In this document: positions 1 through 64,000 of the stretch, piece by piece
Position numbering within the stretch: the first letter of the stretch is position 1
Layout: the number at the start of each line of letters is the position of its first letter
Source: a virus
Lineage: Duplodnaviria; Caudoviricetes
Reading direction: 5' to 3' (one strand)
DNA length: 64,000 nucleotides
Virus record (IMG/VR): IMGVR_UViG_3300037067_021615
Span: 1-64,000 of that record
Position numbers and translations under genes: made by a program
The notes under the pieces: model-generated
Told to the model about the DNA's origin: nothing
Seen by the model: the letters and a program-made list of their open reading frames with translations, nothing else
Databases searched by the model: none

Positions 1-2
1 GT

Positions 3-263
3 TCACACTCCATAAACTTCTTTATGAGCTTTATTTAATTCCTCATTATATTGATAAATGTTTATTAAATGGTTTTCGAGTTTTTCACGATAAGGAGCCA
101 TCAATCTTCTAAATTCATCTCCTTTTCTGTTTGCTTCAATAATCAATTCTACTGCCTTTACATTTATTTTGTCTTCTGTATAATCATACAGCTTCCAAAA
201 TTTTAAGGCTTCCTCCCACTTACTTTCAAACTCCAATTTTCTAACATAAGAATAATCTATCAT
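3..263 (-). CDS. hypothetical protein (early region)
   Basis: ORF track; same strand and compact spacing as neighbours. Confidence 0.6.
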   Translation of the reverse strand: MIDYSYVRKLEFESKWEEALKFWKLYDYTEDKINVKAVELIIEANRKGDEFRRLMAPYREKLENHLINIYQYNEELNKAHKEVYGV

Positions 264-278
264 AACTTTAATTATTTT

Positions 279-500
279 TTATTTTACAGATTTTAAAGTC
301 CTTTCATTACAAAGATGAGGAATACCATTACAAAATATATAAGCACCCCACTGGTCAATGTTCTCTAATGTTCCTATTACTTCTTTGCCATCAGTCATTC
401 CACAAGTACCAATAGCTGAATATTTTTCACCTATGACAACTTGCATAATTTTATTGTTATAATTTCTTATATTAAATACTTTTGGGGTTTTTGTTTTCAT
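279..500 (-). CDS. hypothetical protein (early region)
   Basis: ORF track. Confidence 0.6.
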   Translation of the reverse strand: MKTKTPKVFNIRNYNNKIMQVVIGEKYSAIGTCGMTDGKEVIGTLENIDQWGAYIFCNGIPHLCNERTLKSVK

Positions 501-572
501 TTCTTCTAGTATAAAAATAATTTATTCAATAAACAAAGAGAAGGAATTTTTCTCCCTTCTCTTTAAATTTCT

Positions 573-860
573 TTATTGACAGCACAATTGCCAACTTTCA
601 ATGTTTTCAATATTTTCTTCGGTTAATTCCAAAGTATCAATGATAAATTGTGCAAGTTTTTTGTTTCCTTCTGTACCTTCTGCAATCACTTTTGTCTTAA
701 TTGCAGCCACAACATCACTTGTTTCCATTCCTAGAACTCTACGACAAAATTTTGAATCCTGTCCTAAATAGAAATTGCGTATCTTGCCGTTTTCTGGTTT
801 AATGAAAAGTGACCAATCATGAGTGCAAGGAGTTGCTGTTATTATAACTGAAGCGTCCAT
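573..860 (-). CDS. hypothetical protein; start reassigned to MDASVIIT
   Basis: Track ORF 573..926 runs through the promoter repeat; ATG at 860 lies just downstream of it. Confidence 0.65.
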   Translation of the reverse strand: MDASVIITATPCTHDWSLFIKPENGKIRNFYLGQDSKFCRRVLGMETSDVVAAIKTKVIAEGTEGNKKLAQFIIDTLELTEENIENIESWQLCCQ

Positions 861-874
861 ATGATTTATTTTTT

Positions 875-915
875 GGTTTATATCAGTATAAAGGAAACCC
901 CTTAAAAAAGAGGGG
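875..915 (-). promoter_or_regulatory. phage class I (putative early) promoter CCCTC-N17/18-TATAT; 10 copies with CCCTC core near 911, 1727, 2341, 2897, 3264, 4072, 5742, 6507 (- strand) and 6532, 6771 (+ strand)
   Basis: Fixed-spacing bipartite motif CCCTCTTTT...TTATAT..ATATAAACC directly upstream of ATGs, always in gene orientation. Confidence 0.8.
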
Positions 916-928
916 AGACCTCTCAAGT

Positions 929-1267
929 TTACAATTCCATTTTACTTGCCATTCCTGATTCAATTTTTACATAACAATTTTTTCCACCTGTATAATCTTT
1001 GTGGTCTTTTGCTGTTCTATAAAGTAAATCTGGGGTTTGATATGAATCTCTTACATCGGAAATTGAGAAGTAATAGCTTTTGTTATTAACATCAAAAAAT
1101 CCACTTATGTAGAAATGACCTCTATGGAATTCAATATTGGTTGCACCAATCCCCTTTAATTCTTTTGTAAATTCACTTTTAAAGGTGCGAAAAAAAGAAG
1201 AAAATTCAGGAGTTAATCCGCAAGAACTTTCAAACCCTTTTTTCAATAATGTTAATGTTTTTTTCAT
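929..1267 (-). CDS. hypothetical protein
   Basis: ORF track, 112 aa. Confidence 0.7.
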   Translation of the reverse strand: MKKTLTLLKKGFESSCGLTPEFSSFFRTFKSEFTKELKGIGATNIEFHRGHFYISGFFDVNNKSYYFSISDVRDSYQTPDLLYRTAKDHKDYTGGKNCYVKIESGMASKMEL

Positions 1268-1277
1268 GATTTTTATT

Positions 1278-1676
1278 TTAAGAATTCTGGTTTTGTATTT
1301 CTTTATAAAAAAGTTTTTTTATTCTTTCTTCGCTATAGGTTCCTTTGAAAAGAGACAAAACATCTGTTAAATCATTAGTATAAAAGCACTCGTGATTATT
1401 CAATTCATAAATAATTTCCTTGTCTTCTGCTTTGTTCTTTTTTACTTCTTCTTTGTGCCATTTTTTAATTTCTTTCATTCCCTTTTCAAACTCTTCAATA
1501 TTGCCTTTGGGTAAATATCCGCCCGCCCCGATTGAAACATATTTCTCCCCTTCTTTTAAAGGAGTTTTGTTTTCCGTAAATTGTTCATTTGAAAATGCAA
1601 AGAATAAACCAACTTTTTTAAATAATTCGCTTAGTTTAGCTTGTTCTTTTTCTTTTAATTCTGGGATTGATTTCAT
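1278..1676 (-). CDS. hypothetical protein; start reassigned to MKSIPELK
   Basis: ATG at 1676 follows promoter copy 1691-1732. Confidence 0.7.
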   Translation of the reverse strand: MKSIPELKEKEQAKLSELFKKVGLFFAFSNEQFTENKTPLKEGEKYVSIGAGGYLPKGNIEEFEKGMKEIKKWHKEEVKKNKAEDKEIIYELNNHECFYTNDLTDVLSLFKGTYSEERIKKLFYKEIQNQNS

Positions 1677-1777
1677 TTCTTTGGGTTTTTGGTTTATATA
1701 TTTATATAACGAAAACAATAAAAAAAGAGGGGAGAATCTCTCCCCTTCAAATCAGATAAACCAATATAATACAAATG

Positions 1778-2299
1778 TTAAAATTCCCAATCGTAATAAT
1801 AATCCTTTATCCCGAATATAATGTTTATTTTATGATAAAATGTTTTTCTTTCGGTTATCCCTTCCACTACATTTGCGGGATATACATCATCACCATAAAC
1901 GGCATTGTGTTGTTCTTCTGTTAATTGACGTGCATAAGAAACAACGTCTTTGTGTTTTTCTTTGAATTCTTTTGTATAAGTTATATCAGCGCCTTGTATT
2001 TTCCAAGCGTTATTTCTCCAAACAACTGTACAAAAACGACCTGTTGGTTTTAATATCCAGTTTTGATGACCTTCGCCCCCTGCTTTTGTTTTATCCCATT
2101 CAGCATCTAATGCTTCTAATTTTACAGTTTTGCCATCATTGGATACTTCCAGAACTTCATAACAGGTTCTGTCTGAATAGTGCAATTGTGTTGCCCCTTT
2201 TCCAACTTCAGGAAGAGTACAATTATTCGACATTAGCTGATTAAAAAAAGAACCAGCCACACCTATTTTTGCTCTTTGTTGTTTTTTTATTATTTCCAT
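1778..2299 (-). CDS. hypothetical protein
   Basis: 173 aa ORF preceded by class I promoter. Confidence 0.75.
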   Translation of the reverse strand: MEIIKKQQRAKIGVAGSFFNQLMSNNCTLPEVGKGATQLHYSDRTCYEVLEVSNDGKTVKLEALDAEWDKTKAGGEGHQNWILKPTGRFCTVVWRNNAWKIQGADITYTKEFKEKHKDVVSYARQLTEEQHNAVYGDDVYPANVVEGITERKTFYHKINIIFGIKDYYYDWEF

Positions 2300-2471
2300 T
2301 TGGTTTATTTTTATTTATATAATGAAAATAAAATAAAAAAGAGGGAAATCTCACCCCTCCAATATTTATGTATGGTTTACGAAAAAACAGAAATTTAAAA
2401 AAAATATTTAAAAAGGGCAAGAATAACTCTTGCCCCAAAACCAAATAAACCAATTATGAAATATTTTTATA

Positions 2472-2783
2472 CTAATCAAATATATTATACAATTCACAAT
2501 CTTTATGCTTTTCGCAATAAAGAATTAAATCATTAATGTCAATTATTTTAATGTTATATTCTTTACAAAATATATCTTTAGAAGGTACTACATTTGTATA
2601 AACAATAACTTTTTTATTCGTTTTTTTTGCTTTGTTTAAATCATTTAACAAACTTGTCAAATACATCATTGGCTGTGACCAAATTTTTATATCTTCTTTA
2701 TTTATGGTAATCCTTTCTTTTAACAATAATTCTATTATTAATGGAATCGCTTTGTCTTTATGAGGAAAATATAAATATTTCAT
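2472..2783 (-). CDS. hypothetical protein
   Basis: ORF track. Confidence 0.55.
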   Translation of the reverse strand: MKYLYFPHKDKAIPLIIELLLKERITINKEDIKIWSQPMMYLTSLLNDLNKAKKTNKKVIVYTNVVPSKDIFCKEYNIKIIDINDLILYCEKHKDCELYNIFD

Positions 2784-2795
2784 TTGTTAAAAATT

Positions 2796-2860
2796 TGCCC
2801 CACTTATAGGACTCGAACCTATTTTGGTATTATTTCCCAAACTGTTTGCCTGACAGTGGG
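2796..2860 (-). ncRNA. tRNA-like element (intact T-arm and acceptor stem, degenerate D/anticodon region)
   Basis: Minus strand CCCACTG...TTTGG-GAAATAATA-CCAAA ATAGG-TTCGAGT-CCTAT AAGTGGG; canonical TTCGA loop; begins right after a class I promoter. Confidence 0.5.
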
Positions 2861-2909
2861 TGGGTTGTAATTATATAAAGAAGTTTAAAAATAAAAGAGG
2901 GGAGAACGT

Positions 2910-3224
2910 TTATTTCCATCCTCTTACTTCTTTGTAGCTTTTTAAATATTTGCTGTGGTTCTGTTTTTTAATTATGTTTAGGTTATACCCTAAACTTTCT
3001 AATTCTTTTTTTAAGTCTTCATACTCTTTCTCAGTTGCCAATCTGCTTTTCCCTACACAATAATTGTAATCTGCGGAACTGTGTTGCCCAACATGCATAT
3101 AGCACGCAATTTCTCCATGAGAAGTGGCTACATCGTAAGGAAAATAAGCAGTAATACTGCCTTTAAAATCTCCTGTTTTATCTACTCTGAAAATTACATC
3201 GGTTTTGTAAGTATCTTTTTTCAT
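2910..3224 (-). CDS. hypothetical protein; start reassigned to MKKDTYKT
   Basis: ATG at 3224 follows promoter copy 3231-3269. Confidence 0.7.
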   Translation of the reverse strand: MKKDTYKTDVIFRVDKTGDFKGSITAYFPYDVATSHGEIACYMHVGQHSSADYNYCVGKSRLATEKEYEDLKKELESLGYNLNIIKKQNHSKYLKSYKEVRGWK

Positions 3225-3308
3225 AAGTTTGGTTTTATTATATAAAGTAAAACGAATAAAAAAGAGGGGAGAGTTCACTTATATAACTCTCCCCACCCTT
3301 ATAATGGA

Positions 3309-3476
3309 TTAACCTTTTTTGCTTTTTTTATTGAATTTAAACAATATTGAATGAATATCGTAAATTTTATAAAGTCGTCTGTTGTATTTGCAAAACAAGG
3401 CTTTATTTTTACTTGTGTCTTTTAAAGTTTTGTTTCTTATTGAAGTGATTTTATTTATTAAGTCCTGTTTTTTCAT
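3309..3476 (-). CDS. small basic hypothetical protein (55 aa, MKKQDLINKITS...), not in ORF track
   Basis: Manual translation; fills the gap and overlaps the stop of the upstream gene. Confidence 0.5.
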   Translation of the reverse strand: MKKQDLINKITSIRNKTLKDTSKNKALFCKYNRRLYKIYDIHSILFKFNKKSKKG

Positions 3477-3783
3477 TTTCTTTTTTATTTAAAAATTCAA
3501 TCCAATGTTTTCCATATACTGAAACACTTTGCCTGCCAATATTCCCATAATTTATATCATCCAAATTTGAAATTTTTGCATCTGGAAGAAACATATTTAC
3601 TATTTCTTTGCGAAAATCATTTGGGATAATTGAGTTTGTTCTAAAAGTATAAATTTCATACCACGAATTTATTAAACCTCTTACGGTTTTTATATAACGA
3701 GTTCTAATTTCTATATTAAAATTACTTTTAAAATAATCTTTTAACGCTTTTCCTAGTTGTTGAGGTGTTTCAATTGTTGTCAT
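3451..3783 (-). CDS. hypothetical protein
   Basis: ORF track. Confidence 0.65.
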   Translation of the reverse strand: MTTIETPQQLGKALKDYFKSNFNIEIRTRYIKTVRGLINSWYEIYTFRTNSIIPNDFRKEIVNMFLPDAKISNLDDINYGNIGRQSVSVYGKHWIEFLNKKENEKTGLNK

Positions 3784-3821
3784 AATTTTGATTTTTGGTT
3801 TATTACTGAATTAAAAGAAAA

Positions 3822-4022
3822 TCATTGAAGAATCTCACCGTCAATTGTAAATTCCTTTATTATTTCCCCAGTTGGTAATTCAATAAATTCTTCAAAACAA
3901 ATATCAATTCCATCAACATCAACTGATTCAATGTTTGTAACATCTTTTGTTTCAGGATTAAATTCGCAAGATGACCTAATCTCGGTTGAGCCATCCCAAA
4001 CACTCACATATATTGCTTTCAT
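3822..4022 (-). CDS. small acidic hypothetical protein
   Basis: ORF preceded by class I promoter. Confidence 0.65.
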   Translation of the reverse strand: MKAIYVSVWDGSTEIRSSCEFNPETKDVTNIESVDVDGIDICFEEFIELPTGEIIKEFTIDGEILQ

Positions 4023-4088
4023 AATTTTTTTAGTTTTTATTTATATTAATATAAAAGAAGCTTCCCAAAAAGAGGGAATTCAAAACAA

Positions 4089-4149
4089 TTATATATTTTT
4101 AATTTATTTTATTAATTCTTTTATATATTTTTAATTTATTTTATTAATT
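4089..4149. repeat. 29-bp AT-rich direct repeat x2 upstream of tnpB
   Basis: TTATATATTTTTAATTTATTTTATTAATT at 4089 and 4121. Confidence 0.7.
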
Positions 4150-4219
4150 ATTTTGTTTTTTAAAAAAATTTTGTATATTTATAAATATTGGGGGTAAAAT
4201 ATCCCCAAAAATAAAATTT

Positions 4220-5449
4220 ATGCTAAAAGCGATTAAAATAAGATTATATCCAAATAAAAGACAAGAAGAATATATTATTAAACTTCTTGGTTGCTATCGT
4301 TTTGTTTATAATAATTGCTTGGATAAAAAAATTAAAGCATATACTAATGATAGAATAAACTTGGGGCTTAAAGCCCTTGGTAATTATTTTCATAATGATT
4401 TAACAAAAAATCCTGAATATTCATGGTTGCAAGAACACAATACAAAAGTTCTTAAACAATCAATTATTAACCTTTTGGATTCATATAAACGCTTTTTTGT
4501 AAATGGGAATGGATTCCCTAAATTTAAATCGAAACATGATACTCAACATTCATGTAGATTTACAATTGAAACAATTTCAAGAAAAAATGATTATTCTAAA
4601 TTTAAATTAACTCTTACATCTGACTTAAAAAATATCAAATTTAGTTGTTCAGATAAATATGCAAATTATCTGACTAAGCATAAAGAAAATATAAGGTCAG
4701 CTACATTAATACAAACTAAATCAGGAAAATATTTCCTTTCTATATTAGTTGATGGTGATTTAATGAAAGTATTGCCAAAACCAATTAATGATATTATTGG
4801 AATTGATTTAGGGATTAAAACATTCATTGTAGATTCTAAAGGGAATGAATATGAAAACATAAAAATAAAAAGAAATAATGAGAAAAAGCTATCTAAACTG
4901 CATCGTGAATTATCAAGAAAACAAAAGGCAGGGAGAAATAAAGAAAAAGCAAGAGTTAAATTAGCTAAATTATATGAAAAATTAAATAATATAAAACAAG
5001 AATACCTTCATAATATAACAAATAAATTGCTTAATGAAAACCAAATTATAGCAATGGAAGATTTAAATATTAAAGGCATGATACAAAATCACCATTTAGC
5101 AAGGTCAATACAAGAATTAAGTTTATATGACTTTAAATCTAAATTGATTTATAAAGCTAATTGGTATGACAGAGATATTGTGGAAGTTGATAGATACTTT
5201 GCATCTAGTAAATTATGTAGTAATTGCGGTTATAAAAATAATGAATTGACATTAAAACACAGGGAGTGGATTTGCCCTAAATGCGGAACAAAACACAATC
5301 GAGACCATAACGCTGCTATTAATATAGAAAATGAAGGTATAAAAATATTTAATAATAAAATACCCACCCGTTGTGGGGAATTTACGCTTCTGGAGAGAAC
5401 ATCATTAGATGACTCATTGAAAGAAGAAATCAAAACTAAAGTACAATAA
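4220..5449 (+). CDS. tnpB: TnpB RNA-guided endonuclease (IS200/IS605/IS607 family), no adjacent TnpA
   Basis: N-terminal KIRLYPN HTH, RuvC-I GIDLG, RuvC-II EDL, CxxC/CxxC zinc ribbon, RuvC-III RDHNAAINI. Confidence 0.95.
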   Translation: MLKAIKIRLYPNKRQEEYIIKLLGCYRFVYNNCLDKKIKAYTNDRINLGLKALGNYFHNDLTKNPEYSWLQEHNTKVLKQSIINLLDSYKRFFVNGNGFPKFKSKHDTQHSCRFTIETISRKNDYSKFKLTLTSDLKNIKFSCSDKYANYLTKHKENIRSATLIQTKSGKYFLSILVDGDLMKVLPKPINDIIGIDLGIKTFIVDSKGNEYENIKIKRNNEKKLSKLHRELSRKQKAGRNKEKARVKLAKLYEKLNNIKQEYLHNITNKLLNENQIIAMEDLNIKGMIQNHHLARSIQELSLYDFKSKLIYKANWYDRDIVEVDRYFASSKLCSNCGYKNNELTLKHREWICPKCGTKHNRDHNAAINIENEGIKIFNNKIPTRCGEFTLLERTSLDDSLKEEIKTKVQ

Positions 5450-5495
5450 GTATTTTAGATTTTATTAAACGGTTTATCTTACATATAAAAGTTTT

Positions 5496-5693
5496 TTATT
5501 CATCTGCCAGAAAATCCTTCATAAATTTTCTTTGCTTTTTACTATAGTGCTTTTTGCTTTTAAAGATTTTATGGGTTGAGGTAAATCCGCTCATACCTTC
5601 CAATTCTTCATCTCTTGACCCTTTTTTATTGGCTTTTACATAGTCAATAGTAAAATCTTTTTTTGACTTTTTGAATTTAATTGTATCTGACAT
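5496..5693 (-). CDS. small basic hypothetical protein; start MSDTIKF
   Basis: ATG at 5693 downstream of promoter copy 5708-5746. Confidence 0.65.
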   Translation of the reverse strand: MSDTIKFKKSKKDFTIDYVKANKKGSRDEELEGMSGFTSTHKIFKSKKHYSKKQRKFMKDFLADE

Positions 5694-5879
5694 TTTAATT
5701 CGGTTTTGGTTTACATAAATATAAAGTAATCCTATCAAAAAGAGGGCATCCACCTTTCCCCGTATTTATCCATTCGGTATACGATATAACAGAAACCTAA
5801 AAAAAATAGTAGAAACACTCCCCATTACAAAAAGTGTTTCTGTTTTTTAATTCAATTTCAAAGAAATGTTTCTATTTGT

Positions 5880-6437
5880 TTACTCAATTTCTATTGTGTT
5901 ACCATTAACTTTAACGGATATTGCAATATTAGATAATTTATAATTTCTAAATTTGCTTGTTTTAAGGTCAAGAACTTCTTCAATGTGCTTTTTAGCAAGT
6001 GTAAGAGGTCTGCTCTTTGTTTCCTTATATATTCCTGGTATTCTAACTGTCTTACGAACAACAGCACCAAAGATTACCACGCTCTCCGTTTCTTTGCAAT
6101 ACTTTAATGTATTACTTTTGTTTAAGCTAATGTAAGCATCCCTTTGACCTTGCGACCTTGTTTCGCTAGGTCTTACATTAGAAAGGAGTTTTTCTCTTAT
6201 AGCTTCTTCAATGATTTTGGCATCAAATTCTGCATTTGCCAATTCTTTGGCATTAGCATGTTTTAAAGTATCAAAATCAGATTTTTTTGCTTTTTCATAG
6301 CTCGTACCTATATTAATAAGCACATCGGCTACTTCTGAATTTTCTGATTTATCAGAACAATACCCTTTAATTGAAATAAAAGATACTCCATTAAAATCAA
6401 AATTTCTGACTAAATTTAATAAAGTTTTTGCTTTCAT
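5880..6437 (-). CDS. hypothetical protein
   Basis: 185 aa ORF behind class I promoter. Confidence 0.75.
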   Translation of the reverse strand: MKAKTLLNLVRNFDFNGVSFISIKGYCSDKSENSEVADVLINIGTSYEKAKKSDFDTLKHANAKELANAEFDAKIIEEAIREKLLSNVRPSETRSQGQRDAYISLNKSNTLKYCKETESVVIFGAVVRKTVRIPGIYKETKSRPLTLAKKHIEEVLDLKTSKFRNYKLSNIAISVKVNGNTIEIE

Positions 6438-6587
6438 AAAGATTTTATTTGATTTAACATTTTTTCAATGAACTTTTACATATATATAAAGTATAATGAT
6501 GAAAAAGAGGGCAGAAAGCAGCACTTTGTTCCCCTCTTTTTAAAAGATTTCCTTTATATCTATATAAACCAAAACCCCAAAATAAAA

Positions 6588-6767
6588 ATGATACGAATAG
6601 TTAAATTATCAGGAAAATTTTATGGAAAATATATTGATTCTGTTAGAAGCGATTCACAAGATATAACTGTATTTGCAGAAGAAGGAACCCCTGTAATCAT
6701 TGTCAATGAAATAGAAGATGTAGACGCATTGGGGATTAATCCCAAAGATGTTACAATGGTGAATTGA
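6588..6767 (+). CDS. hypothetical protein; start MIRIVKLS
   Basis: ATG at 6588 follows promoter 6531-6570. Confidence 0.65.
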   Translation: MIRIVKLSGKFYGKYIDSVRSDSQDITVFAEEGTPVIIVNEIEDVDALGINPKDVTMVN

Positions 6768-6825
6768 TTCCCCTCTTTTTGAAAGATTTATTTTATATCT
6801 ATATAAACAAAAAAACCAGAATAAA

Positions 6826-7014
6826 ATGTTTAAACTTCTTGATAAAAAAATAACAACAACACTTTTCCAGATAGAAAATAAAAAAGTGTCTCCAGCAGAT
6901 AGCGGAATAGGAAAATTGTTGAATAAAATGAAAGATATTGATGAACCTGCCTATGACAAATATTTTTCAGAGTATAAAAGGATATTAGACAAGATTAAAG
7001 CCTCTAAAGATTAA
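6826..7014 (+). CDS. hypothetical protein
   Basis: ORF behind promoter 6770-6808. Confidence 0.65.
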   Translation: MFKLLDKKITTTLFQIENKKVSPADSGIGKLLNKMKDIDEPAYDKYFSEYKRILDKIKASKD

Positions 7015-7019
7015 GGGGC

Positions 7020-7125
7020 TTAATTTAACCCCCTTATATAGATTAGACACCCTAATTAGACCCCTTAATTAGCCCCCTTCGTACCATTAATAAGGGGTAT
7101 TTAGACCCCCTAAATGCACCCCGTC
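7020..7125. repeat. cluster of about 6 short TTAGACCCC-like direct repeats
   Basis: ttaacccc, ttagacaccc, ttagacccc, ttagccccc, ttagaccccc, atgcacccc. Confidence 0.7.
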
Positions 7126-7197
7126 CCAATCCGCTCACAAATTTTTTACCAAATTTTTTCCACAATTTTCAACCATCAATTCTTTCCCCAGTAACTT

Positions 7198-7290
7198 CAG
7201 CAATAAAACATTTCCCCATTTATCCCTCCAGCAGGAAAACATTTCCCTAGTTATTCATCCAACAATAAAACACTCTCCCATTTATCCCAA
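7198..7290. repeat. 31-bp tandem repeat x3 (CARCAATAAAACATTTCCCCATTTATCCC-like)
   Basis: Units start at 7198, 7229 and 7260; a degenerate unit starts near 7170. Confidence 0.8.
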
Positions 7291-7553
7291 TTGCCCCATA
7301 TTTAATATCCCCTTATAAAAATTCCATTTTCCTGTCCTTATTTTCTATTTTAAGGTCTTATTTTGTTATTTTTATTTCTAAAGTATATTTTCCCATACAA
7401 AGAAAAAAAGTTAATACAGAGAAAGAAATGGGTTTATTTTAAAGATTTTTTCTATAATAAGCATCTTTCACAAATAATTTTTCCACAATACGAAGAATTT
7501 ATTTTAAAGTGAGTTGCTAAAAAAATTTTTCCCCAATTTTTTTTGTTAAATTT

Positions 7554-8099
7554 TCAACCATTAATATTTTTTGATTTAAGTTCACACATTTTAAGGAGTA
7601 TTTTAGCTTCATGTTTTGCATCATCTATTCCTCTATGTTTTTCTATATATTTTTCTTCTGGGAAGAAGCAATCATATACTTCTTGTACAGATGGTTTTTT
7701 TTTGGCTCCTCTTTTATCTTTGAGAATCACATAATCCATACTGGCCAGCATAAGACATTTAATATCTTTGCACACAAATTTTCTAGAGTGCATAAATCTC
7801 ATATCAAAAAACTTATTAAATGCTGTGACTGGATATTTATTAAATATAGATTGGATTTCTTCAAAATATAAAGAGATGGGATTTGCATTAGCAACATCTT
7901 CAATGGTTAAATCTGAGTTTGAAAATATCCAAGAATTTTTATGTTTTTCTGGAGAAAAATTTTGGTCTTTTACTATTTCATTGAATAGTGGAGTTATTTC
8001 TTTTGTATCAGTATTTACCAGGACGATTCCTATTTCAACGATAGCGTCTACTATTGTTGAAAATCCTGTAGTTTCAATATCAATAACTAGAATTTCCAT
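7554..8099 (-). CDS. DEDDh 3'-5' exonuclease (DnaQ/epsilon-like)
   Basis: DIETTG, AFNKFFD and HRGIDDA motifs. Confidence 0.9.
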   Translation of the reverse strand: MEILVIDIETTGFSTIVDAIVEIGIVLVNTDTKEITPLFNEIVKDQNFSPEKHKNSWIFSNSDLTIEDVANANPISLYFEEIQSIFNKYPVTAFNKFFDMRFMHSRKFVCKDIKCLMLASMDYVILKDKRGAKKKPSVQEVYDCFFPEEKYIEKHRGIDDAKHEAKILLKMCELKSKNING

Positions 8100-8113
8100 A
8101 ATTATTTTATGTA

Positions 8114-8121
8114 CAAAGATA
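8114..8121 (-). promoter_or_regulatory. Bacteroidota housekeeping promoter -7 box TAnnTTTG; also at 20808, 32986, 41900, 51728 (-) and 44288, 56428 (+)
   Basis: TATCTTTG/TATATTTG just upstream of ATGs; four copies have TTTG exactly 19 nt upstream. Confidence 0.75.
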
Positions 8122-8134
8122 CAATTTTTTTTAA

Positions 8135-8142
8135 TATTTATA
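8135..8142 (+). promoter_or_regulatory. phage class III (putative late) motif TATTTATA on the coding strand; about 20 copies
   Basis: Also at 4176, 23536, 24678, 25233, 25757, 34027, 34116, 35984, 37059, 39350, 43116, 45284, 46107, 47950, 49731, 56325, 60534, 61345, 61418; each about 8-36 nt before an ATG. Confidence 0.7.
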
Positions 8143-8160
8143 TAAAAAAACTTTTAAATC

Positions 8161-8370
8161 ATGAATAAAGAACAATATATAAGGGGGCATGTTAGAGATA
8201 TTTTAATGGAAGAAATGGGGGACAAAAAATTTATAAGTGCGGTAGATATTGCAAATGAACTTGTAAATATGGGAGTAATAAAAGATGAATATACAGACCT
8301 TTCTGGTAAAAAGGCATCATCAAATTTAGCATTTATTATAAGAGATGTGTTTAATAAGTTAGGAATTTAA
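8161..8370 (+). CDS. small late-class hypothetical protein
   Basis: ORF after TATTTATA; IRGHVRDILMEE leader. Confidence 0.6.
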   Translation: MNKEQYIRGHVRDILMEEMGDKKFISAVDIANELVNMGVIKDEYTDLSGKKASSNLAFIIRDVFNKLGI

Positions 8371-8380
8371 ATATAAAAAT

Positions 8381-8650
8381 ATGGGAACAAATAAGAAATT
8401 AAAGGAATTTGTTATAAAAGAAATAAATAAACTTCACAAAATAACTTTATTAGAAAATAAAAAAATGGAGATTGAGAGTCAATTAAATCTTTTAGAAAAG
8501 GATATTGATGAAAGTGCTCTTACTGATTATAATGATAAGGAAATTAAAAAATATTATGATTCTCAGAATAAAAAAGCAAGAAAAGACATCGTCCCCTTAG
8601 AGAAGGGAAAATCAGATATTTCAAAAGATGATTCAAAGATAAAGACATAG
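8381..8650 (+). CDS. small late-class hypothetical protein
   Basis: LKEFVIKEIN leader. Confidence 0.6.
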   Translation: MGTNKKLKEFVIKEINKLHKITLLENKKMEIESQLNLLEKDIDESALTDYNDKEIKKYYDSQNKKARKDIVPLEKGKSDISKDDSKIKT

Positions 8651-8686
8651 AAAAAGCCCCTATATAATTTATATAGGGGCTTTTTT
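8651..8686. terminator. bidirectional intrinsic terminator
   Basis: AAAAAGCCCCTATATAA-T-TTATATAGGGGCTTTTTT between convergent genes. Confidence 0.85.
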
Positions 8687-8704
8687 ATTATCATTATTTA
8701 TTTT

Positions 8705-9001
8705 TTATACATTACACAATATTTTTGTTTTCATTTTTTGTAGAGTAGCTTCAACTTTTTTATGTGAAACTTCCATGTTTTGTTTAAACTGAATTTTATT
8801 AAAAATACTTAAATACAATTCAAACAGGAAATGCATTATGGCGAAGCAATAGTGAAAGAAAGATACAAGTATAACGATTATTGGGTATGAAATAAATTTT
8901 TCTCCAAAATCATTCATTTCATGAAACAATTCTATCATTCTTTTATAATGTACATTTTCTTTTTTGTACATTAATTTCATTAAAGTTTTACTATTTTCCA
9001 T
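8705..9001 (-). CDS. hypothetical membrane protein
   Basis: Central hydrophobic segment. Confidence 0.55.
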   Translation of the reverse strand: MENSKTLMKLMYKKENVHYKRMIELFHEMNDFGEKFISYPIIVILVSFFHYCFAIMHFLFELYLSIFNKIQFKQNMEVSHKKVEATLQKMKTKILCNV

Positions 9002-9600
9002 TTTGCAAATAATTTAGGGTTTACTGAATGAAGGTATTCCATATCTTTTTTACATATCCTAAGACGGTAATAATCTTTTATTTTAGGAATTGACCATCCA
9101 ATTGTCCAGTTATCTCCAACATGGTACACGATATGATATTCAAAATGTGTAGTGACGGATTCATATAATGTATCTTGTATGGAAAATGTTACTGAATTTA
9201 ATTTATTCTTATCATCACGATAATACATTTTTATCAAAGAATCTTTTGTAAATATTAATCCAGCATAATTATTAATTATTTGTGTTTTAATATTTTTCAT
9301 GTTTTTAGGGGTGATATCTAATTTTTCCTCATATATAAACAAGCTACTATCGTCTTCTTTCAAAGTATCTGATTTTATATACATGGTATCGTGAGATATT
9401 ATGATGGGGTCTGCTATTTTAATATAGCTTATTTCATCTTTTATGGGCAGTTTATTTTTTCTAATAGTGTTTACAGTTGTTGTAACGATTACTGTAATTC
9501 CTATGAAAATTATTGCTGCGGTACCAAATTTTTTATTATTTTTAAAAGCGCAATACAATGCGACCAATACTATAATTGCGGTAATTATATAAGTATACAT
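8980..9600 (-). CDS. membrane protein with two N-terminal TM helices
   Basis: Hydrophobic N-terminus. Confidence 0.7.
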   Translation of the reverse strand: MYTYIITAIIVLVALYCAFKNNKKFGTAAIIFIGITVIVTTTVNTIRKNKLPIKDEISYIKIADPIIISHDTMYIKSDTLKEDDSSLFIYEEKLDITPKNMKNIKTQIINNYAGLIFTKDSLIKMYYRDDKNKLNSVTFSIQDTLYESVTTHFEYHIVYHVGDNWTIGWSIPKIKDYYRLRICKKDMEYLHSVNPKLFAKWKIVKL

Positions 9601-9623
9601 AAATTTATTTTAGTTTATATTAA

Positions 9624-10772
9624 TTAATCAAAATTTTCTTCATAATCATCTTTTCCGTTGTCCCATTCAATTCCTGGGCAATAATCTCCTTTTGTAGCAG
9701 AAAAATATTCTCCGAATATTCCTGTAAATTTAACAAGTCCTTTGCCAAATCCCTTAAGAATTCCCCATAAAAGTTTCAGAATAAAAAACTTATAAAAAAA
9801 TGCAACGAAAATAAAATAAATTGGGTACCAAATAAAATATTTACATATTTTATATATTATAGTTCCAAAATATACAAATGGAGTTAGCCATTTTGATGAA
9901 AGTTTACCTTCTCTTTTTTTATCAATAAAATAACAAACAAGAAAATATATTAGATATATAATTACAGCTGATAGTATACCAAATGTCATACATTTCAAAA
10001 CCAGCCATAAAAATCCAAGTACTGCGGCTCCGTTCCATACTGATATAATTAGCATTACTAATAGTGAAAATATATGAACAACAAAGAATAGGAGTACAAT
10101 TAATATAGTAGTTAAAATAACACCCAAAGTTGCCTTTGTTATTTTAATAACTTGATTAAAATTTGTAGATGATAATTTTATTTTTTTAAAAGGGGTAAAA
10201 ATAGAAGAAAAGAATTTATCCATTAGCTCACGGTTTCTTTGGTTTTTTATTCTTTTTTTTGCCTGTTCTATTTCTTGTTTTTTTATTATTTCTGTACGAA
10301 TTTCTCTATTTCTTTCTAGCTCTTTTATACGAGCTTCTTGAAATTTTTCAAGATATTCGCCCACTTTATTTTTTTTAATATCAATATTATGTTTAATTGC
10401 CCATCTTTCAAGCAAACTATAGGTGCTATATTTTTTTGAAAAAAATGGTTTTTTGACTAAATCTTCATTATGATAATATAAATCCAGGGCTTGGATTTCT
10501 GATAATCCATTTAGCCAATTATCAATAAAACTTTCTATCATTTTTTCAATAATATTGGCCAAAGTATTTATAACCCATCTTAATATTATGAATATAAGAT
10601 ATATAGGCATAACAAATGACACCAATACTAAAGATGCTATAAGCAGCCAAAAGTAGGGACAAAGATTTCTTAATTTTTTTGGGTCTGGTAAACACCATCC
10701 AAACATGAATTTAATTAATTTATAATGCCAAGCATCTGAGCTTAAATTTATTAATTTTGTTTTTTCTTCCAT
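9624..10772 (-). CDS. multi-pass membrane protein
   Basis: Several long hydrophobic stretches around a coiled coil. Confidence 0.75.
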   Translation of the reverse strand: MEEKTKLINLSSDAWHYKLIKFMFGWCLPDPKKLRNLCPYFWLLIASLVLVSFVMPIYLIFIILRWVINTLANIIEKMIESFIDNWLNGLSEIQALDLYYHNEDLVKKPFFSKKYSTYSLLERWAIKHNIDIKKNKVGEYLEKFQEARIKELERNREIRTEIIKKQEIEQAKKRIKNQRNRELMDKFFSSIFTPFKKIKLSSTNFNQVIKITKATLGVILTTILIVLLFFVVHIFSLLVMLIISVWNGAAVLGFLWLVLKCMTFGILSAVIIYLIYFLVCYFIDKKREGKLSSKWLTPFVYFGTIIYKICKYFIWYPIYFIFVAFFYKFFILKLLWGILKGFGKGLVKFTGIFGEYFSATKGDYCPGIEWDNGKDDYEENFD

Positions 10773-10802
10773 TTTTTTTAGATTTTTATTAATTTATTAA
10801 TT

Positions 10803-10830
10803 TATACGTAAGAACTTTAAAAATGTTATA
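10803..10830 (-). promoter_or_regulatory. phage class II promoter T(G/A)TAAC-N16-CGTATA (ECF-sigma-like); also 18462-18489, 19088-19115, 23484-23511, 28199-28226, 32699-32726 (-), 34073-34100, 61390-61417 (+), and a 15-nt-spacer variant near 56362-56388 (+)
   Basis: AAC and CGTA separated by exactly 16 nt in 8 copies, all upstream of operon starts. Confidence 0.8.
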
Positions 10831-10960
10831 TTATTTTAATAATTTTTTGGGGAATACTTAATATCATGCAAAATTGGTCCGTTTTACTTTAATTATTTTA
10901 TTGATTGTTTATATTTTATAGCCACTAACATTTACAATTAGTATATCATTTAATTATAAT

Positions 10961-11362
10961 TTATTTTTTCAAATAATTTATATTAATATTGCTTTTTTTG
11001 CTAGATATAGTATCTTTCCCGTTGGTATACAATACATAATTATTCTTTATTTCAATGATTTTGATTGTATCTAAAGAATATTTATTAAATGGGTTATCTG
11101 TTTGTATTTCTTTTAAAATAAAAACATCTTCTACATTTACTTTATTTTTCTTATTTTTTTCTATGCTGATAAAAATAGTTATTAATACAGTGGACATAAA
11201 TATTGAAATTGTCATAATCATCGAAAAAACATAGGAAATTTTCTTCAAATTCAATAAATATTTTTTTCCTTTGATAACATAAATCACAACACAGAATAAT
11301 ACTATTAATAGAAATATACTTGCAAAGATTGCGGAAGATATGAGAAATAAATGGCTATTCAT
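10961..11362 (-). CDS. membrane protein with two TM helices
   Basis: Hydrophobic N-terminal half. Confidence 0.6.
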   Translation of the reverse strand: MNSHLFLISSAIFASIFLLIVLFCVVIYVIKGKKYLLNLKKISYVFSMIMTISIFMSTVLITIFISIEKNKKNKVNVEDVFILKEIQTDNPFNKYSLDTIKIIEIKNNYVLYTNGKDTISSKKSNININYLKK

Positions 11363-11368
11363 ATTTAT

Positions 11369-12286
11369 TTAAATTTTATTATTTCTTACAGAATCTTTAA
11401 CTTCGATATATATATTTGATGCTTCTGGATAGGCTGCAGTTATATCAAGTTTAATCTGTTCTATTGTATCTTCAATTGTGTAACCCAAGGCTTCATCATC
11501 AACATCAATTGAAATTAATAGTATGAATTGTTCTTTTCCAATAAACATAGTTTGTATTCTATTTATATGATTAACAATTAAATATTTGTGAATTATGTTT
11601 TTTATATCAGTTCGTACTTTTCTAGGAGCACTTTCTCCAACAATAAGTTTTCTAAGTTCATTAGAAAGAATGTAAGCAATTACCATAAGAATTATACCTA
11701 CAATTATAGACCCAATGGCATCGAATATTGGGGATACTGTAATAGATAAAATTGTAGTAGAAAGAACAATAATAAGACCAAGCAATGCAGCAAAATCTTC
11801 CAATAATATAACTAAAAGATTTGTGTCATTCATAGCAACAATTGCTTTATAAAGTGTGGTTTTGTATTTCTGTTTAAATTGTAAATATGCAACTCGGAAT
11901 GAATTTCCTTCTAATATAATACTTATAGATAATACAATGAAAGACCACATAACATTTTTTATTGGTTCGGGGGTAAATAATCTATGAATTCCTTCATATG
12001 TAGAAAATCCTCCTCCAACAAAAAACAAAAGAATGGCTACCATAAACCCCCAGAAATATTCTTCCTTGCCATATCCAAATGAGTGTTGTTCAGTGGCGCT
12101 TTTTTTTGTTCTTTTATTACCAATCAATAAAAATATTTGATTAAAGCAATCAGAAGTAGAATGGATAGCTTCTGCCATCATAGCAGCAGAAGCTGTAATA
12201 AAAGAAACAATAAATTTAACGACAGCAACAATAAAGTTACCTAATAAAGCTATTGATACTGCTCTTAAAGAGTTGCTGTGTGACAT
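11369..12286 (-). CDS. cation diffusion facilitator (CDF) metal transporter
   Basis: SAAMMAEAIHSTSD, HSFGYGKEEY, about 6 TM helices and a cytosolic C-terminal domain. Confidence 0.92.
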   Translation of the reverse strand: MSHSNSLRAVSIALLGNFIVAVVKFIVSFITASAAMMAEAIHSTSDCFNQIFLLIGNKRTKKSATEQHSFGYGKEEYFWGFMVAILLFFVGGGFSTYEGIHRLFTPEPIKNVMWSFIVLSISIILEGNSFRVAYLQFKQKYKTTLYKAIVAMNDTNLLVILLEDFAALLGLIIVLSTTILSITVSPIFDAIGSIIVGIILMVIAYILSNELRKLIVGESAPRKVRTDIKNIIHKYLIVNHINRIQTMFIGKEQFILLISIDVDDEALGYTIEDTIEQIKLDITAAYPEASNIYIEVKDSVRNNKI

Positions 12287-12294
12287 ACGTATTT

Positions 12295-13185
12295 TTAAAT
12301 TTTATCAATATTATTCTTTACAGAATCAGCATTAAGAATTATTGATTTTTTCGTTTTCCCTATTTTTTTAATAATTGTATCTAATGTTAAATCGCAATAA
12401 TCATCTACCCAATCACCAATATAATACAATCTATTAGAATTTTGTATTATTCCAAACAAAACAGGGTCTTTTCTTTTTTCAACTTCTTCTTTTGTTTCCT
12501 TAACAGAATTTCCAGAATAGTCATAATGAAGAACCACATAATTGTCAAATACCTTAAGAGCGTCAGCTTCTTTTTTTAATTCTGTTATGGTTTGTGGAAT
12601 AATTTTTACAAAATTCTTTGTGTAAGTTAAACACAATTTAGTTTTATACTTTTCGTGTGCGCTGGCTATATTATAAAATTTAACAACATCTTCTTCTGTT
12701 AAAAATTTGTTAAATTTTGATGTACATAAAACACTTTCATATTTAAGCACTTTGGCATAATCAACAATTTTTTCTATAAGAGCTACTTGATTATTGTCTT
12801 TAGCATTTTGTAAAACTGTGATATATTTATTAAGGATATCATCAATATCTTTTTTATCAAGTTCATTAATGTTCTTTTTTAATGATTCAAAAAAAGATGT
12901 TAAATTTACAAGGGTAAGTTCTTTTTTGTCATCAGGATTAAAATATCTCAGATATAGTTTTTTATACAACCACATTTTAAATTTTAAACGTATTGATGGT
13001 TCATGAGAATGCATGTATTTCATATATTCCATATTACTATCAGTTATTCTATTTGAAGATGGTGTCACAAATCTGTTGGAAAACCCACTTAAAGAAATAG
13101 AGTTTGCGTCATCCTCTTCTATCCCATCTATTTCATTTTCAGTTTTATTTTTTATTTCTTTTTTTGTATTTTGGCAAATTGCCAT
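12295..13185 (-). CDS. conserved-looking hypothetical protein
   Basis: 296 aa; KDPVLFG...YYIGDW motif. Confidence 0.75.
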   Translation of the reverse strand: MAICQNTKKEIKNKTENEIDGIEEDDANSISLSGFSNRFVTPSSNRITDSNMEYMKYMHSHEPSIRLKFKMWLYKKLYLRYFNPDDKKELTLVNLTSFFESLKKNINELDKKDIDDILNKYITVLQNAKDNNQVALIEKIVDYAKVLKYESVLCTSKFNKFLTEEDVVKFYNIASAHEKYKTKLCLTYTKNFVKIIPQTITELKKEADALKVFDNYVVLHYDYSGNSVKETKEEVEKRKDPVLFGIIQNSNRLYYIGDWVDDYCDLTLDTIIKKIGKTKKSIILNADSVKNNIDKI

Positions 13186-13239
13186 CTACAATGATATTTT
13201 GTAATATCAAAATTTTACCTTTTTCTATCATAGTTTTAA

Positions 13240-13479
13240 TTATTTAATTTTATACAATACTTTTCTTTTTTCAATAGTATATTTTTCTTCTGGAAGTTGT
13301 TTTTCCAATTTTTTAATTTCTGCAGTAATTCTTTCATGTTCCAAAAAATCTTCACAATCACAGAAATAATGCCAGTGTCCATGCATATCATCGTGGTCTA
13401 TGTAAATATGCTCGCTATTTAGGTTTTTTCCGCAAAATAAGCAAACTTGAGTGTCTATTAATACTCTTTCTTCTTTCAT
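13240..13479 (-). CDS. small Cys/His-rich protein
   Basis: CxxC...CxC. Confidence 0.6.
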   Translation of the reverse strand: MKEERVLIDTQVCLFCGKNLNSEHIYIDHDDMHGHWHYFCDCEDFLEHERITAEIKKLEKQLPEEKYTIEKRKVLYKIK

Positions 13480-13486
13480 AATATTT

Positions 13487-14104
13487 TTATTTATGATATT
13501 CTTCTTTATATTTCATAGACCAAGTAGGGTCTGGCCTATAAGGTATTGCCTTTAAATAATTATAAATTGGTTCCCAATCTGTATGGGGATTAAATCCTGC
13601 TTTATCTTCAAACATTACATTGTAATAAAACTTTTTTTCATAAAATCCAAAACTTCCCTTTGCATCGGCTATTTCTGGATTTTCATTTGCATATTTAAAC
13701 AAAATTCCATCTTTTTTGAAGATATCTGTGTATATTTTTAATTCTTCGGGGTATGAGGATGAAGAAATTATTTTTATAATATCTGGGCGAGTTTCTGTAA
13801 GGAGTTGTAAAGTTTCCATTGCAAATGGATAGTAGATTACCTTATTTTCTTCTGTTGTTGACTTTTTTTCTCCTTTGCGATAATCTGGAACAGAAATTGT
13901 CCCATGGATATCAAAAGCCCAATATGTTTCATACCATTGTTTTTGCTGGGCATGTTCAAACATGGTTTTAATCCAGGTTAGGAGTTGGGGCTCTAACAAC
14001 TTTTGTTCAAGCCATGAACTATATTTTACAAAAGTATCAATATCGTAGAGATTTATTTCTATTCCTGTTTCATTGAAAAACCTTGTCATAATTATATTAT
14101 TCAT
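13487..14104 (-). CDS. HAD-superfamily-like hydrolase
   Basis: FDIHGT (motif I-like), SSS, FEDKAG (motif IV-like). Confidence 0.6.
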   Translation of the reverse strand: MNNIIMTRFFNETGIEINLYDIDTFVKYSSWLEQKLLEPQLLTWIKTMFEHAQQKQWYETYWAFDIHGTISVPDYRKGEKKSTTEENKVIYYPFAMETLQLLTETRPDIIKIISSSSYPEELKIYTDIFKKDGILFKYANENPEIADAKGSFGFYEKKFYYNVMFEDKAGFNPHTDWEPIYNYLKAIPYRPDPTWSMKYKEEYHK

Positions 14105-14160
14105 ATAAGTTTTTTTATTTATAGATTTTATTTATTAAGTTATACAAAAAACACAAGAAA

Positions 14161-14436
14161 TTATTCACTATCTTCGTCTCTCCATGTTTGATGTATTTTA
14201 TTTTCTCTATAACATAAATTTTCTTTGCAAAAAACTTTTAAATAAAAATAATTTATTGCCTCATCCATATCTTTTGATAAAAATCTTTTAAAGACACCTT
14301 CTACTATAAATAAAGAACCAGAAGTACGTATTATAGCGTCTCCAATCCAACTTTCTGGGGTTGATTTATATGCACAAGTAATTGTCGCTCCATTTTGTAA
14401 CAATAATTTGATAGAGTTTTTTATATCATTTCCCAT
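14161..14436 (-). CDS. hypothetical protein, last gene of the kinase operon
   Basis: Abuts the kinase stop codon. Confidence 0.6.
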   Translation of the reverse strand: MGNDIKNSIKLLLQNGATITCAYKSTPESWIGDAIIRTSGSLFIVEGVFKRFLSKDMDEAINYFYLKVFCKENLCYRENKIHQTWRDEDSE

Positions 14437-14437
14437 T

Positions 14438-16111
14438 TTATTTTTTATTAACTAGGTAAAGATTTTTTGAATCATTTAAAAGAATTCCTGCTTTTGTATA
14501 AAATACTTGGGTAGATTCATCAACAACACTACATTTGAATTTGGCAATCGGTTGCATATTATCACATCCAAGAAACAAAAGTTGGTCATCTTCTGGCATG
14601 ATAATGTAGTTGCCAGGATTGTATCCAAAGTGTCTTATAGAAGATAATGGATAAGAATATTTTTCCACATTTAATCCATTTACTTTAAACAAATCAAACT
14701 TAATTTTACCATCTTTTACTGTCTGGGCAATTCCTATATTTCCATCTTGGTAAACATCATTTAATATTTCATCATAAAGAATTGTATCAAGATTGCCATT
14801 GTGATTTAATCTTAAATAGGTATTTGCTCCAAAATTTTGTATCATTCCATTATACTTTTTAAAACTATTTCCAAATACTTCTTTTGTTTTAAATTTAATA
14901 TGGGTGCCAATAATTTCATCAAGGTATATAGTAAACATTTTATCTTTTTCAATTATGACAAAAATGTTACCATATTGTTTTGCTAGGAGTACATCACCAA
15001 TTCCCATATCGTCCATTTCTATTCTTTGGAAATTTGTTAAATCATATTTAAAAAATTTATTATTTTCAAATACAAATAGATTTTTATCAGTTGGTAATGG
15101 GGCTAAATTTTTGTTCGTCCTTGGAATTCTTCCAATTTCGTTGTAGTGATATCTATCAGTTAAACGATAAACAATAATTTCATTTTTAACTGCAACACAA
15201 GCAATGCTGTGACTGCAATTTACGTATCTTATTTCGGCATTATCAATAATTTTCATAATTGTTAATTCCCCTTCTTTTTCAACAATTTTATCAATATTGA
15301 TTATATGAATTGTTTCAGAAACACCATCAAGATTAATCATAAATCTTTCTCCATCTTTAAAAATACTTTTAAATTGATTCATTAGATTTTTATCTTGTAA
15401 TGGATGGTAGCATTTAGGAACAATTAAATTGGGGTCATTATCAAAAATGGGAATTTTATTAATTGCTCGTTCTGGCAAACTTTTATATTTTTTATGAGCC
15501 CCTTTATAAGGGTGTAAACTTGTTAGAAAATTAAATACAACAACAGCCAATGCATAATAATCACTTTCTTTACTGATTTTACCCATATATAAATGGTCTC
15601 TTATGTCATCCAATAATTTTCCAGAATGAATGGTGCCTGGGGTTTGATAAGAATCTGTATCAATAAAGAATGTTGTTCCAGAATCATTTAGCATTATATT
15701 AAATGGGTTAAAATCTCCAATAATAATTCCTTTTGAATGGACTGATTTTAAACTATCAATAAGTTTTTTCACAACTTCCATCTTTATTTTATCTGTCAAT
15801 CCTTGTGTATTACAAAAATTATAACTAAAAGCTGAATACAATGGGAAAAAATCTTTAGATAGCATTTTCATTATAAAACCTGCTATTTTTTTATTTTTTT
15901 GAAAAAGGATTTTCTCTGGTTTTATAAAAGTTGAGCCGTCAAGTGTTGAAAGATGTTGAAGTTTGCTTTCAGAAAATGAATGAATACCTTGGTGATATAT
16001 TTTTGCCACCTTATTATGCCCCATATCTATAATTGAGCCTTCTCCTCCTCTTGCAATTTCTTTGCTTTCGTCAACATTAATAACTGTACCGTCTTTATCG
16101 TATAATTTCAT
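14438..16111 (-). CDS. Ser/Thr protein kinase (TerY-P-associated type) with beta-rich C-terminal domain
   Basis: RGGEG, VAKIY, GDFNPFN, IDTDSYQ, SDYYALA, HPYKG. Confidence 0.88.
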   Translation of the reverse strand: MKLYDKDGTVINVDESKEIARGGEGSIIDMGHNKVAKIYHQGIHSFSESKLQHLSTLDGSTFIKPEKILFQKNKKIAGFIMKMLSKDFFPLYSAFSYNFCNTQGLTDKIKMEVVKKLIDSLKSVHSKGIIIGDFNPFNIMLNDSGTTFFIDTDSYQTPGTIHSGKLLDDIRDHLYMGKISKESDYYALAVVVFNFLTSLHPYKGAHKKYKSLPERAINKIPIFDNDPNLIVPKCYHPLQDKNLMNQFKSIFKDGERFMINLDGVSETIHIINIDKIVEKEGELTIMKIIDNAEIRYVNCSHSIACVAVKNEIIVYRLTDRYHYNEIGRIPRTNKNLAPLPTDKNLFVFENNKFFKYDLTNFQRIEMDDMGIGDVLLAKQYGNIFVIIEKDKMFTIYLDEIIGTHIKFKTKEVFGNSFKKYNGMIQNFGANTYLRLNHNGNLDTILYDEILNDVYQDGNIGIAQTVKDGKIKFDLFKVNGLNVEKYSYPLSSIRHFGYNPGNYIIMPEDDQLLFLGCDNMQPIAKFKCSVVDESTQVFYTKAGILLNDSKNLYLVNKK

Positions 16112-16877
16112 TTTTTTCAGGAATTTCTACAAATGTTATATGTGCTATTGATAAGTCGTCGCTAGGAGCAATATTTTTATCTTCAAAAATATTACAAATT
16201 CTTGAAAGCCCTATTTTATTGTTTAAAAGATAACCGCTTTCAAAAAATTGTTTAATAATTTCATTTTTTTCATCTTCATTTACATATCTATTTTCATTAT
16301 AATTTTTAAAAGAATCAATTCCATCGCTTAATACAGCAATGGTTTTTTCTACTTTAAAATTATATTTGTAAACATTATTTTTCCAGATATCATCAAATGA
16401 GCTAGATAAGTAATATGATATATAATTTGGTGCATTTTCGTTATTAGGTTGTACTGTATGCATAGTACCATCTACATAAATACTTCCATCTCCAGCAATA
16501 ATCGAATATGATTCTTTTGTTTTCAAATTAACAACAGACAATACTATTGTTGAAAGTATCTCTGTCAAGTCCAATTCAAAATAATAGAAAGAATATTTTA
16601 ATTCGTTGAAAAACAATTTCATTAATGTATATGAAACTCCTTCTAATGGGGAAAAATCATTTATATTTTCAATATATGTTTTGTATTGAATTGCTATTTT
16701 TTTAAATATTTTAGCAAATAGTCCAGATGCAAAATATGAATCTGTCCCAGAAGAACATCCATCAAATACAATAATTACTCCTATTTGATTATAAGAAAAG
16801 ACGAGGGATTCGTCTTCACACCTTTGAGTGTGTGACCTCCCTCGTCTTGTTGTTTTTCTTATTTTAACATCAAACAT
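16095..16877 (-). CDS. PP2C-family protein phosphatase
   Basis: GRSH..CED, FDGCSS, GDG, SDG and DD motifs. Confidence 0.88.
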   Translation of the reverse strand: MFDVKIRKTTRRGRSHTQRCEDESLVFSYNQIGVIIVFDGCSSGTDSYFASGLFAKIFKKIAIQYKTYIENINDFSPLEGVSYTLMKLFFNELKYSFYYFELDLTEILSTIVLSVVNLKTKESYSIIAGDGSIYVDGTMHTVQPNNENAPNYISYYLSSSFDDIWKNNVYKYNFKVEKTIAVLSDGIDSFKNYNENRYVNEDEKNEIIKQFFESGYLLNNKIGLSRICNIFEDKNIAPSDDLSIAHITFVEIPEKNEIIR

Positions 16878-16879
16878 CC

Positions 16880-17596
16880 TTAAAAATTTAAATTTTGAGA
16901 AATATTTTGTCCGTTGGAAACAGATGTAACAGAACTACTTATAATTGATACTGCTTTTCTAATATCATCTCCAAGTACTGCTAAGGCATGAAAACCCAAT
17001 TTTTCATATGCTTCTTTAAAAGAAGATTCTTCTCCAATACCCAAAAGAACTGATGAAAAAGTCATTATATTTTGCTCTTCTTTATTCAATTCTTTTAATT
17101 TGTTTTTTACATATTCTGCGTCAGATTCTGGAGAAGCATTGTTTTCTCCATCACTAATGATAAAAAGAATTGTTTTAGCTTTTACCCCTGTTTTAATAAG
17201 AGAATCTCTATAATCAATAGCTTTATCTAAAGCAATTCTTGCAGCTCCATATAGAGCAGTCATTCCATTTTTTGGAACAAACTTAAATGGGTCAACTTCT
17301 GTGATGGGCTGGAATCCTGTATTAACTTCAACATCATCAGAAAAAACAATAGTTGATACAAGCAATCTGTCTTTTACATGACTTTTTGCCATATTTTCAA
17401 CAAATTCATTTGCTGCTTTATTTAACTCATCACATCGTGTAGATGTTGAGCCATTTTTTAGAACAACTGACTGTCTCATAGAAGAAGATAAGTCAAATGC
17501 AAACACTGCATTTATAGTTTCTTCAACTTCAATATTTTCAGGATTAAAATCTGCATCTCCTCCGAAATCAAATTTAATTTTATCGTCGTTTTTCAT
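16880..17596 (-). CDS. vWA-domain protein (TerY-like)
   Basis: MIDAS DLSSS, TALY, ISDGENN. Confidence 0.88.
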   Translation of the reverse strand: MKNDDKIKFDFGGDADFNPENIEVEETINAVFAFDLSSSMRQSVVLKNGSTSTRCDELNKAANEFVENMAKSHVKDRLLVSTIVFSDDVEVNTGFQPITEVDPFKFVPKNGMTALYGAARIALDKAIDYRDSLIKTGVKAKTILFIISDGENNASPESDAEYVKNKLKELNKEEQNIMTFSSVLLGIGEESSFKEAYEKLGFHALAVLGDDIRKAVSIISSSVTSVSNGQNISQNLNF

Positions 17597-17615
17597 TTTT
17601 TAGAAATTTAAGTGT

Positions 17616-18428
17616 TTATAATGTAATATCTGTTGATTTAGCAAATTTAATCCCAATAGATTTAGCTTCGTCATAAATTGGTTGAGCTAAATCATCAAAA
17701 GTAATTCCAGGTGCTGCTTCGCCTTTAACTGATGACATACAATCTTCAAGGACAATAAATTTTTGTGCTAAAGTTTTATCAAACTTCATTGATTGCTTAA
17801 GTGAAGTGGCAACACAATGCGTTTTTGCTTCTCCAGCAAAATATATGTCATCATAATCATTAAGAATTTTGATGAGTCTATCATTAAGTTGAGTGCCATC
17901 TTCTCCAGGAATAGGAATATTTGCCTGAAATACTCCAAAATGCTCTGTTAAAGGATGAATTCCCTTTTTTACGATTTTATGAAACAAGCATTGTGAAGTT
18001 GACCAATCAATAACTGATTTCATAAGAGGAGCGTAAATAGCTGCACCTTCACTACCATCAATGCAATGTACTGGCCATATACAATGAGGAAACTCCTTTT
18101 GTGCTTCAAGGTCTTCTAAATATTTTAAAGCAGCTTTGGGGTAGAATCTTGGTGTCCATTTTCCATCTTTTACATCTTTTGAAGAGATTATAGTATATAT
18201 AGGAGGAAAATTTCCGTCTTTATCTTCCCAAAATGGAGGATGACTTATATCAATAACCATATGACTATCTTGGGTTAGACCAATATATTCAATTTTTGAC
18301 TTATTTCTGTCAATAAAATTGGCAAGTCTATTCATATCTTTATCTGCACCTGGAACCGAAAGGGCGCCAGTTGCTACACAGAAATCATTCTGTGCATCAA
18401 TAATAAGTAATGCATTTTTTCTTTTCAT
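17616..18428 (-). CDS. pncA: nicotinamidase / isochorismatase-family hydrolase
   Basis: IDAQNDFC, DSH, WPVHC, KG, GEAKTHCV catalytic motifs. Confidence 0.85.
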   Translation of the reverse strand: MKRKNALLIIDAQNDFCVATGALSVPGADKDMNRLANFIDRNKSKIEYIGLTQDSHMVIDISHPPFWEDKDGNFPPIYTIISSKDVKDGKWTPRFYPKAALKYLEDLEAQKEFPHCIWPVHCIDGSEGAAIYAPLMKSVIDWSTSQCLFHKIVKKGIHPLTEHFGVFQANIPIPGEDGTQLNDRLIKILNDYDDIYFAGEAKTHCVATSLKQSMKFDKTLAQKFIVLEDCMSSVKGEAAPGITFDDLAQPIYDEAKSIGIKFAKSTDITL

Positions 18429-18497
18429 AAAAAATTTTTTAAATTTATAATTTCATATTATTATACGTTAAAAAAGATGAAATGTTATAATTTTTTA

Positions 18498-18836
18498 TTA
18501 TTTATTTTCATCTTTAACAGATAAAGATAAATCAATTAATTCATCATCATCATTGATAGCGCCAATTTCATATAAAATATCTGTTTTCCAGCCAGCTTTT
18601 TTATATCTTTTCTCAAGTTCTCTGACCATTATTTCCACACGATGTTTTGAATTATTACCAAATACGGTTTTTTCTTTTATTGAAATAAGAATGGGACTAG
18701 TTCCATCAAAATCATCAGTGATTTTTTTATCTATTTCACTTTCCACCATTCCGATGGTAGATAATTCGTCTGCAGTAAGAGGAGCATTTCTCTTTTTTGT
18801 TAATTCTTGTTTTGCTTTTTTTAATGTAATTGCCAT
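18498..18836 (-). CDS. hypothetical protein; start MAITLKK
   Basis: Internal ATG avoids overlap with the upstream gene. Confidence 0.6.
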   Translation of the reverse strand: MAITLKKAKQELTKKRNAPLTADELSTIGMVESEIDKKITDDFDGTSPILISIKEKTVFGNNSKHRVEIMVRELEKRYKKAGWKTDILYEIGAINDDDELIDLSLSVKDENK

Positions 18837-18852
18837 AATAAAATATTTAAGT

Positions 18853-19068
18853 TTAAAAAAATTTATTTTCGCTAGTTGCAATTCCCACAATGTAAATTAA
18901 TAAGGTTATTGCTATAATTGTTATTGCTAAAGGTAAGCAACTCCAAGTACTAATTACTAAAATTGCAGCAGTTGTTACACTCACACTTGATTTGTTAAGT
19001 TCAGCTAAGTTATAAAGAAAGGATAAAATATATCCAATGCCAGCAATAATTGCAATTGTTAATATCAT
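18853..19068 (-). CDS. small membrane protein
   Basis: Two hydrophobic helices; class II promoter upstream. Confidence 0.6.
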   Translation of the reverse strand: MILTIAIIAGIGYILSFLYNLAELNKSSVSVTTAAILVISTWSCLPLAITIIAITLLIYIVGIATSENKFF

Positions 19069-19119
19069 TTTCGTATATTTTTGACTATATACGAAAAAAA
19101 GAAAAAAAAGTTACATTAT

Positions 19120-19908
19120 TTAGGAAGAAGTTTTTTTAATAAATTGTTCATTATTTAATAATTGGTTCCAACGAAGTATACACATTCTAACATAATTATA
19201 GCAATCAAATCCATATGTTCCGAGAGAATATCCGTCATTTGCCTCTATAAGCATTGTTTCACCTTTATCGGTAATTCCAAAATCAATTCCATAAGATATT
19301 GGTGCTGACTTATATGCTTTTATAGTTTCATCAATAAAATTAAAATCTGGAAAAATTCTATGATTTCCACTGTACTTTCTACAATCATAGATATGACCGT
19401 CTATAATAAACGTTCTATATTCAGAAACAAACTTAACAATATCAGATGACATAATTTCCATTTCCAAATCATCTGTGTGTAAAAATCTGAACATTTCTAA
19501 TTCATCAGCACTGCAAACTATTGTACCTGTAAATAATTTTGCGATTCTTGGTTTAACAAAAATAGGAAATTTATTTTCTTCCATAAGAGATTTTATAGTA
19601 CCTATTCTTATAGTTCTTTTTGTGTATGGATAAAGTTCTTTTGGAACATCAAGCGGTTTTGGAAGAATTTCCAATCCAGCTATTTGCATCCCACGTAATA
19701 CAGCATTAATTCCTCCTAAAACAATTGTATTTTTAGTAATTTCTAATAAACCAATATCATCATAATCAAATTTTTTTGTTGGTATTTTAAGAAATTCACA
19801 TCCCATAAATGCGTTGTAGGTTGCTTCATTTGCAAAATCACCTTTATACATTTGTATATAAGCTTTTTCAATATTATTAATTTGTCTTAATTCGTCTGTA
19901 AATATCAT
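19120..19908 (-). CDS. ATP-grasp protein (R2K/DUF4343-like)
   Basis: FVKP, SEYRTF, IDFG, IEANDGYSLG. Confidence 0.8.
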   Translation of the reverse strand: MIFTDELRQINNIEKAYIQMYKGDFANEATYNAFMGCEFLKIPTKKFDYDDIGLLEITKNTIVLGGINAVLRGMQIAGLEILPKPLDVPKELYPYTKRTIRIGTIKSLMEENKFPIFVKPRIAKLFTGTIVCSADELEMFRFLHTDDLEMEIMSSDIVKFVSEYRTFIIDGHIYDCRKYSGNHRIFPDFNFIDETIKAYKSAPISYGIDFGITDKGETMLIEANDGYSLGTYGFDCYNYVRMCILRWNQLLNNEQFIKKTSS

Positions 19909-19909
19909 A

Positions 19910-20788
19910 TTATTTCTTCTTTATACATTTTGTACATCCTGACTCTGCACGTCTTGTCCTATTGTCAATTCTTCGTTCATATCTTGACCCACATAATGGG
20001 CAAATCCAAAATGCTTTTTCTTTTAAAGCATGTGGAACTTTATCTGCTGAAATACCATTATTTAATTCATCCCATTCTTTAATTAAATTAGGAGTCTTGT
20101 CAGCTATACTAACAAATTTATGTTTACGCATATTTTTTATTTTCATTTGTAAATTAGTACCAGAAGAAAATTCCATCCCAGTTGGTAAAACTTTAAAATC
20201 TAAATCAATAAATTGTATAGCTTTTTTGGGCTCAATAAATATATCTATTGTTTTAGTTGTACCCATTTCAACATTTGTTTCATAAGTATCTACAATTTTT
20301 ATTTTATTTATTTCCCCACATATTGGGAAAGAAATTATTTCTAATTTGTATTTATTGTTAAAAATATTTTCCTTAGATGCTAAACAAGCATAAATTTTTT
20401 TTGGTTTTATTCCAAGTGATTCACAAATTTGTTTTACTGAAATAAAAATTTTTACTTCATCTGGATTTTTGATATTTGTTAATTTTATAATTAATGGTTT
20501 ATTATAGCCATATTTTTCGAATCCGCTTGGGGGATGTGGAGGTCCATTTATTGTTAATAATTCTTTATCTATATTTTTTACAGTTAATTTTGGTACCTCA
20601 TCTTTTTTTTGGGGTTCAACTTTATATTCCTCTTTATTCTGTAAAGATAATTCTAGTGTATTTTCTGAGACAGATATTGAAGGGCTATTTTGAGTAATAG
20701 CTGTTGTAATAAAAGATGTGGATGGTGTTTTTTCTTTTTTTCCAAATAAAAGTTCTAGGAACTTTTTTCTTATAATTTTGAATGACAT
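19910..20788 (-). CDS. protein with C-terminal treble-clef zinc ribbon (DUF4379-like)
   Basis: LIKEWD..N...WICPLCG...R.....GCTKC. Confidence 0.7.
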   Translation of the reverse strand: MSFKIIRKKFLELLFGKKEKTPSTSFITTAITQNSPSISVSENTLELSLQNKEEYKVEPQKKDEVPKLTVKNIDKELLTINGPPHPPSGFEKYGYNKPLIIKLTNIKNPDEVKIFISVKQICESLGIKPKKIYACLASKENIFNNKYKLEIISFPICGEINKIKIVDTYETNVEMGTTKTIDIFIEPKKAIQFIDLDFKVLPTGMEFSSGTNLQMKIKNMRKHKFVSIADKTPNLIKEWDELNNGISADKVPHALKEKAFWICPLCGSRYERRIDNRTRRAESGCTKCIKKK

Positions 20789-20870
20789 GGTCGCAACAAT
20801 TTATACACAAATATAATAATAATTTATTGAAGTACAAAATATATTATTATAATTGATTTATAAATATTCG

Positions 20871-21557
20871 CTATACCTTTTCTAATATTATGTTTAATAA
20901 TTTTACAGATATGTCTAATTTACCAACACAATTTGTAATTCTTTTGTTTTTGTCAACAATATAAGCAATATGTTCATTTTTTTCTTTCATTTCTGATTTA
21001 TCATTTGCTATGACAAAATCACAATTGTTTTTTATTAATGATTCATAAGCAATATCGATTAGCTCTTCTGTGGTTTTATTAACTTCAAATTTAAAACCAA
21101 TTAATTTTACTCTGGGATTCCATTTTTTAACAAATGAAATAATCTTTGGATTAACCACAATTCGGTCTCTAAGTGAATCTACAAAAGCTTGTGGGTCATT
21201 ACTTTTGAGTTTTATATTAGAAAGTTTAAACCCAAAATCAGAAACTGCCATGGAGTGAATTACAATATCAACTTGTGGCACAAGTTTTTCCATTATATCA
21301 TAGACTTCTTTTGTACTATCTACAGTAATAATTTCAATATCAGGATTCATCATTGGATAGTTGGGGTTTTTTAAATAAACTGGAAGCCTTGAATCCTTTG
21401 CACAAATATAATAAATTTTTTCGACTTCATCTCTTACATTTTCATAAAAAAATACTTGAGCTATTTGTGCCCCTAATTTCCCAGTGCTTATATTTGTTAG
21501 TACTCGAACTTCATCAATATGTTCACGGGTACCACCTGCTGTAATAAGAATTTTCAT
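20871..21557 (-). CDS. coaB: phosphopantothenate-cysteine ligase
   Basis: ITAGGTREHIDEVR..TN.STGKLG, HSMAVSDF, GFKFE, VIAND. Confidence 0.9.
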   Translation of the reverse strand: MKILITAGGTREHIDEVRVLTNISTGKLGAQIAQVFFYENVRDEVEKIYYICAKDSRLPVYLKNPNYPMMNPDIEIITVDSTKEVYDIMEKLVPQVDIVIHSMAVSDFGFKLSNIKLKSNDPQAFVDSLRDRIVVNPKIISFVKKWNPRVKLIGFKFEVNKTTEELIDIAYESLIKNNCDFVIANDKSEMKEKNEHIAYIVDKNKRITNCVGKLDISVKLLNIILEKV

Positions 21558-21832
21558 TTTAAATATCTTTTTAAATTAATTCCAACATCATTTAAAGTCT
21601 TTTTAAAATGGGTATAATTTTTAAATACTACTCTTGAATCTATAGGAGCCCTATAAAAAAATTTAATTCCCATTTCTACTTTTTCCATTATCTCAGTGGT
21701 CATTTTTTTTCTTAAAGTTTGGGGAGCTTTGTCAAAAAAACTTCCAACAAAAAGTTCTTCTATAAAAAGCAATTTTCGTTTTTCTTTGTGTTCTTTAGTA
21801 ATTATTGACCCATTATGATATATATCTGGCAT
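21554..21832 (-). CDS. hypothetical protein between coaC and coaB
   Basis: Translationally coupled ORF. Confidence 0.6.
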   Translation of the reverse strand: MPDIYHNGSIITKEHKEKRKLLFIEELFVGSFFDKAPQTLRKKMTTEIMEKVEMGIKFFYRAPIDSRVVFKNYTHFKKTLNDVGINLKRYLK

Positions 21833-21835
21833 AAT

Positions 21836-22933
21836 TTATTTTTTTCTAAACTGATAATAATACTTCATTGCTCTTATAAGAAAAGGGGTGGGATTAAGTA
21901 AACCTTCTGGTAAATCTTGACTCCAAGATTTATCAATGTTTTTATAAAATCCTGGATTTCTTAGTTCTAAATGTAGCATACTAGTTGGCCTGCCTTTATC
22001 TTTTTTGAGAACCTGAAGAACTGTCCCAAGTAAATCTCCTGATTTCACTTCGTCTCCAATTTTTAATTTTGAGTTAACCAAAATCTCTCCATAAACAACA
22101 AGTCCATCTGTTCCTTCTATAGAAATTGCGTCAGTATCATTCCACCAATCACAATTAGCTGCCACTCCAGTCCATGGTCGGATATCTTTAATAATTCCAT
22201 TTTGGACAGCATAAACAGGACTTCCAACTGGAGCATATAAATCAACCCCTCGATGTCTATCAAATCTTCTCATTGCGCCAAATGCTCCAAAATGATATTT
22301 TATAGGTATTTCAACTTCTTTTTCGAGATTTATTCTAAGAAAAGAATTTGAATCTTCTGTAATTTTGGTAGGCATTAATTCCAATGGCCATACCCATGGT
22401 TTTTTTGTATCTAATAATTCAATAATTTCTTCAACAATAGTTCTTGGGTTTGGGAGTTTCCCAATTCCAACAGCACCACAAGCAAGTTCTCCAGAAACAG
22501 GCTCTATAATATGACATCCATTATTTTCAAGTCTCTGAATATTTTCTGTACATATGTTACTTTCATACATTATTGTATTCATTGCTGGGCAAATAATTTT
22601 TGGAATACCTTTTGGTATTGCAATAAAAGTAGAAGATACAAAATCATCAGCAATTCCATGTGCAAATTTTGCAATAATATTTGCAGTTGCAGGAACGCAT
22701 ACAAAAGCGTCACAACTTTGAGCTTCTTTAATATGTGCAATTGTATTTACATCATCATCTGTGATATAATATCCGCCAGAAATGGCACCGAGAACTGTGG
22801 GGGTTATAAAATTTAAAGCGTTTTTTGTGGTAATAACATGAACTTCATAACCACTATGCTTAAAGCCACTAATTACATCTACTGCTTTATATGCAGATAT
22901 TCCACCAGAAATAGCCACTAATATAGTTTTCAT
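21836..22933 (-). CDS. coaC: phosphopantothenoylcysteine decarboxylase fused to an M23-peptidase-like domain
   Basis: N-terminal SGGISAYK, PATAN, PAMN, LACG..G.GKL; C-terminal HRGVDLYAP.GSPVYA, V..GD.LG, MLHLE, NP. Confidence 0.88.
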   Translation of the reverse strand: MKTILVAISGGISAYKAVDVISGFKHSGYEVHVITTKNALNFITPTVLGAISGGYYITDDDVNTIAHIKEAQSCDAFVCVPATANIIAKFAHGIADDFVSSTFIAIPKGIPKIICPAMNTIMYESNICTENIQRLENNGCHIIEPVSGELACGAVGIGKLPNPRTIVEEIIELLDTKKPWVWPLELMPTKITEDSNSFLRINLEKEVEIPIKYHFGAFGAMRRFDRHRGVDLYAPVGSPVYAVQNGIIKDIRPWTGVAANCDWWNDTDAISIEGTDGLVVYGEILVNSKLKIGDEVKSGDLLGTVLQVLKKDKGRPTSMLHLELRNPGFYKNIDKSWSQDLPEGLLNPTPFLIRAMKYYYQFRKK

Positions 22934-22936
22934 AAC

Positions 22937-23455
22937 TTATTTTAAATCAAAATTGAAATTATTTTTTATAGATTTTTTTGGAACAATTATTTTTGCACCA
23001 CAATCTCCTGTCGGAATTCCCCAAAGTAAATTATTTTTATTAGCAAAGTCATTAGCAAGGAATTCTATTCTTGGCTGTGTTGAATCTTGTTCTATTATGA
23101 TAATATTATCTTTTGCTTCTATTTTATCCATAGTCATACCTTCACCATTTTTTCGATAATAATAGTAATAAGGAGTTGTAGTAATGTTTCCAAATCCCAA
23201 GTAAAAAGAGCCTGATGTTCCAAACACATCTTCCATAGAATAAATTGGCACCATATTTTCTATTGTGGTTTTTTTAGGAAAAAAGAGTCCAATAAATACT
23301 GCCAGCACAACACCCAATAAGCATCCTAAAAAAATTGCTATAATAGGGCGAAATATACACGCTTGTACTTTCGATGTATGAGTTTTCCAATTTTTTTTTA
23401 TAGTTATACCTGCTATAACCAAGGCTATTAAAATAGTAATAAGAATTATAATCAT
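22937..23455 (-). CDS. membrane protein with two TM helices
   Basis: Hydrophobic N-terminus; first gene after a class II promoter. Confidence 0.7.
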   Translation of the reverse strand: MIIILITILIALVIAGITIKKNWKTHTSKVQACIFRPIIAIFLGCLLGVVLAVFIGLFFPKKTTIENMVPIYSMEDVFGTSGSFYLGFGNITTTPYYYYYRKNGEGMTMDKIEAKDNIIIIEQDSTQPRIEFLANDFANKNNLLWGIPTGDCGAKIIVPKKSIKNNFNFDLK

Positions 23456-23556
23456 AATTTATAAAATTTAATTTCTATTAAGGTTTACGAAAAAAAAATA
23501 AAAAAGTTACAAAACAAATGATTCAATTTTTCATATATTTATAAAAAATATAAAAG

Positions 23557-24096
23557 ATGATTACTGAAAATTATAAAATTAGACTACAAGAACTTGCTGG
23601 TATAAATAAAAGCAAAGAGGTTCTATTTTTGGTTGGATTGCCTGGCTCTGGAAAATCAACATTTATAAAAGCATTAAAAAGAAAAAATCCCGATAAAGAA
23701 TATATTATTGCTTCTTTTGATGATGTGACAGAAAAATTGGGTACCAAATTAGGGATGGGATATAATGATGCATATGCTCATTTTAATTTTGCAGCTGATA
23801 TTATTCCTATATATAACAAAACGATAGAAAAGGCAATAAAAAAAGGCAAAAACGTAATAATAGATGATACAAATCTAAAAAAGCGTGATAGAGAAGAAAC
23901 TCTAAAAAAATTTCCAAATGATTATAAAAAAATCGCAATAGTTTTTAATGTTCAGCCAGATGAATTAAAAAAAAGGTTAGACAAGAGAAAAAAACAAACG
24001 GGGAAATATATTCCTGATGAAGTAATAGAGAGAATGAGAAATTATTATGCACCACCATCAAAAGAAGAAGGATTTGATAAAATAATAAAGTTATAA
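23557..24096 (+). CDS. P-loop kinase (AAA_33 / polynucleotide-kinase-like)
   Basis: GLPGSGKST, IIDDTN, R...R; N-terminal RLQELAGI. Confidence 0.85.
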   Translation: MITENYKIRLQELAGINKSKEVLFLVGLPGSGKSTFIKALKRKNPDKEYIIASFDDVTEKLGTKLGMGYNDAYAHFNFAADIIPIYNKTIEKAIKKGKNVIIDDTNLKKRDREETLKKFPNDYKKIAIVFNVQPDELKKRLDKRKKQTGKYIPDEVIERMRNYYAPPSKEEGFDKIIKL

Positions 24097-24144
24097 AACA
24101 AGTTCTTTATAATATGTAAGTTTTATGTTTTAGCTACAATAAAC

Positions 24145-24177
24145 AAAAAATCCTTCAAACATTTGAAGGATTTTTTG
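24145..24177. terminator. bidirectional intrinsic terminator
   Basis: AAAAAATCCTTCAAA-CA-TTTGAAGGATTTTTT. Confidence 0.85.
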
Positions 24178-24202
24178 TAAATCATAGATATTTTAAGTAT
24201 TG

Positions 24203-24661
24203 TTAAGAACCATAGCGTGAGAATGCCACATATATATTTCTATCTTGTGTGATATTTGATAATGTATAAACAGTTGTTGCAGATGGTGTTGATATCGTCA
24301 TTGAGGTTCCATTAATAGTATAAGCAGAAAGATAATAATTAACTTGTGGATATACAGAAAATGACAAATTCATTGCTTCAGCAACTGATACAGACCCCCC
24401 ACTTAAAGATGTAGTTCCACCAGTTGCGCCTTTGGTTGCTGAAACCACAAAATAAAATTCTGGAGTTGGGTCTGGGTCTATTCCAATATGCGCTTGTTCA
24501 TGAATCATTGCTTCTTCATGAGAATTCAAGTTAAGTTGAGATAAACTAGTTACTTCTGGGAGATTAATGGTATCATATGCTGCAAGCCATTTTTTGTAAG
24601 AGAATCCATTTATTTTAACATGAATCCATTTTCCTTTTGCTGATTTATTTTGTAGTTTCAT
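24203..24661 (-). CDS. putative virion protein with Ig-like C-terminal domain
   Basis: Thr/Ser-rich beta-strand C-terminus (YTLSNITQDRNIYVAF); late motif upstream. Confidence 0.55.
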   Translation of the reverse strand: MKLQNKSAKGKWIHVKINGFSYKKWLAAYDTINLPEVTSLSQLNLNSHEEAMIHEQAHIGIDPDPTPEFYFVVSATKGATGGTTSLSGGSVSVAEAMNLSFSVYPQVNYYLSAYTINGTSMTISTPSATTVYTLSNITQDRNIYVAFSRYGS

Positions 24662-24715
24662 AATTTTAATATTTTTTTATAAATAGTATTTTTTTTTCAA
24701 AATTCTTATGGTATT

Positions 24716-25219
24716 TTAAAAATTTTTAGACTTATTGTTTGATACTCCATCTTTTCTACTTTCTCCAGGAGGAATATAGGTTAGCTCTTGATTTATATTA
24801 TCATTACGTAATTCAAATTCTTCTTGTGATTCTTTTCCAAAATTAGCAGTTTTAGGAGATGGTTTAATTTCTCTATCTAGATTTTTTTTTGCAGCTTCTG
24901 TAGACCCGTATATTCCGCAGCTCTCTTCTATGCCTTCTGACTCATATATATTTGTTCTAGTTGCTGCATTTGGATTATTAAAATCAGGAACTTCAAAATT
25001 ATTTTTTATTTCTTCTTCTTTTTCTTCTTCAGGTTCATTTTTATCTAAATAGGATTGAATTTGATTATAATAATTTATAGAATCATCAATTCCTTTTCTA
25101 GGAATTTTAAATAATGCCATATTAGTAGCAATTTGTTCAGCAGCAGAAGATTGAAAGCCTAAGCTTTCAAATAGATTATTTATTTCTTCTCGTATTAACT
25201 TTCTTAATTTATTTTTCAT
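24716..25219 (-). CDS. late-class acidic protein
   Basis: LRKLIREEINNLFES leader. Confidence 0.65.
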   Translation of the reverse strand: MKNKLRKLIREEINNLFESLGFQSSAAEQIATNMALFKIPRKGIDDSINYYNQIQSYLDKNEPEEEKEEEIKNNFEVPDFNNPNAATRTNIYESEGIEESCGIYGSTEAAKKNLDREIKPSPKTANFGKESQEEFELRNDNINQELTYIPPGESRKDGVSNNKSKNF

Positions 25220-25257
25220 GATATCTATTTTTTATAAATATCTATAAAAAGCAACAT

Positions 25258-25701
25258 TTAAGAAACTCCAGCTAATTTTTTCATCTTATCTTTATCTTCT
25301 TGATTATTCAGAAACTTGGCAATATCCGATAAACTATCAAAAACTTTTGCCCCATTTTTTTTAACTAATTCTTTAACTTGATTAAGTGATTTCATTTCCG
25401 ATTTGTCAAATTCTTTATTATCGTCTTTTTCAAGAACACAAAATATTGTTGTTTCTGGTCTTAAATTTGAATCTTGTACCACTTCGGCAATTGAATAAAC
25501 TCCTTTCATTAGGGGAGTTATTACATAAAGAACAAATTTGGCTGTTTTTCTTTGTTCTACTTCTTTTTTTTGAGCTTCTTCATTCCAATCTTTAACTACT
25601 GGATTAAAATATGGTACTTTGAGGTCTTTAATTAATCTTTCTCTCCACGTGGAATCATTACATGTACCACCTAAAAATATGTTTGGATTATCTTTTTTCA
25701 T
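25258..25701 (-). CDS. nucleoside 2-deoxyribosyltransferase-like (TIR/NDT fold) protein
   Basis: IFLGGT..STWR, YFNP...DW, YSIAE. Confidence 0.75.
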   Translation of the reverse strand: MKKDNPNIFLGGTCNDSTWRERLIKDLKVPYFNPVVKDWNEEAQKKEVEQRKTAKFVLYVITPLMKGVYSIAEVVQDSNLRPETTIFCVLEKDDNKEFDKSEMKSLNQVKELVKKNGAKVFDSLSDIAKFLNNQEDKDKMKKLAGVS

Positions 25702-25776
25702 AATTTTTATTTAAAAAATAGCAAAATGAATTTGAATTATAAATGCTTTTTTATTATATTTATAATAAAATATATT

Positions 25777-26322
25777 ATGAAAAAAATTATTGTGGTTTTA
25801 GGGCTACCTTGCTCAGGAAAAGATACTCATGCTAAATTATTAGCGAATAAGCTAAATTATAAATATTGTTCTTCAAATGATATTATTGCAGAAGAAATAA
25901 AAAATAAAACAAAAATTGGTTTGATTATGGAAAAATACTTAAATTCTAAAACATCAGCTCCAGATGAATATTTAATTATGCTAATAAAAGAAATAATTAT
26001 TAATCTTAAAGAAGATGGAATTATATTTAACAATTTTCCACAAACAGTTAATCAAGCAAAAGCATTAGACTCTTTTCTTTTTACAAAGAAAACAAATAGA
26101 CCTATTCCAATATTTTTAGAAGCAGATTTAGTTACTATATTAAACCGTGTCACTGAAAAATTAGAAAGTAAAGAAGTTGATTCTTTTAAAAACACTATGA
26201 ATTTTTATGAAAAAAAAACAAAACCTATAATCGATTATTACACAGCAATTATGTCAAAATTTGATACTTCTAAAGATAGTATAGATAAAATTAATGAAGA
26301 AATAATGCAAAAAATAAAATAA
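25777..26322 (+). CDS. adk: adenylate-kinase-like NMP kinase (divergent); start MKKIIVV
   Basis: GLPCSGKDT, PDE, FPQTVNQA. Confidence 0.75.
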   Translation: MKKIIVVLGLPCSGKDTHAKLLANKLNYKYCSSNDIIAEEIKNKTKIGLIMEKYLNSKTSAPDEYLIMLIKEIIINLKEDGIIFNNFPQTVNQAKALDSFLFTKKTNRPIPIFLEADLVTILNRVTEKLESKEVDSFKNTMNFYEKKTKPIIDYYTAIMSKFDTSKDSIDKINEEIMQKIK

Positions 26323-26328
26323 AATAAG

Positions 26329-26829
26329 ATGTTTATTAACTTAATTGTTGCAAATTCGCAAAATGGTGTAATTGGAAAAGATGGAAATATGCCATGGAAT
26401 ATTCCACAAGAATTGACAAGATTTCAACAACTAACAAATGGCTCTATTGTTATAATGGGAAGAAGAACATATGAATCAATTGGAAAACCTCTAAAAAATC
26501 GTTACAATTTTATTATATCGCAAAGTAATTTATGTATTAAAGGTATCTATCAATTTAGCAATATTGAAGATGCTCTTAAGTATGCGAAAGAAAAATTGCC
26601 TAATTATGCTATTTTTGTAATAGGGGGAGCAAGTATTTACAAACAGTTTTTAGAGCAAAATTTAATAGATAGAATATACCAAACTATCATAAAAAAAGAT
26701 ATAGAAGGGGATGCAGTCTTTTCTTTTAATAAAGAAAACTGGAACATCGTAGGAGATATTCCAGTTAAATTGTTAAGTTATAAAGAACTTATTGATTGTT
26801 CTTATATAACTTGGGAAAGAAAAAATTAA
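26329..26829 (+). CDS. folA: dihydrofolate reductase
   Basis: NGVIGKDGNMPW, IMGRRTYESIG.PL.NR, IGGA.IY, EGD. Confidence 0.95.
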   Translation: MFINLIVANSQNGVIGKDGNMPWNIPQELTRFQQLTNGSIVIMGRRTYESIGKPLKNRYNFIISQSNLCIKGIYQFSNIEDALKYAKEKLPNYAIFVIGGASIYKQFLEQNLIDRIYQTIIKKDIEGDAVFSFNKENWNIVGDIPVKLLSYKELIDCSYITWERKN

Positions 26830-27644
26830 ATAATATTATCAATTTTGCATATAGGTGGCATTTGCATTTTATGCTCATTTGCAAAATGTCTTGTTTTATA
26901 AATCAATAGAACCTCTTGCTCTCGTTGAGATAATGTGCTAAGGTCTTCTGGTGAGTAATCAAAGTGTCGTGGATTATTTTCGACATACTCCATCGCTTGC
27001 TCTAATTCGTCATAGGTGGCTTTTATCTGGTCCTCGTCTCCACGTCCGTCATCCCAAAGGCCATCCGTTGGTTTGGCTATAACAATTTCCTCTAAAACAC
27101 CCATGTATTTGCCCAATTTACGAACTTCACTTTTCATAAGGTCCCCTATTGGTGATATATCAACCTGAGAGTCCCCTCCCTTTGTACAAAAACCAATTCC
27201 AAAGTCTTCGACCTTGTTCCCAGTTCCAAGTACAAGACAATTCTTAATAGAAGCATAATAATATAATGCAACCATTCTTAATCTTGACCTAGTGTTTGCT
27301 TCTGCTAAGTTCTGTTTTTCTAAATTATCATGCTTTTCTACATCAAATAGAAAGCAATTAAATGTGTCTGTTAAATCGCAATTTATTGTTTCTACATTAG
27401 AAAAATTATCCATCAACCACTTGATGTGATTACTTGCTCTATTTACTTCATCCGATTTCTGACGAATCGGCATCTGAATTGTATATAATTTCAATCCAGT
27501 TTTTGCGGCCAGAGTGGAAACAACGGCTGAATCAACTCCTCCAGATATTCCTATAACAAATCCTTGCATTTTAATGTTTTCTGCATGTTTTTTTAGCCAA
27601 GCAACAATATGTGCTTCAACTTTTGAATAATCTAAATTTTTCAT
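26826..27644 (-). CDS. nadE: NH3-dependent NAD+ synthetase; start MKNLDYS
   Basis: GISGGVDSAVV, NTRSRLRM, GTGNKVE, TKGGD, KSEV, PTDGLW. Confidence 0.95.
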   Translation of the reverse strand: MKNLDYSKVEAHIVAWLKKHAENIKMQGFVIGISGGVDSAVVSTLAAKTGLKLYTIQMPIRQKSDEVNRASNHIKWLMDNFSNVETINCDLTDTFNCFLFDVEKHDNLEKQNLAEANTRSRLRMVALYYYASIKNCLVLGTGNKVEDFGIGFCTKGGDSQVDISPIGDLMKSEVRKLGKYMGVLEEIVIAKPTDGLWDDGRGDEDQIKATYDELEQAMEYVENNPRHFDYSPEDLSTLSQREQEVLLIYKTRHFANEHKMQMPPICKIDNII

Positions 27645-27648
27645 ATAA

Positions 27649-27996
27649 TTAGTTTTTATTTTTTGAAATGTTTTTACCATCAATTCTTCGCTGAATAACA
27701 AATTTTCGTTTACCTTGGCAAAATTTTGCCCATTGTTTTTCGCCTAGTCGCAATTTTAAGTCTTCGGGAGTTATAAATCCATGCCATCCAATAAAATTAT
27801 GTTTATTATATTCTTGTTCTCTGCCACTACTCCAAGTTATATATCCTAAATCTTTGAATTTATATTTTTCGTATTCAGATTTGGTTTCTTCTGAAACATC
27901 ATTTCGCATTGGCTTTACTTCAACAATTATTATTATGTTTTGTAAAGGTTTTTTGTTTCTCTCAACTCCTATATTTGCATAATATTTATTTTTCAT
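27649..27996 (-). CDS. hypothetical protein; start MKNKYYA
   Basis: ORF directly upstream of nadE. Confidence 0.6.
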   Translation of the reverse strand: MKNKYYANIGVERNKKPLQNIIIIVEVKPMRNDVSEETKSEYEKYKFKDLGYITWSSGREQEYNKHNFIGWHGFITPEDLKLRLGEKQWAKFCQGKRKFVIQRRIDGKNISKNKN

Positions 27997-28177
27997 ATTT
28001 TCCTCCCAATACAATTCTACTTTCATTTATATCAAGCTCATAATCAAAATATGTTTTTCCATGAAACATCAAGAATTCGCCACCATGTTTACTATTATTA
28101 TCCCATTTGGCTATTTCCCATTCATTTTTTATTGAATATCTTATTTTAACCCAATAATAACCATTTTCTCTAATCAT
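27986..28177 (-). CDS. small hypothetical protein
   Basis: First gene after class II promoter 28199-28226. Confidence 0.6.
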   Translation of the reverse strand: MIRENGYYWVKIRYSIKNEWEIAKWDNNSKHGGEFLMFHGKTYFDYELDINESRIVLGGKYEK

Positions 28178-28315
28178 AGGTTTATAAGTTTTTTATATTA
28201 TACGTCGTTTGTTTAAATTTGTTACAGAAAACCATATTCTATATGTTAAAACTATGATAATTAAAGTAATAAAATATGGGCTAAAGTACGATTATCTGCA
28301 ACCGTTATAAGCCAT

Positions 28316-28459
28316 TTACTTTCCAAATTGTTGCTTACCTTTATTTTTTTTATTTTTCTTCCACGATTTTAACATACCTTCTTCATGTTTCTTCATGTGT
28401 TCATTAAAAGTAAGCAACCCACGTTTTATTCTATTTTCTTCTTTCTTTTTCTTATTCAT
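28316..28459 (-). CDS. 47-aa Lys-rich protein (MNKKKKEENRIK...), not in ORF track
   Basis: Manual translation; bracketed by GTTATAAGCC / GGCTTATAAC. Confidence 0.5.
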   Translation of the reverse strand: MNKKKKEENRIKRGLLTFNEHMKKHEEGMLKSWKKNKKNKGKQQFGK

Positions 28460-28483
28460 ATTAGTATCATTTTAATTAAAAAC

Positions 28484-28540
28484 GGCTTATAACAAAGTGT
28501 AAAAAACATTAAAACATTTTTTTACATTCAACCGCTATAG
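28484..28540 (+). other. attC-like site (integron-cassette type)
   Basis: RYYYAAC-like TTATAAC, inner inverted repeat TGTAAAAAA/TTTTTTACA, degenerate core GCTATAG. Confidence 0.5.
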
Positions 28541-28597
28541 TCAATTAAATGAGTTCACAGTAGAATCCAGTCATTGTATCTAATAAGCCGATTGGGA

Positions 28598-29443
28598 TTA
28601 ATTCATTTGTTGATTTACAACAATTTCATCACTTGCCTCTTCACCCCAAGCTGTTACAATTAAATAATACTTTTTATTTTTAAAAATAACTGGCTTTAAT
28701 ACAATCGGGTCAGGTATTTCAATTTTTTGTATTTTGTTGTTTTTTACCTCCATACCTTCCATATTAAAGTCTTTTACTGGAGCGGCTATTTCTAATGGGC
28801 ATTTTAAACTAACTTCTCTACTGAACATGGAACCCATTAATCTGTGTTCATTAATAGTTTCGTGTTCTTCTTTCGTTATGTATATTCTACCCATAGAACG
28901 ACTCTTTCCTCCCATACCGAAACTTGAATAAAAAGTTTCAGTAAAATAACACTCATGTTTATCATGCACATTAAACTGTTCAATGTGCTTTAAGTTCTTA
29001 TCTGGTACGGTTCCTAAATACCTGCTTATTTCACCATAGACCAGTCCATATTTTTGGCAAATTTTATTTACTGAGTCTTCGGTAATAAATTTATAAGTAG
29101 GGTAAGTAATGTTAAAAAAGTTTATAGCCTCAATTAGCTCCTGTTTTTTTTCATTTTCTTTTTGAAGTTTATTAAGCCTTTCTATTTCAATTTCAGCTTC
29201 TTTAACTTCTTTTGTATTCGTAAACCCAAGTATTTTTAATCTTTTACACTTATCCAATAATGCTTATTTATCAGTATCTAAAGAATTAGACACTTTTGCA
29301 GTTGCAAAAAGTTTGTCAACCTCAGTAAAAAATGAATCGTGTATTTCTTCAATAATTTCTACTGTTGTTTTGCCTTTTAAATCTGCCTTTGATTCTGCAA
29401 AGGCCACTTCGTCTTTTGCAGTCTTTTTAAATAATTTAAACAT
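28598..29443 (-). pseudogene. hypothetical gene with one in-frame TAA at 29264-29266
   Basis: ATG at 29443 reads 59 codons to TAA, then continues in frame into track ORF 28598..29257. Confidence 0.7.
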
Positions 29444-29506
29444 AGTTTCTATTTTTAAGTTAATATTTAATAGGATATGTAAGTGTATATTTCGAGTTCA
29501 TTATGT

Positions 29507-29782
29507 TCAATTAAATTGTTGTTTTGAATTTTTGTAATCATTATATTCTTCAATATCAGAAATTTTCTCATTTTTCCAATAGCCACCGAAAATATAACTT
29601 TTGATACCGTCTCCAATTTCCCATGATTGAAGAATATATGTAGTTTCCAACCAACTCCACCATGTGGTTTGTGATGTATATTGGTATATTCTAAGTGGTA
29701 ACAAAGTAAACTTTTTAATTATTCTAAAATGTTCCCATTTTTGGAACTTGCCATCGTTTCCTTTATGTAATTTTTTTTTCAT
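29507..29782 (-). CDS. hypothetical protein downstream of the rRNA-mimic hairpin
   Basis: ORF track. Confidence 0.6.
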   Translation of the reverse strand: MKKKLHKGNDGKFQKWEHFRIIKKFTLLPLRIYQYTSQTTWWSWLETTYILQSWEIGDGIKSYIFGGYWKNEKISDIEEYNDYKNSKQQFN

Positions 29783-29797
29783 AATTCTTTTTTATTA

Positions 29798-29868
29798 AGA
29801 CATTGAGGCGAACTGTTGCGTACTCTTTAAATGAATGGCTGCTTCCAAACCTACATACCTCAATGTCT
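29798..29868 (-). ncRNA. structured RNA mimicking the 23S rRNA GTPase-associated centre (helices 43/44, uL11 site)
   Basis: AGACATTGAGG-TATGTAGGTTTGGAAGCAGCCATTCATTTAAAGAGTACGCAACAGTTCG-CCTCAATGTCT: perfect 11-bp stem closing a 49-nt segment matching recalled 23S positions about 1056-1103. Confidence 0.8.
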
Positions 29869-29939
29869 ATTCAATCAATATTTTACATTCCATTTAAGTT
29901 CGTATTCAATGGTTTATATTTACAACTGTTAGCAAGTAT

Positions 29940-30272
29940 TTAATTCATCTTGTGGCAAAGGTCTGAACTAACATATCTTTTTTGTTCTTCTATATCATCA
30001 GTAGACCATCCATTTGTTCCAATATGAGATACTGAAAAATTATAAGAACCGTTTATTGTTATACATTTCACCCATATTAAGTTGGTACATCTTGGGTGAT
30101 TATATTTTATCATCTCAATGTCTTGTAGTAAAATATCTCTACCCCAGCTCCTTTTTAGTATATGCTCAAGAACAAAATATTCACCATCAGTAGTTATACT
30201 AAGTTTTTCAACATACTTATCTAGTTGGTTTTGTTGTGCTTTATTTATTTGTGCATAGTGTACCATAATCAT
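29940..30272 (-). CDS. hypothetical protein
   Basis: ORF track. Confidence 0.6.
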   Translation of the reverse strand: MIMVHYAQINKAQQNQLDKYVEKLSITTDGEYFVLEHILKRSWGRDILLQDIEMIKYNHPRCTNLIWVKCITINGSYNFSVSHIGTNGWSTDDIEEQKRYVSSDLCHKMN

Positions 30273-30368
30273 CCTTACTAATTGGTAATTTTTCCAATCA
30301 CTCTTTTAAATGTTTAATTTTCATATTTATTAACATTTTGTCTTTATATAATATTAGAAATAGTTTTA

Positions 30369-30830
30369 TTACTTACCATACCACAAATAGGCTGGTTTAA
30401 ATGCTGCTATTGAATAATGGTCTATTGAATGGGCTGTTTCTTGGACATGCCCCCATTCATCAACATATAGTCTCCATCCAAGTTCATTATCTCCATCATG
30501 GTCAGAATCTGCATCCCAACCTCCACATTCTACGTTTTTTGCTTCTTCAGTGTCTAACCACCTCCAAAGAATATCAATCAATTCGTTATCATCTATTTCA
30601 GTCTGTTTTCCCATTCTATCTGTAAATGGGGTAGCTTTGTACCCATCTTTAATTAACCAAGTAAGAACTAATCCTTTTTCTTTAGAATAATACCATCCTG
30701 TAACTTTTTGGGTTTGACCATATTCATTTAATAAAAGCAATTTAACAGCTATGCTTAATTGCTCTTTTGTTTTCCCATTTACATTAAAAATTTTATTGTC
30801 CATATTTAAGCTTTTAATAATTGTTTTCAC
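30369..30830 (-). CDS. hypothetical protein (Trp/Asp-rich)
   Basis: ORF track; DHDGD, GWRLY, WYGK. Confidence 0.7.
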   Translation of the reverse strand: MKTIIKSLNMDNKIFNVNGKTKEQLSIAVKLLLLNEYGQTQKVTGWYYSKEKGLVLTWLIKDGYKATPFTDRMGKQTEIDDNELIDILWRWLDTEEAKNVECGGWDADSDHDGDNELGWRLYVDEWGHVQETAHSIDHYSIAAFKPAYLWYGK

Positions 30831-30837
30831 AATAAAT

Positions 30838-31461
30838 TTATTTATTTTTAATAGTCTTTCTACTTATTTTTCTATCAAACAATCCTCTATGATGTGCTTC
30901 ATAGGCCAAAAGTTTTGTTTTTGTATCTTCAAGAGTATCCATCATACTCCTAAATTGAAGATAATTAATTTCACAAATTTCAATATTTTCATATTCTTCT
31001 TTAACTCCACCTCCAGCACCATTTATTTTATCCTTGTTTGTGGCTACTGCTAAAAAATAATGAATTTTTTCAGTTGAATATCCTGGTGTTGGATAACAAC
31101 AATAACAATATTCAACGTTTTCTTCTTTAAGGTTATATCCCACTTCCTCAAGACATTCTCTAATAAATGTCTTTTTGGGGTCTTCTCCTTTTTTATCAAT
31201 TTTTCCAGCCACTGCTTCGTAAACAAAACCATTTCTTCCTTTAGTATGAGTTGGATATCTATATTGTTTAACTAATACAACAGATTCTGTATCTATATTA
31301 TAAATTAATCCAGCGACTGCATCATGACTCGATATCTTTTGCCGTTTATAAGTTGACACTTTACCGTTTTCATTTGTATCAATAATTACGGCCTCATCAA
31401 TTTTTAGATGCCCATCATACATTCTTTTTTCTTCTTTTATTTCAATTGTTCTTTTTGACAT
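30838..31461 (-). CDS. Nudix hydrolase (ADP-ribose pyrophosphatase, NudF/NudK-like); start MSKRTIE
   Basis: Nudix box AGKID..GED....IRECLEEVG, QYRYP, PGYSTE; starts 2 nt after the pncB stop. Confidence 0.88.
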   Translation of the reverse strand: MSKRTIEIKEEKRMYDGHLKIDEAVIIDTNENGKVSTYKRQKISSHDAVAGLIYNIDTESVVLVKQYRYPTHTKGRNGFVYEAVAGKIDKKGEDPKKTFIRECLEEVGYNLKEENVEYCYCCYPTPGYSTEKIHYFLAVATNKDKINGAGGGVKEEYENIEICEINYLQFRSMMDTLEDTKTKLLAYEAHHRGLFDRKISRKTIKNK

Positions 31462-31462
31462 A

Positions 31463-32665
31463 TTATAACAATTTTTTAAGTCTCTGTTCAGTTTGCCATT
31501 TAACAAATTTAATTGTTTCTTCATCTCCCACATGTTTAGTTGGTGAATCAGATAATTTAATAGCTGGCATACCATTTATTTCAAGTAATTTGATAACAAT
31601 ATTCATTGGTTTAACTCCATCAATATCACAGGTTAAATTAGTTCCAATTCCGTAACTTTTTCTTATTTCTTTTTTGCGATATTCTTGAAGTTTAATTACT
31701 ATTTCTGGATTTAATGCATCAGAATATACAATTGTTTTTGTTGTGGGGTCAATACCTAATTTTTTATAGTGGTCAATCATTTTATCTGTAAAAACGAATG
31801 GGTCTCCACTGTCATGCCTAACCCCTGTAAAAAGATTAGCATACATAGAATCAAAGTCTTGAAGAAATGCATCAGTAGTAAAAGTATCAGTTAATGCGAT
31901 TCCTAAATTTCCATTATACGTCTTTGTCCAAAAATCCATAGCAATTTTATTTGCATGGGCATATCCATACATCGCAGCTATTCCAGACACCCATTCATGT
32001 GCATATGTACCAATTACCTTAATTCCATTATACAATGCAAGTTCTACATTGCTTGACCCAATAAAGTTTGTATGCATCAAAGAATCGCACATTATATTGA
32101 CAACTTGTATATGAACATCTTTTGATTTTGCCCTACGTGTTCCAAAGTCAACCACCTGAGCATTGTTCATATAAAATAGATTGGATTTTAAACTTGTTTT
32201 TTTAAGAACATCTTTAATATTCAATTTTTCATCACCTTGTCCAGTCATTTTGTAATATAATTCGCAAATATCTGACATTAATGTTGTTTCCCAGAGAACT
32301 GTTCTGTACCAGTACCCAGTAATTTGCAAAGACAATTTTCCTTCATATTGAATTATTCCCACTTCACTGGGGTCATATCGGTATCCTTCAAGAAAATCAA
32401 AAAAAGCTGCAGGCAAATAAGGACAAGCTTTTAAAAACTCTTTTTTTCTTTGTGGAGACAATTGTTTGTTTCTATAATTGTCAACTATTTTTCTTAACTC
32501 AACTGCAAATCCATCTGGATAAGCAGTATTATTTCTATCAATAAATTCGTATTTTACTTTTGCTTCTGGGAAGTTCTTAATAATTGCCCACATCATAGAA
32601 AATTTATACAAATCAGCCCAAAGAATCGAATCTTTGTTAATAGGTTCTGAAGATTTAAGTGTCAT
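31463..32665 (-). CDS. pncB: nicotinate phosphoribosyltransferase
   Basis: DLYKFSM, DFGTRR, GTYAHEW, LTDTF, RHDSGDP, GIGTNLT, IKLSD. Confidence 0.95.
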   Translation of the reverse strand: MTLKSSEPINKDSILWADLYKFSMMWAIIKNFPEAKVKYEFIDRNNTAYPDGFAVELRKIVDNYRNKQLSPQRKKEFLKACPYLPAAFFDFLEGYRYDPSEVGIIQYEGKLSLQITGYWYRTVLWETTLMSDICELYYKMTGQGDEKLNIKDVLKKTSLKSNLFYMNNAQVVDFGTRRAKSKDVHIQVVNIMCDSLMHTNFIGSSNVELALYNGIKVIGTYAHEWVSGIAAMYGYAHANKIAMDFWTKTYNGNLGIALTDTFTTDAFLQDFDSMYANLFTGVRHDSGDPFVFTDKMIDHYKKLGIDPTTKTIVYSDALNPEIVIKLQEYRKKEIRKSYGIGTNLTCDIDGVKPMNIVIKLLEINGMPAIKLSDSPTKHVGDEETIKFVKWQTEQRLKKLL

Positions 32666-32709
32666 AATTTAAAATTTATTTTTTAGTATTTTTTAAGTTA
32701 TACGAAAAA

Positions 32710-32967
32710 TTAATCAATATGTTCTCTTATTTCAAGAATTTTTTTTAATTGCTCTTTATAATTTTTAAATTTTTGTATAATAATACCATCTTGATTAGCT
32801 ACCTGTTCTTGTGTTAATCCACGGTAAGCTATATCATCATATATTCCTCTTGTTTCAAGAAAAGAAATATGCTTTTGAATTCTATCTTTATATGCTTTAA
32901 TTCTCTTTGTATCCCATTTTTTAACTAATGTAAGAGGTTGCAAATTTATACCATGTATTGTTTCCAT
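32710..32967 (-). CDS. hypothetical protein; start METIHG
   Basis: ATG follows the TATATTTG promoter at 32986. Confidence 0.6.
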   Translation of the reverse strand: METIHGINLQPLTLVKKWDTKRIKAYKDRIQKHISFLETRGIYDDIAYRGLTQEQVANQDGIIIQKFKNYKEQLKKILEIREHID

Positions 32968-33013
32968 ATTCAATTTATATTTGTGCAAATATACAAACTT
33001 TTTAAGATAAAAA

Positions 33014-34018
33014 TTACGAAATAAAACTTTTTTTAACAATTTCTTGATATTCTACATCTCTTTCAAATTGCAATATTATATTTTCTATTTGTTCACTTGA
33101 TTTATGTCGTTTATGTCTATTTTCGCTTAGTGTTATTATCTTTAAATTCGATATGTGCCCTATAATTTCTGATTTTATGTTGTTCTTAAATCCATCTATT
33201 TTTGACACTTTGTGGTCTAAATCATATCCGTATATTGCTCCTCTTAAATTAATATTTTCTAATTTATTCAATTTTAATGAAATCCTACTAAATTTATTAA
33301 CTTCTATACAGTATTTTTCAAAATCTTTTCTTAGAGACTTTTCAATTTTTGAATTTGCCAAAGAAATTTTATCATTTTTTTTAAACCACTTTTCTGTACC
33401 TTCATCATATCCATATTTATCAATATAATATTTTATTGAGTTTTTATTCTTTTGCTTGTATGTCCATTCATTATATTTTTTTGTCCCCATTTCTTTACCA
33501 TATTTTTTAATTAAATTATTTAATGTTGTGGCCTTTTTATTTTGTATATTTTTAAATATTTCTCCACCTTCAGCATCTCCAAACTTTTCAATATAATAGT
33601 TTAATGTTTTACATTTTTGCATATTTTCATTTCTTTTCTTGTATTTAATTGTTCCATCAGTTTCACCATATTTTTCTATAAACCCTTCAAGTGTATGTGA
33701 ATGAGATAATTTTTTTGATAGCTCTGGAGTTAAAATTTTTTGTAATGTATTTTTATTTTTTCTTGTTTTTTCTGAAGTTCTATTCCCATATAACTTATCA
33801 TATTGTTCTTTATTTATATTATGTAAGTGTAAATGATTGGCATTTATTTCTTTGTATTTCAAACCGCATATTTTGCATTTAACATAATCAATTCCTAAAA
33901 TTCCTTTTATTTTTTTCTGAGTTCTTTTATTTTCTCTGCAAATTGATGAACAGAAATTTTTTTTGTGTTTTGGATTCATTTCGAATTCTTTCCCACATAA
34001 TAAACAATTATTTTTCAT
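33014..34018 (-). CDS. putative HNH homing endonuclease with zinc fingers and four I.KYG repeats
   Basis: CxxC motifs; LDHK...NL.....N..K at C-terminus. Confidence 0.75.
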   Translation of the reverse strand: MKNNCLLCGKEFEMNPKHKKNFCSSICRENKRTQKKIKGILGIDYVKCKICGLKYKEINANHLHLHNINKEQYDKLYGNRTSEKTRKNKNTLQKILTPELSKKLSHSHTLEGFIEKYGETDGTIKYKKRNENMQKCKTLNYYIEKFGDAEGGEIFKNIQNKKATTLNNLIKKYGKEMGTKKYNEWTYKQKNKNSIKYYIDKYGYDEGTEKWFKKNDKISLANSKIEKSLRKDFEKYCIEVNKFSRISLKLNKLENINLRGAIYGYDLDHKVSKIDGFKNNIKSEIIGHISNLKIITLSENRHKRHKSSEQIENIILQFERDVEYQEIVKKSFIS

Positions 34019-34134
34019 ATTTTTATTATAAATAGCTTAAAAAACAAAGACCAGAGATTTAACGATAGTATATTTAACTTTTTTTTATAATTAACGTATA
34101 ATTAAAAAAATAAAATATTTATAAATAAACATTT

Positions 34135-35529
34135 ATGAAAGAATTAAGAAAAAAAATAAGAAATATTTTAGCTGAAGAATTCTTTGAAGGGGGAGAAAAT
34201 TTAAATGGATACACTTTAGAAATTAATATGCCAGTTAAACAAAACGACAAGAAAGATATTTGGGAAATAAAAGAATTATTAAAAAAACATAATTTTAAAA
34301 TGTATATTGTGGGTGGTGCTACGAGAGATACTGTCAAAAACGCTATAAAGTTACAAAAAAATCCAATGGACACAACCATTGATATTCCAAAAGACTTTGA
34401 TTTAGTTACAGACGCTACCCCAAATGAGGTAAATAATATTTTTAAAAATGCAGATTTTATTTCAAATATTTTAAATATTGGAGAATCTTTTGCAATTGAG
34501 TTTCTTGTTACAAAAAATGGGAATAAATATGAATTAGCCACTTTGAGAAGTGAATCGGGAGGTGGTAGAAAACCAGATTATGTACAATATGAAAAGACAA
34601 TAGAAAAAGATGCTCAGAGAAGAGATTTAAAAATTAATGCTTTATACTATAAAATATTAAATGAAACTGAAAACGGGTTTTATGGAATAGTATATGATTT
34701 AGTGGGCGGAATAAGAGATATAAAAAACAATGAATTGAATACCGTTGGAAATCCTACAGATAGATTTGCTGAAGACCCACTAAGAAAATTAAGAGCAATA
34801 AGATTTGCTGCAAGAATGGGGTCTAAAATTCCAGGGAATGTTGCAGACGCCATTAAAGATGGGGACACATCATTAATAGACCCCACTGGAAAAATTGTAT
34901 CAAATGAGAGAATAAGAGATGAATTTTATAAGGGAATTAAAGGGTCAAAAAGTATAAAATATTTTCTTGATTTGTTGGCTGAATTTAATTTTTTTAAGCA
35001 CATATTTGCAGACCTTAAAATTAATCCAAACTATTTTATAGAGGAAAAGCATCCAATTATTTTAGTATCTAACTTATTAAAGGATAATAATATAAAAGAA
35101 ATAAGTAAAAATTTAACTATAAAGAAATACAGTATAGACGAAATAAATTGCATTATTTTTCTTATTTCTTTGATTAATTTAGATGAGAATGCAGTGTCAG
35201 CAATAAAAAAGTTCTATCTTCAAAAAATAAAGAATGCAAAGCCAAAAATTAATGAAAAAATTTATTCTATGACAGATGATGTGATATATAAATTTGCTAA
35301 CATAGGCCAAATAGATAAAATTAAAGTTCATAATTTATTAAGACTTGCAAATGAATTTATACAGCCTTCTGAGCTATTAAAATCTTTGGGATATCAAGAT
35401 AAAGATTTAGGAATAGCAATCACAAGGTTAGAAAAAGAATTCTATAATAATCCAGATAGAATTAAAAAAATACTTGATTCTAAAAATGCAGAAGAAATAA
35501 AAAAAATAATATTTATTAGTAAAGCATAA
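34135..35529 (+). CDS. CCA-adding enzyme / poly(A) polymerase family nucleotidyltransferase
   Basis: VGGATRD, DFDLVT, RRDLKINA, EDPLRKLRAIRF, ERIRDE. Confidence 0.92.
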   Translation: MKELRKKIRNILAEEFFEGGENLNGYTLEINMPVKQNDKKDIWEIKELLKKHNFKMYIVGGATRDTVKNAIKLQKNPMDTTIDIPKDFDLVTDATPNEVNNIFKNADFISNILNIGESFAIEFLVTKNGNKYELATLRSESGGGRKPDYVQYEKTIEKDAQRRDLKINALYYKILNETENGFYGIVYDLVGGIRDIKNNELNTVGNPTDRFAEDPLRKLRAIRFAARMGSKIPGNVADAIKDGDTSLIDPTGKIVSNERIRDEFYKGIKGSKSIKYFLDLLAEFNFFKHIFADLKINPNYFIEEKHPIILVSNLLKDNNIKEISKNLTIKKYSIDEINCIIFLISLINLDENAVSAIKKFYLQKIKNAKPKINEKIYSMTDDVIYKFANIGQIDKIKVHNLLRLANEFIQPSELLKSLGYQDKDLGIAITRLEKEFYNNPDRIKKILDSKNAEEIKKIIFISKA

Positions 35530-35533
35530 AACT

Positions 35534-35923
35534 GTGAAAAATATAAATGAAAATATTTCTGATGAAACAATAAAGGATGTTTATAAAAGTGCTTTTAAAG
35601 AAAGAAGTATCACTATAAAAGATTTTAAAATAGAACATGATGATGAAAATAGCACAGATTATTTTCATATTATTACTCCATTGGGAATTCACTTTTGGGT
35701 AAAATGGCATTCTAATATAAATATTGCTTATTTTATTAGTGTTGTTAACGAGGAAGAGTCTGATATGAAAACAATTAAAAACCCAAATGCCAACATTTTG
35801 GTTGATTATATAGCATTAGAATATAAAAAATTAGTAAAAAAACAAAATATTTTGAAACAAATATTATCACTTATTCTTGAAAATGACTATAATTCTAGTC
35901 AAAATCCTTTATTAAGAGATTAA
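35534..35923 (+). CDS. hypothetical protein
   Basis: ORF track. Confidence 0.55.
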   Translation: MKNINENISDETIKDVYKSAFKERSITIKDFKIEHDDENSTDYFHIITPLGIHFWVKWHSNINIAYFISVVNEEESDMKTIKNPNANILVDYIALEYKKLVKKQNILKQILSLILENDYNSSQNPLLRD

Positions 35924-36012
35924 AAATTAAGAATTTTTTCCCGTTTCTTGCATACAATATTTAGATTTTGATTTTTTTTATTATATTTATATAAAAATCA
36001 AATAAAAACAAT

Positions 36013-36465
36013 ATGGACCTAAAAGAGTTTAGAGAATATGTTATTGAAAACGCTCGAAAATATATTTTTGAAGGTGATGAATTAGATGAAACTAAACAAA
36101 AAATTTTAAAACAACCAGAATTACCTAAATTAACTAAACCTTCCTTTACAAAAAAAGATATCAATAAAGTACCGAAAGTTCCAAAAGTGCCAAAAGAGCC
36201 AGATGCTCCAGAAGCAAAGGCAATTAAACCACCAGAAAAGAAGGCAATAAATGAAAGTATTTCTCCTGAAAAAATTAAGCTTTTAGCGGAAGAAATGAAG
36301 AAAATTAATAAAAAAATTGACTTAAGAAACCCATTAATTAGTCCAGAATTATTTAATATTATATCTGAAGAAAAAAATATTGAAAATACTATAGAAAAAG
36401 AAGACCAATCAAAAAGATGGAAAAATTTATATAACTATGAAGTTCCGAAAGATGATTTAAGATAA
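36013..36465 (+). CDS. late-class Lys/Pro-rich protein
   Basis: EFREYVIEN leader, KVP repeats. Confidence 0.65.
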   Translation: MDLKEFREYVIENARKYIFEGDELDETKQKILKQPELPKLTKPSFTKKDINKVPKVPKVPKEPDAPEAKAIKPPEKKAINESISPEKIKLLAEEMKKINKKIDLRNPLISPELFNIISEEKNIENTIEKEDQSKRWKNLYNYEVPKDDLR

Positions 36466-36467
36466 AA

Positions 36468-36497
36468 TAAAAACCCCACGAATTGTGGGGTTTTTTT
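36468..36497 (+). terminator. intrinsic terminator
   Basis: AAAACCCCAC-GAATT-GTGGGGTTTTTT. Confidence 0.85.
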
Positions 36498-36580
36498 ATA
36501 TCCGTAGCTATATATTTTTACAATTTTGACTATAAATATAATAACCATATTTTGATATTTCCTTAATTTTAAATATATTT

Positions 36581-37057
36581 GTGATTAAAAATAAAATGGA
36601 TATTATAAAAGGACAATATAATTTTAAAAAAGACATTTGTACTGGAACAATCGGAGAAGATGAAATAATAAATTATATGAAAAATCTTGGATATGATTTT
36701 ATAGAAAAAAATCATGATTATAAGTATGATTTAAAAATGTTATATAATAAAACAAATAAAATATATACTTATGAAATTAAGACTGATGTATATCCTAAAG
36801 ACACTGGAAATATTGTTATAGAATTTGAAAGTAGAAATAAACCATCTGGAATTGCGGCCACAGAGGCAGATTATTTTGTGACTTATTTTAAACATTTTGG
36901 TGAAATATGGAATATAAGTACTAATAAACTAAAATTAATGATTTCTTATTTAAATCCCATAATATATGAAAATTCTGGAGACTTAGGCAGCAACACTAAA
37001 CTTTATTGTTTTAAAAAAAAAGAAGTTTCGGAATATTTCAAAATTCATAAAATATAA
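36581..37057 (+). CDS. PD-(D/E)xK-family nuclease-like protein
   Basis: GE, YDL, EIKTD, GN..IE. Confidence 0.7.
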   Translation: MIKNKMDIIKGQYNFKKDICTGTIGEDEIINYMKNLGYDFIEKNHDYKYDLKMLYNKTNKIYTYEIKTDVYPKDTGNIVIEFESRNKPSGIAATEADYFVTYFKHFGEIWNISTNKLKLMISYLNPIIYENSGDLGSNTKLYCFKKKEVSEYFKIHKI

Positions 37058-37081
37058 CTATTTATAAAAAATATTATTTAA

Positions 37082-38845
37082 ATGAATAAGGACAAAAAAA
37101 ATCCATATATTTTAAGAAGAAATTTTAATTTTTTTAATGAAGAAATTTCGCCAGAAGACATAGATGTTCAAGTAAATGAACAAAGAGATACATTAAATAG
37201 TCAAATATGGATACTTGAATCTAATGACTCTTCTAGTAAATTAAAAAAAGAAGTTAGGGTCGCAATATTAAAAATAGCAAAAGCTTTTAAAGATTATTTA
37301 AAATTAAATGTTTCTCTAAAAGATGTTATTTTAACTGGAAGCCTAGCTAATTACAATTGGACTTTAATGAGTGATATAGATATACATTTAATTCTTAATT
37401 TATCATCTCTGGGAGAATCAGAAGAATTTATAGAAGAATACATTGCTGCAAAAAAAAACATATGGAATGATAATCATAGTATTAAAATAAAAAATTTTGA
37501 AGTTGAATTATTTGCCAAGGATGAAGAAACACAACTATCATCAAAAGGTATTTATAGCGTTATCAAAGACGCTTGGATTCAGAAACCAGAAAAATATACA
37601 AAAAATATTGATGAAATTGCTATAAAAGAAAAAGCAGCTACCATTATGAATGACATCGATAATTTGGAGAAAATAAAAAACGATGAAGAAGTTATAAAAA
37701 AAGCTGAAAAAATAAAAGAAAAAATAAAAAAATTAAGACTTTCTGGGTTAGAAAATGGGGGAGAATATTCAGTTGAAAACTTAGCTTTTAAAGTTATTAG
37801 GAAATTTGGATATTTAGAAAAACTTTCTAATATTAAGATTAAATCTATAGACTCCTCTCTAACATTAACAGAAAAAAACCTAAATGAAGGTTTTGGGGAA
37901 AGAAGACTTATTCTAAAAGAAGGAAAAGATGGAGTTGAAAAAGAGTTTGGATGTTTAATGCTTAATTTAAATATTAAAAATTGGAATGAAGTAATTAATA
38001 AAATAAGAAAAGAAGACGTTTACGATGTACCTGGATATGGAATAGAAAATACTCCACATGTTACTGTATTATATGGATTTATACATAAAAAAACAAATCC
38101 GCAAGATGTTATAGATGTAACTAATAATGTTCTTGGTAATAAGGGAAAAATTAAAATTAAATTAAATAAAATATCTTATTTTGAAAACGAAGATTTTGAT
38201 GTTCTGAAATTTGATGTGGAGTCTCCAGACCTTAAAAAATTAAATAAAATTTTAAGAGAGAGATTTCCATATAAATCTAACTATCCAGAGTACCATCCAC
38301 ACATGACAATCGCATATTTAAAACCAGGTACAGTAAAAAAATATGCAAAAGATTTGAAAAAACATATTGTTTTTGAAAGTGATTATTTTTGCTATTCATA
38401 TCCATTAAATAGCACAACTTGTTTTAATTTATTTAAAAAAGAAAACACATTAGGCGTTGAAAAGGATATCGAAGGGTTAACTCCAAAAAGAGTTGAGATT
38501 ATAAAAAAATTTATCAATTTTGTTTGTAATAGATTAGAATTGGAGGAACCAGTTTCAATTTTTTTACACAAAGGGAGAGACGAATATATTATAACTACTG
38601 CATCATATATGCCAAGTGAAAATTCAAACCACATTAGATGTACAGGAAGAGCTTTAGTTGATATACTCAGAAGTATTGCCCATGAACTAACACACAATAG
38701 ACAAAGAGAAATTAAAAGTTTTGACCTTGGAGAAAATGTTCCAACAATTGGAGGGTGGATAGAAGATGAAGCAAATGCAAAAGCTGGAATATTAATTAAA
38801 GATTTTGCTATGAATCTCGGTTTTGATGAAATTTATGAATTATAA
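37082..38845 (+). CDS. tri-domain protein: Pol-beta-type nucleotidyltransferase, 2H phosphoesterase and HExxH domain
   Basis: TGSLANY..SDIDIH..VELF; PHVTV and PHMTI; AHELTH..Q...EDEANA. Confidence 0.8.
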   Translation: MNKDKKNPYILRRNFNFFNEEISPEDIDVQVNEQRDTLNSQIWILESNDSSSKLKKEVRVAILKIAKAFKDYLKLNVSLKDVILTGSLANYNWTLMSDIDIHLILNLSSLGESEEFIEEYIAAKKNIWNDNHSIKIKNFEVELFAKDEETQLSSKGIYSVIKDAWIQKPEKYTKNIDEIAIKEKAATIMNDIDNLEKIKNDEEVIKKAEKIKEKIKKLRLSGLENGGEYSVENLAFKVIRKFGYLEKLSNIKIKSIDSSLTLTEKNLNEGFGERRLILKEGKDGVEKEFGCLMLNLNIKNWNEVINKIRKEDVYDVPGYGIENTPHVTVLYGFIHKKTNPQDVIDVTNNVLGNKGKIKIKLNKISYFENEDFDVLKFDVESPDLKKLNKILRERFPYKSNYPEYHPHMTIAYLKPGTVKKYAKDLKKHIVFESDYFCYSYPLNSTTCFNLFKKENTLGVEKDIEGLTPKRVEIIKKFINFVCNRLELEEPVSIFLHKGRDEYIITTASYMPSENSNHIRCTGRALVDILRSIAHELTHNRQREIKSFDLGENVPTIGGWIEDEANAKAGILIKDFAMNLGFDEIYEL

Positions 38846-38848
38846 ATT

Positions 38849-39340
38849 ATGATAAAAAGATTTTTAATATTAATAATATTTGTATCAATTTGTATAATAA
38901 GTACTGCACAAAATATATCACAAAATGATTATAAAAATATTGTGGAGAATAAATATGAGAATCAAATTATTACTCTGGTTGATAAAACTGGATTTGTTTA
39001 CGAATGGGGAATATGCGGAACGGTATGTTATGGATGTGCATCACATTATACAAAAATAATGAGAACAAAATATGCAGCAAATGGATTATATGCTTATTAT
39101 ATTTTCTTCTATAGTAATAGCTATAATGGATATGGTTATTTAACTGGAACATATCTCAAGGGGATTAATGTATATAAAATAAATTCTGATGGACAAGATG
39201 AAAGTATAATGTATATTGATTATTTTTTAATTAATCCAAAAACTTTATATTTTGATGGAACTAATTTGGGTGCTATTTTTTATTCTAAACTTCCAAATGA
39301 AATTATAAAAATTACTTGGCAAAATGCATTAGTTTATTAA
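38849..39340 (+). CDS. secreted protein (signal peptide)
   Basis: MIKRFLILIIFVSICIISTA-Q. Confidence 0.65.
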   Translation: MIKRFLILIIFVSICIISTAQNISQNDYKNIVENKYENQIITLVDKTGFVYEWGICGTVCYGCASHYTKIMRTKYAANGLYAYYIFFYSNSYNGYGYLTGTYLKGINVYKINSDGQDESIMYIDYFLINPKTLYFDGTNLGAIFYSKLPNEIIKITWQNALVY

Positions 39341-39370
39341 TTTTTTAAATATTTATATAAAAGAATTTTA

Positions 39371-39754
39371 ATGATGGCAGATATTGAAGCTAAAATTGGT
39401 GAAAAAACAATAGGTGAAAATACCAAAGTAACTCTTACAGTAAGAGTGGTAATGTGGATAATTGTTGGTTTAATATCTATATTTTCTACTGCTTTTACAT
39501 TTGCTTATCTTGATGTTAAACGTGATGTAAAAAACTACAAGACACAAATGGAACAAGATAAAAGTGATTTTATCAAAGCTGTTGAAGCTAAATTGGATGA
39601 AAAACTAGGAAGCTTCCAAGCCAAAGATGAAGCTTTTATAAAAGAAATAGGCGATATAAAAGGAGATATTAAAGTAATTTTAGACAGAACATCTGGAATA
39701 AGGTCATCAGATAATACAATCAATAAATCAAATACTCCTCCAGGAGCAAAATAA
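39371..39754 (+). CDS. single-TM coiled-coil protein (possible holin/lysis accessory)
   Basis: One TM helix followed by a coiled coil; late motif upstream. Confidence 0.5.
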   Translation: MMADIEAKIGEKTIGENTKVTLTVRVVMWIIVGLISIFSTAFTFAYLDVKRDVKNYKTQMEQDKSDFIKAVEAKLDEKLGSFQAKDEAFIKEIGDIKGDIKVILDRTSGIRSSDNTINKSNTPPGAK

Positions 39755-39780
39755 AAAAGTCAGACAAGTCTGACTTTTTT
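39753..39780. terminator. bidirectional intrinsic terminator
   Basis: AAAAAAGTCAGAC-AA-GTCTGACTTTTT. Confidence 0.85.
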
Positions 39781-39783
39781 ATT

Positions 39784-40218
39784 TTAATATGGGCAACTTG
39801 AGGAATCCATTGCCTTTTTTGCAATATCCTTTACAATGTTTTTATCGATAGTTTGAGCTTCTTTTATGATTGCTTCTAATTCTGCCTCATAATCCATTGA
39901 CCTAAAGTTTGTCAAATCTTTTATCATTTCATCGGTAACAATTAGTAACATTATAAACCATCTTAATTTATTTGTTTGTGTTCCTTCACATATAAGGTCT
40001 TTACATTCATAATTGGGGTCGCAATCTTTAAATAATTTTCCAATAGCAGTTTCACCAAAAGGAAGTTGTTTGTGTTCCCATAAATAATCTGTATATACAC
40101 GTGACCTGTCACTTACCACTTTCCGTCCTTTTTTTTCAATTCTTTTATATGCAGCTTTTCTTCGAACTTCTAAGTGACGTTCTGCGGCCTCTTTGGTATT
40201 AAAATATCTTCTTTTCAT
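39784..40218 (-). CDS. hypothetical protein
   Basis: ORF track. Confidence 0.6.
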   Translation of the reverse strand: MKRRYFNTKEAAERHLEVRRKAAYKRIEKKGRKVVSDRSRVYTDYLWEHKQLPFGETAIGKLFKDCDPNYECKDLICEGTQTNKLRWFIMLLIVTDEMIKDLTNFRSMDYEAELEAIIKEAQTIDKNIVKDIAKKAMDSSSCPY

Positions 40219-40228
40219 TTTAAGTTAT

Positions 40229-41434
40229 TTAAACTGCCACTGGGGCTTTTATTGCTGACAATGGATTATAATCAATTATTTTAATGTCGTCAATTCTAAA
40301 ATCAAAGATATTTGTTATTTCTGGGTTTAATTTTAATTTTGGAAGTGGAGGACCATAATAATTCCCAATGCTTCTATCTATTTCTTCTTTGGATAAAGAA
40401 TAAAAATCTATAATCTCAGAATTTAACTCTCTTGTTCTATTTAACAATTCATTCACTTGGTTTTTATGATTAAGATATAAATGCAAATCTCCAAAGGTAT
40501 GAACAAATTTATATGGTATCATATTTACTACTTGAGCAACCATATCCAGTAGCATAGCAAAAGACGCTATGTTAAAAGGAACTCCGAGAAAGGTATCTGC
40601 GCTTCTTTGATACAACTGTAAAGAAAGTCTAAATCTTGGAATTTTAAATGTTTCGCTACTTAATAGTTCTTGAATTTGTTCTTCGGTTCTTCCAGTTCCT
40701 ACGACCCCTAATTCTAAAATATCATGGCCATCTTTAATAAAAATATTCATTCTTTCTTCGAAAGTGAGAGGTTCTGTAATAAATTGAAACAATGTGTGAC
40801 ATGGTCTAAGCGCCATTTCATTTAATTCATTAACTTGCCAGGCAGAAACGATGATACCTCTGTCATCTGGTCTGTTTTTTAATGTATCAATTACAACTTG
40901 AATCTGGTTTATGCCTTCTATAATTCCATTATTCCATGGATTTGCTGGAATTTCTGTTTTGCCGCAATTTATCCACTGCTTACCATAAACAGGGCCTAAA
41001 TCTCCATAATCCAATGCAAATTTTTCATCAATTTTAATTCTTTCTATAAATTCTTCTTGAGACATTATTCGAAAACTTTCGCTAGAAATATCTATAATGT
41101 GTAATTGGTCTACTGGCCTTAAAAGATTAGAACAAATTTTTTTATATTTAGCATAAGCCCATTCGTCCCAAATATGAACATTATTATCAACTAAATACTT
41201 AATATTCGTATTCCCAAATATTTTATATTTTTCTGGCATTGCATTTAAAAACCAGAGCAATTCGTGTATAACTCCATTTGTATATGTTTTTTTAAGAGTC
41301 AATAAAGGAAATCCATCTTTCATATAATAAACAGATTGATGCCCAAAAATTGATATAGTTCCTGTTCCAGTACGGTCTGTTTTAGTGCGTCCTTCTTTAA
41401 GGATGGCTGTAATTAAATCTATGTATTGTTTCAT
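40229..41434 (-). CDS. thyA: thymidylate synthase (with insertions)
   Basis: DRTGTGT, ELLWF, GPVYGKQW, MALRPCH, QRSAD.FLGVPFN, HLYLNH. Confidence 0.97.
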   Translation of the reverse strand: MKQYIDLITAILKEGRTKTDRTGTGTISIFGHQSVYYMKDGFPLLTLKKTYTNGVIHELLWFLNAMPEKYKIFGNTNIKYLVDNNVHIWDEWAYAKYKKICSNLLRPVDQLHIIDISSESFRIMSQEEFIERIKIDEKFALDYGDLGPVYGKQWINCGKTEIPANPWNNGIIEGINQIQVVIDTLKNRPDDRGIIVSAWQVNELNEMALRPCHTLFQFITEPLTFEERMNIFIKDGHDILELGVVGTGRTEEQIQELLSSETFKIPRFRLSLQLYQRSADTFLGVPFNIASFAMLLDMVAQVVNMIPYKFVHTFGDLHLYLNHKNQVNELLNRTRELNSEIIDFYSLSKEEIDRSIGNYYGPPLPKLKLNPEITNIFDFRIDDIKIIDYNPLSAIKAPVAV

Positions 41435-41439
41435 ATAAA

Positions 41440-41883
41440 TTATTTTATTTTTGTACTACCAAACCCGTTTTCTCCACGAACTGTATCAGAAATAACAAGT
41501 ACACTATCTAATTTTACTTGTTCTACTTTTGTTATAACCATTTGAGCAATTCTATCACCTTGATTTACTGCAAAATCCTTATCTGAAAGATTGATAAGAA
41601 TAACTCCAATATTTCCTCGGTAGTCAGCATCAATGGTACCAGGAGTGTTAAGAACAGTTATTCCATGTTTTAATGCCAATCCACTTCTAGGCCTAATTTG
41701 AGCTTCAAATCCTACAGGGAGTTCAATAAATAAATCTGTCTTAATTAGAACTCTTTCAAATGGTTTAATCCATATTGTTTGTTCATTTTCAATACTTGCT
41801 TTTAAATCCATTCCAGCAGATAGCGTTGTTGCATATTCAGGTAGGGAATTTTTTGATTTGTTTACGATTCTTACTATTGTCAT
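41440..41883 (-). CDS. dut: dUTPase (trimeric)
   Basis: [36 protein letters not shown]. Confidence 0.97.
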
Positions 41884-41930
41884 ATTTTCAATTTTGCAGC
41901 AAATATATAAAAAAATAACAATTATTCAAA

Positions 41931-43028
41931 TTAATTTATGTGAAAAGTTTTAATAAATTGATAATATGGCATAAAATCCTTAGAGATGTCTTTTAATTTT
42001 ACAATTTTGTCATTTACATAAGTAATATCCATTTTTACTCTAGCAGCTTTTTCAAATTCATCATTTTCAGCAAACTCAAGCATTTTTGAAGTTAAAATCT
42101 CTTTTGTTTTGTTAAATACCTCTGGTAAATGTTTTATCCCATATTTTAATCTGAATAATGATTCATAGTCTTCTCTTATCTGTTTTGACATAATAATCAT
42201 TTGGTCAAAATTAAATGAACTATCTATTTCAATAGTAATTCTATTCTCCAAAGGAAAATTATTTTTTACTTCCATTAAATAATATACAAACAATTTATCA
42301 AGTAATATATTTTTCTCTTTTATTTTCAAATTAAAAGACCCACTAAAATCCATTGGGAGTTTTTTTAATATATTTTTGTTTGTTTGACAACTTTTTAAAA
42401 TTATTTTATTTGGGTTGTACACATTATTAATTCTGATGAATTCACATTTAAATGGTAGCAAATAATTTCTTAATTCATTGTTTGCCTTGGACATAAAATC
42501 TCCATTAAGGTTAAGATAACATTTATTTCCTGAAAATTTGCATTCTATAAATAAATAAAAATATAATGTCAATCTTTCCCCAATTTCTGGTATTTTATAA
42601 ACATTTGGTTTTATAAATGAATCTATAGTTTTTGGTTTTAAAACATTTTGCAAACTTGTTTCATCCTCTGCTAATTTTTTTATAATTTGTTTTGCTTCTT
42701 TTAAATTAAATAATTCAAATTCATCTTTTATTGTTTTTTCTAATTCTAAACTATAGTTCATTCCCTTTTCCTCTAAAATCTTTTTAATTTCTTCAGTTGC
42801 AATATTTGGAAACTCTGGGTCTTGAGAAAATTCAAATGTTAATATATCAGATTCTATATAGCCTATGTTTTGAATGGCATAAATAGCCTTTTCATAGTCA
42901 TCTTCATCGATAACTGTTTCATCCAAATATTGTCTTCCCTTCCTAGTCACAAAAATGATAGGTTTTTTGTTTTTGTCCAAGGGGTTTTCAATTATACAAA
43001 AATCTAAGTTTATATAGTTCATTACCAC
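41931..43028 (-). CDS. hypothetical protein with C-terminal UvrB/C-like motif
   Basis: AENDEFEKAARVK. Confidence 0.6.
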   Translation of the reverse strand: MVMNYINLDFCIIENPLDKNKKPIIFVTRKGRQYLDETVIDEDDYEKAIYAIQNIGYIESDILTFEFSQDPEFPNIATEEIKKILEEKGMNYSLELEKTIKDEFELFNLKEAKQIIKKLAEDETSLQNVLKPKTIDSFIKPNVYKIPEIGERLTLYFYLFIECKFSGNKCYLNLNGDFMSKANNELRNYLLPFKCEFIRINNVYNPNKIILKSCQTNKNILKKLPMDFSGSFNLKIKEKNILLDKLFVYYLMEVKNNFPLENRITIEIDSSFNFDQMIIMSKQIREDYESLFRLKYGIKHLPEVFNKTKEILTSKMLEFAENDEFEKAARVKMDITYVNDKIVKLKDISKDFMPYYQFIKTFHIN

Positions 43029-43139
43029 TGGTTTTGTTTTAATAAATATTATTTAATTTTTAGTCTTTTAGAAAATATATAAAAAACAACTTTTAAAAAA
43101 AATAGTTTTTGTTAATATTTATATAAAAGAAAAAAATAT

Positions 43140-43397
43140 ATGGAACTTGATGAAAAAGAATTAAGAAAACAAATTAGAGAAATACTGTTGAATTCTGATG
43201 AATTAATGGATGGTGCTCTAAAACAAAAAAAAGGAATCTCTGAATTAAAAAAAGATTGCTATACTAAACTTGTAGATTTAAAAAATGAATTTGAAGCTGA
43301 CAAAGGAAATCCAAATAAAGAAGAAACAATTAAGAAAATTGATAGTCTTATAGCAGCATTAAATCAAATTAAATCATTTTTAGGTAAGCAATTATAA
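43140..43397 (+). CDS. small late-class protein
   Basis: ELRKQIREIL leader. Confidence 0.6.
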   Translation: MELDEKELRKQIREILLNSDELMDGALKQKKGISELKKDCYTKLVDLKNEFEADKGNPNKEETIKKIDSLIAALNQIKSFLGKQL

Positions 43398-44287
43398 TTA
43401 GTTTTATATATTATTAAATGTGGGTGAATTTCTATGATTCTTTTCCAATTAGTTTCATTTAATTTATAATAGCAGCATAAATCTATATATTCAGATGGGC
43501 TGTTTATTATCAACTTTTCCCATCCAAGAGCAGAAAGTTCTTCTTTATATTTTCTATCTTTAATTAAGAAGTTAAAATCTTGATTTTTAAATAAGCAAAT
43601 AAGTTCAACGCTATTATAAATATCACTTTGTTTAAATTTATTTAAATCGCAATGATTTATTAACTCTGGTCTAATTTTTAGTATTTCTATCCATTTTCTT
43701 GCTGTGAGCTGTTTTAAATCTAAAATATTAAGAAACACATTTCCAGTATTAATAATTATATCACATATATGATAATCTTTTAATTTTTTTAAATCAAAAT
43801 TTCTTATCATATCTTCTGAAAAATTATTATATTCTATTATTTCATAAATTTCTTTGGATGTAAAATTGTATTTTTTAATATCTACTTTTTTTGAGATTTC
43901 ATCAGCTCCAATAGTGAGTAAGCAAAAGGCGTCTTCGTGACCTATGTTATTCAAATCAATATTAATTTTATCAATTAAATATGGACGAATTTTAAGCATG
44001 TTTTTTATTTCTTTTACAGCATAATTATATTTTGACAAATCCACAAAGTCTGCTATTTTTGCATTTCTAGCTACTACCCTTACAATTTTCATTCTGTCAA
44101 TTTTATTCCATGGAATCATTTTGTGTAATTCCTCATTATCAGCAATTGACCTATCTGGTATTTTATTATAATCAGCGTATTGACATATATGATATAATTC
44201 ATCTTTGCTAAGTTCATGCCATTCATCCGATATAATTTTTGAAAGAAAAGCTTGTATAATAATATTTGTTTTTTCGTTTATATTCAT
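43364..44287 (-). CDS. hypothetical helical-repeat protein
   Basis: Recurrent W..I....P units. Confidence 0.65.
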   Translation of the reverse strand: MNINEKTNIIIQAFLSKIISDEWHELSKDELYHICQYADYNKIPDRSIADNEELHKMIPWNKIDRMKIVRVVARNAKIADFVDLSKYNYAVKEIKNMLKIRPYLIDKINIDLNNIGHEDAFCLLTIGADEISKKVDIKKYNFTSKEIYEIIEYNNFSEDMIRNFDLKKLKDYHICDIIINTGNVFLNILDLKQLTARKWIEILKIRPELINHCDLNKFKQSDIYNSVELICLFKNQDFNFLIKDRKYKEELSALGWEKLIINSPSEYIDLCCYYKLNETNWKRIIEIHPHLIIYKTNYNCLPKNDLI

Positions 44288-44336
44288 TATATTTGCAATA
44301 TTATAAAATATATATTATTTAAATAAAAAAATCAAT

Positions 44337-44687
44337 ATGGAAGAAAATAAAAAAATAATAGCAATTGATGTTAATAAATTAATCATCAGAACTTATAATA
44401 AGATTGCTATATGGAATAATCAAAGTGCATCAGATGAAGAAAAATCAATGATGTTAAAAGCATTATCACATGATATTGTATCAGATATTATAACTACAGC
44501 ATTTAGTAATTTAGAAGGAACGAAAGTAAGAGAAGAAATTATTCCAGAACAGCCAAAGAAATTAGTTGTACCTGAAGAAAATAAAGATGCAGTTGTTATA
44601 AAAAATGATAAAAATACTGCTTCCAAAGCAATAAAGCCAAAGGGAATACTTTATAAACTATTTAATGCAAAACAAAGTGATGATTAA
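44337..44687 (+). CDS. hypothetical protein
   Basis: ORF track. Confidence 0.6.
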   Translation: MEENKKIIAIDVNKLIIRTYNKIAIWNNQSASDEEKSMMLKALSHDIVSDIITTAFSNLEGTKVREEIIPEQPKKLVVPEENKDAVVIKNDKNTASKAIKPKGILYKLFNAKQSDD

Positions 44688-44694
44688 ATATTCC

Positions 44695-45267
44695 TTATTT
44701 TTTAAGATTTGTATCTTTATTTTGCATTTTGTATAAGTCAATTTCCTCTTCTGTTGTTTTTTCTCCCAAGCCGTCATTACTAAATTTAATGATATCAAAT
44801 TTATTTGGGTCCATTTCTTCTTTTAAAAGAGTTTTTCTGTTTTTTTCTTGATATAATGGGTTTTTTAATTGCTTTTTTTGCTCATTTTCTAACAATCCAC
44901 AAAGCTCCTTGTATCTTTTAGAAACATTTTCCATAGTGTTTTTTTTACTTTCTTCCATGCTTTCTTTATTTTCTTCTTCTTTTTTAGATTCTTCGGTTTT
45001 AACAGATTCTGCTTCTTTCTCCATTTTTTTAAGTCTTGTATAATAGTCTGGTAATTCATCCATATGTGTTAGAACTATTTTAAAAGTTTGCATTGGGTCA
45101 TCATTAGTAATATCTGTTTCTGGGCTTTTACTTCCATGTTCTAATTCTACTAACATTCCTTGAATCATTTCATTTATATCATATTTAGAAATATCCAAGT
45201 CCATTTTTTTTGCCAACAATTCAATTATTTTTTTAGTATAGCCTTTTGCCTTTTCATTCGTTTCCAT
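44695..45267 (-). CDS. DUF5661-like protein
   Basis: G..VELEH...KI...H..E.PDYYTRL..ME. Confidence 0.7.
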   Translation of the reverse strand: METNEKAKGYTKKIIELLAKKMDLDISKYDINEMIQGMLVELEHGSKSPETDITNDDPMQTFKIVLTHMDELPDYYTRLKKMEKEAESVKTEESKKEEENKESMEESKKNTMENVSKRYKELCGLLENEQKKQLKNPLYQEKNRKTLLKEEMDPNKFDIIKFSNDGLGEKTTEEEIDLYKMQNKDTNLKK

Positions 45268-45303
45268 AACAGTTTAAATTTTTTATAAATATTAATAAAT
45301 TTA

Positions 45304-46095
45304 TCAAAATCTTAACAAAGAATATTGTATACTTATTCCCACTCCTGGTCCTATAAGATAGGTACCCTTATTAAAAGTCATTCCAAATCCAATATAAGGC
45401 CCCACAGACCACTTTTTATTTTTAGATGGTGAAACAGGCGGATTAATCATATTTGATACATCTGCGCCTTCTATTTGCCCCACAATTACATTTTCACTAT
45501 CTGGAGTAATAAAGATTTTATATAAATTATTTTCTTTTTTAATTCCAGTTGTAAATCCAAGTTTTAAACTAATATCATTTATAGTAGAAATACCAGGACT
45601 TGTTTTAACTGAATATTTATTGGTTTCTTTGTCTATAAGAGTGGCTTCTGCAAAAAACGTATTTGTTGATTTAATATGTAATGATTTATCTTTTGAATAA
45701 TAGTCATAAACTAAAGAATATTCATTACTATCAAGTTGAATGATTGCATTTTTGACGGAACCAGTATCTTTATATTCTATTTTTGTTTTCCATATAATTT
45801 TAACATCGCCTAACTCATTTTTTAATCTTTGATAAAGGTCTGGAAAGTATTTTTCAATTTCTTCAACAGACATATCTGCTATTGGTTTACTGTAAGATGT
45901 CTGCCCAGCTTTGTTTTTATATTTTGTAATAGAATCATTTAAAGCTGCTAGATTTTGCTGAGTTTTTTGTTCTTGACGTTTTAATTCGCTTTTTAATTTG
46001 TTTGTTGTATTGCATTGATTTAAAAAAAGCAAAAGAATAGCAACACTGGCAATTGCCAGTATCATTTTAATATTATCTAAAATTTTTTTCCACAT
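45304..46095 (-). CDS. membrane-anchored protein with C-terminal beta signal (spanin-like candidate)
   Basis: N-terminal TM, coiled coil, C-terminal WSVGPYIG...GISIQYSLLRF. Confidence 0.55.
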   Translation of the reverse strand: MWKKILDNIKMILAIASVAILLLFLNQCNTTNKLKSELKRQEQKTQQNLAALNDSITKYKNKAGQTSYSKPIADMSVEEIEKYFPDLYQRLKNELGDVKIIWKTKIEYKDTGSVKNAIIQLDSNEYSLVYDYYSKDKSLHIKSTNTFFAEATLIDKETNKYSVKTSPGISTINDISLKLGFTTGIKKENNLYKIFITPDSENVIVGQIEGADVSNMINPPVSPSKNKKWSVGPYIGFGMTFNKGTYLIGPGVGISIQYSLLRF

Positions 46096-46132
46096 AATTT
46101 TTTTTTTATAAATATTACAAGAAAATAATAAA

Positions 46133-46909
46133 TTAAAGAGTCTGATTTAAATTTAAGAGGTGTATAGTTTCATCATTTTTTAGTCTTGTATAACCTGTAG
46201 CAAATAGAACAAATTCAAGCATCATTTTTTTATATTCTGTAGATGGAATAGTATTTCCTTTGCCACTTTGTTGAATAATTGTGCCACTTTTAATATCTAT
46301 TTCAGTCGTTACATGTGGACAATTTTTTTCATCCCTTAAAGAAACTATTACAGACCTTTCATTTTTAACTTTTGACATATAATACTTTTGTCCAACACAC
46401 ATACTCATTTTCTTGCCTTCATATATTAAATCATTCTCTGTTAAAAGATAAATAAAATGTTTTTTATTAGAACATCTAAATAAAACCCTATTGTTATCAA
46501 CTTCTTGTATTTTGAAATCTTCTATATTGTATTTTTCGAACATTTCTTTATGCCATTGTTCTTGTTTATTAAAAGCATCTTCAAATGAATAACAAAATAT
46601 ATCTACTTTTGCTCCTATTGCCCAATCAATAATAAACCTAATTTTACTAAACTGATTTAACAAGTCAAGATTTTTTTTTATTTCTTTTGCAATCCAAACA
46701 TCATATTTATGCTTTCTTTTGGATGATTTTTCTAAATCTTTATTCTCTTTATCTCCAATAAAGCCGTATCTTTCTCCTATATTGGATATTTGTTTAATAA
46801 TTTCATTAACTTTATCTTCAGATAAATATTCTTTTTTGCCACTTTTATTCTCTGGCAAAAAAATAGATTTTATATGTAATTCTCTTTTTGTAAGATTAAA
46901 AGAATGCAT
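46133..46909 (-). CDS. PcfJ-like domain protein
   Basis: EGKKMSMCVG, SLRD, PHVTTE, Q..GKGN. Confidence 0.7.
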   Translation of the reverse strand: MHSFNLTKRELHIKSIFLPENKSGKKEYLSEDKVNEIIKQISNIGERYGFIGDKENKDLEKSSKRKHKYDVWIAKEIKKNLDLLNQFSKIRFIIDWAIGAKVDIFCYSFEDAFNKQEQWHKEMFEKYNIEDFKIQEVDNNRVLFRCSNKKHFIYLLTENDLIYEGKKMSMCVGQKYYMSKVKNERSVIVSLRDEKNCPHVTTEIDIKSGTIIQQSGKGNTIPSTEYKKMMLEFVLFATGYTRLKNDETIHLLNLNQTL

Positions 46910-47169
46910 TATATTATTAATTTAAGAATAATTTCTGTAGGGTCTTCTGTCTCTAAAACTTCATATCTTCCAATATATTCTTTGGGGTCTTCCATTCTAA
47001 GTCCATTTATTTTATGGTTTTTTTTAAATGTAAGAGTAAAATTTATTTCATTAAGAATAAGATTTTTTATTGTGTAGCATTTCATTAAAACCCTTAATTT
47101 GTGCTGAAATATTGTAATGGGTTTTTTTTCAAAATCATCTTTTTTAATTTTAAAACTTCTAGCAACCAT
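46909..47169 (-). CDS. hypothetical protein
   Basis: ORF track. Confidence 0.55.
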   Translation of the reverse strand: MVARSFKIKKDDFEKKPITIFQHKLRVLMKCYTIKNLILNEINFTLTFKKNHKINGLRMEDPKEYIGRYEVLETEDPTEIILKLII

Positions 47170-47180
47170 AAATTATTCTT

Positions 47181-47924
47181 CTATTTTTTTCTTTTAGACC
47201 CCTTTTTTGGACCTCTTTTTTTTGGTCTTCCTGGACCTTTTCTACTTTTTCGTTTCTTTTTTGGTTCTGCAGAATAATTTACTACTTCTTCTATTGCTTT
47301 GTCTAAAATAGTTTTCCCTTGTTTAGGCTCATCTATAACTTGTTTTTCTTGAGATTCAAGTAATAATGCTAAATTAGTATTAAGTGGTTGACGAAGATTA
47401 TCAAGTATTCCAGATTTTTCCCATTTTTCAATAAGTTCTTCTTGCGTTTTTTTGTCTTTTGACAAAGGAGTATTAATCTTATCAATGTCTGATTCTGTTT
47501 TAATAACTTCTCCTAGTTCTGTTTTGGCAACTTCTGGTTCTATTTTAACAACTTTTTGTTTAGAAATTTTTTGCTTTATTTTTTTTGTTTGCTTTTCTTT
47601 TTCCGTTGATGATTTATCATCGGTTAGGGAACTATGTAAATTGAGTAAAAATAACTTATTATCAATCTCTTCTTCCTTATACCCAATGTAATATTTTAAA
47701 AATTCTGGCTTATTTTCTTCTTTAATATCTATAATTCCTTTTCTAGAATATATTTTTAAAGAATTAGAAAGATGATTTGTTTGTGAATAAACTATTTCTC
47801 CTGGGCGCAAATCAATTTGAATATCATTGCTAAAAATATCTTTAAAAAAGATTCTTATTTTTTCAGTGGCATTATGTCTTTCGTTGTTTAAAAATGTTAC
47901 TTTAATGTCTTTTGTAGAACTCAT
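47181..47924 (-). CDS. protein with basic AT-hook-like C-terminus
   Basis: KGPGRPKKRGPKKGS. Confidence 0.6.
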   Translation of the reverse strand: MSSTKDIKVTFLNNERHNATEKIRIFFKDIFSNDIQIDLRPGEIVYSQTNHLSNSLKIYSRKGIIDIKEENKPEFLKYYIGYKEEEIDNKLFLLNLHSSLTDDKSSTEKEKQTKKIKQKISKQKVVKIEPEVAKTELGEVIKTESDIDKINTPLSKDKKTQEELIEKWEKSGILDNLRQPLNTNLALLLESQEKQVIDEPKQGKTILDKAIEEVVNYSAEPKKKRKSRKGPGRPKKRGPKKGSKRKK

Positions 47925-47965
47925 ATATTTTTTATTTAAATATAATAATTATAAATATTAAAATC

Positions 47966-48001
47966 AAAAAAAAATCCACCTAATTGATGGATTTTTTTTT
48001 T
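47966..48001 (-). terminator. intrinsic terminator
   Basis: AAAAAATCCA..TGGATTTTTTTT. Confidence 0.65.
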
Positions 48002-48018
48002 AATTTATTAATTTTTTA

Positions 48019-49719
48019 TTATTCTTTTGCTTTAAACAAAGGATTAAGTACAAGCTTATTTGTAAAATGGTCAATAATATAAGTTTTATTTTGTTTAACA
48101 TCAGATTCTGAAAGTCTAAATACAATCATACTACCTTTTGCTTTTGGAACATCTAAAAAACCTTTTTCTTCCCCAGAAAATGGAGTATTGCATAAATCTG
48201 ATTCCAATGGTTTGTTAGTAGCTTCAAATTCTTTATTTGTATCAGACTCATATTCTTTTCTAGAAACTGTATCTGATTTATCTTTTATATTACAGAAACA
48301 ATCATTTTCATATAATTCTTTCCATCTTTTTGATTGCTCTTTTTGTGTTAATTTTTCTGTAATAACATATCTTTTATTAATTCCTTTTTCTTCATTTTCA
48401 GTCAAAGAAGAAAATTTTCTTTTTGTTAAATTAAGTTTTTTCTTATAAGTTTCTTCAATACTTTTAGCTGTTTCTTCTATTTGATTTAATTCCCCATGCC
48501 CCGTTTCTTTTAGCTCTTCTGGGCTATTAACTTTGATACCATGTTTCCCCATTGTGTAATTATGTTCCATCCCCTTTGGCGGCCATAATTTTTCACTCAT
48601 TGGAACTTCTTCCACATAAGGAGTTTTTAAATTTTCTGTAATAAGTTTATAACTTCCATTTTCTTGTCTAACCAAATGGGGTCTTGGAGTTCTCATTTGA
48701 CCATAAGTTGTGTTTTTTACAGCTTCACTCATTTGAACTTTTTCATATCCCAAATTTTTACTAGCTTTATCTTCATGTTCTCCCCAACCGAATTTTTTGG
48801 CAAATCCAGGTCCAACCGAATTTTTATCTGCACCTTTTCCTTCGGTATCAGATGCTACTGGTCCTGCTAATGGAGCTGGAGATGTTGTTATTTCCTCAAT
48901 TGTTTTATCTTCACTCCCAATAACAAGTTTTTTATCAGTTGGCTCTCCAGTTGGTGTTTCTGGGGTTTTAGCTCCCCTTTTTTCTTTCTCTTCGTTTGAC
49001 TCAAGAGATTCGTTTACAAAATTATATATTTTTTTTCCAGCTTCTTCAAAAGAGCTTGATAAGATGTCTGTTAATTTCATATTATATTTATTTTCTTTTA
49101 CAATTGAATCATTCATATTTTTTTCATTTTTATCATCATTTGCAATTTTGGTACCAACTAAATATTCTGCTTCAGCTTGAGCAATTGGCTTAAAAAATTT
49201 TTTAAAATCTTTTATAAATGTTTTTTCATTTTCAATACCTGAAATAATCCCACTTTTATTTAATTTATTAGGAGCATATGTATCCTTTTCTGATGATTGG
49301 TGAAAGGCTGCAGCTTCTGTGTTTTTATAATCTATATGAACAGTTTTATCTTTTATTTCTACATAAATTTCACTAACTATTTTTTTTCCGCCAAAAGTAG
49401 AGGTTTTTTGCATATATGAAACTGGTTTTGTAGCTCCCATATTAAGCATTTTTGGAATAGAAACTGTTACATTTAATTTCCCTTCTTGCGTTCCTTTCCC
49501 AACTTCTTTTTCTTTCCCATCTTTTCCTCCAGCAGCTATAACGAACATATAGCTATCTTTTTCTTCGTAGCCTAATTCTTTAAAAGCATTAATTGTTTCT
49601 TCTTTAATTATTTCTTCAATGTTTTCTCCTACAATTTTTTTAATTTTTTGACGTAGAGCAAAATCATCTGTTTGTTGTACAACGTTCTTTGGATATATTT
49701 CTTCTTTTTCCATTTGCAA
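48019..49719 (-). CDS. large late-class protein (putative internal virion protein)
   Basis: Late motif; many (I/L/V)xE sites; charged low-complexity sequence. Confidence 0.65.
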   Translation of the reverse strand: MQMEKEEIYPKNVVQQTDDFALRQKIKKIVGENIEEIIKEETINAFKELGYEEKDSYMFVIAAGGKDGKEKEVGKGTQEGKLNVTVSIPKMLNMGATKPVSYMQKTSTFGGKKIVSEIYVEIKDKTVHIDYKNTEAAAFHQSSEKDTYAPNKLNKSGIISGIENEKTFIKDFKKFFKPIAQAEAEYLVGTKIANDDKNEKNMNDSIVKENKYNMKLTDILSSSFEEAGKKIYNFVNESLESNEEKEKRGAKTPETPTGEPTDKKLVIGSEDKTIEEITTSPAPLAGPVASDTEGKGADKNSVGPGFAKKFGWGEHEDKASKNLGYEKVQMSEAVKNTTYGQMRTPRPHLVRQENGSYKLITENLKTPYVEEVPMSEKLWPPKGMEHNYTMGKHGIKVNSPEELKETGHGELNQIEETAKSIEETYKKKLNLTKRKFSSLTENEEKGINKRYVITEKLTQKEQSKRWKELYENDCFCNIKDKSDTVSRKEYESDTNKEFEATNKPLESDLCNTPFSGEEKGFLDVPKAKGSMIVFRLSESDVKQNKTYIIDHFTNKLVLNPLFKAKE

Positions 49720-49798
49720 ATAGATTTTTTTATAAATATTAAAAAAAAACCTTTTTACATTTTTATTTTAAAATAAAAAAGCTGCATCTCTGCAGCTA

Positions 49799-50101
49799 TT
49801 ATTTAATTAAATTTTTTTTTCTCCAAGCTTCCCAGGTATCACGGTCTTCAATTTTTAATCCTGGATTGTCTAAATATATATTATTTTCAAAAAAGTATCC
49901 TACAAATCTTTTTTTATATATGGTTTTCTTTTTTTTCTTCATATAATAATATGCATCCGTATCATAGTCACCATCTTCAACTTGATATGATATAGTTTTA
50001 TACATTTTTTTAGCAAATAGCCAAAATTTATAATTCCATTTTGCATTTAAAATATAAAATCTAAATCTTGAATGGTTCCATATTTTTTTAAAGATGTTCA
50101 T
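49799..50101 (-). CDS. hypothetical protein; start MNIFKK
   Basis: Internal ATG avoids overlap. Confidence 0.55.
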   Translation of the reverse strand: MNIFKKIWNHSRFRFYILNAKWNYKFWLFAKKMYKTISYQVEDGDYDTDAYYYMKKKKKTIYKKRFVGYFFENNIYLDNPGLKIEDRDTWEAWRKKNLIK

Positions 50102-50108
50102 ATGCAGA

Positions 50109-50504
50109 TTAATTTTTTTTAAATTCTTTGACACTAATTCTTTCATGTGCCGTGTGTTTATCCCCACATTTTGAACATACACAATCATTTAAATCTTTGT
50201 ATTCTTCTTTCTTTTCTGAATAAAAAGCATATCCAACTAATGTTGTAGAATGCATTTTTGACCCACATTTTGGACAAACTTTATGAGCTTTGCTATATTT
50301 TCTCATGAATTTTTTATATTCTTTGCTGGGCTTATCTACGCATAAAGATGTGTATGGCAAATATATATACGCAGATTCTATATATTCTTTTTCAATTGAT
50401 ACTTCAGCGACATTCATTTTTTTAATTTCAATTGTTTCATAAAATTCTGGATTAACTTTTTTTAAAGTATAGCGAAAAGTTATTTTTTTTATGTTCTTTT
50501 TCAT
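50109..50504 (-). CDS. zinc-ribbon protein
   Basis: CPKCG...CSKCG. Confidence 0.65.
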   Translation of the reverse strand: MKKNIKKITFRYTLKKVNPEFYETIEIKKMNVAEVSIEKEYIESAYIYLPYTSLCVDKPSKEYKKFMRKYSKAHKVCPKCGSKMHSTTLVGYAFYSEKKEEYKDLNDCVCSKCGDKHTAHERISVKEFKKN

Positions 50505-50505
50505 A

Positions 50506-50742
50506 TTACCACATTGTTAATTGCATTGGAGAGATTACATAAAATAAAAGAAGTAAACAAAAGATAAATATTGCAATTATAGAAAAATATAACATAATTT
50601 TTACTTTTATTTTATCTATAATTGTACTATCTTCATACTCCACAGTTTTTTCTGTCAGCTTAAAATCTTTGTATAAGTTTTTTATTATAAAACCACCTAA
50701 AATAATAATAAGCGATAATATAATTTTAAGTAATATTATCAT
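50506..50742 (-). CDS. small membrane protein with two TM helices
   Basis: Hydrophobic termini. Confidence 0.55.
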   Translation of the reverse strand: MIILLKIILSLIIILGGFIIKNLYKDFKLTEKTVEYEDSTIIDKIKVKIMLYFSIIAIFIFCLLLLFYVISPMQLTMW

Positions 50743-51094
50743 TATTTGATTCCTCCTTTTTTTCTATTGTTTGTTTAACTTCATTAACTACTTGAGAATT
50801 ATTTTCTTTAAAAATTTGATTAATTTCGTTTTCAACTTTTTTAATATTTTCGTCTAAATGTTCGTTAGCTGATGGTAATGGGAAGTGATTTGCATAATAT
50901 CTCTGAATAACCTCTATTGTCAACTCTGCTAATGTGATTTTTTCAAATTCTTTTTTCAATTCTGTAGTATTCTCATCGATTGGGTTACATCCATGCTCTA
51001 ATATAAAAGAAATATTAGAAGCAGCTCTATCTCTGTCTGCTACACATTGAGATAAAGTTGCTAACATCATTTTTTGTTTATTTTTTTCCATCAT
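50726..51094 (-). CDS. hypothetical protein
   Basis: ORF track. Confidence 0.6.
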   Translation of the reverse strand: MMEKNKQKMMLATLSQCVADRDRAASNISFILEHGCNPIDENTTELKKEFEKITLAELTIEVIQRYYANHFPLPSANEHLDENIKKVENEINQIFKENNSQVVNEVKQTIEKKEESNNDNIT

Positions 51095-51096
51095 TT

Positions 51097-51702
51097 TTAG
51101 ATTTGACTTTCTGGAATTACTGGGACTTCATCTCTCTGCTCTTTTATGTTTTCTTTTTTATTTTTTCTTTCTTCTTTTTCTTGATTAGTAATTCTTTCCA
51201 CAACTGTATCAATCATTTCTGAACTATTTAATACTTTGGCTTCACCATAACATCTTAAATTGGAGGTATATTCTTTGCTATCGGCTGGATATTTTTTAGT
51301 TTTGTTATCAATATCAATATCAACACCACAAAGTATTTTATCTAATTGAATTACTTTATTTTCTATATCTAATTCTTTCCATGATTTATAATGAATGAAG
51401 AGTATGTAATCATATTCATCATTTACCATTTTTTCTACATCAGTACGCAAAGACAAATTTCCAAGTACGTATCTACCACCATCTTTTTTTACATTTGTAG
51501 TATAAAGATATTTAATTCTTTCTGGCTTTATGTCTTTGTTGTGTTCAGTATTAGATTTAATCCAATTAGCAATCTGCAGTAATTCATCATCTGCATCTAT
51601 GTATTTGCTACCACCAGCAAAAACCGTTTGCTTTTCTAAAAGTTCAACTTGTATCTCAGGAGTTTGTACTCCTCTTAATGCTAAAAAATTTTTTTCTGTC
51701 AT
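51097..51702 (-). CDS. phage-metallopeptidase-like fold lacking HExxH
   Basis: RIKYLY, YDYIL, W.EL....K...LD; KILCG replaces HELxH. Confidence 0.5.
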   Translation of the reverse strand: MTEKNFLALRGVQTPEIQVELLEKQTVFAGGSKYIDADDELLQIANWIKSNTEHNKDIKPERIKYLYTTNVKKDGGRYVLGNLSLRTDVEKMVNDEYDYILFIHYKSWKELDIENKVIQLDKILCGVDIDIDNKTKKYPADSKEYTSNLRCYGEAKVLNSSEMIDTVVERITNQEKEERKNKKENIKEQRDEVPVIPESQI

Positions 51703-51827
51703 AATTATATGTTTTAATATTAACAGTCAAAGATAAGAAAAAAAAATATGAAAACAAAATTATTATAAAAAAAGAAGCACCCCTAAAAAATGGGAGTGCC
51801 AGACCACAAATACTTTTCGTGGTGATG

Positions 51828-52391
51828 TTATTTATTTATTCTTTGTTGTGATGGGTCGTATTGTGTTCTAAAAACACCCATTCCATTATTTTTATAGGCG
51901 CCCCCAACATGGCGTAATCTTTCTTTTTTTTTATTTCCCTGTTCATGTGTATCAGATAGTTTAGATGTTACCCATTTTTTACAAGCATCTCCACCATGTA
52001 AATTCCAAACCAATAATATATTTGATTTAATCATTTCATATATAGTACCCCTTCTTTGCTGTATTATTCCTATTCTTTTTCTTTCTTCTTCCACTTTTGT
52101 TAAATTAGATTCAAAAAAAGATTTTAATCTCTTCATTTCAGCAAAACTTTGTTTAGTTTTTTGAGAAAGTTGTTTTGCTTTCATTCTACCACTGCCCTGA
52201 TTTCCTGTTGTATCTAAACTTGCTAATTTTATTCCCTTTTGTAATGCTACAGTTATAGCCTCTAGTGCTGTTTGTGCTGTTTCTGCCACTTCAGTAGTGG
52301 GCATATAATTTTTATTGTTATTTTTCATCTCAAAAGACTCAAATAGCAAATTGATTTGTTCTCTTATTATTTTTCTGAGAGCATTCTTCAT
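51828..52391 (-). CDS. late-class protein with W.L.GGD domain
   Basis: LRKIIREQINLLFES leader; KRLKSFF; WNLHGGDA. Confidence 0.65.
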   Translation of the reverse strand: MKNALRKIIREQINLLFESFEMKNNNKNYMPTTEVAETAQTALEAITVALQKGIKLASLDTTGNQGSGRMKAKQLSQKTKQSFAEMKRLKSFFESNLTKVEEERKRIGIIQQRRGTIYEMIKSNILLVWNLHGGDACKKWVTSKLSDTHEQGNKKKERLRHVGGAYKNNGMGVFRTQYDPSQQRINK

Positions 52392-52846
52392 TATTCACTT
52401 ATCATTGATAGAACTGTGTTCTTGATATCAATTTCATTAACTGCTGGGAATCCCAAGTTCATTAAATTCCAATTTATTTCATCATAAAAAGAAATGTTGT
52501 TTATTGGAGTTCCTGACTTTAAAACTCGTTTAATACATATTTCAAGTGCTTCGTCTGGCTTAAGGTTTGATGGAGCTACTTTAGGCGTTCTAACTGCTGT
52601 ATTGTCTTTATAATCATCTACAATCGAATTAACAGTTTTTCCTCTTCCTCCAGTTCCAAATTTGCCAGCTATATAATATTCATTTTTAAAATCTGCATTT
52701 ATGTTTTCAGAAATAAGAGCTTTAAGCCTTTTATTTTCTTTCAAAAGTTTTTCTGAATTTATTTCCTTTGTATTGTCTTTATAAATTTCATGACTTTCCT
52801 CAAGAGAATTCATAATTTCAATCATTCTTTTATCGTTTTCTTTCAT
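52391..52846 (-). CDS. late-class hypothetical protein
   Basis: ORF track. Confidence 0.6.
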   Translation of the reverse strand: MKENDKRMIEIMNSLEESHEIYKDNTKEINSEKLLKENKRLKALISENINADFKNEYYIAGKFGTGGRGKTVNSIVDDYKDNTAVRTPKVAPSNLKPDEALEICIKRVLKSGTPINNISFYDEINWNLMNLGFPAVNEIDIKNTVLSMISE

Positions 52847-52864
52847 TTTATTAAATTTTATATG

Positions 52865-53347
52865 TTACCAAACTACTGTTCCTAATCCTAAATTGCCAGA
52901 ATAATTTCTAACTGATTTTGGCATTGACCTTTTAAATATTTTTTCCAAATCCATTGTTTGACTTGCACCAATCATCCTGTTTGTTGCATTTGATGGGATG
53001 TCTTGGTCTGGCATTATTTCATTTGTATCGTCTATTATTTCATCTATCTGTTCTACATCAGCTTCTTTTGAGCTATCAAAATAATCTTTAAGATAATCAT
53101 TGAATAAACTTGAAGCTTTCTTGCCTTCTTTTAAATGCGTATTTAACCATTTTTTAAAATCAGTTAATTTAGTAATAAAAGAATACTTTTTTTTATAAGT
53201 AGTAGAGAAATCAATTTTAATATAATTTTCTTTATTATCAAAATCTATATCATGAATTTTATCAATAGTATCTCCTTTGATATAAATAAAATTATCATCT
53301 TTATCACTTTCTGATTCTAACAAAAAGTCTCTTATGCTATTTTTCAT
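52865..53347 (-). CDS. late-class hypothetical protein
   Basis: ORF track. Confidence 0.6.
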   Translation of the reverse strand: MKNSIRDFLLESESDKDDNFIYIKGDTIDKIHDIDFDNKENYIKIDFSTTYKKKYSFITKLTDFKKWLNTHLKEGKKASSLFNDYLKDYFDSSKEADVEQIDEIIDDTNEIMPDQDIPSNATNRMIGASQTMDLEKIFKRSMPKSVRNYSGNLGLGTVVW

Positions 53348-53411
53348 CCCAAATGTTTTATAATAAATAGAATAAAATTCTTTTTTTTGGGGGAATTAAA
53401 ACTAATTATGA

Positions 53412-55502
53412 TTATTCGTTTTGTAATTTTAAATCTTTTATGGGTCTATAAGATATATCTTTAATTGTAAGAAATTCCATTAATAATCTTTTGAATCTAT
53501 CTGACCCTGGTTTATTAGCAAATCCTTTTACTTGGTGAAATTCGAGTCCATTGACACTATCAAATGTAAACCCAATTGTAAATCTTATTAATTCATCTGG
53601 AGATAAATCTGCAGTTCTATCAAATACTTGCCCAATAACATAAGATTCTGTAATAACTTTTTTGGAATAAGATGATGCACTATGCTTCATTTGAACCCCT
53701 TCTGTTATAAGCATAGCTGGAGTGGATATTAATTTGAATTCTAAAGGTCCCTCATAATCTTCTCTGCTTTCTAAAAACTTAAATCTGTTAACAAAATCTT
53801 TAAATTTAGCATTTTTTTCTTTATCTGCCACAACGTTAAAATATTTAACCAAGTTATCGTGATAATCTATTAATTCCTTATATGTTCTAATTTTATTAAA
53901 TTCCTTTCTAGGGTCAAATTCTAGAACCTCCATCATCATTATACTGTCATCATAAAACACAAATTCAAATTTATTTACATTTGAATAATCTGGAATAAAA
54001 TTTTCCATGTTAAGAGTTGGCTTATATTTAAGTGTTTCTTGAATTGTATAGTCTTTTATTATGGCAATAATTCTTTCGAACTCTTTAATGTCAACATTAT
54101 CTCTAAAATAAATTAAATCTATAACCCTTGTAAGTAATTCTAAGTCATGTTTTTGTAATAAAGATATTATTTGATGCTTATCGTAGAATTTAAAATATTT
54201 TAATAATTGTTTATAATCCGAAAAATTTTTTATGTTTTTATATATAAACTTTGAGGCATTTGCATCATTTGATATTTCCATTACTTGAAATTTGTTTGCA
54301 TCAGCATTGTGGGAAATTTTAGTTTTATAATCTTTGTTTTCTTTATAAATAATTTTCATTTCTTTTTCTTCGCCTTCAATTACTTCAAAGCTTTTGATTT
54401 CTTCTTTTCTTTCTGAAGGCTTTCTTTTTAAATCTGCAGCTTCATCAATTTCCATTTTTATTATTTTACTTGATTTAAAAAGGAACTCATGAATTTCTTT
54501 GTTATCTTCATTTACTTCTTCATTTATCTTTTTAATATAGTTGCTAACAAGATAATTAAATATAGGAATTGGGGATGTTAATCCACCATCTTTCAATTTG
54601 CTACTACTTGGGACATCACATTCTTTCATTAAATCATATAAAAATTTGCAGCCTTTAGTTAAAGCTATAGTAGACAGATTAGAATATTTTATTATCCCAA
54701 AAAATATAGAAACAACTTTTTTTATTGAATCCAAACCTGCATGATTAAATCTATTTTTCACTTCTCCCAATAACTCTTCTACAACATTAGTGTTTTTAAC
54801 ATCTATAACATATTTAGCAAGTTTACTAACATATAATTGCACATAATATAAGTTATAGATATTGGGAATTTCTTCAGTAAAAATGTTATCAGTTACTTTT
54901 GTAATCATATCCAAATCAAACTCTATTTCATTAGCATCAAAGTCTTTGAAATATATTTTATTAAATGATATGTTGTATTTTATGTATTTACATTTTTGTT
55001 CAAAGTCAAGAGTATATGCTGGGTTTGTATTTGTTCCACTTTTTTTGATGTCTGGCTTTATTTTTGCATAATATAAAAATAATTCATTTTCTGTTTCTAA
55101 AACATTATATCCAGATATAAAATATGAATTGTCTACAATTAATTTTTGTTGATTTTCTAATGTAGCAAAATTTTTATTGCATCCATTACACCTTATTATA
55201 ATATCATCATCTTCTGACAATTTTATACTTTTAAACAAATCTGCAAATTCATCATCATTATCTTTACAAATTATACTTAACTTATCTGATTTACTTTCAT
55301 TGTTTTTAAGTTCTACAGGTAAATTAATTTTTTCTGGAAACAAATAGTCTATTTGCTCATGTTTTGGAATTTCTTTTACAATTTTTTTTTCAGTTTCTGT
55401 TATAACACCACAGTTACAAAAATAAATTTCTTTTTCTCTTTCTTTATCTTCAAATAAAAAAGAATATTCTTTTTTAATTTCTTTTATATCTAAAACTTGC
55501 AT
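53412..55502 (-). CDS. large protein with C-terminal PcfJ-like domain
   Basis: HD.L, EGVQMKHSASSY, FTI, QVKGFAN; N-terminal CxC/CxxC. Confidence 0.7.
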   Translation of the reverse strand: MQVLDIKEIKKEYSFLFEDKEREKEIYFCNCGVITETEKKIVKEIPKHEQIDYLFPEKINLPVELKNNESKSDKLSIICKDNDDEFADLFKSIKLSEDDDIIIRCNGCNKNFATLENQQKLIVDNSYFISGYNVLETENELFLYYAKIKPDIKKSGTNTNPAYTLDFEQKCKYIKYNISFNKIYFKDFDANEIEFDLDMITKVTDNIFTEEIPNIYNLYYVQLYVSKLAKYVIDVKNTNVVEELLGEVKNRFNHAGLDSIKKVVSIFFGIIKYSNLSTIALTKGCKFLYDLMKECDVPSSSKLKDGGLTSPIPIFNYLVSNYIKKINEEVNEDNKEIHEFLFKSSKIIKMEIDEAADLKRKPSERKEEIKSFEVIEGEEKEMKIIYKENKDYKTKISHNADANKFQVMEISNDANASKFIYKNIKNFSDYKQLLKYFKFYDKHQIISLLQKHDLELLTRVIDLIYFRDNVDIKEFERIIAIIKDYTIQETLKYKPTLNMENFIPDYSNVNKFEFVFYDDSIMMMEVLEFDPRKEFNKIRTYKELIDYHDNLVKYFNVVADKEKNAKFKDFVNRFKFLESREDYEGPLEFKLISTPAMLITEGVQMKHSASSYSKKVITESYVIGQVFDRTADLSPDELIRFTIGFTFDSVNGLEFHQVKGFANKPGSDRFKRLLMEFLTIKDISYRPIKDLKLQNE

Positions 55503-55532
55503 ATATTTTTTGTCTTAAATATAGTAAAACAA

Positions 55533-55565
55533 AAAAAAAGAGTCAAGAATAATCCTGACTCTTTT
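55533..55565 (-). terminator. intrinsic terminator
   Basis: AAAAGAGTCA...TGACTCTTTT. Confidence 0.75.
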
Positions 55566-55584
55566 ATGTATTTTTAAATTATTA

Positions 55585-56307
55585 TTAAATGATTTTAGAT
55601 AATTTAAGTGCTTCTTTTCTTACAAACTCTAATAATGCAGCTTTGTTTTTAAAGCTTTCTGGAAGCTGAATTGTTTTTATAGAATCTCTTAATTTTTGTT
55701 CACGTTCATCTTTTTCGTTTTTAGATTCTTTATTAACTTCTTTATCAGTTTGTCCTTTAGAAAATCCGTCTTTATTTATTTCCCCTTTTCCCAAAACTTG
55801 AGTCATGGGCTTTTCTGCTTTATCTTCTTTGTCCTCTTTGTTCATATCAACATCATTTTCTTTTTTCCCAGGAACTCCACCTTCTTTTGTTGGGTCAGCT
55901 TCTATAGAAATACTTGGTTGAGTAGTTTTACTATCAACTTTTGGCTTTGCTTGACCGTCAATAAATGGATTTGTCTCAGTTCCCTTTTTCTCAGAATTGG
56001 TACCTTCAATTTTAGCTGCCGTAGCAATATCTTCGTCATGACCACCGTCTCTTTCTTTCATTTTAATAGTAACTGGGTCTTCAGTTTTTTTAAATTCTTT
56101 TGGAATATTAACTGGTGCCTCTGTCTTCATTTTCCCTTTAGTATCAACTTGTGCACCAGTAGAATTTTTGGAGCCATCGTTCTTATTCATTTTTAAATCA
56201 GTAGGAGTCCCAAGGTTTTGTATTTTTTCTTCTTTAAGAATTTTGCGAGCTTCAGTTATTATATATTCTCTAAATTCTTCCTCAGTTTTGAATGTTTTAG
56301 TACTCAT
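55585..56307 (-). CDS. late-class low-complexity protein; start MSTKTF
   Basis: EFREYIITEARKILKEE leader after TATTTATA. Confidence 0.65.
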   Translation of the reverse strand: MSTKTFKTEEEFREYIITEARKILKEEKIQNLGTPTDLKMNKNDGSKNSTGAQVDTKGKMKTEAPVNIPKEFKKTEDPVTIKMKERDGGHDEDIATAAKIEGTNSEKKGTETNPFIDGQAKPKVDSKTTQPSISIEADPTKEGGVPGKKENDVDMNKEDKEDKAEKPMTQVLGKGEINKDGFSKGQTDKEVNKESKNEKDEREQKLRDSIKTIQLPESFKNKAALLEFVRKEALKLSKII

Positions 56308-56439
56308 ATAAATTATTTTTTTTATATAAATAGATAATAAAACATAAAAATCAAAAAGCAAACAAACTTTTTTAAAAAAAAACGTATAAAATAATGTAAA
56401 TGGTTTTGAATTTAATAAAAAAGTTGTTATATTTGCAAA

Positions 56440-56943
56440 ATGGAAAATGTTGTTAGAACATACAAGTTACTTATATCCAATAATATTCCAGAAGATTTAT
56501 TTGTTCTTCAATATGGGCAAGAATTATTTAATCATCTCAAAAAAGAAGCTTTTATAATAGACAAAGGGAGATGTGCGGGATGTGAGCATGAACCTCCAGG
56601 TCATAAAAAAAATGATTTATTTTTTCACATATACGAAGTTAATAAAATAAATCCAGAACTTTCTAAGGGAATTACGCTGTGTAAAGCATGTCATGCAACA
56701 CAACATATTGAAAATTCTATAAAAAACAATTGGATAATATTTGTTAACTCTACATATGACCAAAATAATTTAATTAGATTAAATAGGGCAAATCAAACAT
56801 ATGGGCTAATTAATCAAAAATTTATAGTACCATTAAAAAAAACCCCTGAACAATTCTTAAAAGAATGGTATTCTGGGGAAGCTAAATTAACAACAACCTT
56901 AAAAGTTATTTTTACAAATAATTTTAATTTTGATGATTTATAA
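56440..56943 (+). CDS. HNH/zinc-finger-like protein
   Basis: CAGC...H...LCKACHATQH. Confidence 0.6.
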   Translation: MENVVRTYKLLISNNIPEDLFVLQYGQELFNHLKKEAFIIDKGRCAGCEHEPPGHKKNDLFFHIYEVNKINPELSKGITLCKACHATQHIENSIKNNWIIFVNSTYDQNNLIRLNRANQTYGLINQKFIVPLKKTPEQFLKEWYSGEAKLTTTLKVIFTNNFNFDDL

Positions 56944-57975
56944 TGTGGCTTTAGTAACGGGAACTACCTGCTTTAATTGATAAAATTTATCATTTATTTT
57001 TATGATATTTTTTTCTTTATTGGCAACCTCGTAAATGTTTTTCTTTTTTTGTCCTTCTGCATATTCTCTTAAAACTTTTTTTATCATATCTTCCGCAGCT
57101 TTTTTTGCAATAGTTTCCATCATTTCTTTAAGAGTTGCCAAATCATATCCACTATTTTTTTGTTGAGTTTTCATTAAAGTTTCCATCATAAGCATCATCT
57201 TAGACATTTGTTCAGAATTGTCGGTTTGAAACACTTGCGGAGATTGTTGTTGCTGTTGTTTTTTTGAAAAATCTATATTTATCCCTTTTTCTGCTGCCTT
57301 TTTTTTCAAATATAAAACTGGGTCATAAGAAGGCCCTATATTTGAATAATTTTCATCTGTTTGAATTAAATTTCCTTGCGGAACATTGTTGCCAGAATTA
57401 CGCATACTTATTCCTGGAGCTCTGTCTGTAAATAAACTTTCGAGGTTCTCAGCTTCGTCAATTTTTGGAACATTATATGTTTGAACTGGTACTGCACTTT
57501 TTGATTTTTCTTGAGGTTGTCCAGGTCTTGTCTGTCTCTTTCTCCCAACCTTTGGCTCTGGTAATTGTCCCCCTTTGCCACCATTAGATTCAGCTTTTAA
57601 AAAAGTTCTAAATTCTTGTCTCTTAGCCCCTTTTTTAATTGCATCTAATGCATTAAATTTATCTCTAGGAGCGGTATACAGAAGTCTTTGCCTTTCAGCT
57701 CTTTCCTCTGCTAATTGAATTTGTATTTGTTGTGATACATCTGATTCATTAGGTATCACAACATTTGATGTGTTTTGTGGCATATCATATTGCTGCTGAA
57801 CATTTTCTACAACAGGAGCGGCAGGTGGTTCATAGACTCTCTGTTTTGGAACATTTTCAACAGGAACATCTACTAATTGCCCAGCATTACCAGGTAGTCC
57901 CAATGATTTAAAACGCTGAATTTTTTGTTGTTTTATTCTTTCTAACTGAGCAGGAGTTAACTCTTGTTGTTCCAT
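56938..57975 (-). CDS. Gln/Pro-rich hypothetical protein; start MEQQEL
   Basis: Long ORF. Confidence 0.65.
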   Translation of the reverse strand: MEQQELTPAQLERIKQQKIQRFKSLGLPGNAGQLVDVPVENVPKQRVYEPPAAPVVENVQQQYDMPQNTSNVVIPNESDVSQQIQIQLAEERAERQRLLYTAPRDKFNALDAIKKGAKRQEFRTFLKAESNGGKGGQLPEPKVGRKRQTRPGQPQEKSKSAVPVQTYNVPKIDEAENLESLFTDRAPGISMRNSGNNVPQGNLIQTDENYSNIGPSYDPVLYLKKKAAEKGINIDFSKKQQQQQSPQVFQTDNSEQMSKMMLMMETLMKTQQKNSGYDLATLKEMMETIAKKAAEDMIKKVLREYAEGQKKKNIYEVANKEKNIIKINDKFYQLKQVVPVTKATL

Positions 57976-57976
57976 A

Positions 57977-58306
57977 TTATTCTTTTTTATAATTTCTAAT
58001 ATCACTTATTTCATAATCATGAAGAAGTTTTAATCGTTTCTCTTTTATTAAATATTTCAATTTTTCGAATTCTTCTTCTAACATTTCAACTTTTAGTGTT
58101 AAAACCATTTTATTTCTTTCAAATTTCCTAAATTTTATTTTATTACTAACCATCTCAGAAACCATTTTTTTTAAATCTATATAACTTTCTTGTTCTATAA
58201 ATGAATAATTTATATTTTCTCCATAGCATTCTTCAAAGTAATTCATTGAATATTTATACTTGATGTCAATAAAATAAATTTGAGTATTTTTCCTATCTTT
58301 TATCAT
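57977..58306 (-). CDS. hypothetical protein; start MIKDRK
   Basis: ORF track. Confidence 0.5.
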   Translation of the reverse strand: MIKDRKNTQIYFIDIKYKYSMNYFEECYGENINYSFIEQESYIDLKKMVSEMVSNKIKFRKFERNKMVLTLKVEMLEEEFEKLKYLIKEKRLKLLHDYEISDIRNYKKE

Positions 58307-58583
58307 ATTTAAAAATTTTAACTTCTTTTTCTTCATCATCCCACCAAACATAAAAAACAGTATTTCTATGAGAATTTAAAAAAAACAAATGTTCAATATA
58401 TTTTTTTTGTTTAATTTTTTTAAATCTGTTTTTAAGTTTATTTTTTTCTTTAATAATATATTCATCTTCTGAATTAATGCTATTAAGAATTTTTTTAGCT
58501 TCAGCATTTTCTTTAGATAAAAAAGAAAATATTTTATCTTTAAATTCTTTTTGATTTTCTATTATTTTTTGAATTGGGTGCAT
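58293..58583 (-). CDS. hypothetical protein
   Basis: ORF track. Confidence 0.5.
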   Translation of the reverse strand: MHPIQKIIENQKEFKDKIFSFLSKENAEAKKILNSINSEDEYIIKEKNKLKNRFKKIKQKKYIEHLFFLNSHRNTVFYVWWDDEEKEVKIFKYDKR

Positions 58584-58635
58584 AAAGAAAATATAATTCT
58601 TAAAAAAAAAAAATTAAATAGTTATTTAATTTATA

Positions 58636-59319
58636 TTAAACTCCTGGCATTGAAGGTGGCGATGTTATATCTTCTTGAGATGGCTCCATGGGAGGTGTGG
58701 CAGTTGGGGCTGGGACTGGTGTTGTTGCTTTATCTTCAGTATTTTCAGAAGGATTTAAAATTTGATTAAATTTTTCTTTGAAAATTTCTTCAAATAAATT
58801 TAATATTTTTCCAAAAACGTCTTTTGTTTCTTTGTTGATTTCAAAGGTTTTTAAATTCCCATTTTCGATTATGTTTTTAATTTTAAACCCATTTAACAAA
58901 GACATTGTGAACCCTATAGCTTCATCTCCTATAGTTATTTCTCCCGATGTTATTGCATCTTTTTGCCCATTTCTTATTGGAAAATCTACAATTTGCCCAT
59001 TTTGTCCAGGACCAAGTTGTTTTTTAAAAGATATTCCTGGAAAACGATTTTTAAATTCTTTTTCAAATTGCTGGAATTCTTTAGAAGAAATTCTTGGTCT
59101 TTCGTTAGTTTCATGAAGTCTTAATTTATAGCTTATTTCCTCTTCTGTTCCAAATAAAGCATCATGAGCATCTTGAGCCCTTTGTGCTTTAGTTTTTTTA
59201 ATTTCTTCTTGTCTAGTTTTTAATTTTTCAGGCAATTGTCTCATTTCATCATAGACCACTTCATCTATGCATGCTCTAATTATTTCTAATAATTTTTTTT
59301 TTGTAATTTCGTCTACCAT
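58636..59319 (-). CDS. late-class hypothetical protein
   Basis: Co-oriented with the endolysin; Pro-rich tail. Confidence 0.65.
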   Translation of the reverse strand: MVDEITKKKLLEIIRACIDEVVYDEMRQLPEKLKTRQEEIKKTKAQRAQDAHDALFGTEEEISYKLRLHETNERPRISSKEFQQFEKEFKNRFPGISFKKQLGPGQNGQIVDFPIRNGQKDAITSGEITIGDEAIGFTMSLLNGFKIKNIIENGNLKTFEINKETKDVFGKILNLFEEIFKEKFNQILNPSENTEDKATTPVPAPTATPPMEPSQEDITSPPSMPGV

Positions 59320-59321
59320 AG

Positions 59322-59615
59322 TTATAATTCGTTAAAATAAGAAGTGATAAATTTTGATTTTTCCCACATAAATTTATTCTGTTTAATAAAAGCAGCAATC
59401 ATCAAGTCTTTTATTTGTTTTTTTGTAATAATTTTTTTATCTAAAGATTCAATTTCTCTTTTTAAAAATGATAAAAATTCAGTTTTTTGAGATTTTTCAC
59501 TATCTTTAATAGCTTTAAGAATTTGTTTATCTATAAATTCCTTTTCTTTGTTTAGTTCCTTCTCAATAATTGCTTTTACTATTTCTCTAATTTTTATTTC
59601 ATCGTCTTTTGTCAT
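59322..59615 (-). CDS. small coiled-coil protein; start MTKDDE
   Basis: ATG 2 nt after the endolysin stop. Confidence 0.6.
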   Translation of the reverse strand: MTKDDEIKIREIVKAIIEKELNKEKEFIDKQILKAIKDSEKSQKTEFLSFLKREIESLDKKIITKKQIKDLMIAAFIKQNKFMWEKSKFITSYFNEL

Positions 59616-59616
59616 A

Positions 59617-60516
59617 TTAATTAAACTCTTTAGAAATTCTATTAAGTATTTCAAACAATCTAGTATCTGGATATGTATCAAATTTATCTTTTCTTACAGT
59701 GGAGTGTGACCATATTCCAGGCAAACTTTTGTTAATTACATCTTGATTGTATTCTAACCAACTTTTATCAAAATTTTTTTGAACTTTTATGCTATATTTT
59801 TTAATTAAAAATCTCAAAAGACTTTCTAAATTTTTTAATTGTTCATCAGTATAGTTAAAATAATATTTATATCCTCTAAATGGCTGGTCAAGTATATATA
59901 CATTTTTAGTATCAACTTTTGTTGTATAGTCATTAGGCCAGGCAAAAAAATCATTTCCCCTTTTAATAAGAGGGCCAAAAGCACAAATCTCAATTCCAAT
60001 TGAAATTCTATCCAATTTCCCATTTGTTCCCTTTATTCCAAGATGAAAACCCCAATAATCTGGATTAAAAGCTTGAACGATTGTTCCTGTATTTCCATCT
60101 ATTACATAGGCAGTAGCAACTCTTGGCTCGTCGCTATTCCATCCATTAATAGTTCCTTCTGCACTTGGACGACCTGCTGTAAAATGGATAAAAATCTGAC
60201 TTTTTGAAGTTATTTGTTTAACATATTGATTTTCTGGCATCTGGCAATCCGTCCTTATTTCAAGGCCATTATAATTAATTGCTTGTAATTGAGTAAGGTC
60301 TTCTTTTGAAGTTTTTTTCTGTGCGGCTTTTAACGTTGTTAATGTTTTATCATTTACAATTCCATCTTGTGGAATTCCATATTTTTTTTGAAAGGCTTTT
60401 ATAGACCTAAGTGTTTTAGGCCCAAAAGAAGAATCAACTATTAAGTCATAACCTAATAATGATAACAGTTTTTGTACTTCTGCTACTTCTGCACTTTTAT
60501 CCCCAAATTTTATCAT
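59617..60516 (-). CDS. endolysin: PG-binding domain plus N-acetylmuramoyl-L-alanine amidase (Amidase_2)
   Basis: VQ..L...GY...D..FG..T...FQ...G...DG; IHFTAG, SIGIEI, HS...K.D. Confidence 0.88.
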   Translation of the reverse strand: MIKFGDKSAEVAEVQKLLSLLGYDLIVDSSFGPKTLRSIKAFQKKYGIPQDGIVNDKTLTTLKAAQKKTSKEDLTQLQAINYNGLEIRTDCQMPENQYVKQITSKSQIFIHFTAGRPSAEGTINGWNSDEPRVATAYVIDGNTGTIVQAFNPDYWGFHLGIKGTNGKLDRISIGIEICAFGPLIKRGNDFFAWPNDYTTKVDTKNVYILDQPFRGYKYYFNYTDEQLKNLESLLRFLIKKYSIKVQKNFDKSWLEYNQDVINKSLPGIWSHSTVRKDKFDTYPDTRLFEILNRISKEFN

Positions 60517-60584
60517 ATATAATTTTATTTCTTTATAAATATGTATTTTTTTCTTATTTTTCTATAAAAAATAATATTCTAAAA

Positions 60585-60613
60585 CAAAAAAGCCCCTATT
60601 GAGGCTTTTTTTT
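60585..60613 (-). terminator. intrinsic terminator
   Basis: AAAAAAGCC-CCTATTGA-GGCTTTTTTT. Confidence 0.7.
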
Positions 60614-60647
60614 ATTTTATGTTATTTTTTTAACTTTTATTATTAAT

Positions 60648-61322
60648 TCATTTATTTTTTTCTTCATTAATTCCTTCTGCAAATTTACCAGGTGCACTAA
60701 GAATATCTGGAGCAGTATAAACTCCTGCATCTACAAATTCTCCTTTTGTTTTGTCCCATTTGGCATATTTAGCTTGTGGATTTTTTTGCACAAAAGCTAA
60801 ATATTTTTCTTTGAATTCTGGTTTTAACTTATTAAACCAAGGACCTTTTGTGGGATGACTCATAATCAGCTTTAGAGCCTCTTCTCTACTAACACCTTCT
60901 TCAACAACTGCTTCATTAACAGTTTCTTCTGCAAATCTACCAGGTGCACTAAGAATATCTGGAGCAGTATAAACTCCTGCATCTACAAATTCTCCTTTTG
61001 TTTTGTCCCATTTGGCATATTTAGCTTGTGGATTTTTTTGCACAAAAGCTAAATATTTTTCTTTAAATTCTGGTTTTAACTTATTAAACCAAGGACCTTT
61101 TGTGGGGTGACTCATAATCAGTTTTAGAGCCTCTTCTCTACTAACACCTTCTTCAACAACTGCTTCATCTCCTATATTATCACTTTCATATAATTCATTA
61201 AGTTGTTTGGTAATATTTTCTTTTTCCTCTTTTAATGCAATAAGCTTCTTAATCTTTAATGCTTCTTCTTTAATTATTCTTTCTACTATAGCTTTTTCAA
61301 TTATAACTTTTTCAGTTTTCAT
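60648..61322 (-). CDS. late-class protein with a duplicated domain (84-aa period)
   Basis: EEGVSREEALKLIMSHP...APG.FAE present twice. Confidence 0.8.
   Translation of the reverse strand: MKTEKVIIEKAIVERIIKEEALKIKKLIALKEEKENITKQLNELYESDNIGDEAVVEEGVSREEALKLIMSHPTKGPWFNKLKPEFKEKYLAFVQKNPQAKYAKWDKTKGEFVDAGVYTAPDILSAPGRFAEETVNEAVVEEGVSREEALKLIMSHPTKGPWFNKLKPEFKEKYLAFVQKNPQAKYAKWDKTKGEFVDAGVYTAPDILSAPGKFAEGINEEKNK
60674..61168. repeat. 243-bp near-identical direct repeat x2 (period 252 bp)
   Basis: 60674-60916 versus 60926-61168. Confidence 0.95.
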
Positions 61323-61439
61323 AGTAATGATTTTTTAAGTTTTCTATAAATATTAAAAAAAAATATAAAATTTAACAAATTTCCCTTAATGTAACTTTTT
61401 TTAATAATTCTCGTATATATTTATAGAAACAAATAAAAC

Positions 61440-61799
61440 ATGAAAAAAGTAAACATTACTCCAGAAGATGAACTCTATTTCATGCAAATGGAGGAAGAGC
61501 TTAATAAAAAGTTAACATTTCAAGATATTCAAGAAATGAATAAAACTATCAGTTTTTATAAAAAAGAGTATTTTGAGAACAAATCTAAATCAACAAAAAT
61601 ATTAATGAATTTTACTATTATTTTTATTTTTGGGTTATTATTCTCCATAAAATATGGAGTTTTATTAATTTTTCCATTTGCTGCTATACTTTTATTTCTT
61701 GGATATAAACTTTATGTTTTTTATAAAAAAATAAAATTTGCTGATATAATGATTGGAAATCTAGAATTTTCAAAAAAAGAATATTTCAATTCTATATAA
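61440..61799 (+). CDS. membrane protein with two TM helices
   Basis: Hydrophobic hairpin; class II and III motifs upstream. Confidence 0.6.
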   Translation: MKKVNITPEDELYFMQMEEELNKKLTFQDIQEMNKTISFYKKEYFENKSKSTKILMNFTIIFIFGLLFSIKYGVLLIFPFAAILLFLGYKLYVFYKKIKFADIMIGNLEFSKKEYFNSI

Positions 61800-61803
61800 A
61801 AAC

Positions 61804-64000
61804 TTATTTATTTTTAATCCTCTTAAGTAAGTCTTTATAAATACTTTCATTAACTGTTGTACTCTCCTTTTTGTATTCTTTATTATCCAAGGTTTTGGTT
61901 ACAATATAAGATTTATCTTTTAAAAGTTCCATAATATCTTCGTCAACAGTGTCCTGACAATAAGGAGTTATTATTTCTACTGTATCTGCGGTAGTGCTAG
62001 CTCTATGTATTCTATCCTCTACTTGCTCTTCATCTGCTGGAGTCCAAGCAAATCCCAATTTGATAAGTTTACTTGCAGCAGTTAAAGTATTGCCAACCCC
62101 AGATGCTATAATCATTCCAGAGAATACTTTTATTTCTTTATCTTCTTGAAATTTATCTATTACTGATTGTTTTTCAGCAACTGACATTTCTCCAGTATGT
62201 AAAACGGCTATTTTCCCAAATTCTTTTGCTATTTCTTTTGCCAATTCAATATAGTCTGAAACAACTACAACCTTTTCTCCACTTTCAACTATGTCTTCTA
62301 TTATTTCTTTGATTCGATTTACTTTGATTCTTCCAGTAAACATTTTGAGCTTGTGGATTTTGGTTAAATAATTATCTTTCTTTTCTATTTCCTTGCCATC
62401 AACTATTTCCTTTTTTACTTCATTTAATAATTTTTGATATTCTGCATATTCCTTATCGTCGAGTTCGATAGGAATTTCTAAATAAGTTTTTGGAGGAAGT
62501 TCTTTTAAAACATCACGTTTTAATCTTCTTAAAAAATATGGAGAAACTCTTGTAAATAACTCTTCTAAATTGGATGCTCCATCATAAATCCAACCAAAAT
62601 TATCTTGATATCCTGCTCCATATCTAACTCCAAATTCATGAGAATTCTTCCATTCTTCTGGAAAAATAAAGTTTAAGGTTGAAAAAAATTCAGATGGTCT
62701 ACTTTTTATGACAGTCCCAGATAAAAGAATTTTTTTTGGAATACATGAAAATGCTTTATGAATAATTTTTGTCCAAGTAGTTTTCAGTTCCTTCATTTTA
62801 TGGCATTCATCAATAATGATTAAATCATAATTTGATGGGTCTATCTCTTGAGAGAATTTATCTTGAAAAGATACTAAACTGGCTATTCTTGTTTTAATTT
62901 TTCCAGTGTTTTCACAAATGGGGCATTTTTTATACTGCTTTGTGAGGTCTGTTTGTTCCCATGTACATTTTCCCATTTTGCCACTCGCTTGTAACATATT
63001 TCCGCTACATTTGTGATGATATTCAAGCTTTATATATGAATCAATTGATTCATAATTGGTGATATGAAACAAAGACTCTTCTTTTGTGTGTGCTATAATT
63101 TTGCTTTTCTTTTTAGGCTTAAATTTATAGACAAATGCTTTTTCATTGGTAAATTTTAATATTTCATTTCGCCACATCAATTTTAATGATGCTGGGCATA
63201 TCACTAGTGTTTTTAATTTGTGTTTTACAGCGTAAGCGAATGCAGGTGCTGTATTATGAGTGACTGTATAATTTGTTGTTAAAAATGTATTGTCTGGAGA
63301 ATCTACAGAAATGCAAACACATTCATCTTTGCCGACATACTCAACACTTTTTATATATCGTGAACAATAATTATTTTTAACAATATTCCATTCCTTCTTT
63401 TTTGAGTCTAAGTAAAATGGGCATACTTTCATTCTTACATTTACCCGATGTTCTATACCTTTATTTTCTTTTGTTCTATCATATGAATATAATAATGCTT
63501 GCCCGCCCAAAGATTGAACTAATTCAATTACATCTTTCGCTAATTGCAAAGACTTTGTATGATAATGTATTTTGTTTTTATCTGCACTTCCATCTGTATC
63601 CATTAATCCTCTTAATAATTCAATTCTCTGTTCTATAGAGGCAAACATATATTCTTTTGGAATAAATTTATCAACTGATTTGACGTTAAGACCAAGCCGT
63701 TTAATTTCTGATTTAATAATATTTTTGCCAACAGAAGTATTTCTGGTCATATAATATTGAGGACAATTTGGAAAATTATTAATTTTTGTTTTAAATCCTT
63801 TTGGCAATTTAGGGTCAATTATTTCTTTTATCTGAATTTGATGGTCTGGAATTGATATACATATGCCGTCCAGCACTAAGCATCTATCTCCGATTAGTGC
63901 ACCAAGTATATATGGGTCTATGACAAATTTTTTTTTAAGGTAATTAACTGGCTCACTTAATGGGATTTCCCATTTCAAAACAGGCTTTCTGGTTGTTAAA
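61804..64000 (-). CDS. SNF2-family helicase (5' end outside window), intein-interrupted
   Basis: ICPASL, IDECH, LSGT, LRRLK, G.G.TL, Q.EDRIHR; frame open to the window edge. Confidence 0.9.
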   Translation of the reverse strand, partial: LTTRKPVLKWEIPLSEPVNYLKKKFVIDPYILGALIGDRCLVLDGICISIPDHQIQIKEIIDPKLPKGFKTKINNFPNCPQYYMTRNTSVGKNIIKSEIKRLGLNVKSVDKFIPKEYMFASIEQRIELLRGLMDTDGSADKNKIHYHTKSLQLAKDVIELVQSLGGQALLYSYDRTKENKGIEHRVNVRMKVCPFYLDSKKKEWNIVKNNYCSRYIKSVEYVGKDECVCISVDSPDNTFLTTNYTVTHNTAPAFAYAVKHKLKTLVICPASLKLMWRNEILKFTNEKAFVYKFKPKKKSKIIAHTKEESLFHITNYESIDSYIKLEYHHKCSGNMLQASGKMGKCTWEQTDLTKQYKKCPICENTGKIKTRIASLVSFQDKFSQEIDPSNYDLIIIDECHKMKELKTTWTKIIHKAFSCIPKKILLSGTVIKSRPSEFFSTLNFIFPEEWKNSHEFGVRYGAGYQDNFGWIYDGASNLEELFTRVSPYFLRRLKRDVLKELPPKTYLEIPIELDDKEYAEYQKLLNEVKKEIVDGKEIEKKDNYLTKIHKLKMFTGRIKVNRIKEIIEDIVESGEKVVVVSDYIELAKEIAKEFGKIAVLHTGEMSVAEKQSVIDKFQEDKEIKVFSGMIIASGVGNTLTAASKLIKLGFAWTPADEEQVEDRIHRASTTADTVEIITPYCQDTVDEDIMELLKDKSYIVTKTLDNKEYKKESTTVNESIYKDLLKRIKNK
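63253..64000 (-). mobile_element. intein with LAGLIDADG homing endonuclease (C-terminal part)
   Basis: LGALIGD and LRGLMDTDG; block F/G CISVDSPDNTFL...THN followed by Thr. Confidence 0.92.

What the first reader, a model, noticed from the sequence alone, without database searches (positions are those of the whole stretch)
17616..32726. Deamidating (Preiss-Handler-type) NAD+ rebuilding set, distinct from NARP1/NARP2
Seen: pncA, pncB (DLYK/DFGTRR nicotinate type, not DSYK NAMPT type) coupled to an ADP-ribose-type Nudix, and nadE. They sit in three separate operons, each headed by the class II promoter. Established: SIR2/TIR defences cleave NAD+ to nicotinamide and ADP-ribose; phage NARP1 (Adps+Namat) and NARP2 (Nampt+Nmnat) rebuild it by amidated routes. 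Inference: a third route, Nam to NA to NaMN to NaAD to NAD+, with Nudix recycling ADPR to ribose-5-P and AMP. NadD and PRPP synthetase are not in this window and would come from elsewhere in the genome or from the host.
Basis: partly seen in the sequence, partly recalled or inferred. Interest (0 to 1): 0.85.

Follow-up and report, generated by a model that had tools for sequence, protein, structure and literature searches.

The report
Huge-phage nicotinamide-to-NAD salvage genes
A fragment of a very large T4-like phage really carries three of the four enzymes that recycle nicotinamide into NAD+ through nicotinate, plus an ADP-ribose-type Nudix hydrolase, but it lacks the adenylyltransferase step, similar phage gene sets were reported in 2024, and a role against NAD-destroying bacterial immunity is untested.

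Summary
pncA (17616-18428), pncB (31463-32665), a YffH/NudK-type Nudix (30838-31461, starting 1 nt after the pncB stop) and an NH3-type nadE (26826-27644) are intact. They lie in three transcription units, each behind a conserved T-rich+CGTATAW upstream motif.

The route Nam>NA>NaMN>NaAD>NAD+ is coherent, and the genes co-occur widely. Among 53 PncB-encoding IMG/VR records, NadE was found in 40 and PncA in at least 30; NadD was found in 24 of the 50 records searched for it. All four enzymes occur in 11 of those 50.

Three points limit the claim:
- This clade (window plus three relatives, two of them 91-100% complete) has no NadD, Prs, Nampt/Namat or PnuC, so it must borrow host NadD and Prs.
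- Phage Preiss-Handler clusters were described in 2024 ('NAD-jumbo phages'), and a counter-defence role has already been suggested in print, without experiments.
- pncA is the first gene of a tight pncA-vWA-PP2C-kinase operon. That cassette recurs in 69 of 79 viral loci with this long-form PncA, often with pncB/nadE inside it. I found it in no paper.

This scan has noted the same theme in at least 96 other genomes. Verdict: a new, host-dependent member of a known kind; modest interest.

The parts
32698..32704 (-). Promoter-like motif (T-run + CGTATAA) about 35 nt upstream of pncB
   Evidence: AATTTTTCGTATAA is conserved upstream of pncB in G0, G1 and G2. Enrichment upstream of ORF starts is shown.
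31463..32665 (-). pncB, nicotinate phosphoribosyltransferase (400 aa)
   Evidence: TIGR01514 394 bits and NF003704 418 bits, both above cut-off. Pfam NAPRTase plus NAPRTase_N. DLYK, DFGTRR and H223 are invariant. It is the only NAPRTase-family gene in the genome.
30838..31461 (-). Nudix hydrolase of the YffH/AdpP-NudK (NDP-sugar/ADP-ribose) type, 207 aa, translationally coupled to pncB
   Evidence: The ATG lies 1 nt after the pncB stop. TIGR00052 scores 72.9 bits and NudK 75.9 bits. PDB 1viu/3o52 match at E 1e-19 over the full length. The box G86..E93..R101-E102..E105-E106 is intact. It is adjacent to pncB in G1 and G3.
28198..28204 (-). Promoter-like motif (CGTATAA) heading the unit that ends in nadE
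27649..28177 (-). Two small ORFs of unknown function (63 aa and 125 aa) upstream of nadE in the same unit
   Evidence: No Pfam or PHROG match. Absent from the relatives.
26826..27644 (-). nadE, NH3-dependent NAD+ synthetase of the short type (272 aa)
   Evidence: TIGR00552 174.5 bits, above cut-off. PF02540. All PDB hits are NH3-dependent NadE; the best is 3FIU, Francisella NadE. Syntenic in G1, G2 and G3.
18461..18467 (-). Promoter-like motif (CGTATAA) upstream of pncA
   Evidence: A variant, CTCGTATAG, lies upstream of pncA in G1 after a terminator-like hairpin.
17616..18428 (-). pncA, long-form nicotinamidase (270 aa), first gene of a five-gene operon
   Evidence: PDB nicotinamidases are the only sequence hits. 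D11, D54, H56, H121, K155 and C205 are invariant. The AF2 model has pLDDT 91.9, and its top 11 folds are nicotinamidases. It is 53-56% identical to Bacteroidota nicotinamidases.
14161..17596 (-). vWA (16880-17596), PP2C phosphatase (16095-16877), Ser/Thr kinase (14438-16111) and a 91-aa ORF, co-transcribed with pncA (TerY-P-like triad)
   Evidence: Pfam VWA_2, PP2C_2 and Pkinase. Gaps or overlaps between genes are 20 nt or less. The same order occurs in G1 and LR756500. The cassette is present in 69 of 79 viral loci with long-form PncA.
25726..26322 (+). Adenylate kinase, a conserved neighbour of nadE (possible AMP recycling; link inferred only)
   Evidence: PF00406 88 bits. Adjacent to nadE in G1 and G2.

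Best explanation
This is a host-dependent, phage-encoded Preiss-Handler (deamidating) NAD+ salvage set in an uncultured huge T4-like phage. The host is probably a member of the Bacteroidota.

The proposed steps are:
1. PncA hydrolyses nicotinamide to nicotinate and NH3.
2. PncB joins nicotinate to PRPP to give NaMN.
3. The host's NadD adenylylates NaMN to NaAD. The phage has no such enzyme.
4. The phage's NH3-dependent NadE amidates NaAD to NAD+.

A YffH/NudK-type Nudix, translated just behind PncB, most likely cleaves ADP-ribose to AMP and ribose-5-phosphate. Host Prs can turn the latter back into PRPP.

The net effect is to keep or raise NAD+ in the infected cell from the breakdown products of NAD+.

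Shown here: gene identities, intact catalytic residues, coupling, synteny, co-occurrence, and the absence of NadD and Prs.

Inferred: substrates, flux, dependence on the host, and the selective purpose (general cofactor supply and/or resistance to NAD+-depleting defences).
For: Gene identities rest.

pncB-Nudix-nadE is syntenic at 64-81% identity in three relatives, and contiguous in G1.

Census of 53 PncB-bearing viral records (NadD was searched in 50): NadE in 40/53, PncA in at least 30/53, NadD in 24/50, YffH-type Nudix in 12/53. All four enzymes occur in 11/50, and in some records (e.g. G021, G027) they lie in a tight cluster.

GenBank phage scaffold MT835470 carries pncA-x-pncB-nadE-x-x-nadD-Nudix.

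NadD and Prs were not found in G000-G003. G001 is 91% and G002 100% complete by CheckV, and PF01467 was detected in 5 of 5 other huge phages as a control.

No other NAD pathway is carried: no Nampt/Namat, PnuC or NrtR.

The three units share a conserved upstream motif.

Published precedent exists for phage Preiss-Handler clusters (PMC11662467).
Against: No experiment exists for any phage deamidating set.

PncA is below the curated HMM cut-offs, and its strongest genomic link is to a vWA-PP2C-kinase cassette rather than to pncB.

pncA is absent from the complete relative G2, so the Nam-entry step is dispensable in the clade.

The Nudix substrate is not decidable from sequence; the best solved relative hydrolyses GDP-mannose.

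The closest solved NadE is the Francisella NaMN-preferring NMN synthetase, so the order of amidation and adenylylation is open.

The window's own genome is only about 29% complete.

A very divergent adenylyltransferase could escape PF01467 and TIGR00482.
Confidence: 0.7

Rival explanations
1. Dedicated counter-defence. The set was selected specifically to rebuild NAD+ after SIR2/TIR/DSR-type NADases cleave it, as a functional analogue of NARP1-3.
For: PncA takes nicotinamide and the Nudix takes ADP-ribose, which are exactly the two products of NADase defences. NARP1-3 show that phages do use NAD+ reconstitution against such defences. A Nudix recurs next to phage NAD salvage genes in independent lineages: G015, G018, G046-48 and MT835470. 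PncA is linked to a TerY-P-like triad, a module type otherwise found in conflict systems (PMC11090510).
Against: The route costs more ATP and needs two host enzymes (NadD, Prs) that act late and could be limiting. pncA is missing from the complete relative G2. The genes lie among general metabolic genes: CoaB, CoaC, Adk, DHFR, ThyA. No host or host-defence information is available. No experiment was found in the literature searched.
Confidence: 0.35
2. General cofactor supply (auxiliary metabolism). The phage boosts NAD+ synthesis from available nicotinate/nicotinamide to sustain a long, large-genome infection, independently of host immunity, alongside its CoA and nucleotide genes.
For: The genes are neighbours of CoaB, CoaC-M23, Adk, DHFR, a nucleoside deoxyribosyltransferase-like gene and ThyA, in the same region and under the same motif. 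NadE alone is a common gene of T4-like cyanophages and pelagiphages. Li et al. 2024 argue for complementation of host pathways.
Against: No phage NAD+ consumers were found: no LigA, ADP-ribosyltransferase or Macro domain. This reading does not explain the tight Nudix coupling or the kinase cassette.
Confidence: 0.45
3. Amidation at the mononucleotide level. The phage NadE is an NMN synthetase (NaMN>NMN), as in Francisella, and a host NMN adenylyltransferase (NadR, NadM or a promiscuous NadD) finishes NAD+.
For: The best solved relative is Francisella NadE, PDB 3FIU, at 124.5 bits against 94 bits for the next hit. That enzyme is described as NaMN-specific (PMC12143786). The absence of phage NadD is compatible with this reading.
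Against: The whole short NadE subfamily (Campylobacter, Pyrococcus, Helicobacter) also matches, and most of its members are NaAD-specific. Identity is moderate, and the position aligned to Ft Tyr149, near the substrate channel, differs. An adenylyltransferase is still required.
Confidence: 0.15
4. PncA belongs functionally to the vWA-PP2C-kinase cassette (a signalling or conflict module) and is only incidentally in the same genome as pncB/nadE. The 'set' is then two unrelated modules.
For: The pncA-vWA-PP2C-STK operon is tight here and conserved in G1, G3, LR756500 and 69 of 79 viral loci. The whole cassette, including pncA, is absent from G2, while pncB-Nudix-nadE stays.
Against: In at least 15 of the 79 loci pncB lies within 7 kb, and in several it sits inside the cassette, with or without nadE: L200, L210, L153, L169, L176. 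This argues for a shared function. The nicotinamidase active site is fully kept.
Confidence: 0.25
5. The Nudix does not act on free ADP-ribose. It hydrolyses another NDP-sugar (for example GDP-mannose), NAD(H)/NaAD, or ADPR-derived immune signals.
For: Scores to NudK (GDP-mannose) and to the ADPR families are about equal. It is below the TIGR00052 cut-off in this genome.
Against: It is conserved directly behind pncB. Nudix genes recur next to NAD salvage genes in other phages. A proline lies 15-17 residues after the Nudix box, as I recall for ADPR pyrophosphatases (from memory, not tested).
Confidence: 0.25

Closest known systems
'NAD-jumbo phages' with Preiss-Handler gene clusters (pncB-nadD-nadE, e.g. 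Kuafu_71 and Kuafu_19; Li et al., Microbiome 2024, PMC11662467)
   Same: These are huge uncultured phages, many with Bacteroidota hosts, that carry pncB and nadE (pncA is also mentioned). They are interpreted as NAD+ synthesis by the deamidated route, from bioinformatics only.
   Different: That class is defined by a complete pathway that includes nadD. This clade lacks nadD, has a Nudix coupled to pncB, and has pncA in a kinase/phosphatase/vWA operon. Its genes are spread over three units across 15 kb.
NARP2 (Nampt + Nmnat) and NARP1 (Adps + Namat) of Osterman et al. 2024 (bioRxiv 10.1101/2024.02.11.579819), and NARP3 (PnuC + NadR, PMC13464706)
   Same: All are phage-encoded routes that regenerate NAD+. 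NARP1 and NARP2 start from nicotinamide and/or ADP-ribose.
   Different: Those routes are amidated, autonomous two-gene systems with experimental proof. Here the route is deamidated, needs host NadD and Prs, and has no experimental proof. No Prs-like, Nampt-like, Nmnat, NadR or PnuC gene is present.
Complete phage deamidating clusters, e.g. GenBank MT835470 (human-gut phage scaffold) and IMG/VR records G021 and G027
   Same: They carry PncA, PncB and NadE, and in MT835470 a Nudix as well.
   Different: They also encode NadD, use the short canonical PncA (about 190-210 aa), and are compact clusters.
Bacterial salvage pathway I (PncA-PncB-NadD-NadE), and bacterial pairings of NAD salvage with ADP-ribose pyrophosphatase (NadM-Nudix fusions) or ADPR-sensing NrtR regulators
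   Same: The enzymology is the same, as is the theme of coupling ADP-ribose handling to NAD salvage. This rests on established knowledge recalled from the literature; NCBIfam models for NadM-Nudix and NrtR exist.
   Different: The phage Nudix is a stand-alone catalytic YffH/NudK type. It is not fused to an adenylyltransferase and is not an NrtR.
TerY-P triad (vWA + PP2C + Ser/Thr kinase; Anantharaman et al. 2012, as summarised in PMC11090510)
   Same: The three domain types are the same and lie in one tight operon.
   Different: Here the triad is phage-borne and led by a nicotinamidase, often with pncB/nadE embedded. I found no paper describing this combination.

Membership tests
Nicotinamidase PncA (isochorismatase-like fold) | Catalytic triad Asp-Lys-Cys | tested here: met
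   D11, K155 and C205 align to the triads of yeast Pnc1 and M. tuberculosis PncA. They are invariant in 6 phage and 14 mixed homologues.
Nicotinamidase PncA (isochorismatase-like fold) | Metal site Asp-x-His ... His (in WPxHC), which separates nicotinamidases from other isochorismatase-like hydrolases | tested here: met
   D54, H56 and H121 are invariant.
Nicotinamidase PncA (isochorismatase-like fold) | Fold | tested here: met
   The AF2 model has pLDDT 91.9. Foldseek PDB ranks 1-11 are all nicotinamidases, with E from 1e-13 to 1e-9.
Nicotinamidase PncA (isochorismatase-like fold) | Score above the curated family cut-off | tested here: not met
   PF00857 scores 22.8 against 27, and NF008623 scores 50.1 against 174. 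The cause is an insertion of about 45 residues and a C-terminal extension shared with Bacteroidota long-form enzymes that sources name nicotinamidase.
Nicotinamidase PncA (isochorismatase-like fold) | Nicotinamide deamidase activity | not testable with these tools
   An enzyme assay is needed.
Nicotinate phosphoribosyltransferase PncB | Equivalog HMM above cut-off, and both domains present | tested here: met
   TIGR01514 scores 394 against 269.55, and NF003704 scores 418 against 379. NAPRTase_N plus NAPRTase are both present.
Nicotinate phosphoribosyltransferase PncB | Nicotinate-type rather than Nampt-type motifs | tested here: met
DLYK and DFGTRR are read in the sequence and are invariant in 7 phage PncBs.
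NH3-dependent NAD+ synthetase NadE | NadE domain above cut-off, without a glutaminase (CN-hydrolase) domain | tested here: met
   TIGR00552 scores 174.5 against 63.65. The protein is 272 aa with one domain.
NH3-dependent NAD+ synthetase NadE | Preference for NaAD over NaMN | not testable with these tools
   The best PDB relative is the NaMN-preferring Francisella enzyme 3FIU.
ADP-ribose pyrophosphatase-type Nudix (YffH/AdpP family, TIGR00052) | Intact Nudix box (REx2EE) | tested here: met
   G86..E93..R101-E102-C-L-E105-E106-V-G-Y.
ADP-ribose pyrophosphatase-type Nudix (YffH/AdpP family, TIGR00052) | Family score above cut-off | tested here: inconclusive
   The window protein scores 72.9-73.3 against 79.55. 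Its orthologues in G1 and G2 score 87.7 and 82.4.
ADP-ribose pyrophosphatase-type Nudix (YffH/AdpP family, TIGR00052) | ADP-ribose as preferred substrate | not testable with these tools
   NudK (GDP-mannose) and ADPRases score alike.
Complete phage Preiss-Handler pathway ('NAD-jumbo phage' sense) | Phage-encoded NadD (NaMN adenylyltransferase) | tested here: not met
   PF01467 was absent from G000, G001 (91% complete) and G002 (100%), and TIGR00482 was absent from G003. The control found PF01467 in 5 of 5 other huge phages.
NARP1 | Prs-like Adps and Nampt-like Namat | tested here: not met
   TIGR01251 was absent from G000-G002. There is only one NAPRTase-family gene, and it is a canonical PncB.
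NARP2 | Nampt and Nmnat | tested here: not met
NARP3 | PnuC transporter and NadR-like enzyme | tested here: not met
   PF04973 is absent. No PF01467 domain is present.
NrtR (ADPR-responsive Nudix-like repressor) | Nudix-like domain plus C-terminal winged helix; match to NF050029 | tested here: not met
   The window Nudix has no NF050029 hit, and none was found in G000-G003. The protein ends right after the Nudix fold.

The most novel reading that the evidence does not exclude
The long-form nicotinamidase, the vWA protein, the PP2C phosphatase and the Ser/Thr kinase form one conserved huge-phage system. This system, often with PncB and NadE embedded, couples NAD+ salvage to a phosphorylation switch. 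It might, for example, sense NAD+ breakdown or switch host or phage targets when nicotinamide or ADP-ribose appears. Such a system has not been described and would be a new kind of regulated counter-defence or takeover module.
Probability: 0.3. Interest if true: 0.65.

Novelty: new member of a known kind. Interest (0 to 1): 0.3.

Why it matters
NAD+ depletion is a major bacterial anti-phage strategy, and three phage NAD+ reconstitution pathways have been proven. A deamidating route would be a fourth, and it is widespread: 437 IMG/VR contigs encode a PncB relative. But it is already in the literature as a bioinformatic observation. What this locus adds is a natural 'minimal' version that lacks NadD and Prs. 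That shows which steps phages find worth carrying: entry from nicotinamide/nicotinate, final amidation and ADP-ribose handling. The locus also shows a tight, recurrent link between the nicotinamidase and a kinase/phosphatase/vWA cassette that could be tested directly.

Tried and rejected
- **No close isolate.** Megablast of 7 kb against 50,697 phage records found no match.
- **NrtR reading of the Nudix.** Rejected: no NF050029 match and no C-terminal DNA-binding part.
- **Namat-like 'nicotinate-ADPR transferase' bypassing NadD.** Rejected: PncB is canonical and above the equivalog cut-off, and no Prs-like Adps exists.
- **Salvage to feed the phage's own NAD+ consumers.** No LigA, ADP-ribosyltransferase (PF03496) or Macro domain was found.
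- **Sigma-70 consensus scan.** Uninformative in this AT-rich DNA: 112 sites against 127 expected.
- **Small ORFs between the Nudix and nadE, and around the set.** No Pfam or PHROG match.
- **Closest cellular PncB by pattern scan.** Only 34-38% identical hits from unrelated phyla, which says nothing about the host.
- **Bacterial genomic context of the long-form PncA.** A metagenome scan served as a proxy. 23 of 36 loci with enough flank carry the vWA gene, while loci on long, probably bacterial contigs (for example the 1.28-Mb contig L245) lack it.
- **Two calls failed on size limits** and were re-sent corrected.

Full report
**What the DNA is.** The window is the first 64 kb of a 102,661-bp linear IMG/VR virus record with 27% G+C. 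CheckV rates it about 29% complete, so it is a fragment of a phage of roughly 350 kb. Three close relatives exist in IMG/VR:
- G001: 290,886 bp, 91% complete.
- G002: 372,283 bp, 100% complete.
- G003: 186,855 bp, 57% complete.

G001 and G002 encode T4 gp23-type capsid proteins (PF07068, about 205 bits). These are therefore huge T4-like phages. No isolate in GenBank is close at the DNA level.

**pncB.** The gene (31463-32665) is a canonical nicotinate phosphoribosyltransferase. It scores 394 bits on TIGR01514 (cut-off 269.55) and 418 bits on NF003704 (cut-off 379). They are invariant among seven phage PncBs. It is the only NAPRTase-family gene in G000-G002 (G003 adds only a 12-bit sub-threshold match).

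**Nudix.** The listed ORF starts too early. An ATG at 31461 lies 1 nt after the pncB stop, in frame, and the family matches begin there. This gives a 207-aa protein with an intact REx2EE box. It matches E. coli NudK/YffH over its full length (E 1e-19) and then ADP-ribose pyrophosphatases. It misses the TIGR00052 cut-off narrowly (72.9 against 79.55), while its orthologues in G001 and G002 pass. It is a catalytic NDP-sugar/ADP-ribose-type Nudix, and the exact substrate cannot be read from sequence. It is not an NrtR repressor.

**nadE.** This is a short, single-domain, NH3-dependent NAD+ synthetase (TIGR00552 174.5 against 63.65). It most likely starts at ATG 27644, 4 nt after the stop of the preceding 125-aa ORF.

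**pncA.** The gene (17616-18428) is divergent and scores below the curated cut-offs. Three lines of evidence still identify it as a nicotinamidase:
- Its only solved sequence relatives are nicotinamidases.
- The catalytic Asp11, Lys155 and Cys205 and the metal ligands Asp54, His56 and His121 are invariant in six phage and fourteen mixed homologues.
- A confident model (pLDDT 91.9) matches only nicotinamidases in the first eleven PDB ranks.

The 270-aa 'long form' is also the form found in Bacteroidota. Those proteins are 53-56% identical and are named nicotinamidase by their sources. This hints at a Bacteroidota host or gene donor.

**Transcription units.** A motif of a T-run followed by CGTATA(A/T) lies 25-45 nt upstream of the first gene of each unit, at 18467, 28204 and 32704. 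Five or so other intergenic sites in the window also carry it. The heptamer lies 15-60 nt upstream of an ORF start as follows:

| Genome | Occurrences upstream of an ORF start |
|---|---|
| This genome | 8 of 22 |
| G001 | 22 of 87 |
| G002 | 18 of 69 |
| Background | 3.5-4.5% (p from 4e-7 to 3e-11) |

AATTTTTCGTATAA is conserved upstream of pncB in three genomes. In G002 a reverse-strand insertion separates pncB from the Nudix, and there the Nudix has acquired its own copy of the motif. Its timing is unknown.

The units are:
- pncB-Nudix, followed by small unknown ORFs.
- 63 aa-125 aa-nadE.
- pncA-vWA-PP2C-kinase-91 aa.

In G001 the order is simply pncB-Nudix-nadE. The dispersed state here therefore comes from insertions.

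**What is missing.** The following were not found:
- No PF01467 adenylyltransferase (NadD/NadM/NadR) in G000, G001 or G002, and no TIGR00482 in G003. The same search found such genes in five of five other huge phages.
- No PRPP synthetase or Adps-like gene.
- No PnuC.
- No Nampt or Namat.
- No NAD-dependent ligase, ADP-ribosyltransferase or Macro domain.

The set depends on host NadD and Prs. It is none of NARP1, NARP2 or NARP3.

**Co-occurrence across phages.** An alignment-based scan found 437 IMG/VR contigs with a PncB relative. I searched 53 records: the window's own record, G001 and G002, and 50 of the 80 best loci kept by the scan. The results were:

| Gene | Records with the gene |
|---|---|
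| NadE | 40 of 53 |
| PncA | at least 30 of 53 (an undercount, because the long form is often missed) |
| NadD | 24 of the 50 records searched for it |
| YffH-type Nudix | 12 of 53 |

Eleven records have all four enzymes. In some (e.g. G021 and G027) they form one tight cluster. GenBank scaffold MT835470 from human faeces has pncA-x-pncB-nadE-x-x-nadD-Nudix. The uncultured huge phages LR756500, LR756501 and LR756511 each carry two or three of the genes pncA, pncB and nadE, and LR745208 carries pncA and nadE. All four also carry PF01467 genes. The refutation criterion 'the genes do not co-occur across related phages' is therefore not met. The deamidating set is a recurrent phage module.

pncA is the first gene of a tight operon with three other genes:
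- a vWA protein (16880-17596);
- a PP2C phosphatase (16095-16877);
- a Ser/Thr kinase (14438-16111).

A note from this scan on the same window (e1-5887350) gave me this lead, and I tested it. The evidence is:
- The same order is present in G001 and G003, and in LR756500 at 38-55% identity.
- Of the 79 best IMG/VR loci with a long-form PncA (188 in all), 69 have the vWA gene and 67 have the kinase within 7 kb.
- In several loci pncB, with or without nadE, sits inside the cassette: L200, L210, L153, L169, L176.
- In G002 the whole cassette is absent, including pncA, while pncB-Nudix-nadE remains.
- In a metagenome scan, 23 of 36 loci with enough flank carry the cassette. Loci on long, probably bacterial contigs do not.

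The triad resembles the TerY-P module. That module is thought to be a phosphorylation switch and is found in conflict systems (PMC11090510). I found no paper on a nicotinamidase-led version.

**Mechanism.** The best-supported reading is a host-dependent Preiss-Handler salvage:
1. PncA converts nicotinamide to nicotinate and releases NH3.
2. PncB makes NaMN from nicotinate and PRPP.
3. Host NadD makes NaAD.
4. Phage NadE makes NAD+ and consumes NH3.

The Nudix most likely turns ADP-ribose into AMP and ribose-5-phosphate for host Prs. The neighbouring adenylate kinase may recycle AMP. Both of these last points are inference.

One open point concerns the order of steps. The closest solved NadE is the Francisella enzyme 3FIU, which prefers NaMN (PMC12143786). 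Amidation could therefore precede adenylylation.

The purpose is not settled. Resistance to NADase defences is plausible. General cofactor supply is at least as well supported by the neighbourhood of CoaB, CoaC-M23, Adk, DHFR and ThyA.

**Novelty.** Li et al. 2024 (PMC11662467) described 174 'NAD-jumbo phages' with salvage or Preiss-Handler pathways, including pncB-nadD-nadE clusters and Bacteroidota hosts. A 2026 phage paper suggests that pncB/nadD/nadE may counter NAD+ depletion (PMC13384950). NARP3 is PnuC+NadR. My searches found no experimental work on a deamidating phage route. This scan has already noted the same theme in at least 96 other genomes, including NadD-less sets and the kinase cassette. 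This locus is thus a new, incomplete member of a known kind. The cassette link is the part least covered by the literature.

Noticed in passing
window 14161-18428 (-); also L136-L214: A nicotinamidase-led vWA-PP2C-Ser/Thr kinase cassette (TerY-P-like) is conserved in 69 of 79 viral loci with long-form PncA, across G+C of 27-67%. pncB/nadE are sometimes embedded in it. It appears to be absent from the probably bacterial contexts examined. I found no paper describing it.
   Followed up: partly
window 20871-22933 (-): The CoA biosynthesis genes are split. CoaB (PF04127) is a separate gene, and CoaC (the flavoprotein) is fused to a peptidase M23 domain. Both are conserved at 68-79% identity in G001 and G002.
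   Followed up: partly
L002 (G002) about 285870-286910: A reverse-strand gene of about 1 kb is inserted between pncB and the Nudix in the complete relative. The Nudix then has its own CGTATAA motif, an example of promoter gain after an insertion.
   Followed up: partly
window 19120-20788 (-): An R2K-clade ATP-grasp protein (PF18299, 136 bits) lies next to a protein with treble-clef zinc-finger (DUF4379) and NUMOD-like endonuclease domains. The latter has three copies in G002 and is likely a mobile homing endonuclease.
   Followed up: no
window 23557-24096 (+), 34135-35529 (+), 37082-38845 (+): A P-loop kinase of the polynucleotide-kinase type (AAA_33), a CCA-adding tRNA nucleotidyltransferase, and a large protein with an RNA-ligase-like part. 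Together these may form an RNA repair set.
   Followed up: no
window 25258-25701 (-): A nucleoside 2-deoxyribosyltransferase-like protein (PF15891) is 85% conserved in G001 and G002. It is followed by two conserved ORFs of unknown function at 24203-25219.
   Followed up: no
window 4220-5449 (+): A transposase-like gene (phrog_506, E 3e-110) lies on the strand opposite to its neighbours. It may be an insertion element inside the phage genome.
   Followed up: no
window 40229-41434 (-): A thymidylate synthase of 401 aa matches a 335-position profile from end to end, so it carries a sizeable insertion.
   Followed up: no
window 61804-63978 (-): One 724-aa protein matches terminase-large-subunit profiles in its N-terminal 250 residues and DNA helicase profiles in the rest.
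   Followed up: no
window 14130-14150 (-): The unit after the pncA operon is preceded by TTTTTGTATAACTT. This is a TGTATAA variant of the CGTATAA motif.
   Followed up: no

Follow-up and report, generated by a model that had tools for sequence, protein, structure and literature searches.

A 71-nt copy of the 23S rRNA GTPase-associated center between protein genes of a large uncultured phage

The locus and its genes

A 71-nt RNA element was identified on the minus strand at 29868..29798 of the window, the whole 64,000-nt stretch of DNA analyzed here, where it occupies the intergenic space between two protein genes of a large uncultured phage. The element (29798..29868) is composed of an 11-bp closing helix and a 49-nt copy of 23S rRNA positions 1056–1103. 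The window comes from an IMG/VR record of 102,661 bp with an estimated completeness of 29%, indicating a fragment of a very large phage, and the few DNA matches of this record are to huge uncultured phages. No LSU rRNA or tRNA genes were found in the 102.6-kb record, and the element is its only site resembling 23S rRNA's GTPase-associated center (GAC). Genes for uL11 and RelA/SpoT were also not found in the record, which is about 29% of the genome. The locus was also recovered, with no difference in sequence or flanks, on contigs from four other samples, namely SRR8542065, SRR6484325, IMG 3300014205, and 3300035208, which excludes misassembly. The initial annotation had named linkage to phage flanks as a point on which its proposal could fail; the flanks are unchanged in all four. 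An rRNA gene, an assembly artefact, and a chance match can all be ruled out for the element.

The surrounding genes form a co-directional array in the order NAPRTase, Nudix, a 153-aa protein, a 110-aa protein, the element, a 91-aa protein, a 59-aa protein, a 219-aa protein and, further on, NAD synthase. The element is thus located within an NAD+-salvage cluster (NAPRTase, Nudix, and NAD synthase). An upstream spacer of 71 nt (29869..29939, minus strand) extends from the stop of the 110-aa gene to the element and contains one sigma-70-like match, TTGAAT-18-TAAAAT, that ends 11 nt before the helix. Promoter-like matches in this spacer are no commoner than in shuffled sequences. Two motifs recur upstream of genes elsewhere in the window and look like phage-specific promoters of two classes. 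Motif 1, TTTTTTCGTATAA, is found upstream of genes ending at 32665, 18428, 19068, 23455, and 14104, and motif 2, (A)TATTTATAAA, upstream of genes ending at 24661, 25219, 20788, 34018, and 36013. Neither is found in the 71-nt spacer.

Between the element and the ATG of ORF 29782..29507 is an A-rich spacer, UAAUAAAAAAGAAUU (29783..29797, minus strand), with the 15-nt length first reported for it. This spacer may serve for ribosome loading, for cleavage by an RNase, or for both. A terminator scan found no intrinsic terminator at the element, and the stem is followed by UAAUAAAAAAG and not by a U-tract. The element would at least be transcribed within the polycistronic RNA. The downstream gene (29507..29782, minus strand) codes for a conserved phage protein of 91 aa and is not part of the RNA. 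Homologs in 21 clusters (53%–77% identity) show that the gene is real, and no Pfam or PHROG family was found for it or for the small ORFs of the array. Homologs in other phages are separated from their upstream gene by gaps of only 5–12 nt, and in one locus with a 240-nt gap before the homolog (L150) no GAC-like sequence was found. Homologs of the 91-aa gene without the element elsewhere indicate that the element is not a conserved leader of this gene. Nor does the locus have the features of a ribosomal-protein leader, since the 91-aa gene belongs to no ribosomal-protein family and its association with the element is not conserved in relatives.

Architecture and match to 23S rRNA

On the minus strand the element consists of AGACATTGAGG (29868–29858), the 49-nt core, and CCTCAATGTCT (29808–29798). 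The two flanking strands are fully paired, as expected from the perfect 11-bp stem that was initially described, and the core quoted with that stem is exact on this strand. In the 5' strand of the closing helix (AGACAUUGAGG, 29858..29868), the inner 5 nt correspond to rRNA positions 1051–1055, and their sequence, AGACA, is that of the helix 42 5' strand in both Bacteroidota and E. coli 23S rRNA. The 3' strand (CCUCAAUGUCU, 29798..29808) is a perfect complement of the 5' strand and departs from the 3' strand of rRNA helix 42; no U-tract comes after it. The initial view of a non-rRNA closing helix is therefore right for most of its sequence, which is new, and wrong for the inner 5 bp, which sit at rRNA pairs 1051–1055/1104–1108 and keep AGACA.

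All parts of the GAC fold can be located within the core. The helix 43 equivalent (1057–1081; 29831..29856, minus strand), which has 26 nt in the Infernal alignment counting an extra U, contains a lower stem (AUG/CAU), A1061, an upper stem (GGU/GCC, with U1064.G1074), a 1065–1073 loop with G1067, and a 3' linker with the Bacteroidota-type extra U. The segment of the three-way junction, UUAAA (1082–1086; 29826..29830, minus strand), is the same as in rRNA and includes the U1082-A1086 pair and A1085. The helix 44 equivalent (1087–1102; 29810..29825, minus strand) contains G1087-C1102, A1088, a compensatory A1091-U1100 pair, and C1092-G1099, and its loop is GCAACA, in which C1094 is present and A1095 is kept.

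Infernal aligned 29862..29804 to positions 1092–1149 of the Rfam LSU_rRNA_bacteria model, equivalent to E. coli 1051–1108. This local match scored 31.3 bits (E = 3.8e-8; 261 nt searched, E-value thresholds), with a posterior probability of 1.0 at all positions and no non-canonical pairs flagged. The covariance-model comparison with 23S rRNA proposed in the initial annotation thus yields a significant match, and the matched domain is helices 43/44 of 23S rRNA, the GAC. Rfam at gathering thresholds reported nothing in the window, as expected for a 58-nt piece, which cannot reach 50 bits. By the same measure the element is not a full-length LSU rRNA (RF02541), the 58-nt local match of 31.3 bits being below the 50-bit threshold.

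The reference sequences quoted in the initial annotation proved to be accurate. The E. coli sequence recurs unchanged in L113, a viral contig with a genuine E. coli-like piece of 23S rRNA, and the Bacteroidota version is identical to 23S rRNA of Bacteroides finegoldii, Rufibacter tibetensis, and Chryseobacterium fluminis. The Bacteroidota references came from rRNA-bearing "plasmid" records, and the best matches to the element were all Bacteroidota. An earlier estimate of about 7 differences in 49 positions from the Bacteroidota core is exact, the differences being G1056U, U1061A, C1064U, G1091A, U1094C, C1100U, and A1103G. They preserve structure as had been claimed, with G1091-C1100 becoming A-U, C1064-G1074 becoming U.G, and G1056.A1103 becoming U.G. 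None of the seven substitutions breaks a pair, two double changes occur (1091/1100 and 1056/1103), and the U1060-A1088 and U1065-A1073 contacts are also intact. In a simulation of 200,000 trials, all 12 pairs survived seven random substitutions in 2.7%. This comparison shows that the core derives from the Bacteroidota type of the domain.

Some of the seven changes bear on tertiary structure. The change U1061A had been cited as fold-stabilizing, which is accurate with Mg2+ present and not in monovalent salt alone, where it destabilizes the GAC fold (PMC6239185). In rRNA, G1071 forms a base triple with G1091-C1100 (PMC2952862, PMC8614978), and the same position in the element reads G1071.(A1091-U1100). 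The A-U pair at 1091–1100 may weaken or alter this triple and the tertiary fold. Among 65 listed elements of the family described below, U1094C, U1056, and U1064 are each singletons, making the core in the window the most divergent of those listed.

Thermodynamic folding was uninformative. Nearest-neighbor folding did not predict the rRNA secondary structure for the element (MFE of −19.4 versus −12.7 kcal/mol; z = −1.9), and genuine rRNA fragments likewise fail to yield the native structure as MFE, so this counts as weak evidence. The native-structure energy of the core is −1.9 kcal/mol by the same nearest-neighbor rules, the B. finegoldii and E. coli values being −4.4 and −8.0, respectively. 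Core helices weaker than those of rRNA plausibly explain the long perfect clamp, an 11-bp helix that is stable on its own in folding.

The surface recognized by uL11 is nearly unchanged. Nucleotides contacted by the C-terminal domain of uL11 (L11) are 1058–1060, 1062–1065, 1075–1083, and 1088 (PMC1802607). Compared with Bacteroidota rRNA, only 1064 is altered in the element (C to U), and it is still paired with G1074. We lean toward retained binding of the uL11 C-terminal domain by the element, a view favored by these near-unchanged contacts.

Closest relatives

Five elements form a sub-lineage with the derived pair A1091-U1100: the copy in the window and those at loci L141, L140, L001, and L133. 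All five have G1071 and share the Bacteroidota hallmarks G1067, a four-nucleotide linker, and C1097. For L001 and L140, the compensatory 1091–1100 pair is the sole difference from Bacteroidota 23S rRNA. Closing helices differ among the five, and only that of L141 (AUAGACAUUUAGG...) resembles the one in the window. The L140 copy has a separate intrinsic terminator downstream, the L001 copy has a terminator about 50 nt downstream, and the closing helix of the L141 copy doubles as an intrinsic terminator, with GGGGG and U7 at its end. In L133 the mimic is 72 nt before a tRNA-Thr gene. The terminators of three relatives and the tRNA gene that follows the fourth indicate that these relatives are discrete RNAs. 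No homologs of the proteins encoded in the window were found in the four loci, so the RNA module occurs in unrelated contexts. A long tandem array of TTCTTAG/TTTTTAG heptamers is located directly 3' of the mimic's terminator in L141 (L141:1260–1500).

We searched for the H44 sequence of this sub-lineage in one genome per species from 185,579 species. It was present in 13 contigs, of which 12 hold true rRNAs, all with A1071, and the 13th is L133. The combination of G1071 with A1091-U1100 is therefore a signature of the mimics and not of the sampled rRNA. Because L133 was binned with a Saccharibacteria metagenome-assembled genome (MAG; G001), it was considered as the rRNA of that genome; this was rejected, since the real 23S rRNA of the MAG has a different GAC. 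The two are found at L133:2551–2633, a Bacteroidota-type mimic on a 6.4-kb contig, and at L156:875–936, the real 23S rRNA. The L133 contig is probably mis-binned phage or mobile DNA.

A family of phage GAC mimics

The element had been presented as a one-off, and in this the initial annotation was mistaken: it is a minimal member of a large family. Scanning IMG/VR with the pattern GAAGCAGCCA-N(2–6)-TTTAAAGA gave at least 119 loci, and about two thirds of those listed are neither rRNA nor chance matches. At least 62 distinct (non-redundant) elements are present in IMG/VR. The family arrangement is a helix of 5–30 bp, GGAnGUnGGCUUAGAAGCAGCCAUCnUUUAAAGAGU (1055–1090), an insertion of 47–340 nt, GCGUAAYAGCACAC (1091–1104), and the complementary helix strand. 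The insertion sits between U1090 and G1091 in most listed members, A is usual at 1101, and the closing-helix sequences are unrelated in nearly every phage of the listed family. A tRNA gene is found within 300 nt of 36 of the 62 listed non-redundant elements, 18 of the 62 have no tRNA in the locus, and every tRNA at a listed family locus is co-oriented with the element. Earlier, narrower pattern scans had returned five chance coding matches (L002–L006) and one true relative, L001.

Among the 65 listed elements, the 1058–1080 pair takes all four Watson-Crick forms (U-A in 26, G-C in 25, A-U in 11, and C-G in 2), position 1067 is A in 53, G in 9, and C in 3, and A1095 is replaced by C or G in six. 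The loop also varies at 1096 (A/G) and 1097 (U/C/A). A1095 is invariant in rRNA and has no tertiary contact (PMC6239185). Since A1095 and 1067, which are contacts for factors and thiostrepton, vary in the listed family, the fold and the uL11 surface are favored as the selected feature over binding of EF-G or thiopeptides.

The element has the core of this family, with 23S positions 1055–1090 and 1091–1104, both helices, and an intact junction. Its phage-specific closing helix directly flanks 1055/1104 and does not have the rRNA H42 sequence, and it is located in a viral genome outside any rRNA operon with phage accessory genes as neighbors. It lacks the tRNA-array location that is typical, not universal, of the family, with zero tRNA genes in the 102.6-kb record. 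A covariance model (R1) was built from eight other non-rRNA copies with the window excluded. R1 scored the element at 65.7 bits (E = 1.8e-15) along the entire model and had no other match in 64 kb. The rRNA structure was also evaluated in an alignment of 11 minimal copies with 500 shuffles and slid controls. Paired cells amounted to 84% versus 72% in shuffles, and the covariation score was 0.346 versus 0.133 in shuffles (0 of 500 reached 0.346), with slid controls at or below 0.142. The search for homologs and covariation that had been suggested at the outset thus recovers a family with covarying stems.

Insertion-free members are the element in the window, L001, L140, L141, L133, L051, L092, L100, L135, L137, and L138. 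In L051, L092, and L100, which are prophage-like records, a small hydrophobic ORF that has a Shine-Dalgarno sequence follows the mimic after about 30 nt. L051/L100 have C at position 1095 and L092, otherwise identical, has A. In L137 the mimic is just 5' of a tRNA, and in L138 it precedes an ORF. Within the listed family, the copy in the window stands out as minimal, with the strongest clamp, the most divergent core, a position outside tRNA arrays, and an ORF directly downstream. In one other phage lineage (L029, L034, and L086), homologs of nadE, pncB, and a gene for a 147-aa protein occur within a few kb of a family member, and their counterparts in the window are at 25258–32665. This association of the GAC mimic with NAD+-salvage genes may not be fortuitous.

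The family is apparently undescribed as judged from Rfam 15 and searchable literature. Rfam 15 has no family at the mimic sites and identified only the dense surrounding tRNA arrays, and no description of a phage GAC mimic was found in the searchable literature. Identity with GOLLD or ROOL was considered and rejected, with Rfam on ten family loci returning only tRNAs and, elsewhere in the loci, one HEARO RNA and one group I intron. A copy of the sarcin-ricin loop in the insertions was likewise considered. L033 (IMGVR_UViG_3300007354_000004) is a 381-nt member whose 315-nt insertion holds a sarcin-ricin-loop-like GUACGGGAGGA. This motif is present in one of 66 listed elements (L033) and is irrelevant to the insertion-free element in the window. 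Among GenBank phages, a search with the element recovered only true 23S fragments, in Paenibacillus phage Pd_22F and two short Staphylococcus records. The stretch in Pd_22F (L139:2250–2560; MZ092003.1 around 83,900–84,100) is unannotated genuine 23S rRNA of the H41–H45 region and is either host DNA or assembly carry-over.

Comparison with known RNAs

The closest likeness is to the GAC of 23S rRNA itself (E. coli 1051–1108, the 58-nt fragment that binds uL11 and thiostrepton). The two share their secondary structure, the sequence of the junction, and the sizes of the loops, and the element has the Bacteroidota nucleotide at 42 of 49 core positions. It is also compatible with the contacts U1060-A1088, U1065-A1073, and U1082-A1086 and with the C1072.(C1092-G1099) triple. 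Unlike the rRNA domain, the element is outside an rRNA gene, is phage-encoded between protein genes, and has its helix extended to 11 perfect pairs; it also has C1094 and the combination of G1071 with A1091-U1100, the latter in no true rRNA scanned. With the phage family it shares the core and an idiosyncratic closing helix (R1, 65.7 bits), and it differs from most listed members in that it has no insertion, keeps U1101, is without a tRNA in the record, and is 15 nt before an ORF.

Ribosomal-protein leaders such as the L10 leader (RF00557) resemble the element as RNAs that imitate a ribosomal-protein site off the ribosome, upstream of a start codon. Such leaders precede the gene of their own protein and resemble the rRNA site in part, whereas the element is a near-exact whole domain before an unrelated phage gene, in an association that is not conserved. 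Phage tRNA arrays are also comparable, both being phage-encoded versions of host translation RNAs, and members of the listed family are co-located and co-oriented with tRNA genes. The difference is that tRNAs work in translation and a ribosome cannot incorporate a 58-nt rRNA domain, so the element must act by binding something.

Interpretation

The compensatory changes, the match to R1, the relatives, and the covarying stems strongly support the core claim of the initial annotation, a selected autonomous copy of the uL11-binding domain on its own helix. From sequence comparison, they argue for a genuine phage RNA module that is kept by selection and reproduces the autonomous uL11-binding domain (the top of H42, H43, and H44).

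Among the possible functions, we rank a trans-acting uL11-binding decoy first and give it a probability of about 0.5. The RNA would be transcribed on the sense strand with its neighbors, either within a pncB–Nudix polycistron or from a promoter that lies in the 71-nt spacer. With Mg2+/K+ it would fold into an rRNA-like tertiary structure in which the 11-bp clamp offsets the weaker U.G and A-U core pairs. Host uL11 would be bound off the ribosome through its C-terminal domain, and the RNA, as a sponge or decoy working in trans, would take up free uL11 during infection; cleavage in the A/U-rich spacer could release a stable RNA of roughly 75 nt. Candidate pay-offs are uL11-poor ribosomes that would be unable to activate RelA, or simple protection of the RNA. 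Several points count against this reading. Sequestration of free uL11 would leave uL11 on existing ribosomes, which puts a benefit within one infection cycle in doubt, and the element has the G1071.(A1091-U1100) combination, the most divergent core of those listed, no terminator, and no recognized phage promoter motif.

Other readings were weighed against the uL11-binding decoy. We consider it unlikely, though it ranks first among the rivals, that the RNA lures away, as a decoy, an enzyme or toxin directed at the host GAC, such as an abortive-infection or competitor effector, and so protects translation of phage mRNA. We know of no GAC-directed anti-phage effector. Most listed members are found in phage tRNA arrays, co-oriented (36 of 62 are no more than 300 nt from a tRNA), and such arrays are viewed as counteracting defenses directed at translation. 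NAD+-salvage genes surround the element in the window, with nadE and pncB near the L029, L034, and L086 members; the link to NAD genes may also merely reflect clustering of accessory genes. There is a precedent in the toxin Tre23, which targets exactly this domain and ADP-ribosylates H44 around 1095–1098 using NAD+ (PMC8661411). A decoy should keep its target, however, and the Tre23 target loop (1094–1098) is variable in the listed family, with C1094 in the window. Less likely again is a cis translational operator, in which free uL11 on the leader would block or tune ribosome loading on the 91-aa gene and couple phage gene expression to the state of host ribosome assembly. Leader mimicry of rRNA sites in mRNA is an established mechanism of ribosomal-protein autoregulation, the helix is on the sense strand 15 nt before an ATG, and copies in the unrelated minimal lineage of L051, L092, and L100 (about 30 nt before an ORF) and in L138 are similarly placed. 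The 91-aa gene is not a ribosomal or translation gene, though, and has homologs in other phages without the element; the closest listed relatives are stand-alone with terminators or precede a tRNA, and most of the listed family is in tRNA arrays.

The remaining alternatives are less probable still. The GAC domain is the factor-docking site on the ribosome, and the RNA, with or without uL11, might titrate translation GTPases (EF-G, EF-Tu, or RF3) or RelA; the sarcin-ricin-loop-like GUACGGGAGGA in the L033 insertion would be in keeping with this. We regard it as improbable. An isolated GAC domain binds factors only weakly without the rest of the 50S subunit; the copy in the window has neither an insertion nor the sarcin-ricin-loop-like motif, which occurs in one of 66 listed elements, and A1067 and A1095, which meet the factors, are not invariant in the listed family. 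A decoy for thiopeptides or translation factors is likewise disfavored, on balance, by G at 1067 in the window and the variation at A1067 and A1095. A mere structural stem-loop, at a 5' end or between cistrons, that stabilizes mRNA or marks a processing site without mimicry would account for an 11-bp helix that is stable by itself and is followed by an A/U-rich single strand. Such a hairpin would have no reason to retain the junction, both internal helices, and the rRNA nucleotide at 42 of 49 core positions, and the same core recurs with different stems in dozens of phages, so this reading is very improbable. The least credible is a neutral, functionless scrap of recently captured host 23S rDNA. 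Its core would be of the Bacteroidota rRNA type, as observed, and phage records can carry host rRNA (Paenibacillus phage Pd_22F). Against this, the boundaries are those of the domain that folds autonomously, the 3' strand has been changed so that it pairs perfectly, all seven substitutions keep pairing, four relatives share the derived A1091-U1100 in unrelated contexts, and G1071 with this H44 is found in no true rRNA (genomes of 185,579 species).

Beyond the uL11-binding decoy at this locus, we tentatively suggest that large phages deploy free GAC copies for anti-defense or host takeover, as a uL11 sponge disabling RelA-dependent stringent signaling or as an effector decoy. The effectors in this broader reading would belong to a still-unknown NAD+-dependent or nucleolytic class that inactivates ribosomes at H43/H44, and the copy in the window, a bare 58-nt domain in an NAD+-salvage cluster, would then be the minimal functional unit. 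Bacterial ribosomal-protein leaders are known examples of RNAs that imitate rRNA sites. What is new, relative to Rfam 15 and the searchable literature, is a virus that carries a whole functional rRNA domain as an autonomous and nearly exact copy. If the element binds uL11 or a GAC-directed effector, it would represent a new route by which phages manipulate host translation or the stringent response, or resist defenses aimed at translation. The insertion-free 71-nt copy with its strong clamp is the simplest construct for biochemical and structural work, and its unusual G1071.(A1091-U1100) triple offers a natural experiment in a tertiary RNA motif that has been well studied.

Bacterial chromosomes, or the edges of integrated elements, may carry GAC mimics as well. 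In L140 (L140:1842–1950; metagenome contig Ga0247841_10017584), a stand-alone mimic has a tsaD-like housekeeping gene on one side and, on the other, an island of higher G+C content with genes for an ABC/AbiEii-like ATPase, a replication protein, and a serine recombinase. Beside tsaD and an integrated element, this locus looks chromosomal.
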